Origin: Bugula neritina
Lineage: Eukaryota; Animalia; Bryozoa
NCBI GenBank assembly: GCA_964035545.1
Contig: OZ037766.1
Span: 30,168,274 to 30,232,273 of the forward strand
Direction: 5' to 3'
Length of the DNA: 64,000 nucleotides
Position 1 is the stretch's first letter, and the number at the start of each line of letters is the position of its first letter. The notes under the pieces were generated by a model. The model ran no database searches. It had not been told where the DNA came from and worked only from the letters and a program-made list of their open reading frames with translations. Shown in pieces: positions 1 through 64,000 of the stretch. The position numbers and the translations under genes are program-made.

Positions 1-2
1 TG

Positions 3-189
3 CATAAAAACAGTAATAACCAAAGAAACTACATTAGTTTACTGAGAGACGCAAAGCTTTAAAGTCAAAATTTTTAGGTGTGTAAGTTTGTTTCCTAACG
101 ACTATTCTTTTTGTAATTTTTATTTATTCATGGATTTACTAAACTCAAAATTTAAATCCATGGGCTTATACTATAATACATATTTATAG
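3..189 (+). promoter_or_regulatory. Putative core promoter and 5'UTR intron of secreted-family copy 1
   Basis: CATAAAA at 3-9 and Inr-like TTAGTT at 34-39. Donor GT at 78 or 82 (gtaagt), acceptor tttatAG at 188-189, ATG at 204. The same layout occurs upstream of copy 3 (13854-14046). Confidence 0.5.
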
Positions 190-203
190 AAACAAAACTC
201 AAG

Positions 204-1378
204 ATGAGAGTTTGGATTCTGATAGCATTGATACTGAGCGCAGCAGTAGTGTTGATCTCTTCACAAAACGAAGCAGGTTTTCCCTCTGGAGTCTCTCTTC
301 GTAAGTTCTTAAGATACAATCCTTTAGACAGAGGTAGTTATATAGCTCCAAAAACTGGCACAGTAATGTAATTGTTATGTTTGTGAACTTTGCTCCTAGA
401 TTGTAGTAAACAAGTTTTTACAATTGGTAAAATATTTAGCTCAATAGACAAATCAAGTTAAAATTGAATTATCGTAGTAATTTTACTGATCAGTTATTTA
501 TTTTTAATTTTTGCATGACATCAATTTTTTTTATTTTTTTTTTATTTAATATTTTATTAGTAGAAAACTAGTTGAAATTACAACTATATTGATAAAATAA
601 ATCACTGAATTTTAATACTTATCAGGAAGTTATATTTGCATCTTCTCAGAGTATGTATTGAAAAACTACTTTCTATTTCAAAAGTTATTCACAAGTCTTA
701 ATTTCTATGACATGCGTTTCATTTATTATTTTAGCTTGCCAGGCCTGTTTACGTACTCGTACTCAAGCATGTTTTCAGCGTTTAGGAGGTGGTAGGGGTG
801 GTAGAGGTCGTAGGGGTGACAGAGGTGTCAGGAGAGGAAATAGAAGAGGGGGCAGGAAAGGTAGAAGAGGGGGTAGAAAAGGAGAAAGAAGAGGTAGAAG
901 AGGGAGCAGAAGAGATAGAAGAAGAAGTAGCAGGAAAGAAGGAAGGAGAAGTAGAAAAGAGGAAAGGAGAAGTCTCAAGATCCAAGCTCAGTTCTGCAAT
1001 GTAGAAGCAGCAACACTTTGTACTAGTCTTTGTCAGCCACCAATTCAAGCACCCACCTTAGCACCAATCACTTCAGCACCAATCACTTCAGCACCAAACA
1101 CACCACCACCAATTATGCTACCTTTAATTACACCACCACCAATTACACCAGCTCCTATTACACCAGCACCAATTGCAGCTGCACCAACCACTGCTGTAAT
1201 AACCAAACCAACGTTAACCACTGCTGCACCAACTGCAGCTGCTCTAACCCCTTCAGCGTTGTTCATACCAGCAGTAGTTGTACTACCACCAACCACAACT
1301 GTACCAACAACCACAACTGTACCAACAACCACAACTGTACTAACAACTACGGTAAACCCAATGTACCAAGGTAAATGA
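204..1378 (+). CDS. Secreted Cys-motif / cationic-insert / Pro-Thr-stalk protein, copy 1 (intact, 246 aa); join(204..300,735..1378)
   Basis: Exon 1 MRVWILIALILSAAVVLISSQNEAGFPSGVSL (signal-peptide-like) ends at gtaagt 301. Acceptor ttag 731-734; a phase-1 join gives PCQACLRTRTQAC-(74 aa R/G/K-rich)-CNVEAATLCTSLC-QPP, then ITPAP and PTTTTV repeats, ending YQGK*. Exon structure is identical in copy 3. Confidence 0.85.
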
Positions 1379-2200
1379 AGATAACCTCTGAGTAGAAATT
1401 ACTTTTTTTTTATAACGTGTATAAAACTAGAACAAAACGTATTGTGGTTATAGAAAAAATATTTAATACAAATTCCTGTATGTTAATCTTCCATATACAC
1501 TTTTGTTCAGTAGTTTATATTTAATTTTCTACATGCTCTGTTTAAAATATAACAATAATTATAATAAATATGCATATGTGGGTACTTTCATGTGTGCAGT
1601 GTGTCCAAGCATTTAAATCTGTATTTTAAATAAATTCATTTTTTACCCGCAATTATAGTCTGTTCAAACTACTAATGAGTAATTTGTCCATGTGTTCACA
1701 TTGCATCAGTTTTGACTGACCAAGCTTATAGCTGCTTTAAAGGATTATTATTTTAACTGATTATAGTTAGTTAAAATTTTAATCTATTTACCAATAAGAG
1801 TTCATGCAATAGAGCATATAATCAGTCTGTCTTACAGTGAGAAATATAAGTTTAGTAGCCAAATGATCACTATAGGATCATTCACTATTACAACTCAGTC
1901 AAACTTAATAGCTTAGTCATATATAATCAAATGTATCATGATTTTTCTAAATCTCAAAACATTTAGTTGAACATAATATCATCAGGCTCTTTTACAGAGT
2001 TTAGTCAGAAATAATAACATATATTATAGTTCTGTAAAAGTGTATTGTTAAATAATGATGATTTTAGCTTGTGGAACAAATGTAAGAGCTCAGCTAATCA
2101 TTCTCAGATAACCACCAATAATATATGATATCATCGCCAAACTGAATTTTAAGTGCTATAAGCAGTGCTAAAACTACACAGCTGTAGTACAGCATTTTAT

Positions 2201-2334
2201 AAAATTAGGCTGTCATAAAGCTATAAAATATGCATCTATAGATGCATATTTTACACGTCTTAAATAAAATAGATGATACCATCAACAAGTATGAATCTCT
2301 AATTTAATAAATAGCTTTATGACAGCCTAATTTT
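2201..2334. mobile_element. Small MITE-like inverted-repeat element
   Basis: aaaattaggctgtcataaagctat (2201-2224) is inverted at 2311-2334, with an internal palindrome at ~2224-2253. Confidence 0.55.
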
Positions 2335-3769
2335 CCTGTATTATAAAATTACGTATTATGATGAAGTAGATACTAATTTCTTTTCATTGTTTTGGTGTAT
2401 TTACTTAATAACATCATCATTTTTAAAATACAAATATGTCCTGAGATTTTGAGTTTTTTTAAATGATGTGACTTAGTATATATAGGACATAAAAAAATAC
2501 ATACATATATAACCTCATTATAAAATAGTTTTAATTTTTAGTTTGTTGAACTAACCAACATCAATGCTGCCAATACAGTTCAAATACTCGTGGGGATGCA
2601 ATAGTCGTCATATCTGTGTGATAACCACTGACTGAGAGTTTTTTTAAGAAGACTCTGTCACCATTGTGGCGAAATAGTAATTGTGACTAAATGCTCTCCC
2701 TAAAGTCATCAATGCGTGACCATTAATGGTAACTAAACTACTAAATAAGTGTTTACAAATGCAGCAATGTAAATTCTATAGACAACGCAGTTTCACCCTA
2801 ATATAATAATAAATTAGTTTGCTGTCATATTATATATATTTTCTTGGCACAGTCTTCAAAGCCAAGTCTTCTACATTTTCTAAAAATATGTGGCTTGATT
2901 AAATTATGAATAAAACTTTTTGATTTATTACAGATTAAGAATTATAATATCTTTTGGATTGGCAAACATTATTTAATTTACCAGAAAAACCTCAAAAAGA
3001 ATTTTGATTTTATTCTAGTTTGCTAACAAAATGTATCTTTGCTATTAAGATGTCATTTTTATGATTAATAGATAGAACAATCGAAACTTAAAAGCAACTT
3101 AAAATGTCTAATTTGCAAAAAAAATTAGGCCTGAGGTTTTATGATAAAATGAATTTTTGGCCAACTTTTCTAACCTATTTGTCGTTGGAAACATTTAAAA
3201 ACAAAAAGCTTTTTAGAAAATAACAATAAAATGCTATGAGACAGTAAACTCAGTTAAATTTCCAAAGCTACTCACATATATATCAGAATGCTTTTGTACT
3301 ATTTGAAGGTTATGATAGATTAGCAATTAAAGTAGTTGTAGAAGAAGGTATCCAGCTAGTTCAACCAAAGTTTTTCAATGGCAATTGTGAAAAAAAAACT
3401 GTCAGTCATGTGTTGATGTCTTTTTTCACTAAAACCAAATGCATAAACATTTTACTCACTCAGATAGAGCCAATCATGTGCCTGTAAGTTTGTTGGCACA
3501 ACCCGCTTTTATAGTTATACGAAGCAGGCTAAACCGCCATGTGGAAAATTTGAATCAGTGCCATTTTTCTTATAACACAACTTGTTTTAAGTATTTATGC
3601 AAGCTGGAAAGTGATTTATTATAGAGATTAACAATAAAAAGCACGAAAAGATGAATAAATATTATTATAAACAAATAACAGCAATTTTTGATATGATCTG
3701 TCATATTGCAACCATACATTTTACATCTTTATAAGAATTCTGGAAACGCTTTAAAATTCCAAGCAGCAA

Positions 3770-4430
3770 TTTTGTATATGATGCTGTTTCTTATTTTTGC
3801 TATCAAATAAAGTTTACTGATTATTTAAAATCTTAAGTTAATTTATTTCACGCTTGTAACTGGACATATCAGCAATGTGTAACATCAGAACTTGGCAAAC
3901 ATTTCTAACGATAATCACCATTCCAAAAACTACAGAACTTCTTTTGAAAAAGTTATCAATTTCAGATGAAGCATGCATGTGGCTAAATTTTTCAATTTGA
4001 CTTTAGGAGTTTAGTATACTAAAAACTTTTATATTATAATTGAAAACCAATTGCTAACATGGATTGTGATGTGGGAATATCGAAAATTGCAATATTTTTT
4101 TATCTAAAACAATTGGGAATTTTGTGTCTAGCGCTTAATAGGGGGTAAAATTGAGTTTTAATATAACAGTGCTTGCCTGTATACAAGACATATTATTCAC
4201 AGTGCTAACATAAAAGGTTTTATGAAATGTTAGTTGAAGAAACTCTGAAAAATTTTGAATTTTTATTGAGTCAATAAATTAAATAAATGTCATCAATTGT
4301 AGAGTTGATGAAAGTATTAATTCTATTTTTAAAGATTTGCCTTATCCACATATTAAAACTCATATGTTAAAAATAATAGTTATTTCAACACTATTTTCAA
4401 AATCATCACAATGACTTCAGGTTTTACAAA
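3770..4430 (+). repeat. Paralogous 3'UTR/poly(A) and downstream flank of the secreted gene family, displaced ~2.4 kb from the copy 1 stop
   Basis: 3780-4080 aligns by eye with 15342-15640 (copy 3 3' end, including tatcAATAAA at 3806-3811 vs 15367-15372). 4215-4335 aligns with 55830-55955 (copy 5 flank). Confidence 0.75.
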
Positions 4431-4434
4431 GCTC

Positions 4435-4733
4435 TTTGAGTAAGCATATATAGCTACATATTAATGTATACATGTCACTAAGTTTTTAGATTGCAATCCT
4501 ATATTGACTTGTATCTGTGATTATTCAAATGTCACCTGTGAAGTTGTTGTATATTCATACCAGTTGTAACATTTTAAGCTTGACCACAGGTTTTTTAACA
4601 TAATAACCGTAATCTTTGTAAAGAAAACTCTACAGGTGACATTTGAATAATCACAAATACAAGTCAAATCTAGGATTTCAATCTAAAAACTCAGTAATTT
4701 GTATACTTTATTATGTAGCTATGGTTACTCAAA
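4435..4733. mobile_element. MITE-like foldback element
   Basis: ~110-bp imperfect inverted repeats at 4435-4545 and 4626-4733 (e.g. tgtgattattcaaatgtcacctgt / acaggtgacatttgaataatcaca). Confidence 0.6.
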
Positions 4734-4737
4734 AAAT

Positions 4738-5022
<285 letters not shown>

Positions 5023-5789
5023 TATTATGTCTGTCATATATATATAAGTGATCAATAAAATATATGGCAACTGTTGCTGTCTACACATAATTAAAATAAA
5101 TGCATAATCCTCGTTAATACTGAAACCCCATGCCGAATGCAAGTTTAAACCCTTTGGTGCTTATAGTTGGTTTAGAAGCAACTGATAATAGACATGATAG
5201 GGAAGTTAGTAGCAGCTGCCCTTAACTGCTTTGTTTAAGATAGTAAGCTTCTAGCATTCCTACAGATTTCCATTATTCTCCTAATACTATCATCAGCAAC
5301 TACAAACAGTGTAGCAGTTCGTGGATGTTAGGAGATTCCTTGGCATGATGTCATATGATTTACATACCATATAACAATGAGCTGCTATGCAGAGCTTTTT
5401 GGTATGAGTTAGGAGAAGACAACTCCTGGGAGTAAAATTATATCTATGCTTCTAATAAAGTTGATGATAAAGTGTTTTTGCTTGTGATTTCGTGTTTTAA
5501 TTAACATTTACAATCATGCTAGTACACGTATGTTTTATAAGGAAGGAGCATTGAGGTTTACTAAGATTTTCTTTTGTTATTCAAATTAGTTAAATGTGTT
5601 AAGATATTTTCAATTATGTGGTACCACTGTTATTGTCTTAAAACTCAAAAAATTCTTTTAGTTTTATAGTTCGTGTTGTGAAAGCAAGGACATGAAACGA
5701 CTGAAAAAAAAGAAAAAAGTGCAAAAATTTTCCTATCACAGCGACTGTACACAGATTAAGACATAATGCTCTCACTTTATGGTCAGTAA

Positions 5790-6020
5790 TTGAGTTCTCT
5801 ATAACCATCCAAGTCACAGCTAGCATTTTTTAAGGCTCGTGACTCTTAGATAAACTCCTAGAGTCACTTGAGCTCTCTGGTTTAAGCTTACACACCGTTT
5901 AAATATGCTTTAGTGAAACTACAATTTTTTATACTATAACTATTGCGAAGCTGTGGGCCATGGTACTCTGTTCTGTGCTGAGGAGGGGACAAATCCCAAA
6001 ACAGCTGCTGTACACAGATT
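5790..6020 (+). mobile_element. Non-coding hammerhead-bearing repeat (Penelope pLTR/retrozyme-like), degenerate copy
   Basis: Homologous to 27671-27897 (gctcgtgactc...tagagtcacttgagc...tattgcgaag.tgtgggccatggtactctgttctgtgctga). It ends at a microsatellite. Confidence 0.7.
5972..6018 (+). ncRNA. Type I hammerhead ribozyme, probably inactive (GAAA to AAAA)
   Basis: tctgtg CTGAGGA gggg-acaaa-tccc aAAA cag-ctg-ctg TA cacaga. All stems are intact; the core G is lost, consistent with CpG decay. Confidence 0.65.
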
Positions 6021-6069
6021 GACACACACACACACGCGCGCGCACGCACACACGCACGCACACACACAT

Positions 6070-6240
6070 GTAGAGTAGAGTAGAGTAGAGTAGGGTAGGG
6101 TAGGGTAGGGCAGGGTAGGGTAGGGTAGGGTAGGGTAGGGTAGGGTAGGGTAGGGTAGGGTAGGGTAGGGTAGGGTAGGGTAGGGTAGGGTAGGGTAGGG
6201 TAGGGTAGGGTAGAGTAGAGTAGAGTAGAGTAGAGTAGGG
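6070..6240 (+). repeat. (TAGAG)n/(TAGGG)n pentamer array
   Basis: Seen directly. Confidence 0.95.
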
Positions 6241-6282
6241 TAATGGTAACGGTTGGCAACGGTTGGTAACAGTTGGTATATA

Positions 6283-6393
6283 ACAGTACAAAAATTTCAA
6301 CGGGTGGCTTTTACAATGCAATGCAACCCGGAGAAATTTCAACCCGGCCAAATTGAAATTTTGACCGAAAATCGTGAAGGTATAAACGCAACT
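6283..6393 (+). mobile_element. Right end of a PIF/Harbinger-type MITE
   Basis: Near-identical to 19257-19367; ends in TIR aggtataaacgcaact followed by TTA. Confidence 0.75.
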
Positions 6394-6831
6394 TTACTAG
6401 ATTTTAAATGAAAATGGAACAGGCATTAATGACACAGGTAAAAATGGCACACAGATGTTAAACTTTTCCAAACCCCAAACCTTTATCCCAAACTCAAATC
6501 CCCATTCTAAACCATCAAATTTTCATATGGAAAGTGCGTCATTTTTATCTGCTTTTTCATATGTGTTATCTTAATACCTGTGTCACTTTACCAATTAAAC
6601 ACTATGTTACTAGCATCAGTGTACTTTAAATCGTGATTCAATATTCATTAGGCTATTTGAAAAAACTATAGCCAAAGTTAAAGTAAAGTTGTTTTTAAAA
6701 TAACAAAATAAGTTTTGATACTGATGACCAAACTTTTTTTTCTCCGAATATTTAGATAGTAAATTTTAAAATTTCAAAGATTATTTACTGCTTTTCATTG
6801 TTATGGCCCAAATTTGATTGTTTTCTTTCAG

Positions 6832-7486
6832 ATTGTCAAGACTGCTTACGTACTCGTAGTCAAGCATGTCTTCGCCGTCTAGAAAATAGTAGGAGAGGTA
6901 AAAGTAGTAGAAAAGCCAGAAGAAAAGGCAGAAAAAGTATAAAAAAAGGAAGTAGAAGTAGTAGAAAGAAAGGGGGCAAATCTGCAAGGAGAAATAGCAG
7001 AAGACAACAAAAGAGAGATGACAGAAGAGCTAGAAGAAGAGGTCTTGGGAACAGAGCTCAACTCTGCAATGTAGCAGCAGGACAGCTCTGTGTTACTTTT
7101 TGCCAGCCGCCAACCTCAGCAACTACACCATTTCCAATTACTCCAGCACCAATCACCCCAGCACCATTCACACCACCTCCATTTATACTATACCTGTCAT
7201 TACACCAGCACTCATTACACCAGCTCCTATTACACCAGCTCCTGTCACTGCTGCACCACCAACTCCCGAACCAACCTCCACAACAACCTCTGCACTAACC
7301 CTAGCACCAACCCCTTCACCAACCCCCGCACCAACCCAAGCCCCAACTCCAGCACCAACCACCACAACAACCACCACAACAACCACCACAACAACCACCA
7401 CAACAACCACCACAACAACCACCACAACAACCACCACAACAACCCCCACAACAACCGCTGCACCTGGTCCAAAGGGAAAAAGATGA
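6832..7486 (+). pseudogene. Secreted-family copy 2 (exon 2 only, frameshifted; exon 1 not found)
   Basis: Acceptor tttcag 6826-6831. CQDCLRTRSQAC-(65 aa basic)-CNVAAGQLCVTFCQPP is intact. An extra TA at ~7191 relative to paralogues (cca ttt atg cta cct) shifts the Pro/Thr stalk, which ends PKGKR* in the other frame. AATAAA at 7656-7661. The upstream intron (homologous to 53805-54228) is cut at 6394 by repeats. Confidence 0.75.
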
Positions 7487-8010
7487 TAATAAAAAATGTG
7501 TTTGAAACCGTAGCATCTGTGCAGTTGGCTGCATGTACTAAATTATTTTGACCGTTTGATTTCTTTTTTGTTTTGCAAATTAACATGTTTTTTGTGAAAC
7601 TATGATGATTTGGAAAATTTTGATGTCTATACTGAATTTGCATTTGTAGCTATCAAATAAATTTTATTGTTTTATTTACAACTGCACAAGCTAAATTATA
7701 TTCCTTTTTTACTATAACGCACTTTATAAGAATATTCATGAGCAACATCATCATTTGTTAAACATTTCTAACTAAAATAGTCAATTTCAGAATTCAAAAA
7801 TTTCACAATTACTTTACACTCTATATAATATATTGTCCAGCCACAATTAATTTCCATGCATCTGTTACGCAGTGTCAAAGCTTTTAGAAGTAAGTTGTAT
7901 ATTCTTTAATTTGCTGCTATATTTTGTGTTGAGCTGCAATAATATAAATTATATTTAGTTTGTGTAGTATGATTGTACTGATAGAGCACTAGATAGCAAC
8001 TGACAACCAA

Positions 8011-11000
8011 CCCCACTAACAATTTACATTTATATCACATTCGAAAAAACGTTTATTAAAATATGTTTAAATGTCGACACCTTTTTTACTGCATATAATA
8101 GAATATTTAGGAAAAGCATTTTTGCCAAAACATTTCACAAATGTTGAGTTGCATTAAGTTGCATGTAGATGTGTTTTATACAACTTTGGTAAAAAGTTGT
8201 GATTCAACATTATTTAAATGTTTAAGTTTTAATGTATCTCTTTGTCTCACACAACGTTTAGGCAAAACGTTTTCTGCAAACCATTTTACCAACGTTTTAT
8301 AAACAAGTCATACAAACACTGCTATAATGTAGCTTTGATAACATTTTTATAATTTGTAAACCAACGTTAAGTTGAATGTTGAAATGTAAATGTAATTTAG
8401 CTTTTTTATCCAAATCGTTCTATAAACAACTTTTCATAAATCTTATTATAATATGTTGTGTAAACTCTATGCAGCATTGCAAATATAGGTTATTATAACC
8501 ATATGGCAAGGTTTACATAACCATTGCTATATGAAAGTATCTATATAGCAGTAAAATATTTTAAAAGTTTTGTATTGTTATTTATCAAAAGGACAAATTC
8601 ATACGTGGAGAAAGGACAATTCCTCATTTCTTCTTCTCTATTGTGCATCATAATAAGGTGTATTAACATTTGCAGCAGATCAACTATCGTGATAGTTGAC
8701 AACCGTCATAGCCAATCAGCGGATTCAGATTTGATACACTATAGGCCTCCAATTAGTAATGCATTGGGATGAGTGCTATTGACAAACATCTATATAGTTG
8801 ATTGTACAAGTTTGTATAACGCGCAGTTGAATAGCAGCATTGAAGTAGCTAAGTAGTGTTTCTGCTATCAGCAATTATGTAATGTTTTCTTATTTGTGCA
8901 GTAGTTACGTATACCTGTGCATTTTTTGTATAATAAACTCTTTTTTACTTTAACTTGGCAATATTGCATTAGCTCTAAATAACCCGTAATTGATGAAAGC
9001 GCAAATTCACAACAATATTATACAAGTGAGGCTTTTATATTGGATGTGTGTTCATAACTTTATTGTTTAAAAATGAAGAACAATAATTACAAACAATGAT
9101 TATTACTAAAAAAACATGTGTAACCTAAATTGAAGACATATTTGTCCAATTAAATGACCTAAAATGAGTTACATATAAAATAAATGTGGCAATGAGCAGA
9201 TAAATAAATTCATATTGGAGCTAATGCAACAATTATAGATAGCAACAGGTCTTAAGAAGTACAGCAAAAACTTAAACAGAAAAAAATTTAAACCAATTAT
9301 TTTAAAATGTTGCTTTAAAACATATATAGCTATTTAGTGAAGTCAGCGAAACATACTTTTCTGTATATTATAAGCAAGTAAACGAAATAACACCAATTAT
9401 CATATTTATAGAACGCTACTTCCTTTATATCCAAAGCTGAACATTAGCAACGAGCTTTATTACCACTTTGGAGATTTAAAGTTATTTTAGCTCTTTCTAT
9501 TAAGCTTCATCTAAAATTGAGGCCTAACTAAATGTTATAAAATATAAATAGGTTTCTGAAAATTGTGAATTCAGTCTGCTCATTCTTTTCCTCAAAACAT
9601 ATACTTAAAACTTCAAGGTCACGTTCTTTACAGTAAGATAGTGACCACCTACAAAGCACCAGAATACACACTAGAAACAAAAAACATACAATGTAAATGT
9701 ATATAAGCTGTGGTGAACTGAAGTGGTGTTTCAGAATAAGCTGTGAAAATGGGTGGGCAACTTCAAATTTCTGTATATTCCCCTATAAATATGACAAACA
9801 ATTTGATATATTCCTAAATGGGTAGGCAACTTTGAGCTTATGTACATTTCACTATAAAAATGACAAACAAGGGTGCAGATCATAAATGGGTGACAACTTC
9901 AAGTTTATGCAAATTCTGCAATAAAGATGGCAAACAAGACAGCTTTGATAGTGGGTGGGCAACTTCAATTTTAACTAGATTTTACTATAAAAGTGACTAA
10001 CAAGAAAGTTGAAATATGGGTGGGCAACTTCAACTTTATAAAAATTTTGCCATAAAGATGACAAACAATAAAATTAGGAAATAGGTGGGCAACTTCAATT
10101 TTATGTACATTTCACTATCAAGATGGCATACAAGAAAGTTAGAAAATTGGTGGGCAACTTCAATTTTATGTACATTTCACTATCAAGATGGCATACAAGA
10201 CTGTTCAGAGGTTGGTGGGTACTTTATATTCAATGTAAATTTTATTTTTGAAATGACAAACAATTTGACACGTTTATAAATGGGTGGGCAACTTCAATGT
10301 TGTGTACATTCAGTTATAAAAATGACCAACAAGAGTGTTCGGAATTTGGTGTACAAACTAGACTTTATGTAAATTTTACTATAAAGGAGATAAACAAGAA
10401 ATTTAGAACATAGTGTAATGGATTTTCATCCCCTATCGTTTTGAAAAATTCTAGTTGCTATCACTGAAAAATACCCTGCCTTTTGTTCTCTCTCACAAAG
10501 TTACTACAATAGGTAGGCAACTTCACGCTATAAAGATGATTAACAATAATATCTGATCATAAGTGGGTGACCTCAACTTTATACACACTGCTCTATAAAA
10601 ATGACAAACAAATAAAAACTTGTGAAAATAGGTGGGCAATTTCTAATTCATGTACATTTTACTATAAAAATAACTAACAAGGAAATGGAAAAATGGGTAG
10701 GCAACTTTCAGTTAAATTCCAATAAATTACTTAAAACTGCGAAATATTGCACTTTTCAAATAATTATTGATATAATGTAGATTTTGACTTAACTTCGTAC
10801 ATAACACCATTAGTGCATAGCTTATATGTTTGCATTTAAACAAAATTTTAAACTTTTTAAAAAAATTGATAACTATTATAATGCAAAATTTAAATTAATA
10901 AAATATGTTTCTTTCCAACATTACAAGCTTCAAATAATCAGAATTGGGCTCACCAACCTATCAATAAGTTCACATAGTGGCACCTGTGCATTTACTCATA

Positions 11001-11300
11001 TACAGTGTGTAAATTACAGATAACTTCATTGGTATGACTATAAATTTACCTGAATAGCCAAGTACATGGGAATAGCTAAACTTCTATCATTCAATACAAG
11101 CAAGGTATAGATAGATTCTTCTTGACGCAGAGCCTGGATGTTTCTCATATCAAGTAACCACAGATGTGAAAATGGCCTAAGGGAAATAAGAAAATATACA
11201 CAGACTAAACTAATAATTGAAATAGGCTATAACAAACTATTTTCTGACAAAAAAGGAATATTTTGTAAAAAGCTAGAATGGTAAGGGTAACGGGAAGGGG
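8011..11300. mobile_element. Putative DNA-transposon relic (CCCCACTAAC terminus, AACGTT-rich subterminal region, internal ~65-bp array), copy 1
   Basis: Colinear with 48091-51020. The left edge interrupts the copy 2 flank exactly where the paralogous flanks (24110, 56150) continue uninterrupted. Confidence 0.6.
9745..10712 (+). repeat. Degenerate ~65-bp tandem array (about 14-15 units)
   Basis: Unit consensus ggtgggcaacttcaattttatgtacatttcactataaagatgacaaacaag plus a short variable tail. Confidence 0.85.
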
Positions 11301-12404
11301 GAGCACAGCGGTCATATAAAGGGTACAAAAAGCTGGCCAAGTTGTAAGAGAATTTATTTACTTAGAGTTGGGATTTTTTTGTAAAAAGGTATTGACATAA
11401 TTATTTAACCATTGTAGATTCAACACTTGCAGAACATACATGTTGAAAAGGCGAGTCAAAAACTGTATTTATACAGCTACTTTTTGTAAATCTTTTAAGA
11501 TGTCGTTAAAGCTTAATAACTTTTTACACTCAAAGGTAACAATAAAAACCTATAAAGTTTACTGATGTTGTTGCCATTGCTTGTCTCTACATTGTTTAAC
11601 TAGTATAACAGCAAACTCTAAAATAGATTTCCCTTGAGCCACATTTATTTTCAAATTGGCCACACGGAGCACAGTGGCCAAGCTGATTATTGCACCCTGA
11701 TCACTGTTATTAGTTTGTTTGCCAAAAATTTTAGTTGAAACGTTAATGAAATTTATAGATATAGCCATTTCTGAGTTGTTTGTAAAATATCAAGGACATC
11801 ATGGTAAGACTACAAAGCTACAAGTTGAAGCTCCCCTAATATACACATCTGGTGAAGTTAAAACTTCAATTGCCATTTTATACATCATACAAAACACTCT
11901 GCTGTTGCTACTATAGTATAGATAGTAATGATATTCATTTTATATTATATCATTGATCGAATATTCATGCATATGTGACTAAAATAAATTGAAATTTGCT
12001 CATTTGCTCCCCCTCTCCCTTCCATGTACTCCAGCCACAAACCGAAGCCATGCACCTTAGCTACAAATCAAAGAAAAAAGTTCATTCATAATTGTGTAGT
12101 ACATGTTACTAAAGTTTTTTTCTGATAAAAGTTCCTCTGAAGTGAAAATAAAAAAAACATTTTCAGATCTAAACAGTAATGAAAATGGCACCATAGAACC
12201 GAGTGATTTGCATTTTATTTTGCTTTCCACTGCTATCCGTGGTGACACAAACTGTACAGCTAAAACATGAATTTTGCTGTAGGTCTGAAAGAATATTTTT
12301 ATTTGTTTGTAATATCAAATGAATAAAAATCAAATGCTACAAAATCCGCAAAGTTTAAATATATTTGTTGTGTCCCACCCATTGGCCATTATATGTTGGT
12401 ATGG

Positions 12405-13633
12405 GAATATTTTGCTATTCATACATGATTGGTTAAGTATACAATTGTAGACGATATCACAATATGTTGAAATTATATAAAACTAACTAACAATCTACCA
12501 ACATTCAAGTGAAATATTTTATCTGTTATATCATATGTGTATATATACAGTCAAGGGAGACTGACATAATACACTGAGCTTCAACTACCACTTTGCTTTT
12601 GCGACAGTCACTTAATACAAGACAGTGCATTGAAGCTAATGAATCTGGATTAGTGTAGGACAGATAATAACAGTTAATCTCGTTATTTATGTTATAGGGA
12701 TGGCTGAGGCTGAAATAATAGTAAATTATTTATAACGCAAGCTCTGAAATCAATCATGGACAGTGGGTGGCAGCCAAGAACAGCAACTATCTCGTAAAGA
12801 TTTTTTGAAATGCCAATTTTGACTATTTAAATGTTTTAAATGACAAAATTGGGCTTTGCTTTTAGAAAGATTGTGCTTTTTGACAAACCTTGAGATATCA
12901 TTTGCTCTGCTAATTATACGTTTAACATATGAGGAGAGGGGCATGCACCCTATAAAACATTCACAATTATATGTGTGTAACTGCAGAATTAATGTAAATT
13001 TCTGGTGTCATCAAACAGATATTCTACATTTTAGTGTAGCACAGCATGTCTTCTGGCCCTAATTAAATTTAACCAGAAAAAAGCAAATTCAAAATGTTTT
13101 TGGACCTGCCTAATTAGATAAAACGTTATATGCTAAACCGTTCTCAACAGTCACTTTATTGAAATAAAAACTTTTTCAATGAATCATTAACCCCTACCCC
13201 TACTTCAAGGTACCCTGGAAAAGATGGTAAAATATATCCAACAATATATTTCAGCCATTATAATAACACTAATATACATACTCCAACTCTATATCCTAGC
13301 AGAGATGCATATAAAATATGTTGAGATTTTATACTGTGCAAGTCTACTATATATTAATTCACTTCATATAGAGTAGAGTAGAATAGAGAAGAGAAGGGTA
13401 GAGTAGAGCAGGGCAGGGCAGGGCAGGGCACGGCAGGGCAGGGCAGGGCAGGGCAGGGCAGGGCAGGGCAGGGCAGGGCAGGGCAGGGCAGGGCAGGGCA
13501 GGGCAGGGCAGGGCAGGGCAGGGCAGGGCAGGGCAGGGCAGGGCAGGGCAGGGTAGGGTAGGGAAGGGAAGGGAAGGGTAGGGTAGGGTAGGGTAGAGTA
13601 GAGTAGAGAGGAGTAGAGTAGGGTAGAGTAGGG
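12405..13633 (+). repeat. Dispersed repeat block C plus (TAGAG/CAGGG/TAGGG)n array; left arm of a long inverted repeat
   Basis: Reverse complement of 17543-18918. 12927-13360 is also directly repeated at 27990-28460. Confidence 0.85.
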
Positions 13634-13853
13634 TCATGGTAACGGTTGATAACGGTTGGTAACGGTTGGTTATATAATAAGAAATGTTGGTCTGATATAT
13701 TATAACAGTAAAGATGAAATACAACCCGTGAGTCTCTAGGGCCTAGCAATTTACTCAACTGGCAATATTGTCACTGTTTCAAAATTAATCTCACTGAAGC
13801 ATATAAAGTCAAGATTAAGGATCTACAGGTTTAATTACTTTGAGTATTTGGAG

Positions 13854-14046
13854 TATAAAAAGCCTGATTATGAAAACAAAAGTTAGTCTATTGAAGGCAG
13901 AAAAGGCACAACATCAAAAACTTTAAGGTGAAGAATGCTTTTCTTGATAACTAGTTATATATTTGTATTTTTCATATTCAAAAATTAATAAAATATAACA
14001 AACTTGATCTCTACTTATAATATACTTACAAATTTTTTTGAAGAAG
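13854..14046 (+). promoter_or_regulatory. TATA/Inr promoter and 5'UTR intron of secreted-family copy 3
   Basis: TATAAAA 13854-13860, TTAGTC 13883-13888 (~30 nt downstream), donor aag|gtgaag at 13928, T-rich acceptor ending gaag at ~14043. Confidence 0.55.
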
Positions 14047-14052
14047 CTGAAG

Positions 14053-15201
14053 ATGAGAACTTGGATCTTGATAGCATTTGTATTGAGTGTAGCAGTGGTG
14101 TTTGTCTCTTCACAAAACCAAGCAGACTTTTCCTCTGCAGTATCTCTGTGTAAGTAATTTAATTCTTTATGATTATATGTTATTTTTGTAAATTTTGTTA
14201 TTAGATTGCAGTAAAGTGATAGTCAAGTGATTGGGCAAATTTTTAAACTTTTTCAGACAAAAGAAATTGGAAAAAAGAATTATCTGAATGTCTTAATTGA
14301 AGCTAATTGTTTTGACTTTTCTAGCATTAGGAAATATGTCTGCTACTTTGTATACTGTTGATAAAAATATAGCAAATTAAATTTTGATACCTATTACGTA
14401 ACTGCATTTTATAGAGGTCAAAAGGAAATTATACTTTACGTCATTTCTATGGCCAAATTTTGATTTGTTATTTCAGCATGCCAAGCTTGTTTACGTTCTC
14501 GTACTCAAGCATGCCTTCAGCGCTTAGGAGTAGGTAGAGGAGGCAGGGGTGGTAAAGGGAAAAAGAGAAAAAATAAAAGAGGAGACAGGAGAGGCAATAG
14601 AAGAGCGGGCAAGAGCAAGAGAGGCAATAAAAAAGGGGGCAAAAGAAGTAAAAGAAAAGGGGGCAAGAGAAGTAAAAGAAAAGGGGGTAAAGATGGAAAG
14701 AGATCAGCTCGAATTTGCAATATAGAAGCCCAGCGACTCTGTATTAGCTTTTGTCAGCCACCAGCCCCAGCACCTACACAACCACCAATCACACCAGCTC
14801 CAATTCGTGCAGCACGAATTACACCAGCACCAATTATGATACAACTTATTACACAAGCACCTATTAGACCAGCACCAATAACACCACCACCAATTACTGC
14901 TGCACCAACCACTGCTGCACCAACTACTACTACACAAGCCATCGTCGCACGATTCGCTGGCGCAATCATCTTCGCACCAGCACCCACTACAACAACAACC
15001 ACTACAACAACAACACCCACTACAACAACAACACCCACTACAACAACAACACCCACTACAACAACAACACCCACTACAACAACAACACCCACTACAACAA
15101 CAACACCCACTACAACAACAACACCCACTACAACAACAACACCCACTACAACAACAACACCCACTACAACAACAACTTCAACGCCAGATAAAAGAAAATA
15201 A
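14053..15201 (+). CDS. Secreted Cys-motif / cationic-insert / Pro-Thr-stalk protein, copy 3 (intact, 273 aa); join(14053..14149,14477..15201)
   Basis: Exon 1 MRTWILIAFVLSVAVVFVSSQNQADFSSAVSL, donor gtaagt 14150, acceptor tttcag 14471-14476. SCQACLRSRTQAC-(67 aa K/R/G-rich)-CNIEAQRLCISFCQPP continues in frame into ORF 14836..15201 with (PTTTTT)n and ends PDKRK*. AATAAA at 15367-15372. Confidence 0.88.
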
Positions 15202-15689
15202 ACAAAAACTACATTTGAAACATTAGCTTCTCTGCAATTAATCGGCTGTATTTTAAATTGTCTACCAATTAGCTATTTTTTTTTTTGACAAAACAATTTT
15301 TGTTGCGAAATTTAGGTAGTTTAAAAGGTATTGGTGTTATAATGCTTTTTCTCCTTTTGACTATCAAATAAAGTCTACTGGTTATTTAAAATCCTAAGCT
15401 AAAATATTTTATGCTTGTTACTAGACATTTAAGGAATTCGCAACATCAGAACTTGGCAAACATTTCTAACAATACTTACCATTCCAAAAACTACAAAAAA
15501 AAATTTGACAAAGTTATCAATTTCAGATGAAGCATGCATGTGGCTAAATTTTCAATTTGACTTCAGGAGTTTAGTATACAAACAACTTTTATATTATAGC
15601 TGAAAGCCAATTGCTAACATAAATTGTGATGTGGGAAAATATTTTTTATTTAAAATAATTGGATTAGATTAGAGAAGAATAAGGTAGAA

Positions 15690-15945
15690 AAGAGTAGAGT
15701 AGAGTAGAGTAGAGTAGAGTAGAGTAGGGTAGGGTAGGGTAGGGTAAGGTAGGGTAAGGTAGGGTAGGGTAGGGTAGGGTAGGGTAGGGTAGGGTAGGGT
15801 AGGGTAGGGTAGGGTAGGGTAGGGTAGGGTAGGGTAGGGTAGGGTAGGGTAGGGTAGGGTAGGGTAGGGTAGGGTAGGGTAGGGTAGGGTAGGGTAGAGT
15901 AGGGGAGGGTAGGGTAGGGTAGGGTAGGGTAGGGGAGGGTAGAGT
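15690..15945 (+). repeat. (TAGAG)n/(TAGGG)n array followed by dispersed-repeat block A
   Basis: Seen directly; block A (15945-16030) recurs at 21090-21188 and 28470-28558. Confidence 0.9.
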
Positions 15946-16030
15946 ATAACTTAAGGTAATAAATAACAATTGTTCTAATCATGTTTTGTAGTTATGAGTG
16001 AGAAAATTTGTGCTGTGAGGCCCTACACCT

Positions 16031-17325
16031 TGATTGATTGATTGATTTTATTTCTATCACTAACCTGATATATGTTGTGCCAAAAAAAGGTGTTGAATAC
16101 CGATGCCCCTGATATTAAAAATGATAACAGTGTAACATACATGGCTTAAAAATAAGAATAAAAAGTCTCTGAGGCTGGAAATCAATTGACAAAAATTATT
16201 ATACAAGTTTATTTAGCTTGAGTGCTGCCTGGCGTATAAAAGAATCTCTGCCCCATGCATGTGCTTCTGTATTTAATAGTACGATATCGTCCTGATGGGC
16301 CCTTTTCAAGAAAGTCCTTTAGAAAATGATTGTCATCATGTATATATTGCAGTAGCAAGATTTTAGTTCTGACATCTATTAGATTGTCGATATCCCCAAG
16401 ATCTTTGATGCGCCTAGTTTGAGTGCCTCTTTAAAAAAGTGCCGGAGTTGCTTTTTATCTTTAGCATACAGGGAGATGTAAAGAATGGGCAGACAGTAAG
16501 TAAGAAGGGAGATAATAAAACTTTTAAATAGCATACTAGCCAGGGTGGTTGAACAAAGGTAAACAAAATTTCTAACAATATATAACATTCTTTGACTAGC
16601 TTTTGTTGCCACAGAGTTAATGCGCTCTTCAAAACGAAGTTTGTTGTCTATATCCATACCCCTACATATTTCACATTGTCACTAAAACTGATACTAACAT
16701 GATTCAAAATCATAGCAGGGGTGTCTGGCTAAATCCTGTTAGTGGAAAACAATATTTCTTGGGTCTTACTTGGGTTCAACAAAAGGGCTAAGGAATTACA
16801 TTCATTGGATATTCTATTTACTTCAAAAAAATAATTACTCAAAGCAGACTCATCCGAAATACAACCTATTACACAAGTGTCGTCTGCATATTTTAAAATA
16901 GTGACATTATATACTAGTTTGAGATGTAATTCCATCAGTGTAAACAGAAAACAAAAGAGGGCTTAACACAGAACCTTGGGGAGTGCCTGTAAAATTGGTA
17001 ACAATAGGCTGAGACATATAGTGCCATCAACTAATGTTCTTTGAACTCGGCCACTGAGGAAACTGGTTATTCATCCTGTTACATTACAGTCCAGATGTTG
17101 TAGCTTAGGTATAAGATGACTAATGTTTATAGTACTAAAAGCAAAAAAGAGAAATCTAGGAACAGGCATGGTGAGTAATTACAATTAGCTTGTCCGTCAA
17201 TAAAATTAGTAACAGTCGTAGCGAGGCAGAGCGCTGCATCCTGGGTTGAACGGTGTGAGCGATAAGCAAACTGAAATTTATCCAAGGGAGTGTGGTTAGA
17301 GATGTAGTTCTTCATAAGTCTCTCT
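16031..17325 (-). mobile_element. 5'-truncated, frameshifted non-LTR retrotransposon (L2/CR1 group, Rex-Babar-like) RT
   Basis: Minus-strand motifs LDKFQFAYRSHRSTQDA, LFLDFS, GTPQGSVLSP, LKYADDT, LNPSKTQEI, KASQRML across three ORF pieces; 3' tail (ATCA)n at 16031-16046. Confidence 0.85.
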
Positions 17326-17542
17326 ATAAATATTTATTATATAGACTATTCTGTAATTAGACTATAAGTTAACTAACTATATATATAGCACTACTATATA
17401 TCTTAAAAAACAACACCACCTGTAAAAGAATTTCTTGCACTAGACTGGGCTTGAGGACTACACTTCACCTGGGCTAGGGTTTGTGCCCTTTCAACTACTG
17501 TTTTTATTTACTAATTCACTTTCAAAGCTAGCTTAGCTCAGC

Positions 17543-18918
17543 TACCCTACTCTACCATACCCTACTCTACCATACCCTATTCTACTCTTCCCTATTCTAC
17601 TCTTCCCTACTCTACTCCACTCTACTCTGCTCTGCCCTGCCTTGCCCCGCCCCGCCCCGCCCCGCCCCGCCCCGCCCCGCCCCGCCCCGCCCCGCCCCGC
17701 CCCGCCCCGCCCCGCCCTGCCCCGCCCCGCCCTGCCCTGCCCTGCCCTACCCTACCCTACTCTACTCTACCCTACCCTACTCTACCCTACTCTACTCTAC
17801 CCTACTCTACTCTACTCTACTCTTCTCTACCCTACTCTACCCTACTCTACTCTACTCTACTCTACTCTACTCTATCCTACCCTTCTCTTCTCTACCCTTC
17901 TCTTCTCTATTCTACTTTATTCTATATGAAGTGAATTAATATATAGTAGACTTGCACAGTATAAAATCTTAACATATTTTGTATGCATCTCTGCTAGGAT
18001 ATAGAGTTGGAGTACGTATATTAGTGTTATTATAATGGCTGAAATATATTGTTGGATACATTATACCATCTTTTCCAGGATACCATGAAATAGGGGTAGG
18101 GGTTAATGATTCATTGAAAAATTTTATATTTCAATAAACTGACTGCATGTTGAGAACGGCTCAGCAAATAAATTTTTTTTTATTATAGGCAGGTCCAAAA
18201 AACATCTTGAACACGTTTTTTTCTGGTTAAATTTAATTAGGGTCAGAAGACATGCTGTTTTACACTAAAATGTAGAATATCTGTATGATGACGAATTTAC
18301 ATTAATTCTGCGCAGCTACACACATATAATTGTGAATGCTTTATATAGGTTACATGCCCCTTTCCTCATATGTTAAACTTATTAGCAGAGCAAATGATAT
18401 TTTAAGGTTTGTCAAAAAGCACAATCTTTCTAAAAGCAAAGCCCAATTTTGTCATTTAAAACTTTTAAATAGTCAAAATTTGCGTTTCAAAAGAATTTTA
18501 CAAAGTTTGCTGTTTTTGGCTGCCACCCACTGGCCATGCATGATTTATTTCAGAGCTTGCATAAATAATTTACCATTATTTCAGCCTCAGACATTCCTAT
18601 AACATAAATAACTGTAAGCGCATGCTTTAGATGATTAACTGTTATTATCTGTCCTCCACTAATCCAGATTCATTAGCTTCAATGCAAAGTCTTGTATTAA
18701 GTGCATGACTGTCGCAAAAGCAAAATGGTAATTGAAGCTCAGTATATTATGATATTATGTCAGTCTCCCTTGACTGTGCATGTACACACATATATATAGT
18801 AGATAAAATATTTTACTTCAATCTTGGTAGATTGTTAGTAAGTTTTATATAATTTCAACTTGTAATATATTCTACAATTGTATACCTAACCAATTATGTA
18901 TGAATAGCAAATTATTCT
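17543..18918 (-). repeat. Right arm of the long inverted repeat: pentamer array (including (CCCCG)n) plus block C
   Basis: Reverse complement of 12405-13633; ORFs 12750..12944(-) and 18336..18602(+) share MPLSSYVK...KKHNLSKSKAQFCHLK. Confidence 0.85.
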
Positions 18919-18920
18919 CA

Positions 18921-19367
18921 AGTTGCGTTTATACCTCTGCTGAAAAAAGTACCGAGTTTAGGTTAATAACGCTTTTCCGGGTACCCCTTTATAGTCAAAC
19001 TTAAACTCGTTGAAATCATATTGATGCGGTTGCTCACTTTCTGAAATTGAAATTTGACTCGCATAATAGCTATTTGATGCCCTTTGTAAATGTCGTGAAT
19101 TAGTGAAGCGGAAAGCATAAAAGCGATAATTGAGAAAGCGTAGGCTATATAATTATAACCGTATAAGTACGTTGTCTAATCGCCAAAGTAATAACTAAAT
19201 AACGATGTTTACACGGAGTTATTACTCCTATTCTAAAATTGGCCGATTAAGTTATCACAGTACAAAAATTTCAACGGGTGGCTTTTACAATGCAATGCAA
19301 CTCAGAGAAATTTCAACCCGGCCAAATTGAAATTTTGACCGAAAATCGTGAAGGTTTAAACGCAACT
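18921..19367. mobile_element. PIF/Harbinger-type MITE, full copy
   Basis: TIRs agttgcgtttatacct / aggtttaaacgcaact, flanked by a 3-bp TCA...TCA duplication. Confidence 0.75.
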
Positions 19368-19809
19368 TCATACAAACATTTTCAACAGAAATATTTACTA
19401 AACTGTATGTGGGGGAGAGTTATTATAGACATGGAATGCATATACAATACATGGTGCATACAGATTCAAAAATAATATGTTCAGGGCATTACCAGTATCT
19501 AAATAAAGTGCTTCTTTCCCCAAAGATATTGGTCAGTGAAATGGTGTAGTGACCAAAGTTTAACTGAGGTGATTATTATTTACATAATTCAAATGCTATC
19601 AGTCAGAGTGTTATATATATAGACAATTTATAATACGCAAATAAAAATATGCAAATATATACTACTTGAAATTCCTAATTGGTTGTATTGTAATTATTTC
19701 TAAAGTATGCATGCAGGACACATATATACTGTGTGCGTGTGTCTACTGTATTATACCAGTTGTCGTATTTGATTTATTGACGCTTGATTAAACATTTCAA
19801 TTAGGTTCA

Positions 19810-21610
19810 TCTTAATAAAACTACAACACTATAAATTATCAACAAAAAGAAAGAGAATCTAAGTATAAAATAACATAATGGAATACAGAATGCCTGGTGG
19901 TTCTGTTCATAGTAAGATACTGACTACTAATTTTCATCTTATACTTGCTTGCTATAATAAATAACTATAAATAGCTATAATAGCTATAAACAGTAGCTAG
20001 CTAGTAAAGTAGAGAAGAGTAGGGTAGAGCAGAGTAGGGTAGGGTAGAGTAGAGTAGAGTAGAGTAGAGTAGGGTAGGGTAGGGTAGAGTAGGGTAGGGT
20101 AGGGTAGAATAGGGAAGAATATATTATAGTAGGGTAGGGTAGAGTAAAGTGGGGTAGGGTGGAGTAGGGTAGGGTAAGGAAGAGTAGAGTAGAGTAGGGA
20201 AGAGTAGAGTAGAGTATAGAGTAGAGGTGGGTAGGGTAGGGTAGGGTAGGGTAGGGTAGGGTAGAGTAGGGTAGAGTAGAGTAGAGTAGAGTAGGGAAGG
20301 GTAGAGTAGGGTAGGGTAGAGTAGAGTAGAGCGGAGTAGGGTAGAGTAGAGTAGAGTAGAGTGGGGTAGGGTAGATCAGGGTAGGGTACTAGAGAAAAGT
20401 ACAGTAGAGTAGAGTAGGGAAGAGTACAGTAGAGTAGGGTAGGGAAGAGTACAGTAGAGTAGAGTAGGGAAGAGTAGAGTATAGAGTAGAGGTGGGTAGG
20501 GTAGAGTAGGGTAGGGTAGGGTAGGGTAGAGTAGGGTAGAGTATGGAGTAGAGTAGAGTAGAAAAAAGTAGAGTAGCGTAGGGTAGAGTAGAGCGGAGTA
20601 GAGTAGGGTAGAGTAGAGTAGAGTAGAGTGGGGTAGGGTAGAGTAGGGTAGAGAAGAGTAGAGTAGAGTAGAGTAGGGAAGAGTAGAGTAGAGTAGAGTG
20701 GGGTAGGGTAGAGTAGGGTAGGGTAGGGTAGAGTAGGGTAGAGTATGGAGTAGAGCAGAGTAGAGATGAGTAGAGTAGGGTAGGGTAGAATAGGGTAGAG
20801 TAGAGTAGAGTAGGGTAGTGTAGAGTAGGGTAGTGTAGGGTATGGTAGAGTAGAGCGGAGTAGAGTAGGGTAGAGTTGAGTAGCGTAGAGTGGGGTAGGG
20901 TAGAGTAGGGTAGGGTAGAGAAGAGTACAGTAGAGTAGAGTAGGGAAGAGTAGAGTAGAGTGTAGAGTAGAGGTGGGTAGGGTAGAGTAGGGTAGGGTAG
21001 GGTAGAGTAGGGTAGAGTAGGGTAGAGTATGGAGTAGAGTAGAGTAGAGAAGAGTAGAGTAGCGTAGGGTAGTGTAGGGTAGGGTAGAGTGTAACTTGAG
21101 GTAATAAATAACAATTAATCTAATCATGTTATATATTAAAGTTTTATGGCTATGACTGAGAAAATTTGTGCTGTGAGGCCCTACACCTAATGGTTTTTTA
21201 TTATATAGGCTATTCTGAAATTAGACTATAAGTTATGTAACTATACATATAGCACCACTATGTATCTTAATATTACAACACCACCTGTAAAGTTTTTTCT
21301 TGCACCAGACTGGGCTTGAGTACTGCACTTCACCCGGGCTAGGGTTTGTGCCTGTTCCACCACTGTTTTTGATTACTAACTCACTTTCAAAGCTAGCTTA
21401 ACTCAGCTGTATAGCTAGCTACTGTTAGCTATTATAACTATTTATAGGTATTTATTATAGCAAGCAAGTAGATGAAAATTAGTAATTAGTATCTTACTAT
21501 GAACAGAACCACAAAGTATTTTTATACCATCATGTTATTCTATACTCAAGTTTTGTTTCTTTTTGTTGATAATATTTTATAGTGTTGTATATAGTTTCAA
21601 TAAGAAATGA
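19810..21610. repeat. ~200-bp inverted repeats (19810-20003 / 21412-21610) enclosing a 1.1-kb (TAGAG/TAGGG)n array and blocks A-B
   Basis: ggttctgttcatagtaagatact...tacttgcttgctataataaata...cagtagctagcta is inverted at 21412-21510; the array spans 20003-21090. Confidence 0.8.
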
Positions 21611-21798
21611 TCAATTTCTTGTGTAATGTTTTGTAATGCTATCAGTCCATCATTTATTATATTATAGTTAACATTGCTTTATAGGTGTCATGGTTGTTTG
21701 GTTGGTTACGGTTGATAACTGTTGGTAATGGTTGGTTGGTTATATAAGAAAGGTTGGTCTGTTATATAATAACAGTAAAGATGAAATTCAACCTGCGA

Positions 21799-21862
21799 AG
21801 TTGCGTTTATACCTCTAATGAAAGGTATAAAGGTATGAAGGTATAAAGGTATAAAGGCAACT
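21799..21862. mobile_element. Miniature (~64 bp) derivative of the Harbinger-type MITE
   Basis: agttgcgtttatacct...aggtataaaggcaact. The paralogous empty site at ~13728 (cccgTGAgtctc) indicates a TGA target. Confidence 0.65.
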
Positions 21863-22433
21863 TGAGTCTCTTGGGCCTAGTAATTCACTCAACTGGCAGA
21901 CTGTGAAGTGAAAACTTCATACCACCTATGCATAGACATTATAAATGATCAGAATAATTTGGCTGTATTTTTAATTTGTTTTAAGTAACAGTTATTTTTT
22001 ATTATTATTTTTATAAAGAGTAATCTTTTATGGTTAACACCAGCATGCTATTAGATTGGCAATGAGCAGCTAGTTAACTGACAATTGTATTATCAAGCAG
22101 AATTACTATAGATATTATAGTTTTCATGTTCGAAGAGCTGATACTCTTCAAGCAACTTTCTGGATAAGATGGGAACGTCAAACAAAAAATTATAGCTTGT
22201 TTTTTTAATAGTGTGTCATAGCTGCTGGTCATTACTTCATTTCTCATATTTTGTTATAATTACTTTAGGCTACTATACCATGCAACAGCTGAAGTCATAA
22301 AGTTATTCAAATTTTGTATAGTTTCAATAACTTTATATATAGCCTACTGCCAATTGAATTTTTTGCTATTCTCATTATAATGAAACTTTATCAATAACAA
22401 AAATTTTATTTTTCATTTGCCAGAATGATAATC

Positions 22434-22862
22434 GAGTTAGTTTACTTCATTTAGTACACACCGGCAACTTATGACCTATCATTAAAGTTTGCTCAAAATC
22501 AATCGAAATTTACTATACACGCTATTTTTATGTGCTGGTATTAACTATACGCAAAACAGAAAAGGCTGGAAGGGGATTCCCCAAAATTAAAGCCAGGTCA
22601 TTGTCATGTGCGCTTAATATTCTATATGTGCTAACCGTTACGAAAAAAAAACCGTAAAGGTCCGTAACCAAAACTAGCTGAATAATTAGGAAAAAACATC
22701 GGAAATAAAGCAAAATTAAAAAGAACTTTGATTATTTAGGTGTATTTTTTGGTGTTTTACTAGTTTTGGCTAAAAGACCATGTTCAAATTACCAGCTAAA
22801 TTGTGAAAAAATAGCAAAAAACTGAAGTTATCCAGTGTGTACTAAATTAGGTAAAATGACCC
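22434..22862. mobile_element. MITE-like insertion
   Basis: Imperfect TIRs (tttacttcatttagtacacaccgg / ccagtgtgtactaaattaggtaaa); absent from the homologous segment at ~29150. Confidence 0.6.
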
Positions 22863-23159
22863 AATCACATATCTATAGTCTCTTGATGTTGACTTAAATT
22901 ACATAAAAATAGTTTATTGGGACAAAGAAGAGATTAGATTCTTTTAATCTTGGATTAGCCAGAGGTTTGGGCCCTGCAGTTGACAATAAGTATTATATAT
23001 TGTCTAAGATCTACGTATTTAAATATATTATTTTATGGCATTTAATAAATATTACCAACAGAATTATAACGGTTCAGCAAGTAAATCCAACAAAATAAAA
23101 CCACGATTTTTAGCTTTAGTTTATCTGAAATAATTTTAGTTGAAAACATCAGCTATGCC

Positions 23160-23560
23160 TTCATAGAAAAGTTAAAAGAGAAATTAGAAATAGTAAAGGG
23201 GGCATATCTGGGAGGAGAAGTAGCAGAAGGCAACAAAATAGAGATGACAGAAGAGCTAGAAGAATTGAGGTCTTGGGAACAGAATTTAAATCTGCAATAT
23301 AGAAGCAGGAAAACTTTCTGCTATTTTTTGCCAGCCGCCAACCTCAGCACCTACACCATGTTCAATCACCTCAGCATCAATCACTGCAGCACCATTCACA
23401 CCATCGCCATTTATGCTACCTTTCATTACAATAGCACTCATTACACCACCACCAATTACATCAGCTCCCGCTTACACCAGCCCCTACAGCACTGCAGCTC
23501 CAGTTACGACTGCACCAAAAACTACTGCAACAGCAACTGCTGAACCAACTCTAGCGCACC
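23160..23560 (+). pseudogene. Secreted-family copy 4 (5'-truncated exon 2 remnant)
   Basis: Matches copy 2 (RRSSRRQQNRDDRRARR...GNRI*ICNIEAGKLSAIFCQPP) but has an in-frame stop, a Cys to Ser change and frameshifts. The homologous 3'UTR/flank continues to ~24120 (AATAAA 23728-23733). Confidence 0.8.
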
Positions 23561-25393
23561 AAATAAAAAAATGCATTTGAAAGCGTGGCATCTGTGCGGT
23601 GGGCTGTATTGAATTTCTTCGATCAGTTGATGGTTTTCATACTATGCAAATTAACATGTTACTTTGTAAAACTATAATTATTTAGAAAGTTTTAATGTCA
23701 ATACTAATTTTGTAGTTTTAGCTATGAAATAAATTTTATTAGTCAATTGAAATCATTAGCTAAATTATGTAACTTTTTTTACTATATACGCACTTCATTT
23801 GTTAAACATTTCTAACTTGAATAGTCATTTCAAAAATTTCACAAAAAATGTATACTCTAATATAGTACCCAGCTACAATTAATTTCTACGCTATTATATA
23901 GTGTCCAGCCACCATTAATTTACATTCTAATCCAGCGTTCATCCACAATTATTTTGCACGAATCTGTTACTCAGTCTCAAAGCTTTTAGAAGTAAGTTCT
24001 ATATTCTTTAAATTGCTGTTATATTTTGTTTGGAGCTGCAAGAACATGGATTATAATGAGTTTGTGTTACAGTATGACTGTATTGATAGAGCGCTATAAA
24101 TAGCAGCTAACAACCAGGTTAAACCATAAATAAGTAAATAATGTAGTGGATTCTGGCCCCTTATGTTGTCATCCTCCTGGCATATAGTTTATAATCTCAC
24201 ATTCTCAGTATACCTGCTAGTAGATACTGAAATAAAAGGGCTAAGTATTATGAGTACCATAATAAGCAATTGACTGAAAGCAAAACAATTGTGCATTTGC
24301 TAGTTTTTCTTTCTTGTTATATAAAAAGCATTTTATGCTTGAAATTTGCACTGCTTAGCTTTAATTTTTTTTTCTAATTGAAAACTTATTTCTGTTTTCA
24401 AAGATTTATAGAGAAAATTCATCACCAATATTTATTTAGTTGAAAAAACTGTAAAAAGAAGAACTTTTAGTCACAAGATTAAAAATAATTTTCTTCTAGT
24501 TGATTATTAAACTGTTTGAAAATAAGTTTATTGCACAGTTTTTCTAATAGGCTTATGAGCTTACACAGATTAGATTTACATTTTGGTCAGGGTTTATGGC
24601 CACTGGCAAATCAAATGAAAACCATTAATTCAGCTGCAAACCAATTATAGAAAGATTCAGCTGAAGATTAGTTAAAAACTACAGCTTAAGATCAGCTTAA
24701 GATCAGCTTACCACAGATTAATGAACTCTATCTTGATTTAGGTGACAAGAAATGTAGAGTTTTAATCCAAGACTTATGGTTTAAGTTCGTTTGTGAACTA
24801 AAATGCGTCTGCTAACGTGCCTCTGGCAAGGCAAGGTTATTGCCCCCTTTACTTATTTAATCAAAAGCATTAACATATGACTAGACCAGAGAGGGCGCAC
24901 AGGTTGTGTTCACAGAAAGAAAGATTGTTCCCAGCGCTTTTTATTGTCTTTATAGCCTGCACCACACCTATAATACTTGCTACACCTGCACTTATTTTAA
25001 TCAGAATAGAAATTTATCAGATTAGTATAAGCTTAACAATATTTAGTTGTAGCTCTGAAACCACTTAGTTATTCTGTCAATGCTACTTTTTACAATTATT
25101 ATGTAATCATCATCACTAGCTCTGAATGAAGCTAAACAGTGGTTGGCAGAGCAAAAAGTGCGATCAATGCTACAACTAAATAATTTATGTTCAAGCAAAA
25201 CTTTATTTACATAAGAATTATGGAACCATTGGCAGTTGTTCACCTAACAACATTATCCGTTCACATGTGCACTGATGATGACCACAAAGCTTAAAAAGAA
25301 GCTATGATAGAGTGAACACCCTAGTTGATCACTATATTTGGGCTATTTTAAATAGTGCTTCCCAGTTAGATGCTATTTATATATTTTCATGCA

Positions 25394-27897
<2,504 letters not shown>

Positions 27898-27899
27898 AG

Positions 27900-27989
<90 letters not shown>

Positions 27990-27992
<3 letters not shown>

Positions 27993-29470
27993 TGAGGAGA
28001 GGGGCATACAATTCTACTAAGCATTCGCAATTACATGTGCAACTGCAGAATTAATGCAACTTTCTGGTGTCATCATAAAGTTATTCCACATTTCAGTGTA
28101 AAACAGCATATTATGTTTTGTGGTCCTAATTAAATTTAGACAGAAATAACAAAAAGCAATAGTTCTTAGCTTTTCTACAATGAAATGTTTTTTAACTTGC
28201 CCAATAAAATAAAACTTCATCTGCTAAAGTGTTTTTATAGCAGTCACTCTATTGAAATATTGCATGAAATAATGTTTCAATAAAACATAACTGATAAAAA
28301 AAGACTTATACTTCAAAGTACCCTGAAAAGGATGGTATATAATCCAAAACTTTATTGCAGCCATTAAAATAACACTGATGTACGTACTCCATACCCTAAT
28401 AGAGATGCACATAAAAGGCTGAGACATTATAATGTACAAGCATACTATATATAAATTCACCTAATGTATTTAAAGTAATAAATAACAATTAATCTACTGA
28501 TGTTATATTAAAACTACAGCTGTGAGTATGAAAATTTATGCTATGAGGCAATACACCTAACAGTTATAGACCATTTTGTAATTTTACTATAGGTTATATA
28601 ACTATATATAGCACTAATATATATCCTAGTAGTACAACACGACTTGTGTAAATATTATAAATGCACAGATTAATTCTGTTACATTTTGCATTTGCTTTCA
28701 GTAAACGAACTTTATTTTTTATTTAACTTTATAAAGATTGATCATACGTGCAACACACACATGCTATTAGCATTTTTAAGCAATGAACAGCTTATATAGT
28801 AAACTGACAATTGTATTATCAAGCAGTTACTATAATAGTTATAATGTTAAAGTTTTCATATATTTGAAAAGTTATTAAATGTACAAGTTTACGTACTTTT
28901 CAAGTAACTGCATGTATATATAAAAACTGCCTGATATGAAAAGAGTTTTAAAATAAATAACTTTAGGCTAATGATATATACTCAAGGTTAAAATGAAAAA
29001 TATATCTAAATTTTAAATTGTCAATAACATTTAGCTACAAGGGCTATATTATGTACTTATAATGCTTAAAGGTATGAAGTTTATTGTATAATCGTTAAAC
29101 TCAATCCTAATCAATAACAGCAATTTTAATATTTATTTGCCAGAATGATAATTATTTTTCTGCAGTCTCTTATTTACCTAAAAGATATAAAAATATAGTT
29201 AATTATTAGGAGATTAGGTTTTTTAATCTGTGATTAACCAAGAGTGTGGGGTATGCAGTTGACATTAAGTGATACATAATATTATCTACCTACATGATTC
29301 CATTTGTTATGAGAAATGTATTAGTTTAAGGTTTCTAATAGATATTACCGACAGAGTTATAACGGTTTATTAAGTAAATCCAATGAAATAGAACCAGTCT
29401 CTTATACTACGCACTTTTTAATTACATAAGCTTATCTTAAATGATTTTAACTGAAAACAACCAGTATATC
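27990..29470 (+). repeat. Contiguous copy of the dispersed repeat (blocks C-A-B-D) lacking the pentamer array
   Basis: 27990-28460 ~ 12927-13360; 28470-28650 ~ 21090-21290; 28750-29470 ~ 22030-23155. Confidence 0.75.
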
Positions 29471-31201
29471 TATTATCCTATACCACTATAGAAGTCGTAG
29501 AGAACTTCGGGTCAATCAGTGGTAATGGGATTTGTATTACATTATATAGATTTCGTCAACGATCCTAGCCTAATGAGGCGCAATTGAAATAAGTAATTGA
29601 TTGGCTGGAGGTACAACCAGTTCAACTTCATTGGTTAGGCAACGATCGTAACAACTAAAACAAGTGGTGGATACAGTTAGGGTTGACATTAAAACACGGC
29701 AATTTCTAGCAGTAATTTGCATTCTAAATCAATTTTTTCATGCAAAAGGTTTTAGAAGCTAGGAGTTATGAGAAAGAATAATATAATGTAATACTTTTGA
29801 TTGAAAAGCTTTAACAAATGCAGGTTTGAATTTTTGTTTAAATCCGCTCCTTTTAGACTTTGTTCTAAACAAAGGATATTAATTACTGTAGCTATTAGAT
29901 AAGAATTTAGTCTTGTAAGTATTTTGAAAGCATAATTGTCTTCTCACTCAATTTCAGCTCATATTATAAATTTATCAATCTTCATTATAAAGACATAATT
30001 GTCTTCTCATTAAATAATAGTCTATTACAACTTTATTGCTACCATAATATAATATCATTTTGTAAAATGTTTTTATTTTCATAGCATTTTTTGCTTAGTA
30101 TTATAAAATTTTATGCTGCATTGTATATAGCCTACATATGCATATAATGAGCTGCATGTAGTAGACGAAAAGAAATATCGCAATTATATAAAAGATGTAG
30201 AAATTATTTGTAGAATATAAACAAATGCAAAATAATTTAACAAACATATAACTTTACGAACCTCAGCATTTAAGTTTAGTTTGCGGCAAGAATAATTTTT
30301 TGCTTGTAAAAAATTAAGTAAAAGATACCAACAATTTTGTTTCTTGTTTTTAATGTTATATTTGTTAACATTGTAGATGTGCCTGTATTACACTATATTG
30401 AGTTCTGATTATTTTGGTTTAACATTGTAAATAACATATTGTGCAGTATATACAAAATGAGCACATATATAAAACATATACTCATTATAGTGAAAGTATA
30501 AGTTCTAATTTTTTTTGCAAATTCATGCATACTATTTGAAATATATGCATACAACTTGGTGTTTCTGATTTGTACATGAACAATTTTATTGCTAAATGCT
30601 AAGTAATTATTTAAATTTTTCTACAACAAATTCGTCGACATGTTTTATATACCATCTTTTAGCAAACACTTGCAACATTCCCATGCAATTACATATAACT
30701 GTAGCTGTAGTAAGCTGTTCATAAAATAGCAACTATTATGAGTGCTGCATTTTTACACACACACTCACACACGCACACACACATGAAGAAAAGCAAGCAT
30801 ATAGTTTACTGTCATGAGTTACTTGCAAAAATAAGTTGAAATATATGTTGAAGACTTCATACATTAATACAAATGGTATACTCTCAGACAGAGGAGCGAC
30901 ATAGTGCACATGCTCTTAGGAGTTGCATTATCACCTTCTTTCTTGGTGTCATCAAAAATATGGCATTGAAAGAAGACAATCACTGCTTTGTGGTTTACAT
31001 ATTTGTATTCCTTTTAAAACGTAGTTAAAAAATATATATACATATTTTCTAACTTGAAAAAATGCTCTATGTAGCTGCTTATATTTTAAAAGAAATTTTA
31101 GGTAGCAAAAGTAAGGAATTTTTGACATATTTACTGCAGGGGTGTGATAAACAAATGGACATAACATGCTTGTTTTAAAGCTAAAATATGATGTAACAGA
31201 A

Positions 31202-31285
<84 letters not shown>

Positions 31286-31725
31286 TATATACATAATGAA
31301 TGTCATTTCACTATATAACAAGAAGAAATAGGCTGCTATTTTTACACTTCTGTGCAGTAATTTAAAAGCTTTGATAGCTTAACCTTCTTCATCTGGATAA
31401 CAAATTTTAGCGTGGGGTGCGGGTTAATAAAAATGTAATCACAAGAACATGTACATAACTTAATTTCTCCATTATTGCACCAACTATCAATATTTACTTA
31501 ATAACTAAACCCTATATTTAGCCCAGTGTTCAGTATCTAAGTAATATGTATGTACTATATACACTGTCCACCTGTTGAGTGTTATTTAAAAAGTGAAAGA
31601 AATTCTACAACTATAGTCATATTTGACCCATCACTATTATTACACATATCAATGTGTAAAATTAGTAAAAATAATTTAGTGGAAGTATTTGACAAGAATG
31701 CAAGATTGCAAAAAATTTAGCTAAC

Positions 31726-31784
31726 TTCGAGGATTGAACCCATACCCAATGAGTGCAAAGGAGACGCTGTTTACCACGAAGCCA
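31726..31784 (-). mobile_element. tRNA-derived SINE head relic
   Basis: Minus strand has an A-box-like TGGCTTCGTGG and a B-box GGTTCAATCC; no complete cloverleaf. Confidence 0.4.
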
Positions 31785-33788
31785 ATGCATCATCTTAGGA
31801 AGAGTGCCAATACATAAGGGATTATACTATAATGATATAAACAACAGCTAGAAAAATGAGTGGGTTATATTCCATCAGGGTGTTCACTAGCAGTGAATTG
31901 CCATCTTGTTTTAAAATTGGCCTATGACTCTGTTGCTACTTGCAAAGGTATCTTGATTAAATAAACCAACGGTTAAAAATAAACTGTAGTTTGTATATTA
32001 TTACTAAGGCACAGCCAGCGGTCAGAGCTATGGTATATAAATATACACTGATGTACTAGGACCTAGGTAATAGATTGACAAGTCAAATTATCTTTTATAG
32101 GTAAACACACTTTGGTTTGAGAAAACATGCATGCAGCCTTAATTTTAGGTTTACGTCAGCAAATCATGAAAAGATCTAAACTAATATTAGAGGTAAATTT
32201 TAAAAATTAAATTAATTTTACTTATTTTTACAATAACAAATTTTTTGGAGAAAATAAGTTGCTTCCTTTTTGTTGCAATGATATTCAACTTGCTTGAGCT
32301 ATGGCCATCAGTGATGAAATTTGAAACCCTGATTGTTTTGAGATAACTTTGTGACTTGTTATACATTTTTGCATATCTTTACCAACATATTACTTGATTC
32401 ATGATAGTTTTCACATTGCAATTTATGGCATCAGTTGAGACTTGCACTCTGACAAAATATTAACAAAGCCAAACATATGGCCACACTACAGTGAAAGCTG
32501 GTTGGTTATATTAATTGTGGCTGCACTAGTCATGGTCCTAGCAGTTGGCCTACCATGGTATTGCCAGGTGCGAGCAAGCTTACAAGCATTTATATAGCTA
32601 TAGCTAAACTGATAAGCTTACAAAACATGTTGGCTAACATTATGCAGTTCACAATAGGCATATGGAAAACAAAGATGGTCAAAGGGTAATGATATTGTGG
32701 TTGACATAATATGTTAACTATAAATAGTTCACGAATGCAGTTCCATTAGGCCTACTGGATTACCACTTATTTGCACTAACAGAATGTGTTACAAACGGGC
32801 CAGCAGGCAACTAAACCGTGTAATGCACAACTATTGACGTTATGCTATGTCATTATGCTCTGAAGTACGTTCTGTCATGGCTGAAAGTCACACTACTCTA
32901 CACTTGCAGTAGCAATTCGTTTACTACTTCCATCACCAACACTTGCATTTTTATAGGGGCCAAATTCCTGTACCAAATGGTGTGCTATTCTTTCAAAACA
33001 GAGTACTATAAATATTATTTTGTTCATAGATTTTAGCAGACAAAGAATTTATACTAAAGACTACCCTATAGAAATTCTATTTAAGAAAAAACTTCAATCC
33101 TAAAATACTACCTATTGACTTATACAGCTGAACAGAAAAAGAAGTAACCGCAGTTCGAGTATTTAGCATATCTGAGCCACAATTCAAAAATAAATAGAAG
33201 CATAGCACATGTGCATAGTTAATATCATATTATAATAGTTCATATAGTTTGTTTGCCTTTGACAGCATATTGAATATTTCTCTACTTGGCTGTAGGTAAG
33301 CCCTGCAGTTTTTGTTTTTATCTTAATTTACAATGAAAGAATAACTTGAAAAATGCAACCAAAAACTTATTATTGAAAAAAGGCTTTTAACTACTCTGCT
33401 AACTATGGCTTTTAATTGTCAATAAATGACCCTTTTAATCTAACTATTGCATGGTGCTGAGACGACTGATAATTATGTGTAAAAATGTGTGCAGGTGGGA
33501 TTAATTAGCTGAGAAACTTTATTAACCTAAGCTCTTAAACTACAAGAGCGTTGATTAGGGGTGCATGGTAAAACGAAAGTTATTTCACTGCTTTTCCTCT
33601 ATAAAACTGAAGCCTTTCCAAATATATTTTTTATTGCACCAGCTGGTACAATCTAAAAATAAAATAAAGCTGAACAATCAAATTAAAAGAATAGGCGTTT
33701 TATATCTTAACTTGTTGAAATGGTGCAGTAAAATTTGTTTGTTGCCTTTTAGGTAAATATTCACCAGGGCTGACATTGACTTCTTTAT

Positions 33789-33949
33789 CACTGCGTTTCC
33801 ATGACTTCGCATAATGCGAATGAATTCTGTACGGATTATTTGCGGTTTGTGGTTTGCATTAACTTATAGTTGCGTTTCATCGGATGTAACTGTTCCCATT
33901 AGCCGAATGAAAAAATCCATTCGCATAATGCGATAATGGAAACGCAGTG
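33789..33949. mobile_element. 161-bp MITE
   Basis: TIR cactgcgtttccat / atggaaacgcagtg with subterminal tcgcataatgcga in both arms. Confidence 0.7.
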
Positions 33950-34945
33950 TACTTCGCTTCTATGACTGAGCATTGTGTGAATTTGTAGTTGCAGTAACTC
34001 ATCAGTTGTGGTTTCCTTCGTTATGTAATTAGTTCCATGAGGTGATGAGAAATCCATTTCGGAATGAGAATGATGAATTGCAGTGCATGTAGGCTGCAGC
34101 TTCCAATTTTCTTAAATCAACCATTAGGCTATGTGTACAAAAAAAGGCAAAATACTTTGCTGTGGCCAACAGTCTGAAAAATACCAGCTAGCACTGAATA
34201 AAGCACAATAAGTATAGCTTATTTGCAATGCAATGTTGAGTTTTAGAAAGGTCTCAAGTTAGTGTTATTTCCTCACCACTCACGTGGAAAATTTACCAAT
34301 ACTCCCTATTGCTAAGATTTTGTGCTATGCATCTAATTACTAAGGTGTGAGTTTTTAGAACCAATACTAGAATGTAACTCCTTGCGATTATGTGGGAGAG
34401 AGATGACATATTTGTTGTCAGTCAATATATATTGTAGGCTTGCCTATTACAGAGCTCAAGCCTAGCTCTTTACAATAAAAAGTACAAAGGTATGAAAGAA
34501 CAATAGTATGACAACAGAACCATGCGGTATCGTAACAATCAGGATGCAAATCATCTTGATTATATAGCTAGATGCTTTTCTTCTCTAACGTAGATGTTCT
34601 TGTCAATAGTGAAGCTGCACTTAAACTCAAATGGCCACTTTCTTTTAGACCTGTAAAAGCAAAATATATTTCAACAGTCAAACTAAATAAGTTGAGGCGA
34701 TGGTTTCATTGAAGTGACACATAGCAACAGAGTATGCAAAACAGGGGTAGAAAAAGAAATAGGGTAAGGCTCCATCAAGAAGACTCCAACAAAATTGAAA
34801 ATGCTGATATAAAATGTGCATTTGACTGACAATGTCTTTTGGCAATAAATTATGACTGCAGACAGCCCCTAGTTCTTAGTACCTAGAGGATCAATTAGGT
34901 TTCATGGAGATGAGTTGTGCTACATAAGCAATGAGGGTAACTAGT

Positions 34946-35429
34946 CAATATTCTGAATGCCCATTGCTCCGAAGGTCCATTAGTCCGAAAATTAGTACAC
35001 ACAGGCATCCTCAATGAGAATATCATTAATTTCACTCACAATTCAGTTTAAGTTCTAGCTATGTTATTGCTCTGTGGGTGGCATGTGTGTTGCCTACTTG
35101 CTACATCATCTATCAACATGATTATGCGTACGGTACATTATTAATTACAGGCTTGCGAGGTGACAGGCTAATGAATAGCTTGGTGTGTACTTTGTTTATG
35201 GAGCAGCCATAATGGAATGTTGATAAACGATACAGCCCTTATTGATCATAGTGTAATCTCAGGCTAAACAATCACAAATAGGCAACACACATGCCACCCA
35301 CAGATCAATAATATAGCAAGAACTTAAACTGAATTGTGAGTGATATTAATGATATTCTCAGTGAGGATGCCTGTGTGTACTAATTTTCGGACTAATGGAC
35401 CTTCGGAGCAATGGGCCTTCGGAATATTG
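34946..35429. mobile_element. Foldback/MITE element with ~155-bp inverted arms
   Basis: 34946-35100 is near-perfectly inverted at 35275-35429. Confidence 0.8.
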
Positions 35430-37608
35430 CTTCGTCCCCAGAAATGAAGGGATCTGAGACAGGGCGGCAGTAAATGCAGTAACTATATTTGTGGGAAAGA
35501 GAAGGCTGGAATAATATGGGCACCTATGCAGCAGAGAACAATAAAACAAGAAGGGAATCAGCTACATCAGTGTGAAACTCCAGAGAAAGGGAGCAAGACC
35601 AAAACATTTAAACATGGGGGTTAAAAATCAAAAGAGATCATAGATTAGTGCAGAACACTGCGACCTAAAAGAATACAGTGAAGAATAGGAGGATGGCAAA
35701 ATTAAGTAAAACAATGAGTATGAGAGTGACACCACTTGTGAAGCCGAAGTTCTATTTCTTTTAATTAATTGGTGAAAAAATATAATAGCAACTTTTATGA
35801 CAGTCTTGTAGATTGGCTGTGTGATGAGGTGACTTGAATACAGCAGCCATGTGTAAAACCTGGCTGCAAATTAAAGCAGAAGGTGAACATTTTATGTATA
35901 ATATAAGAGATATATTCAAAAATTGAAATTACCATAAAAACTGTAGTCCTTGTCTGATAGTCAAAATAAATTGGCTGCCATCCATAATTTCATCATTCAT
36001 AATTTCATCTTGATTACACTGCAAAACAAAATGAAGTATTTTGTTGATCACATGTATGAGTTTGAAATGAACTATGGTAACAAATATTAACATAATATTT
36101 CCTTGCATTTAGTGCATTTTTTAGTTAAGTTACTAGTCTGAATACTTCACATTGCAGTTTAATTTTCTAAACCAAACATACATTGATGAGCCTGAACTGA
36201 ACAAGTGTTAGGTCAGCTTGACTAAAATATAACCATAAATACCATCAATATAAATTAGGGGTTTGTTGATTAAAATATAGTAAAGTAACAGAGTAAAATT
36301 AAAACAACCCTGAACAATAGCGTAGTAAAAGTGTACATTCAGGACTCCACACTTAAGGAGTATAGGAGGATGACAAAAATCAAGTTCAACCATATGAAAA
36401 ACTAGGAAACATACTGACATCATGTCCAAATATTCTTCCAACTGTCAAACATTTTAAACACTTAAGAAGAAAAATACCTCAAAATTGTGTGCATTATTTT
36501 TAGGTCTTCAAAGTTAATGCTTGTTCATGAAGATAAAGAAAAAAAACTGAGAAACTGATTATTCATGTAAAAGTAAATGTAATAATTTGACTATGTTCTG
36601 TAGTAAAAAAATTATGATGACTTCTTTTTCTAATATGTGTAAAGAGATAATATACTAGGTAAGCAATGCAGGGCTTTTTAATCTTTTAAATTTGTGCTCA
36701 AAGTATATTATATTACCACTAAGCCTTAAGATATGCAATTTATTTTTAGATCATCTGTTATCATAATAGACTTTTAATTTTGTACAAATGATTTACCTGG
36801 ACAAGCAAAACAAAGTCTTTCCATTACATCTTCTATGTCAGCATTTTTCAGCTTCACCACAACAGCCATCGAGTAGTTCATTTTAAACTAAAAAGAAATA
36901 ATTAATTTAGGAAATACAATGATTGCCTATGTAAAAAGTGGCAATGTATGCACGTATGGCATCTGAAGCCACATTTAACTAACTATTCAACTTGCTAATA
37001 TCATTTTTAAATAAGTTTTTGAAAATGGAATTAAGACAGTTATGAAAAAAAATTGATAACAATAAGAATATATGTTGAATTAAGTAACCATAGGTAGCAA
37101 CTATAATAATCATAGTGAAAGAAATAATTTCGAAGGATGATGAAGTAATTCAACAGAATAAAAACTATGATGCGACTTTTAATTGTCACAATAAGAACTT
37201 TGGACAAAAAAAAACTTTGCAGGCTTTGAGTTATATATAAATAAAACCCTTTGGAATTTTTTGAAAAATAGTCTTACGAGACATAATAATACATAGTTAA
37301 GTTTTAGATTTTTACAACACACTATGACTCATAATTAGTTAATAAAATATTCTTTTGTAACTGCATAGTGCATATAACATCTATTTGAATCAATTTGATG
37401 GAGTTTGTGAAATTTCTTGTTTGAAAATTACAAAAACTGGCGGCATGTTCGAGTTGTTGAAAATAGCAAAAAACAAGTAGTAAACAAAGTTAAATAACAT
37501 TTGCAAAACCTTATACAATGTGCTGTTAAATGCTTGGACAGATACTATCTTGAATAAGATTAATGCAAGCTTAAAAAAACTTTAAAGTTGAAAGGCATAT
37601 ATTTTGTT

Positions 37609-38477
37609 ACCATCATAATTCATATGCTGTGTAATCAAGCCACATCTTGAGATATAAATATTTTTCTGCTCCGTGGTCTCTTCAGTACTTAGACCTATGC
37701 CTTGCCACACTCTACCACTGCACTTAGCCTTCAATCATAAATCACGATGACATGCAGTGTAAATGTTGCAGCTGTGGCCTGGTGAATAAGGATATTTTCC
37801 AACCACAATTTTTAACAAAACAAAACAAGTTCTCACCTAAAAAACTAGAAATCAACTATAAAGAAAAATAATTGATTTTTAGTTTGATTATATGGTTTAA
37901 ACCTGCATTTGCATAGGGGTAGTTGAAGTCTAAACATTCACCAGATTCGCATACATTATTTTCAATATTTCATGTTACCTAAAACTAAAATATATTTAAT
38001 ACTAAAACATTTATTAAAGTGTAGTAACTGACATGTTCAAATGTGTGCCTTAGCCTGCATCACACTCAAAAAGTAATTGTGAGAGGAAACAAGCTTTGCT
38101 TCCATTTTAGAAGTCAAGAGAAGTACCGTCACCTTACATTGGTAGCAACAGATTGTGTACCAAGAAATTGTTTCTAAAACTCCACAAAAATATAATTAAA
38201 ACGTTGAAGATTCTACAGGCAAAAAGTTCTGAATAGATTTTTATAAGCAGAGGACAAATTAAATTTTGCAAATAATTTCAAGCACAAATAGTCACTAAAC
38301 AAACTTTATATGCATATAAATAAAAGCCAGCAATACATTAATTAACTTACTTGCATTATATAAGGATAAGCACAGATCTCCCTCTCTCCATATCCAATGC
38401 CTTACATATAAGTGCCTGAAACCGTCTTTGCAGCTTTCCATTCAATTCCTCCACAGTGGTCACCAACTGAAATATTC
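37609..38477 (-). mobile_element. Degraded, intron-containing KDZ (Kyakuja-Dileera-Zisupton) transposase
   Basis: Minus-strand exon remnants in the expected order: CGGIEWKAAKTVS; RH..ICKALDMERG(E)ICAYPYIMQ; YFLSVMQAKAHI*TCQ; KCSGRVWQGIGLSTEETTEQKNIYISRCGLITQHM. These match the KDZ motifs CRH..LNM..GE..YP, FLSVMHAKAH.W.C and G.G...GE..EQ.NS.LSR. Stops and frameshifts are present. Confidence 0.75.
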
Positions 38478-41400
38478 TGAAAAATTAAATAATAATTTAA
38501 CGTACCCATACAATTCTTACTTGTTTGCTCATATTGAAAACAAAAAAGATGAAAAAATAAAACAAGACATGTGACCATCGAACAATAGTTGGTAAATTGT
38601 ATTGTATTGTAAATCATACGCAATCAAATTGAGAGCCTCAAACAGCCCTCTAAAAAAGTTGGTTATGCTCAACCATGCCGTGTATTTTTGATGTCATATG
38701 GGAGAACCCCACTTCATATATGTGATTAGTTTAAAGAAGAATTACAAGAAAACAGCATTTGAAAGCTTTCTTATCAGTTTGCTACTATAACCGCATCGGT
38801 TTTAAAGAGTTTTTTGCATTGCCCATTAATGAAATTATAAATGGTAACCGTCACAGATCATATCCAGAGTTTCTACCATTTGTTTATGCCAGTTCATTCT
38901 GATTTTTTGATTGATTTTTATCCTCAATCTTTCATAATTTTTTTTCAACTTGCAAAAGTGGTAAAACAATTTATATTATAGGATAAATGGTACTGGTTCA
39001 ACTTTTTCACAGAGCGATTCAATCTGCCCCCTACAGAGGCACGTTGTAAAAAAAAATTAGTAAAAAAATGGGCTCTATGTTAGTGAGTAAAATGTTTACA
39101 CATTTGATTTCAAAGGACAAAGACAGCAACATATGACTGACTTTTATGGTTATGGTCTTTGGATTGGCAAAATAATTCTCTACAAGTCATGCTAAAGAAC
39201 ACAATTTTTGGTTCAACTATATCCCCACCCTCGCCAATACGATATGAATTTCAATAGCCTTTCTCAGGGTTACCACTGTAATTCCAGAGAGCTATGCTTA
39301 AAAACAGATTTATAGCAATTTTTCACAGAAATTAAAACATGTTGAGAGCATATTTAGCTTTTAATTGGTGTGTACATTGTCTTATATTACCTCATAAATA
39401 CTGAGGAAAACATGAATTACCAACAAAACCAAAAATTATCTATGGGTGTCCAAGAAATTTGAGCATGACTGCATTTGCAGAAAATTATTATAAAACAAAA
39501 TTGTTTGAACATGCAACCCACAAACAGATGAGAACTAAGATATTACATATAATTATATATTGTAATGCTGTATAAATATAGTGTGTCAGGGAATTTTCAA
39601 ATAGGTATTATGAATAAATACAAATTGATGTAGAATTTTAATAAATATGTAAGATGCACCTACTTTTCACGCAGCTTCAATCTTTATTTATTAAGTTTCA
39701 ACTTTTTGCAGCATCACTTCTGACGTCATCTTCTGCCATACTCCTTTCAGTCAATGTCTCAAGTTGTGGCAAGCACAGGGAATAGCTATAGCCTATTCAT
39801 CATTATCAAGAGTCTATAAAAATCATTCCAAACAGATAACTTTTAAGTTGTAGTCAGCAGCTATGAACAGAGTTGTCATTGTGAACATTTCAATAATGAA
39901 AAGGATATTTATATTCCCATTGAACTTAAATACCCATATTATAAGTACATCTAATAACGCAGCAAACTCCCTTTTAAAATCACATTAATATAGCATCAGC
40001 AAAAGAACACTAAATGGCAAAAGCAGTTTGAAAACCAATTTCAGATTGAAAATTTAATTGATCAAATATTGCTTTTTTATTTAGATTAAGACTCATTGCG
40101 GTAAACAAGCAAGAAAACTTTGTGATATGGATAAGAAAGGTTTTAAAACAAAAGCCATGATTTTCAAAAAGTCTGCACCACACTTAAAATCAACACCATC
40201 CTAGATGCTACACCAGAGCAACGAATAATTAAAACAGTATACCTTGGAGAGTTAATAACTGATATTGCATGGTTAAAATGAACAAGAAATAAAGAGAAGA
40301 AATGAACTGGCAAAAAATGCTTTCCAGAATATTTCTTAAGTATATTGACATTAGAAAAATCAAAATACAAACACGAGAGAAATTACTATGCAAAAAATTC
40401 TTCCCCATATAACAAGCAGATATTATTAGTTATTTATCAGTAACGCATCTACTAGGCATAGACTCACAAGGTTTCATAGTTGATTGTAAGAACAAGGTCG
40501 GCAAAGGTTTTTGGATGTTGCAATAAAGATAAAACTCAAACCTTAGTGTGTTAGGATAAATGAGCAAAGACTCTACCTATGCTACCAGAAGCAGCAACTG
40601 GTCCCAAAAAGTGGAGTAAAACTTTACACTTTTAATGATGATGTTTTATGATCATTATTATTAAAAAAATGTATATCATACTGATAAAACTATAGCGGTA
40701 AATGTGAAACATATAATTCATATCAATATTCACACCGTATAAGAGTATTTACTTAAAATGGCTTATTCATTTGGAATTGTAACAATACTCACAAGTAACA
40801 GAACACGTACCAATAAAATAACAATCACTGTAAAAAATGAGTATTTAACACCATAAAAACCTAAAGCATTGATACTTGTGGTACATCTAGTACTAAAGCA
40901 CTTACAGACTTACAGTGGTAGTCTGTTATCACTAAATCTAATGATTTTCACAGTTCTCAATCAAGGTATTAGACACCATAACTATTAACTACTAGTGGGC
41001 CTACTACTACTACTAGTACTAGTAACTAGAGTACTACTACTACTAGTACTACTACTGTACTAGTAGTAATAATAATTTATATCAAAAATGAGCACATTGT
41101 TTTACTAATAATATTCTCAACCTAATAGCAATAGTACCAACCTGATCCGTAATGGGTTTTCCTGAAGAATGGAACTAGATTGTAATTACCGACATGTGTA
41201 TACATACTAAATTAGTCTCTAATAATATATTATTATGAAATTTATGATTATCGCCCCATTTGCGGAGTAGTCAGGCCGAGTTTATTATGAACACAAGAGT
41301 CGAGTAAATTTGCGCAGATAAATTACTGGCCACCATGATAGACCAGACCTGTTTTGACCGAATATCGGTTCTACTTGAACACTAGAATCGCCCCCAAGGT

Positions 41401-42914
41401 CCAATGCCTAATTGAGTCCGCGGCTCCTTTGGTCAAATGACCCAAAGATTCAATTTCAATTTTGAATACCATAGGCGTGCTCAAACTTATAGTTATAGGC
41501 TAGGGCATATGCATGGTTATTATTGGAAAATAGATTAATAATTAGTAATACTAATACTAATAGTAATACGAATGCACTAATGGTAATAGTTATAATGTCA
41601 CGATTAGACTTTACATTTGCTCTTACTCTTAGTCTTAGTTATAATCATATTTATAAACATGAATATCGCTCTCACTCTGACTCACACTCTAACTCTAAGT
41701 CTAAGTCTATCAGCATCACTATCAGTATCACTACCAATATGAATATAGCTATAACTATAAGTATTACTCAATCAGTTTCACTATGACTATGATAAAATCA
41801 TAAAATGATAAATAATCCACTAATACTTAGTGATAACAGTTACTGATTAGAGTGATCTTAAATTAGTAATCAGTATGAGTATAGCTGTGAGTATAACTCA
41901 CTGTAGTACTCTTAATCATAATCATAATGGTAGTGGTATGAGTATCACTATCAGTATGGGATCAACTAATACTAATAGTAATACTGTAAAGTGTAATACT
42001 AATACTAATACAGTATTACTAATAGTAATAGTATCAAATCGAAATTAATCAATAGTAAATATAGTTATACTTAAACTTAAAGACTTATACTTATAGTAGT
42101 AATAGTTATACTTATAGTATTAGAACCTAATACTATGTCTATAGTCTATGACGGCATGACATACCCATAAATGGTGATGTCTAAGTCCTACTTCAAAGTA
42201 GCAGTTAAACTTAAAGTTTGATATTCTACTCTGTATAACCGAGACTGACTATCATACACCTTACATGTCATGCTGAGTATCATTATGATTATCACTTGAG
42301 GTTTATGAGTATCACTTTCAGTAAGATAATCATACTATGACTATGAGTTATACTTATAGTCACACCCCGATACCCATACTTCTACTTCTAGTGATCTACT
42401 CTTACTCCTAGTTCTACGGGCAAGGCTACTCACTCATACTCATAGTCATAGTAACTGATAGTGGTGTAACCTAAACTAATACTATAACCAATGCCAAAAG
42501 ACAAGGTAAAGCTAAAATTAAAAATAGAAACCAAAGGGTCATAAATCATATATGTAATGGTGTTTTAGTTTATGATTGTTTATGTTCATTTTATGTTTAT
42601 TCTACCAAGTACCAACTCATCAGTCACTTAGTTTTATAGTGATAATTATACTTACACTTATAGCCTACACCCTATAGCTTATTTAATTTTGACTCTACCT
42701 TGCCCTTTGGCAGTGATTTAGTTTTAATTAAATTGTTATATTTAATGTTTTTCATGAACTTTATGAAATTTTATTGATAAGATATCATATAGTAATAGTG
42801 ATAATTGTATCATAATGATGATATTGATATATAAAACATTATGACCATCAATGTATCACTGTGAATGTAATAATTTTTATATAAGTAAATTAATTTACTA
42901 TTAAATAAAACTTG

Positions 42915-43040
42915 TGCAAGTTTATAGTTGGCATCCCTGTGAGAAACCCCTGATGGGAAAGGTTTTTTGTTAAATGGGGCTAAGCAATTATTTGGTTGGA
43001 GCATAGGAGTAATTATGACTGGATGCTTTTCCTAACAAAT
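42915..43040 (-). mobile_element. SINE body relic (same family as 58475-58695)
   Basis: Reverse complement shares aggaaaagcatcca...aaacctttcc...aggggtttctcacag.gat...actataaa with 58565-58685. Confidence 0.55.
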
Positions 43041-44099
43041 GACAGTAATGAAAAATTGAATATGATTGTTATCTAATCATTATGTAAGGTTAACCTTTAT
43101 GTTAGGAATCTCAATAGCACGAGCATACAATTCAATCATCGCCATGTTGGCTGTGATTTTCTTAATCATACTTATTAAGCTTGCAGTTTTTGATATTTGA
43201 TGGATATAGTATTCATAATAATAGTCACTTAAATTTGATGGTAATATTGATCAATAAATTTTAAGTACACTGACTAAATCTAATGATTAGTGGTAATGAA
43301 ACTAACGACACTCAAACTGATTTGCCTCAAGACTGAATTATGTTTTCTAAGTGATGACAGACTAAGATTAAGTTTAATAATAGGGCAGTAGTACATGTAA
43401 CTAAAAGTATAAGCTAAAGTATACAACCATAAGTGAGTAACCATGATGTTATCTCGACCAACGCAATCTCAATACTAATACCTGATTTATTGAAAATGTT
43501 ACTATATATTTGAGTATGAGTATGTAACTGTATTGATATGATAAAACTTATACAGTTATGCACATAGTGCTAGTGAAAGTATCTCAAACCGTTGCAAAAT
43601 CCAACTTTATTCAAAACTTTGCTACAAATACTTGAGTTTTTATTTTAAGGTTGATCATAAAAAGTTAAAATTATTGTGAATAAATTAATTTTAACTGTTC
43701 ATTTTACTTCAACATTATCTTTTAATTTAATAAAGTTTTAATGAATATTAATTTATTTATTTTTCAACAAGTCACTGTTTTAATTAATATAGATATAAGT
43801 TTAGGTATCTAATAACTTTAACCATCATTATATTCATCATTTTTAATTTGTATGCCAATTGCTAAATTATAATACCTATACTGATATCACCACTGTTGAA
43901 TTATTTTTCTTATTCACCTATGTTTGTAATACGGTTATTGCTTGTTAGTTAGTAGCATATATAACAACTATAGTAATAGCTATAACTACAAGCATATTTA
44001 ATATGCTAAGGTATATTGAGAGATTGTCATAAATATCTCAGTGATCATATACATGACACCCTTAGCATTCATGTCTTGAACATCTAGCCATAGCTCCCT

Positions 44100-44640
44100 T
44101 TATATTGTTTCCAGTGTTGAATGCCCATCCTGCAAGAATGCTTTGCCTCCATTTGAGAGGTGGTAAATTGATTGGATTTTATGTAAAATTTCTTAAGCTC
44201 TTGTTTCAGGACATCCTCAAACCTTAGATATAAGTTCTTCTAGCTGGATGAGTTCCTTTTGATATTAATGCATGCAATCGAGTGCGGCGGATGAGATACT
44301 TTGGCATGTTGACCAGCTCAGTGAAGACAGAAGAAATTCAGTTTTGAAGAAAGAGAATCCGGGTCTGTGATTTCAAATACATCTTCATTTATCATTTTAT
44401 CTTCCCAGATTTTACTCAACATGTATCTTAAACTCCAGGTAAGAAAAGTGCTGAGCTTTGATTCTTGCAGTCCACATGTTGCCCATGTTTTTGATCCACA
44501 AGGAAGAATGCTGAGAACACAAACTTCGTAGACTTTTCTTTTGGCGTGAATATTAGGGTGGTTGTTTGTCCATATTTGCTACTTCACAAAGTGGAATTAT
44601 TTTGGTATTTGTCATATCCTGCAGAGCCCATTTAAATGTT
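44100..44640 (-). mobile_element. RTE-clade LINE 3' fragment (degraded)
   Basis: Minus strand KRKVYEVCVLSILPCGSKTW...KLSTF...LRYMLSKIWEDKMINEDV...H*AG...LRFEDVLKQELK, typical of the post-RT region of RTE elements. Confidence 0.75.
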
Positions 44641-46435
44641 TGAGCAGAAAAAGTAAAAATAAATATTTAGCAGTGTGTTTACTGTTTTGATGATGGTTTT
44701 AGGGAAACATGTAGATTTACCATTCATGTACTTGTGACAGGCCTGTGTTTCAGCGATTATAGGAGAGTAGAATTTTTCTTTAATAGAAATTGAGTCATGC
44801 AAGGGAAGCTGGTTTCCTTACTTTATTAAGCAAAATATGCTATCACAACAACAGAAGTGTTGCTAGCCTTGATTTGGAAACATTTTATATTTATAACTCT
44901 GATACTTATTTTGAGACATTTGGCTGCATGTTGGATAGATTGCATAGCATCTTTACTTGCGCTAATACTTAGAAGCATTTACTTGGTTTTCCTATAGTTT
45001 TATTTTGAATGTTTTTATGACATATTGCAGAACTGTGGGTTCATTCTACTTGTAAGTATATTCCATAGGTCTAACTCAAACCCTGTGAATTTTCAAGTTA
45101 CTATGGCAAGCTATGATGAAAGAAATGCTAAACTGGACAGGTAATAGAAAAGAAAGTCCGATAATTTTTTTAATTGTAATTTAAATTACTTAGCTTGCAT
45201 TATTCAGCAGTATGGTAGCAGTGGTAGAACCAGCAGCAGTAGCAGCAGGAGTAGATCATAGTATAGTAGTATTGATAAAATGATTGATAGATTAGAACTG
45301 TAATTTTGAATATTAAAAATATGACAATGCCGCTGTGCGCCATAAATTTCTTGATGGCCATTAAAATCAGCCATTAAATCAGTTTTCTTTTGGCTAGAAC
45401 AAGCACTGCTGCCTGGACGTAGTAATATATTATATGTATGAACTGTATGTTAATTATATGTAGAGGAATTATTTTTGCTAGCTTTAATAAAAAACCCTGC
45501 TCGTTTCTCATATTATTGTATTGTCAGTTTCAGCAATTTCAGGCCAGATACATTTAAATTATACCTTGCAAATTTTAGGCCTGTTCCAGTCTACCTGTCA
45601 AAACATTTGTTTGATCTAAACTAATTATGATGGCCTTCCAAGCAATGTAGTTAGCAAAAGTGAGAGAACTAATATTGCTTTTTCAGCCTATATTATGTTT
45701 GAAACCAGTAAAATAATAGAAATCATGAAACTAGTAATAGGCAATCCTATAATGCTGTTTAATAAACTTATTTGCGCTGTTACTTTAGTGATTTCGACGC
45801 TGTTTTATAAATTATTAGCAATCTTTCAAAGATGAATAAATATACATTTTCTTTTAGTATGTCACCAATTGGAATATTTTGACCTGTATACCTATCTAGT
45901 GGAGGTGTTAATTTGTAAGCATATTGGTTTTACCAAGATTATTGATTAAAGCAGTTGCTGAAAGCCAAAATAAAATGCTAACCAAAGTTCATATCTAGTG
46001 GGCTACAATTTGCCAACTTCTACAAAGCATATAATAGCTAGTAATTGTTTCTATGCTGTACCACTTGACGGTCTGTTCTCTTTTACCTTACTCTATATTA
46101 TGCTGTATAAATTCTAGCACACCTATCTGGTTTTTAATCATTTCTTGCACCATATGCCAATAATTTTTACGTAGATGCATACAATCGGACAGCTGGATGG
46201 CCTGGCCATTGTGGAGAAGCATCATAACCACCTGCTTGGTGTTGGAGCCGAGTGCATATCAAGGTGGGTAGCACAACTTCTCAGTTCATAAGTAGCAGCC
46301 TAGTTTTTTAAAAGGTTTGACTATATTAAAATATAAACATTTTGTTATTGCACTAATACAATGATAAAATGAGCAAACAGTTTCCAATATAACTTGCTGC
46401 TGGTGAGATTTACAGTATTTGTAGTAGAAACAATA

Positions 46436-47008
46436 TTAGTAGTGGTGGTGGTGGTGGCGGTGGCGGCAGTGGCAGCGGCGGTAGTGGTAAAAGTAATAGT
46501 AGCAGCAGTAGTAGCAGCAGTAGCAGCAGTAGTAGCAGCAGTAGCAGCAGTAGTAGCAGCAGTAGTAGTAGTAGTAGAAGTAGAAGTAGTAGCAGCAGTA
46601 GTAGCAGTAGCAGTAGTAGAAGTAGTAGCAGCAGCAGTAGCAGCAGCAGCAGTAGTAGTAGCAGTAGTAGAAGTAGTAGCAGCAGCAGTAGCAGCAGTAG
46701 TAGTAGTAGTAGCAGTAGTAGAAGTAGTAGCAGCAGTAGTAGTAGCAGTAGTAGAAGTAGAAGTAGTAGCAGCAGTAGTAGTAGTAGCAGTAGCAGTAGT
46801 AGAAGTAGTAGCAGCAGCAGTAGCAGCAGCAGCAGTAGCAGTAGTAGTAGCAGTAGTAGCAGTAGTAGAAGTAGTAGCAGCAGCAGTAGCAGTAGTAGTA
46901 GCAGTAGTAGAAGTAGTAGCAGCAGCAGTAGCAGCAGTAGTAGTAGTAGTAGCAGTAGTAGTAGTAGTAGTAGCAGTAGCAGTAGTAGCAGTAGTAGTAG
47001 TAGAAGTA
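46436..47008. repeat. Mixed (AGT/AGC)n trinucleotide array
   Basis: Seen directly; explains the poly-L, poly-V/A and poly-Y/C ORFs. Confidence 0.95.
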
Positions 47009-48090
47009 ATAATAATAAAATAATAACATTATTAGTAGTAGTGGTGAAGTTGCTTTTGGTTCTGACGTTAGTACTGTTAGTGGTAGAGATGGTGTTGGTA
47101 GAAATAGGATTAGTGGTTGTGCACTCATAGTTGAAGGCATAAAGCATAAACCAGAATTGAATACATATATAACATAGATATGATATGACTTCTTATTTAT
47201 ATTGATTTACTATCTTGCATGAACATGGCATTTTCGCTATCAACATTAGTGTTTGTATTATATACTTTCACTAAATAAGCTTGTTAAATTTATAAAAAAT
47301 TATGTAGGTGATGACTTTTGCATATCTGTGTTTAATTTTAAAAATATCATGTTGCATAATTATTTTTTAGGTGTCTGGTGAGCGGACGACTTCATTTTCG
47401 GCTGCTTCATGGCACCTTTATTTTCGGAAAAGATGTAACCACTTGTAAAATCAGTTTTTTTATGGTGAACTAAACAATATAATGTTTAACAAAATTCTTT
47501 TTTGGTTAAAAATAAAGGTATACTGTCTTTGGCTTTCTGTTATTTCTATATTGTGTTCTTCTGTTGCTATGTGTAATTGATGAGATGACTCCAAACTCTT
47601 GCACATCCGCCACAATAAAGTTGATAATTTTGCTATGTGCATCAAGATTTTGTTATAAGTAGATATAGTTTTGCAATGATAGTGTTGATGCTGCAGCAGG
47701 TAACATTCTAATAGGATAAACCAAACAGAATTTAAGCTAAAACATTCTAAAAAAATACAGCATTGCTTGAGCCACCTTGCCTTCTCTTTTTTCTAGACAA
47801 AAGTTGTTAGCTAAATAAGGAAAAGACAAATTAATGATTTCTGTGAGAGTTGTCTACTACAAAAATTACGTAGCAGATCATCATTAGTAACCATAACAAC
47901 ACGTACATGTTTACAGCACTCATGTGCTCTCTTTGTTCTGATTCGTCAACAGTCGCGCCCTAGACAGTCGATGCTATCTTACGAAAATATATTGTTTATT
48001 GCGGCTAATATCGCGAAATGGCAAAATGAGGATCGACCCTGACAGTCGTAAAAGCCATGCGATGCACTGAAACAACAGCTATGCGTTCCT

Positions 48091-51020
48091 CCCCACTAAC
48101 AATTTACATTGATATGACGTTGTATAAACGTTGGAAAAAACGTTTATTAAATGTTTAAATGTCGACACAATTTTGTACTATATACAACGTTTGAAACAAA
48201 CGTTTATCGCAAAACGTTTTACCAACCTTTCATAAACGTTGCGTTGCATAACGTTGTGTAAATGTTTTTCATACAACGTTGGTGAAAGGTTGCAATCTAA
48301 CATTGCTTAAATGTTTAAATTTAAATGTATCTCTTTGTCTCGCACAACGTTTAGGCAACAACGTTTTCTGCAAACCATTTTACCAACGTTTCATAAACAA
48401 GTAATACAAACGTTGCCATAACATTTCTTCGGCAACGTTTTTATAATGTTGCAAAACAAGCGTTATCTAGATGTTGAAATGTAGACGTTATTTAGCTTTT
48501 TTATCTAAAACGTTCTATAAACAACTTTTCATAAATGTTATTATAATGTTGTATAAACTCTATGCAGCATTGCAAATTTAGGTTATCATAATTATTTGGC
48601 AAGGTTTACATATAACCATTGCTATATTAAAGTATATATAGCAGTATAATATATACAAGTGGAAGTTTTATATTGTGTATTGATAACTTTATTGTTTAAA
48701 AGTGAAGAGCAATAATTACAAAAAATAATTGTTACTAAAAAAACATGTGCAACCTAATATAAAGACTTATTTGTCAATTTAAATGAGCTAAAAAAAATTA
48801 CATATAAAAAAATGTGGCTAATAAGTAGATAAATAAATTTATATTGAAGCTAATGCAAACATTATAGATAGCAACAGCTCATAAGAAATACACAAACAAT
48901 TTAAGCAGCCAAAAAAGTAAAGCTAATTTACAAATGTTGATTCAAAACATAGCTATTTAGTAAAGTCAACAAAGAAAACATTTCCGTATATAAGCAAGTA
49001 AACGAAATAATACCAATTATCATTTTAGAACGTTAATCCCTTTATATCCAAAGCTGAACATTAGCAATGAGCTTTATTTACGCTTTGGAGATTTAAAGTT
49101 ATTTTAGCTTTCTTATTATTAAGCTTCATCTAAAATTGAGGTCCAACTGAATGTTACAGATTAGGCTTCTGAAGACTGTGAATTCAGTCTGCTCATTCTT
49201 TTCCTCAAAATATATATTTAAAGCTTCAAAGTCTTGCTGCTCTTTACAGTAAGATGGTGACCACCTACAAAGCAACAAGAATACTGACTAGAAACAAAAA
49301 ACATTCAATGTAAATGTATATATAAACTGTGGTAAAATGAAGTCGTGCTTAAGAATGTGTTGTGAAAATGGATGGACAAATTCAAATTTTTGTATATTTT
49401 TCTATAAAGATGACAAAAAATTTGATATATTCCTAAATGGGTAAGCAACTTCGACCTTATGTGCATTTCACTATAAAATGACAAACAAGGGTGATCAGAA
49501 ATAGGTGACAACTTCAAGTTTATGTAAGTTTTGCTATAAAGATCGCAAACAAGACAGTTCTTAAAATGGGCGGGCAACCTCAATTTTACCTAGATTTTAT
49601 TATGAAAATGACTAACGAGAAATTGTTGGAAACTGGGTGGACAACTTCAATTTTATGTACATTTCACCATAAAATAATATGACAAACAAGAAGGTTGGTA
49701 ATTGATTGGCCAACTTCAATTGTATTTACATTTCACTATAAACAACTAGCAAAAAAGTTAAATGGGGGGCAACTTCAATTTCATGTACATTTTACTATTC
49801 ATATGGCAAATAAGGGTGTTCAGAAATTGGTGGACAACCGCAATTTTATGTATATTTCACTATAAAGATGGCAAGCAAGAGTGTTTAAATATTAGTGGGT
49901 AGCTTCAATTTAATGTACAATTCACTATAAACATGACTAGCAACAATGTTTTTAATATGGGTGAGCAACTTTAACTTTATGTATATTTCACTATCATGAT
50001 GGCAAACAAGACTGTTCAGATATTGGTCAGTATTTTTAATTATTTTACATTTCACTATAAATATAAAAAAGATTGTTCAGAGATTGTGGGTACCTTCAAT
50101 TTAATATAAATTTTGTGTACATTTAACTATAAAAATGACTAACAATAGTGTTTGGAATTGGGTGTGCTAGTTTTACTAAAAAGATGACTAACAAAACAGT
50201 TGGAACATAGGTAGGCAACTTCACCTACATTTTGCTATAATGATTATTAACAATAATGTCTGATCATAGGTGGGCGACCTCACCTTCATACATACTGTTC
50301 TATAAAGATGACTAATAATTGGAAACTTGTGAAAATAGGTGGGCAACTTCTAATTCATGCACATTTTACTATAAAAATGACCAACAAGAAAATTGGGAAA
50401 TGGGTAAGCAACTTCCAGTTCAATTCCAATAACCTACTTTAAACTGCTAAATATTACACTTTTCAAACAATTATTGATATAATGACCTAACTTTGGATAT
50501 AATATTATCAGTGCATAACTTATTTATTTTTATTTATAAACTGAAACTTTAGACTTTTTGAAAAGTTTGGTCAATATTATAAGGCAAGAGGTGATGTATT
50601 AAATACTCCTTTCAAACATTACAAGCTTCAAATAATCAGAGTTGTGCTCACCAAACTATCAATAAGTTCACATAGTGGCACAGCTGTGCATTCCTTCATA
50701 TACAGTGTGTAAATTACAGATAACTTCATTGGTATGACCATAAATTCACCTGAATAGCCAAGTACAGGGAAATAGCTAAACTCCTAACATTCAATGTAAG
50801 CAAGGTATAGATAGGTTCTTCTTGATGCACAGCCTGGGTAATTTTCTTATCAAGTAATCACAGGTGTGAGAATGGCTCAAGGGAAATTATTATTTTTAGC
50901 CCACAAATAATAAAATATGCACAGATTAAACTAATAATTAAAATAGGTTTTAACAAACTATTTTCTGGCAAAAAAGAAATATTTTGGAAAAAACTATAAT
51001 GGTATAGGTTGAAGGGGTTA
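48091..51020. mobile_element. Putative DNA-transposon relic, copy 2 (contains ~65-bp array at 49365-50420)
   Basis: Begins ccccactaacaatttacatt like 8011 and is colinear with 8011-11300; a further degenerate piece lies at ~52735-53390. Confidence 0.6.
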
Positions 51021-51158
51021 GGTGCAAAATGCATAACTATGTTCATGAAAACATTAATTATGCATGTGTACAGTATTCGAGCTATAAAATTTCTATATTA
51101 TATAAACTACTTGCTTGGAGCAAAATCAGCAACTTGGAATAATTTGAGGAATAAAATT

Positions 51159-52098
51159 TGTGATGGCTGCTGTCATTTTTGGTCTCTTGGGGGTCATCCA
51201 AGATTTCTACTTTTTGATGTGGATGAATAGAGTAGGACTTTGTGATCACATTGCACTTTAAACTTTTGAAATCAGTCAAATAGAACCAGAGATATGCCCG
51301 GTTATGCACACAGCGGTCCACAACAAACGACTTCTATTATTGCGAGTAATTAACAGTCAAAGTTCGGCGACTTAAAATTATACTAAATTCGTTGTTTATC
51401 TACCTAGCAACAGTGTCTTCAATTAGCTCCATCAGCCCAAAAATTAGTTACCAGGGGTAGTTTTTTATGCTGATCATGAAAATATTCATTTAAAATTCAT
51501 ATCTGCAATATCTTAATCAATATTTAAGAGTTGAGTTCAGTATAATGAGAACATTTTGATGATTATCCTAAGAGATTAGTACTATAATGCCACGTGGTTT
51601 CATAATTAAAATCCAACTCTTTTGGATCACTGTTGTCACTAAGTTCATCATTAGTATTATGACCACTACTCTTCAGTCCTTGTCCTTAATTTTCAATGTA
51701 GAAACATTCTTTTAAATTGTCAACATCTGTTATCTATTAACTTGCAGTGCGATCCAGTCGCCATGTTTATTATTAGTAACAATTCTCAGTCAAATTATAC
51801 TTAACTACGTTACGCTCTACACTACGCCGCTATTTTAACTATTGTTAAAGGTCGCGCTATTATGCTCTAATCACGTGACCAGCTTGCCAACCATGGAATG
51901 GCTCATTAAAACACCAATCATTCATAAACCATAGCAAATATCACAAAACTGATTGGACAGCTGGAAAGAGCACATGTTAATTGACTATTATACACTAAAA
52001 GCTGAAATTGACCTATTTATGACAACTATAGATAAAACCCCTTACAACTAACAATAGCGAATAATGCCAAGAGACCAAAACTGACGGGAGCCATCACA
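51159..52098. mobile_element. Non-autonomous TIR element (~940 bp)
   Basis: ~32-bp TIR tgtgatggctgctgtcatttttggtctcttgg / ccaagagaccaaaactgacgggagccatcaca; no long ORF. Confidence 0.65.
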
Positions 52099-53465
52099 TT
52101 TATGGAGATGATTAAACAATTTCAATTTGATGTAGGTTATACTGTCATTTTAATTAACCTTCTTTAAATTTTATCAGTGACTTTGGCTTTAAGCCGCAAA
52201 TTTAATATTTCAGTAATTAAAAAATAAATAGCAATTATACACACAGAGTTAAATAAATTGCGCCGAATTCAAATTCAAGTTTTTTTCTCTCAAATTATAT
52301 AGTAAGTATTAATTTGTTCACAACTATGCTGATTGCATGTGTTAATCACTGTGTCGTGACATTCATGCATGAACGGATATAATCTACACGCACATACTGC
52401 TTGTTTTATAATAAACACAATATGAAGTATAATCTGAATTATTCTAGAAAGAATTAGCAGTAATTTGGAGTTATTTATCCAATAAAGCTTTATAAAGTGG
52501 GTACGAAACTTTTAATTTATGTATGATCTACTAACCACTATGCCATAACTTGATGATTTTTGTTCAATTGAACAGAATTGCATTGTCAAAAAAAGGTGCA
52601 ACCTGCATATTTAGATAAAAGCATGAAAGATTGCCTTTAATTAGTATGTATGTTCAAACAAGGAATTAGTATACATAACATTTGATTAAATCAAAGACTA
52701 TAACAAAGTTGTTATTTAAGGCGATTTTAAAGAGTAAGTAGGCAACCAAAATTTATTGTAAATTTTACTGTAATGATGACCAGCACAAATGTTGTGAAGA
52801 AAGTAGGAAACTTCAATTCAAAATAGGTAATCATGCACTCTGTCTAATGAAACTGGCACAGACTAAAAGGGCATAGGTAATAACTAATAATGGCACAAGT
52901 AATTTAATGGAAAAATGAAATATTACAGTAATTGAGTGCCTTGATGATCAATTTAAACATGTAAAATTTTCAATCAACTCGAAAATTATTTTACAATAAC
53001 CTATGAGAAAAAAAGCAAAGTACTATTTTTCAATAGTTGCCTTTAAAACTTAAAAGATTGTATTCATAATGATTATTTATAGATTGCAAGCAATCTAAGC
53101 ATTGTGCCTAGCTTCACCAACATTACAAGAACAATATCGTTGGGAGTTGTGCTCACCATTTAATCAAACATGGTGGAACTTGTGCATTTCACAAATTTAC
53201 AGTATGTGCATAATTGGTACTATTACAAATTACCTTCTTAGCCAAATTATACTTGGAAATTGCTGAAATCCTATTTATCCGCCTATGCAGTTCTAGTTGA
53301 TGCCAAGCCTAGATATTTCTTATTAGCTTCAAGTAGTCACAGGTGTGATAATAGCCTGAAGAAAATTTATACTTGTTTGCCTGCAAATAATATACACATT
53401 TAAAGGATTGCTCGATCTTAGTTTATTACAATCAAATTATAATTATGAGCTATAATTTAATGTGT

Positions 53466-55125
53466 ATGCAAACAATTGTGACTTTGCAAAGGGATATAAC
53501 ACTTGTTGTGAGCGTAGGAGTTGTGTTTGTATCTTCACAAAATTAACTGAGCTTTTCATCTGGACTATCTCTATGTAAGTTTTAAAAATACTATTTTCCA
53601 GACAAAGGCAATCACAAAAACTAAGTCCCTATTTTTTTGCTAATCTTTATAAAGTCTGTAATACGATTGTTGCAATTAATACCATCATATATAGCAGCTA
53701 CATTTGGTGAAGACTGTTTAATTTTTTATCTGCAAAACAAGTTCGAAAACCAAATAATTGTATAAGGCTAATAATTTTACTCAAGCTGATTTTTGTCATC
53801 TTAGTTACTGGATTGTAATTGAAAATAGCACAGACAACATTGACACAGGTACAAATAGCACACTGATGTTATACCTTCCCAAACCCAAAGTTCAAACTCT
53901 TATCCCGAACTCAAACCCTCATTACCAACCCAAAATTCTTCATTTAGAAAATATGTCTTTATTATCTGTTTTTCCATTTATACCTGCGTTATTTTACAGA
54001 ACACCATGTTACTAGCATCAGTGTAGTTTCTATGATTTGATATTCATTTGGCTTTTTGTAAAAACTAGTCAAAATGACAATTATTTTTAAAATATTAACA
54101 ACCTGCATTGTGATAGTGATGATCACACTTCATTTTTTCTCTAAATATTTAAATAAAAACTTTTCAAGGTTCATAAACTATTTACTACTTTTCATTGTTA
54201 TATTGCCCGAATTCAATTGTTTTTTTAGCTTGCCAAGACTGCTTACGTACTCGTACTCAAGCATGTCTTCGTCGTTTAGAAACTAGGAAGGGAGGCAAAA
54301 CTGGTAGAGCAGTTAGAGGAAGAGACAAAAAGAGAGAGAAAACAAAAAGCAGAACAAAAAAGGTGGAAAGAAAAAAGGCAAAAAAAAGAGAAAAACAAAA
54401 GGGCAAAAAAGTTGGAAGAAAAGGAAGCAGAAGTAGTGGGAAAAAAGGGAGCAGATTGCAGATAAGAGAAAAAGTAGGAAAAGTAGCAAAAAGCAACAAA
54501 GAACTAGAAAAACTAAAAGAAGTCTTGGAAACAGAGCTCAACTCTGCAATGCAGAGGCTCAACAACTCTGTGCTATTTTTTGTCAGCCACTAACCACGGC
54601 AGCAACGCCATTTTAAATCATCCCAGCACCAATCCCGCTCCAGCACCATTTACATCACTATCATTTTTAATACCTTTGATTACAATAGCACCCAGTACAT
54701 CAGCACCAATTGCACGAGCTCCCCTCATACGAGCTACTACTACACCAACACCAACAACCACTGCTGCACCAATCATTATTGGACAAGGTTTTGCTGGAGC
54801 AATTTTTGCTGGACCCGCACCAACTCCCGCGCCAACCCCAGCACCAACTCCCGCGCCAACCCCTGCACCAACCCCCGCACCAACCCCCGCACCAACCCCG
54901 CACCAACCCCCGCACCAACCCCTGCACCAACCCCCGCACCAACCCCCGCACCAACCCCCCACCAACCCCTGCACCAACCCCCGCACCAACCCCCGCACCA
55001 ACCCCCGCACCAACTCCCGCACCAACCCCCGCACCAACCTCCGCACCAACCCCCGCACCAACCCCCGCACCAACCCCCGCACCAACCCCCGCATACCAAT
55101 TCCTGCGCCGGGAAAAAGAAGATAA
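53466..55125 (+). pseudogene. Secreted-family copy 5 (both exons present, disabled); exon 1 ~53466-53574, exon 2 54229-55125
   Basis: Exon 1 remnant ...ITLVVSVGVVFVSSQN*LSFSSGLSL|gtaagt has TAA at 53544-53546. Exon 2 CQDCLRTRTQAC has a longer basic insert with a frameshift, then GNRAQLCNAEAQQLCAIFCQP, a stop, (PAPT)n from a 12-bp repeat, and ends APGKRR*. AATAAA at 55289-55294. Confidence 0.8.
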
Positions 55126-57302
55126 ACAAAACTATTATTAAAAGCAGTAATCCTTGCATGAGCAGCTGGGTGTATTTCAGTTTTTTTCTTTTGATAGTTT
55201 TTACAATTGATAAACAATATTTTTTTGCAAAACTTTGTCGAGTTAACAAGTTTTAGTGCTAATACTGAATTTGTATCTGTACCTAACAAATAAAGTTTAC
55301 TTGTTATTTAACATCATATTTTAATTTCATTTTTTTCACTTTTCACTACACTTTAAGAATGAGCGACATCACAATTTGTTAAACATTTCCAACTAAAATT
55401 GTTTTCTCAATGCTCGAAAAATTTATTTTGAAAGCTTTACTTGTTTAAAATAGAACTAATGGCTAAGTTTTTAAATTTGACTAGCAATGTTGAATCTAAA
55501 TAGTTTCTATGATACAATTGATGGCCAATTATACTGACACAAATTGTAATGCTAATCTTGAATTAAAATAAATTTTCATCTAAATTAGCTTTAGTATCTA
55601 TAGTATGAAATTAAAAAAATACTTATTGCTGCAAATCTTCAATTATGAAGATTTGTTTTATATCTACACACCTATTTATGTGTCACATTCTTGCGATTTA
55701 TTGCATTTAAGTTTTCTTTGGTTTCACATGACACATGCAGCATAACATTAATATTTGAGAAGCTAAATCAGTGTTTTATGACGGTTTCTGGGCACAAAAA
55801 ATATCTGTTTAATAATGCACTGACGTATAAAGTTTCATAAAACTTTAGTTGAAGACATTCTAATAACTTTTAAATGTCTAAAGAGATGGTAACTAAATTG
55901 AATGTAGTTCAGCATGCAGTTGTAGAGTTTACCCAACTATTAATTCTATTTTTAATTAATTGCTGAAGTTTCTACATTTTTATTTCATATGTTATAAAAC
56001 ATTTGTTATTTTAATACAAGTTTTATAATACAGTGTCAAAACTTTTATACAAGTAAGTTGCAGCATTTGGTTTGCTGTTACTTTTGTGTTGAGTTGCAAT
56101 AATATAAATTATATTTAGTTTGTTTATTGATAGAGTACCAGATAGAAACTGACAACCAAGTGAAACCAGAAATGAGTAAATGCATTAATGTCAAGTGTCC
56201 ATGTGCTGCTAATTGAGTAATAAACAGCTGACATAAGAATGACAAAACATCAGTTTGTAAAATGGAAACAACAATCGCACCACATTTTCATTTCTTCACA
56301 TGCTACCCAAAAACATGGGTGCTCAGAAAAATGAATTTAAGGTTGAGGCTTGCATAAACTTATAGTTGGGTTTTCATTCTATGTAACTGTTTACAAACAT
56401 CTCATAACAATTATTTGCGTAGTTTAAAGCTTGACAACGTAGTGATTGTGAGTGCGGTTTGATGCTTATAGGGTAAGATTGCGTCTGGTAAAATATGTGT
56501 TACATTTTATGCAGTTTATAGTGTGTGACCCATTCTTTGTTATGTTGTGTGTAGAATATTTTAAATCAAAATGAGTATAGTTTAGTTGCATACTATATTG
56601 AATCAAAGCATGACTGCATAAAATCTGCGCAGAATGAGGTCTAATAAAAATTAATTAGTTTCTGGATTCAAATAAATATTTAAAAAGGAGAAATACCAGT
56701 TTTAGTGTTTTAGACATGTTTACTGCTTGTTTTAAAAATTGAAAATTTAAACTACTGTATGTTGAGATATTTATATTCAAATATTTACTAGTATATAGGC
56801 TGTAACTGCATTTCAAAGCCACAACGTGATTTTTGACACGGCATATGTTTAAATTTGATGTAACTTTATTGACTTTTTGTTTCCTGGTGAAAACCCTGTT
56901 TTCACACTATGAGATGCAGATAATTACATTCTTTAATTCGACTATTATATAGTTTCTTATATGACTGACATTCAACTTTGACAAATAAGTGTATGAAAAA
57001 CTACATACTGCGTTGATTGTAGCAATAAGTTTCAACTGCCTTACTTGTATAAGTTATATGGCATTAGCGTGATGCCATCACGTGATCCCATTACATCACA
57101 CTAAAGCCACAAGTATGATATCACTGTCAACAGAAAATAAACAAAGATGAAGGCATAAAAGATTGCGGAGGTTAATAATGCCTGGAAATTTAATGTAAGA
57201 AGGAATATGTGTAATTAACTAAAATTAATGTTATATAGTATAGGTATCCTTTACATATGCAGTACGAAAACTTCTGTAGCCTTAGGTATATATGTTGTTT
57301 AG

Positions 57303-57720
57303 CTTGCCAAGTATGCCTACGTACAACAGGGGAAAAAGATGGAGGAATGGAAGAAGGGGTGGCAACGCTAGAAGATCTGGAAGGAGAAGTCTTGGAAAAA
57401 TATAGTTCAATTCTGCAACACACAAACAGGAACACTCTATGCACCAGTCTTTGGATGTCAACCATTTACCACAGCACCTATATATACACTTCTTCCAATT
57501 ACTTCAGCTCCAGTCATTCTAGCTATAATACTCATTCTATAGCACCAACGACACAGCTGTACCAATTATAACAGATGTACCAATTATAACAGATGTACCA
57601 ATTATAACAGATGCACCAATCACTGCTGTATCAAACACTGACGAGCTATATAAACTACACCTGCAGCACAACACATACCAAAACCTCTAACTGCTCTTGC
57701 AGTACCTATAATGCAACTTA
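57303..57720 (+). pseudogene. Secreted-family copy 6 (heavily degraded exon 2)
   Basis: tttag|ct tgc caa gta tgc cta cgt (CQVCLRT), shifted RRGGNARRSGRRSLG, VQFCNTQTGTL, CQP and ITDVP repeats; several frameshifts. Confidence 0.7.
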
Positions 57721-58474
57721 TATATTTATATGATCATCACAGCAACTACAATTAGTAAGTTAGATACAAAGATGAAAACAAATACATAGATCAATATCAT
57801 AATTTATAACTAAACTTGAAAATAATATGCACTTGCTTTCATACTGCAAATCATACACTGTATTGTTATGGTAATCAGAGTTATTTTTCAATAATATTTC
57901 AGATACAATAAAAAGCAGTTTAAAAGTTGCACGTGCATTTAATCTCACATCTTCTGCTATAAACATTATTAGAAATAGCATTACAGCTTTTAAGTTCAGT
58001 TTGCTGCAATTACAAGTAACCATTTTAACTCACATCATTAAAAGCAATTCAGTGCATGTCACTGTAATCAATATTGCTAATATTTTTGTTTTAGCAATTT
58101 TATAGTTGTACTAAATTAAATAAAACATTTTTTTCTTTAACCAATACTTAAATGAAATGAAATTAAAGAGAGTAATCAATGTAAAACAATTTATGTAAAG
58201 TTTTTTTCTTTCAGTAAAAAGGGCTTGAGGACTGCGCTTCAACTCTGCCAATGTTTTTGCCTGTTTCACTACAGTGTTAAATGAGCATCAGACTCTACTT
58301 GTATTGCACCACAGTCGGTCAAAAGTGTTGAGAACGCAAAGTGAAAACCTAATATAATTTCTCTCGATCAATACGAAACTCAGGAATTGCAGTTAATTAC
58401 ATAATTTTTTAGCCTATCAGTATCGATATAAAATGTCAAAACCTCATTCTGTTATTGATGTTCAGAATGATTTA

Positions 58475-58695
58475 TAGCAGCAGTAATCTAGGAGTTAGAG
58501 CGTTTGCTTTAATTAACACGAGGTCATGGGTTCGAGCCAGGACAAAGGCCTATATTAGTGATGTTAAGAAAAACATCCATTAATATAAATATACTCTTGT
58601 GTCACAATTAAATAAGTCTTTTGCCTGCTTTAATAAGAAACCTTTCCAATTACAGGGGTTTCTCACAGAGATAGCGACTATAAAATTGCCTGAGA
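58475..58695 (+). mobile_element. tRNA-derived SINE relic
   Basis: tRNA-like head with B-box GGTTCGAGCC (~58529-58538); the body is shared with 42915-43040. Confidence 0.55.
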
Positions 58696-58811
58696 GTAAG
58701 TTAGAAATGATTTATTAATGAATATGTTCTAATGTAGTACCAAATCACAAGTAAAAGCCGTGCATGCTATTATTCAAATACTAAAGAGACTATACAAGTA
58801 AGTTGTATTTC

Positions 58812-60822
58812 CTAATCCGCAAATACCACATTCAATACTTCGCCTTCTGCTTCTTTGGAGAAATCTACTTCCAGCTCAGTACCATGTCTACCTCTTGAGG
58901 TGTCCTGAAATAGCAACCATGAAAAGATGACTCCAAAATATTATTGTTATTTAGCATACAAACTGCGATTATATAGTACCCTCATGTGAGTTGTAAAATT
59001 ATACACAGTATATGCATTACGTGTTTTAAGTGAATGGTACACTGAATGTTAAACTAACTCTATAGAAATTCTTTCAGGATTTTATTGAACACATAATAGA
59101 TATTTTAGGAAATCTGCCCTGATGAGTCATGCATATGAGATATTGTTTACTTATATAATATATAGGTAATATATAATATTCTGCCAGATGTTTTATTACC
59201 TTGATGAATTAACTTTAAGGCAATATTACATGGTCAGCATGTTGGCAGGATGAAATTTGCACAAGACAATTCTAATTAGCCACCAAATTGCAAAAATATT
59301 GTAGTTGAGTTTTGCCAAACATTAATCGGTGTGGCAGAAACTGAAATATTTTGAGTATACTGGCAAATATCTGCATGTTGTCTATTTGGTATTTAGAAAA
59401 ATTCACAAAAAATATTACGCGAAGGAAGCAATTATTTATTAATTGTGACTTTTTTGCATTGAGACTTTGGTAATGATGTTGAAGTTCTAAGTTAAATAGC
59501 TAAAATGAATTCAATGCTCAGACACGAGTAAAAACAACTGAAATACTGTAAATGACGTCAATATTATAAGGTCATTTTCAACATATAATATTATTATCCT
59601 TAATAGTTGTGCAATAGAGTTTAATAACTGCTATCGAATTTTCAACACTGCAACATGCTGTAACATTATGAGAAAAATGTTTATGTATGTATAATACTAT
59701 GAAAAGATTATAATGTTTACCGGTTCTGTACTTGTAACTCTATCTTTCTTGTTATCTAGAGAATTTTCTATCTTAGAAATTTGTATTGCTAATCTTGCAC
59801 TACTTTCTGATGGATAACTTTTTCTTCTCTTTTTGATCTATAATGGAAAGGAGCATTAAAACTTATTAATGTAAGTGATAAAATTTTGTTTGAGCAATTC
59901 AGTTTGAGTAATAACTTTTTGCGAGTCTATATATATAGCATGCATATACATATTAACAGAAATTACATTAAACTTTAGAAATCTTCTAAACTACTTTTGC
60001 TTTATCATAAAAGCTAAAATAGGAAAATTTGTAAATAAAACTTGTAATTTCTTACCTCTTCTTTTGTTGTTAATCCGTAGTGTAGATTTAACAACTTGTT
60101 TTTTGCATATGTATTCAGTTTATCCGATTTTGTAATAATCAATTGCAAGAGTTCAACTTTTTCGGAATAAGTTTTTCCTTTAAGAATGCTTGAGATGTCT
60201 ATATTTTGATGTTCTATCAGCCTGCTAAAAAACTATATTCTTTGTAAATTTCTTTACAATCAACAGTTAGCGTAATAATTATTAATACACAGACACATAA
60301 ACATGCACAAATATATAAGACATTCACTCACCGTGCTTTATTTGCTTTACAAAGTTTTTCTATAGATCTTTTCTTGCAGTGAATAAATATTTCAATACCA
60401 CAAATCACAGCAATCAATGGAATAAGGAAACCTGTGGAAAGTGAACATATAGGTAGAGCACACTTTTGATCACTAATCACAGCTACATTATATAATCTAT
60501 GAGTTTGCATCAGCAAACATGTGCGTGTTCTAATTGGATCTGTGTGCGTGTGTGGATGCTTGTGTGCGTGTGCGTGTGCGTGTGCGTGTGCGTGTGCGTG
60601 TGCGTGTGTGAGTGTGTGTGTATGGGTGTGAGTGTGTGTATATATGTATGCTATAGAGGAAGTCTATTTTTCTTTTCTGTTATTGATAGCAAAGCCTTAT
60701 TTTAAATACAGTATGACTATTATAGTAGCTAGAAATAGTGAAATATACTCACAGATGAGTGTGAACATCATGATGGCGACGTCACTCGGGATTGCCAAGA
60801 TACCATAATCTATGTCAGACAT
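58812..60822 (-). CDS. Unrecognised single-pass membrane protein, paralogue A (~182 aa); complement(join(58812..58904,59721..59837,60056..60224,60332..60431,60753..60822))
   Basis: Five GT-AG exons with consistent phases (1,2,0,0) give MSDIDYGILAIPSDVAIMMFTLICFLIPLIAVICGIEIFIHCKKRSIEKLCKANKARRLIEHQNIDISSILKGKTYSEKVELLQLIITKSDKLNTYAKNKLLNLHYGLTTKEEIKKRRKSYPSESSARLAIQISKIENSLDNKKDRVTSTEPDTSRGRHGTELEVDFSKEAEGEVLNVVFAD*. Exon-by-exon protein similarity to paralogue B. Confidence 0.82.
60541..60640. repeat. (GTGTGC)n/(GT)n microsatellite in intron 1 of paralogue A
   Basis: Seen directly. Confidence 0.9.
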
Positions 60823-61733
60823 GTTCAGGCAAGTCTCAAAAGTGTAATAAGAGCTGTATCAGTATAACAGCTATCAAATTTTGTTCTAGTGTATTTTTAT
60901 TAAGAAAAACAATCAAAACACTTGAAGTAAAAAATGCTTAACTCATTTATTTTTTGGAGGAATAGGCTAATTAGTTAGGATTTGTTTTAAATAACATTTA
61001 TATTCAACAAACAGAAACTTAATTAATTATGTGCATGCGCTGTGCCAAACAATAAATAGCAGCAAATTTTTATACAATATTTCTACATAGTAAATATAGA
61101 CATAAAAATTATCTATGCTCTATTAAAGTATTATAGACTGCATATATCAAATCTTTGAGAAAAACCAACGAAACATTTAGTTTTTCAAGTTTTATCTAAA
61201 GAGTCTGTGATTCTTTGATTTTGCTATAATTACACCATTTCAAAAATAGAATAGACAAGGTTATTAATTTATAACTTAAGGTTGAATGGCAGCATAATTG
61301 TGGAAATCAAGTTTTCCTTAAAATTATCCTTTAGTTATAAATTTCTCTTCCAGATGTAATATAAGTTGAAGTGGCTATAGAATTACTATTTTTCTATTTG
61401 TTTTTTGACATATTTTATTACAGGTAAGTTAGCCCATTCAATAAAAACTATAATGTCCCAATATTCTTATATTATTTGCTTTTTCACAAATTTTAATATA
61501 CATGTATTTTCAATCAATATAGCAGAATTTTTATTAATAAATATAAACTGAAGTTCTAAATGTTTAAGGCTGAGTATAAGTATCAAATAAAGCAAATAAG
61601 AAAAATAATTTGTTTCACTGTATAATTCACTGCTTTGCTGCATATATAAGTTAAAATCAACCAATCACGATATACTACTAGAGAAACTAGGTCAGCTTTT
61701 CTTGCAACAAAGTTGGATCCCATGAATATCAGA

Positions 61734-63825
61734 TTAGGTAGAGAAATGGTGTTTGAGAGAAGAGGGTGTCCTGTGAAATCTATGGGACCTGATGCTGCCA
61801 AAATCGCTGCTCATCATCGACGAGGGATACATGACGCTGATCACATCTCCTTCTGCCTCTTCTGAGAAATCAATGTTTAAATCTTCTCCGAATCTGCCCT
61901 TTTGCTTATCCTAAATAATCAGGTTAACAACAAAACTCATCTTAGTATGCACATGCATGCAGATATATATAGTATACAGAGAGAATCAAAATAATTGATA
62001 CATATATGAAGCAATAGTTGTTTAACTGTAAACTTTGTTCAGCTTTTTCTTTAAGAGTGTGTGTATAGCTACAATACAACTCACAAGAGTTTTCATTATA
62101 GCTACAATATAAGGCTACAATACTACTCATAATTGCAATACGTACGGAGTCTATATAGAATTTAGTTTTTAAAAGAAAACATATAAACATATTTGTGGAT
62201 TAGCATAATATTTTTCAATAATGTTATTTTCATTATCTTACATAGGCATTAGGTTCATTTAATTTGTTTTGAAGATAAAACTTTTACAGTTTATAGAGAT
62301 TAAAGTTATGTCGTTATCGGTTATAATCCAGTTTTAAAATTATTTTGGTATTTTTTATTTTTTCCAGCACCAAAGCATTAATTGCTGGTGCAGTTAAACA
62401 CACAATTTTTGTAAATTATTATAAAATGTTACACTGGGAAATCACTATAAACAAGAGAAGCACAAAAGGTTTGCATGAAGTCAGCAATAATTTTAAGAAT
62501 ATTTTTCAACTCTATTATTGTAATATTAAAATAAAGGTTTTTTCTTCAAGTGACCTGTGGCTTGTTTATAACTTCGTATAACCATAGAAGACTTTTAAAT
62601 ACTATATATATATATGGCAAATGCCATTCTAATTGTAAATTTATACATTTTTTTAATTTTCTCTTCAGTATATATATAAGTTCTTGTGTTCATTGAACTA
62701 AATTGCTAATAGACACGTGTGAATGTTATGCAGACACGATAATTAAATTATTAAATATGGGAGCAACCTTGTTCATGGGGTTAGAGCCCAAACAAAGGTC
62801 ATTATTAATGATGTTAGGAAAACCATTCAGTCATGATTGCTCTTGTGCACTATTTGAATACATATTTAACCTATTTCTTAAAAAAGCCTTTCTATGCATC
62901 AGCGGTTTCTGACAAAGATGGCAGCTGTAAACCTAATGTGATAGTTATTCTATTACAACTTACAGTGCCATTTGATCTCTCTTTCTTATGTTGTGTCGAT
63001 CCAGTCTTTTTGTTATCCAATGAATCTTCAATTTTAGAAATTCTTGTTGCTAGCCGAGCGATAAGCTGCTTATCAACAGGTTTCTGCTTCTTCACTTCCT
63101 GAAATAAAAACAAATTTTCTGAAATTTAGTTGCGATAACTCAATGAATCCATGTGCTTATATATAATCATTGCATGTTTGCATTGCTGCCTATTCTATGG
63201 CTTGTATAAGTCAATATTATTATTATCTGCTTTGGCAGTGAATTTTTTTCGCCATATTTTAGATACTACACAATCTAGTCATGAAAATTTTCTTAAATAT
63301 TCAGAAAAATTTTTTGCTTCAAAGTTATACAGCATCTAAACGTTAAATAGTTTTTTTAATAGCTAGGCTATATCTATGAGTTAGCAACTTCAAGTATAAT
63401 ATAACTACTGTTTATTATGGAACACAATCACTCTTAGAATAAACTACTTATAATTAGATTGAGGTGAGGTTCCAACCTCTTCTTGAGTAGTAATATTATA
63501 ATGTAGATTCAACAGCTTTTTCTTTGCATATGTTTTTAGTTTTTCAGCCTTTGAAGATATTGCTGTCAAAGTTTCTACTTTTTCAGTGAGGCTCATTTTT
63601 TTCAGCATGCTTGTTATGTTGATATTTCGATGCGAGCTGTGGAATCAGAAAAAATACTAACAAGGTTTTTGAACATAAATAAATATGCAAAACTTAGCTA
63701 CTACCCGGCCTCCCACACGATAACATGATGTATATATATCATACATAAAAATAATCTGCTATGAAATATATCATACATGAAAATCACATACTATACGTCA
63801 TATATATATATAAAATTAGAGCATG

Positions 63826-63879
<54 letters not shown>

Positions 63880-64000
63880 CATGCTCTAATTTTATATCAT
63901 ACATTACGATGTATTTTGCTTTAACATGCACTTACTGCGCTTTATGGCCAGTTCTGTTTTTCTTTCTCATAGCTCTCCGTTTAAGACAAATAAAAATCTC
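61734..64000 (-). CDS. Unrecognised single-pass membrane protein, paralogue B (5' end beyond window); complement(join(61734..61910,62964..63098,63477..63636,63936..>64000))
   Basis: EIFICLKRRAMRKKNRTGHKAH|SHRNINITSMLKKMSLTEKVETLTAISSKAEKLKTYAKKKLLNLHYNITTQEE|EVKKQKPVDKQLIARLATRISKIEDSLDNKKTGSTQHKKERSNGT|DKQKGRFGEDLNIDFSEEAEGDVISVMYPSS...HHFST*. Same intron phases as paralogue A; canonical splice sites. Confidence 0.82.

Follow-up and report, generated by a model that had tools for sequence, protein, structure and literature searches.

The 64,000-nucleotide stretch of Bugula neritina DNA analysed here (the window) carries six same-strand (+) paralogues with a cysteine clamp that is a stand-alone hairpin module, common to these long genes and to compact, AMP-like paralogues nearby. 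Because the compact genes have the same cysteine frame, signal exon and intron, we conclude that the window genes are loop-expanded, Pro/Thr-tailed members of one family with them. In our best explanation, to which we assign a probability of about 0.45, the window genes encode the long form of a secreted cationic family of Bugula, a polycation that serves in host defence or coats surfaces. The six copies that the original prediction had claimed are present as five exon-2 Cys frames, starting at 737 (g1), 6834 (g2), 14479 (g3), 54231 (g5) and 57305 (g6), together with a 3' fragment near 23290 (g4). Two genes, g1 and g3, are intact, and the other four are broken and are described as they stand.

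3-10, + strand: putative TATA-like box of g1
exon to 81, intron 82-189, + strand: putative non-coding first exon and 5'-UTR intron of g1
204-300, + strand: coding exon 1 of g1 (97 coding nt, ATG at 204), hydrophobic leader and short spacer, phase-1 donor
301-734, + strand: predicted phase-1 intron of g1, GT..AG
735-1378, + strand: exon 2 of g1
737-772, + strand: N-terminal Cys helix of g1, C-x2-C-x7-C (helix modelled for the equivalent g3 segment)
773-994, + strand: polycationic loop of g1, 74 aa, Arg+Lys 46%, net charge +28, 15 dibasic pairs
995-1033, + strand: C-terminal Cys helix of g1, C-x7-C-x3-C (again modelled for the equivalent g3 segment)
1034-1378, + strand: Pro/Thr-rich tail of g1, 114 aa, ending Gly-Lys-stop, an amidation-type signal
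6393-7486, + strand: g2 (type 2), remains of the intron followed by exon 2, leader exon missing upstream, reading frame shifted by 2 nt near 7189; a broken copy in this assembly
13854-14052, + strand: putative TATA box, non-coding exon and 5'-UTR intron of g3
14053-14149, + strand: coding exon 1 of g3 (leader)
14477-15201, + strand: exon 2 of g3, with Cys helices at 14479-14514 and 14716-14754 flanking the loop at 14515-14715 (67 aa, net charge +31)
C-terminal part of g3 exon 2, + strand: Pro/Thr tail, 148 aa
15367-15372, + strand: AATAAA of g3, its surroundings homologous to those in g2 (7656), g4 (23728) and g5 (55289)
23170-23790, + strand: g4 (type 4), 3' fragment only, with stops and frameshifts and Ser in place of the fifth Cys
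53496-55125, + strand: g5 (type 5), leader exon lacking an ATG and interrupted by an in-frame stop; exon 2 also broken by frameshifts and a stop
57303-57720, + strand: g6 (type 6), exon 2 strongly degenerate, loop shortened, Cys frame incomplete

Exon arithmetic gives predicted spliced lengths of 246 aa for g1 and 273 aa for g3 and agrees with the 97-nt leader exon and phase-1 intron proposed for both genes, the GT..AG boundaries having been read in g1. The protein architecture also stands as predicted: both genes have exactly six cysteines in two clusters (C-x2-C-x7-C, loop, C-x7-C-x3-C), the insert, put at 65-74 aa, measures 74 aa in g1, 67 aa in g3 and 65 aa in g2, and the tail is rich in Pro and Thr (49% in g1 and 66% in g3; 49-69% across the intact genes).

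TATA-like boxes lie about 200 nt 5' of the ATG and are followed by a putative donor and, 11-16 nt ahead of the start codon, by an acceptor; the TATA box and the close acceptor were present in 10 of the 11 leader-bearing genes checked. This arrangement makes it likely that the transcript starts with a non-coding exon and has an intron in its 5' UTR, which amends the TATA/Inr layout of the original prediction. The poly(A) region, predicted to be homologous in g1 and g3, is so among g2, g3, g4 and g5, and not in g1, whose 3' UTR can be aligned with its own duplicate and nothing else. The leader has a basic n-region, a hydropathy window of about 3.2 and a small-residue c-region, conserved in 11 loci, and would encode a putative signal for secretion. 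At the other end of the protein, the tail has no membrane segment or GPI anchor segment and is thus a free tail rather than the "mucin stalk" that had been envisaged, and a membrane-anchored stalk was rejected; the tail is probably O-glycosylated, judging from its composition. Several types end in a Gly-Lys/Arg motif of amidation type (Gly-Lys-Arg-Arg in g5), at which the C-terminus may be amidated.

The cluster reaches well past the window, spanning about 210 kb with 19 long-type loci, five of them intact and 14 broken, in sequence read as far as 164 kb beyond the window. The intact genes represent three diverged types, with type 3 present in three intact copies, and indels between intact copies preserve the reading frame. 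Duplicated blocks of 57-76 kb within the cluster are 93-99% identical, indicating recent duplication, and a third block is inverted in part and has a gene content unlike that of the others. Chance open reading frames were rejected as an explanation, since the full six-Cys frame occurs ten times in 264 kb and in none of 60 composition-matched simulated sequences of that length; a genome-wide DNA pattern search for the frame was dominated by TG microsatellites and was uninformative. In contigs from run X1, which is DNA because the intron is covered and splice joints are absent, the g1-type gene was seen only as a nonsense version. Short collagen-domain genes lie about 85-100 kb before the window.

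Four compact paralogues are located 66-95 kb beyond the window. Their loop is only 9-10 residues long within the frame C-x2-C-x7-C...C-x7-C-x3-C, and their tails are mostly Arg-rich (Arg/Phe/Gly) or Pro/Arg-rich and AMP-like; one of them, compact gene B, joins its six-Cys domain to a Pro/Arg-rich segment and ends in Gly-Lys. Long and compact genes agree in Cys spacing, in where the intron lies and in its phase, and in their upstream layout, and they belong to one cluster. Similarity between their leader exons at the DNA level gave p values of 0.0005-0.09 against codon shuffles, and that between their helices, cysteines aside, is weak (p 0.02-0.6). In AlphaFold2 models the compact core is a helix-loop-helix hairpin (helices 3-16 and 22-37, pLDDT 77), and g3 has two confident helices on either side of a disordered loop.

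The loops of the long types comprise 65-88 aa with a net charge of +28 to +39 and an Arg+Lys content of 46-49%, and vary freely in sequence and length. Between long types dN/dS is 0.23-0.35, and in the leader exon pN is 0.13-0.16 against a pS of 0.33-0.42. The long family, leader exon included, is under purifying selection, and the regions that could be aligned showed no positive selection.

Sequence searches were made with the exons queried separately. The long type gave no match in Pfam, in a 5.8-billion protein set (single query and profile), in the ESM Atlas (by features) or in JGI metagenomes, and no long-type protein was found among the B. neritina protein predictions. The compact type likewise had no match in Pfam, PDB sequences, the Atlas or metagenomes, and fold searches returned background-level scores only. 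The sole outside homologue is the B. neritina hypothetical protein EB796_000657 (KAF6041036.1), a true family member of compact type and the syntenic orthologue of compact gene D; its accession is mentioned in no paper found in a literature search. These results uphold the predicted lack of fit to any characterised family, with no significant Pfam, PDB, fold or Atlas match, for a family that looks lineage-restricted and secreted.

Cationic peptides built on a disulfide hairpin are already a known kind. Two antiparallel helices with nested disulfides, as proposed for the Bugula family, are found in the disulfide-laddered helical hairpins (alpha-hairpinins/vicilin-buried peptides, thionins, acrorhagin I and Ole e 6), yet their Cys counts and spacings are unlike those of the Bugula family and none has a polycationic loop insertion or a mucin-like tail. 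Shape matches to VBP-8, Ole e 6 and acrorhagin I reached Z 4.0, which is background level. Alpha-hairpinins have two disulfides in the frame C-x3-C-xn-C-x3-C and were rejected on the six cysteines, the first pair C-x2-C and shape matches of only Z 4.0-4.3; thionins have adjacent cysteines near the N-terminus and were rejected for want of such a pair and of a Pfam match. Saposin-like proteins form a four- or five-helix bundle of about 80 aa, in contrast to the two-helix model here, and were rejected on that model, the absence of a Pfam match and a saposin B Foldseek E of 8.7. The minicollagen CRD, ShKT and insulin families were rejected because their Cys motifs and Pfam profiles are absent. The predicted exclusion of these four families thus agrees with the Pfam and fold results. 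The comparisons with Hydra and minicollagens miss the host, a Bugula-like bryozoan, and a cnidarian origin was rejected. Penaeidins, with an N-terminal Pro/Arg domain followed by a six-Cys domain, were rejected since this order is reversed in compact gene B and absent from the window genes.

Penaeidins and myticalins are Pro/Arg-rich invertebrate AMPs; compact gene B is like them in its Pro/Arg-rich segment, and the Bugula family in being multigene, with a conserved leader and a variable mature part. Myticalins have a linear mature peptide, a dibasic site and an anionic C-terminal extension (PMC5577615), whereas the Bugula tails are neutral to basic; with no Pfam match either, they were rejected. 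Turgencins, from the ascidian Synoicum turgens, act against bacteria; their disulfides are nested (C1-C6/C2-C5/C3-C4), one end is amidated and the loop at their centre is cationic (PMC7024374, PMC9696794). Turgencins A and B resemble the Bugula family in being cationic, in their six non-adjacent cysteines and cationic central loop, in a nested-disulfide helix-loop-helix (putative for the Bugula genes) and in C-terminal amidation, for which several Bugula genes have the signal. They differ in Cys spacing, C-x3-C-x4-C-x8-C-x2-C-x3-C (PMC7024374) against C-x2-C-x7-C-xn-C-x7-C-x3-C, in their CXMAC motif, absent from the Bugula family, and in being 36 aa long without long loop or Pro/Thr tail. There is no sequence match between the two, and the likeness is probably convergent.

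In the defence or coating reading, the leader exon would route the protein to secretion, as its hydrophobicity and conservation suggest, and the two short predicted helices would pair antiparallel, stapled C1-C6, C2-C5 and C3-C4, a pairing suggested by their mirror spacing. The stapled hairpin would then hold out the unstructured loop, with its computed charge. In this reading the loop most likely binds polyanionic surfaces, such as bacterial envelopes, biofilm polymers or the acidic cuticle or mucus of the colony itself, and traps, clumps or kills microbes, while the tail would keep the protein hydrated in a surface film. The compact paralogues would be the family's conventional form, resembling AMPs. 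The clamp common to these paralogues favours host defence among the roles originally listed; counting against it are the weak helix similarity between long and compact forms, the lack of positive selection and the make-up of the long loops, of which hydrophobic residues form just 8-14%, with 0-2 aromatics, unlike membrane-lytic AMPs. Broken loci and recent block duplications give the cluster a birth-and-death pattern, and birth-and-death evolution is frequent in immune effector families.

The main rival, which we consider somewhat unlikely, is an adhesive or cuticle component whose loop would cross-link acidic polysaccharide or protein by cohesion or coacervation while the glycosylated tail wets or lubricates. 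A Lys/Arg block beside a glycosylated block (glycosylation being putative in Bugula) is found also in Mlig-ap1 and Mlig-ap2 of the flatworm Macrostomum and fits adhesion as well as defence, and heparin-sensitive Lys/Arg cohesion is documented in that flatworm glue (PMC6410801). One Bugula chain would join roles that are split there between Lys/Arg-rich Mlig-ap1 and glycosylated Mlig-ap2. However, the KR regions of Mlig-ap1 alone exceed 3,600 aa and are accompanied by C-type lectin and vWF domains (PMC6410801), and neither a multi-thousand-residue KR region nor these domains were found in the Bugula genes. A polycation low in hydrophobics with a mucin-like tail, and the neighbouring collagen-domain genes, speak for adhesion; the loop, however, shows no Tyr/DOPA-type enrichment, the relatedness to small AMP-like paralogues and the amidation-type ends point elsewhere, and the loss of most copies, with a nonsense variant in one type, would be surprising for an essential glue.

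Cleavage of the loop by convertases at about 15 dibasic sites, as in insulin-type or buried-peptide precursors, would release short Gly/Arg/Lys-rich peptides and leave a two-chain disulfide-linked hairpin. Dibasic pairs number 14-17 per long loop and R-x-K/R-R motifs 1-3, the Gly-Lys/Arg C-termini imply transit of a processing compartment, and the weak shape matches include a vicilin-buried hairpin. Yet the dibasic sites are expected by composition alone at this Arg+Lys content, the segments between them contain no repeated, conserved peptide and the loop is free to vary. We consider this reading improbable. Still less probable is a decaying expansion, in which a formerly useful long form is now being lost or some copies are alleles assembled in tandem. 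The low proportion of intact loci, the near-identical blocks, the nonsense g1-type version in the X1 contigs and the lack of a long-type protein in the B. neritina predictions would suit it; against it stand the three diverged intact types with their dN/dS, the three type-3 copies with frame-preserving indels and the distinct third block, and the X1 contigs attest presence, not absence.

A bolder version of the defence or coating reading, which we regard as unlikely, is that a small defence hairpin peptide became, by an approximately 8-fold expansion of its loop into a pure polycation and the addition of a mucin tail, a self-anchoring "polycation plus glycan brush" on the colony or its microbes, in effect a coat encoded by genes that prevents fouling or traps microbes; if so, the compact and long states are both to be seen in one cluster of a major fouling animal. 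Bryozoans go unmentioned in a review of AMPs from marine invertebrates published in 2025 (PMC12466427), and the Bugula cluster offers concrete, small, synthesisable candidates. It is fast-changing, and its proteins may serve to defend the surface of the colony or to coat it. A Tyr-rich six-Cys cluster lies about 620 kb away. Because one scaffold carries loops that range from 9 to 88 residues and exchanged tails, how a peptide turns into a surface-coat protein is directly testable, and a hairpin tolerant of such insertions would be a useful display scaffold. Bugula serves as a model for fouling and houses a defensive bacterial symbiont, which makes an effector family of the host relevant to attachment, to biofilm resistance and to control of the symbiont.

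The six same-strand copies foreseen in the original prediction were recovered by BLAST of the two intact genes, g1 and g3, against the window, every one on the plus strand. The features are:

204-300, plus: g1 leader exon (97 coding nt)
301-734, plus: g1 predicted GT..AG phase-1 intron
735-1378, plus: g1 exon 2 (predicted spliced product 246 aa)
14053-14149 and 14477-15201, plus: g3 exons (predicted spliced product 273 aa)
737, 6834, 14479, 54231 and 57305, plus: exon-2 Cys frames (BLAST with the intact genes)
near 23290, plus: g4 3' fragment (same BLAST)

Both g1 and g3 contain exactly six Cys residues in the two clusters expected (C-x2-C-x7-C, loop, C-x7-C-x3-C). The 264 kb read contained 10 instances of the full frame, compared with none in 60 composition-matched simulations of the same length. 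A search of RNA runs returned none containing the window. As for the remaining copies, g2 has no leader exon and is frameshifted by 2 nt near 7189, g4 consists of a 3' fragment, g5 has no ATG and contains stops and frameshifts, and g6 is degenerate. Three finer points of the prediction fared less well. TATA boxes are present, but they lie ~200 nt upstream, before a probable non-coding first exon and 5'-UTR intron; the poly(A) region said to be homologous between g1 and g3 belongs to g2-g5, with g1 excluded; and the proposed mucin "stalk" is not sustained, the tail having no anchor.

The architecture and charge of the long type are established. Its loops (65-88 aa) are 46-49% Arg+Lys and 8-14% hydrophobic, with a net charge of +28 to +39, and its tails (105-148 aa) are 49-69% Pro+Thr. 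The C-termini of types 1, 2 and 5, and of compact gene B, end in Gly followed by one basic residue or a pair of them, the usual signal for amidation (mechanism as in PMC5577615). AF2 modelled the compact core as helices 3-16 and 22-37 (mean pLDDT 77), and g3 exon-2 residues 1-120 as two confident helices with a low-confidence loop between them. Structural alignments of the g3 model spanned residues 1-93 with ~50 aligned, the pattern that packed helices with an unaligned loop would produce. The Cys offsets 0,3,11 and 0,8,12 are mirror images, which suggests nested disulfides. Pairwise dN/dS among types 1, 2 and 3 was 0.23-0.35 (leader exon plus both helices), pN was well below pS in every part, and net length differences between intact copies were multiples of three. 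These values establish selection: the genes, leader exon included, are protein-coding and selectively maintained.

Four compact paralogues lie beyond the window:

window 129.8k (L035:5787-6893), plus: compact gene A
window 133.7k (L035:8828-9713), minus: compact gene B
window 139.6k (L036:5605-6514), plus: compact gene C
window 158.2k (L038:4220-5112), plus: compact gene D

Genes A, B and C share the Cys frame of the long type exactly, with a loop of just 9-10 residues; gene D lacks one base early in exon 2 in this assembly, but the copy in B. neritina GCA_010799875.2 is intact. In all four, the leader exon is similar, the ATG follows an acceptor by 14-16 nt, and the first Cys comes directly after a phase-1 intron. 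Leader-exon DNA was more similar between long and compact genes than in codon-shuffled controls (p 0.0005-0.09, 11 of 12 pairs below 0.03), a similarity to which generic signal-peptide order may contribute in part. Outside the Cys residues the helices are only weakly similar (best, the second helix of gene C, p 0.02), so the case for homology is a joint one, drawn from Cys spacing, leader, position and gene structure. The tails are short and basic in gene A, Pro/Arg repeats with a Gly-Lys terminus in gene B, and a Thr linker, Cys pair and Arg/Gly/Phe stretch in genes C and D; they are interchangeable.

In the 216 Mb assembly the window occupies C2:30168274-30232273, and whole-genome profile searches placed all credible family matches within C2:30.117-30.327 Mb, a lower bound given their first-look sensitivity. 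At least 19 long-type loci extend from -51.6 kb to +113.9 kb in window coordinates, five of them intact (-51.6 kb, -43.4 kb, g1, g3 and an inverted copy at 92.7 kb) and two being orphan leader exons:

window about -7.7k (L028), inverted: leader-exon copy without exon 2
window about 67.2k (L029), inverted: leader-exon copy without exon 2

Block duplications (window -50k to +113k, L023-L033) offset by ~57 and ~76 kb, at 93-99% identity, probably gave rise to the long-type copies, and window ~31-47k recurs inverted at ~94-108k. Family turnover is established. In the g1 duplicate at +76.4 kb (L030), the codon matching window 782-784, just past the first helix, is a nonsense codon. Contigs from DNA sequencing run X1 contained this nonsense version, not that of g1, with nearly all linked variants and a tail 18 nt shorter than that of g1, indicating that the type-1 gene differs between haplotypes. 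Either a loss of type 1 may thus be polymorphic, or tandem assembly of alleles may account for some of the blocks.

The sole family homologue found outside this genome was B. neritina EB796_000657, and the compact form is the one found in both Bugula lineages. The contig carrying EB796_000657 shows synteny with the stretch 82-100 kb past the window, two Rost-family genes included, and DNA identity there is ~72-90%; gene D and its B. neritina orthologue differ by pN 0.07 and pS 0.16. Homology and synteny together indicate that the sequenced animal is probably a Bugula bryozoan close to GCA_010799875.2 but of another lineage. Tandem Rost-family (PF21534) genes flank gene D (L037-L038, window 146k-164k), in synteny with B. 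neritina VXIV02000086.1. COI translates in the invertebrate mitochondrial code. Contigs C73 and C214, which bear COX1, may be co-assembled organisms, a near-full COX1 copy at C6:11.17 Mb (L045) may be a nuclear mitochondrial insert, and contig C17 (L046) carries a bacterial cbb3-like oxidase.

The predicted novelty withstood searches of Pfam, PDB sequences, Foldseek, VIA-align and the ESM Atlas, with exons as separate queries, none of which gave a significant match to a characterised family or otherwise. Shape matches to the disulfide hairpins acrorhagin I, VBP-8 and Ole e 6 reached just Z 4.0, a background level. Saposin, alpha-hairpinin, thionin, penaeidin, myticalin and Mlig-ap1 memberships were excluded on family criteria, and turgencin membership by differing Cys spacing and motifs. 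The literature covered, which leaves out most subscription papers, yielded neither a citation of EB796_000657 nor a description of such a bryozoan family. The family is real, uncharacterised and restricted to Bugula; cationic disulfide-hairpin secreted peptides are already known, and the loop-expanded, mucin-tailed form is what is unusual. Turgencins are nested-disulfide hairpins bearing a central cationic loop (PMC7024374, PMC9696794), and by analogy the Bugula family may work similarly.

We favour, at a probability of about 0.45, host defence or surface conditioning through electrostatic binding of polyanions, on the basis of the AMP-like compact paralogues, amidation signals, birth-and-death turnover and turgencin analogy. 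We infer that the leader directs secretion, that the two helices are stapled as a hairpin, that the tail is glycosylated and that some C-termini are amidated; the cationic loop would then bind polyanions, with trapping, clumping or coating as the outcome. Classic membrane lysis would call for a less polar loop than the long type has, which makes these outcomes likelier than pore formation. A further reading, in which the protein forms a polycation-brush coat, seems unlikely. A role in glue or cuticle cohesion, modelled on Mlig-ap1/ap2 (PMC6410801), seems rather unlikely. The long loops hold 14-17 dibasic pairs, and a precursor processed by convertases is a still weaker candidate. We consider it very unlikely that the expansion is decaying or partly artefactual.

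Several other elements accompany the cluster. Just upstream (window about -99.6k to -84k) lie several short collagen-domain genes with Cys-containing flanks:

L020:1090-1536, L020:5436-5813 and L039: collagen-domain genes (PF01391 in the two tested)

Broken ORFs at window 25389-26787, which we take to resemble a Penelope-like reverse transcriptase end and GIY-YIG endonuclease, gave no match in a Pfam search; they adjoin a long (TA)n tract, with a second copy at about -31k. What are presumably short LINE-like reverse transcriptase 3' fragments (window 16379-16657, minus; about -41k; 90.3k) adjoin each type-3 gene. A Bel/Pao LTR retrotransposon (L034:1963-7023, window 116-121k), with a 1,279-aa open frame containing DUF1759, Peptidase_A17, integrase zinc-binding and DUF5641 domains, separates the long and compact gene groups.
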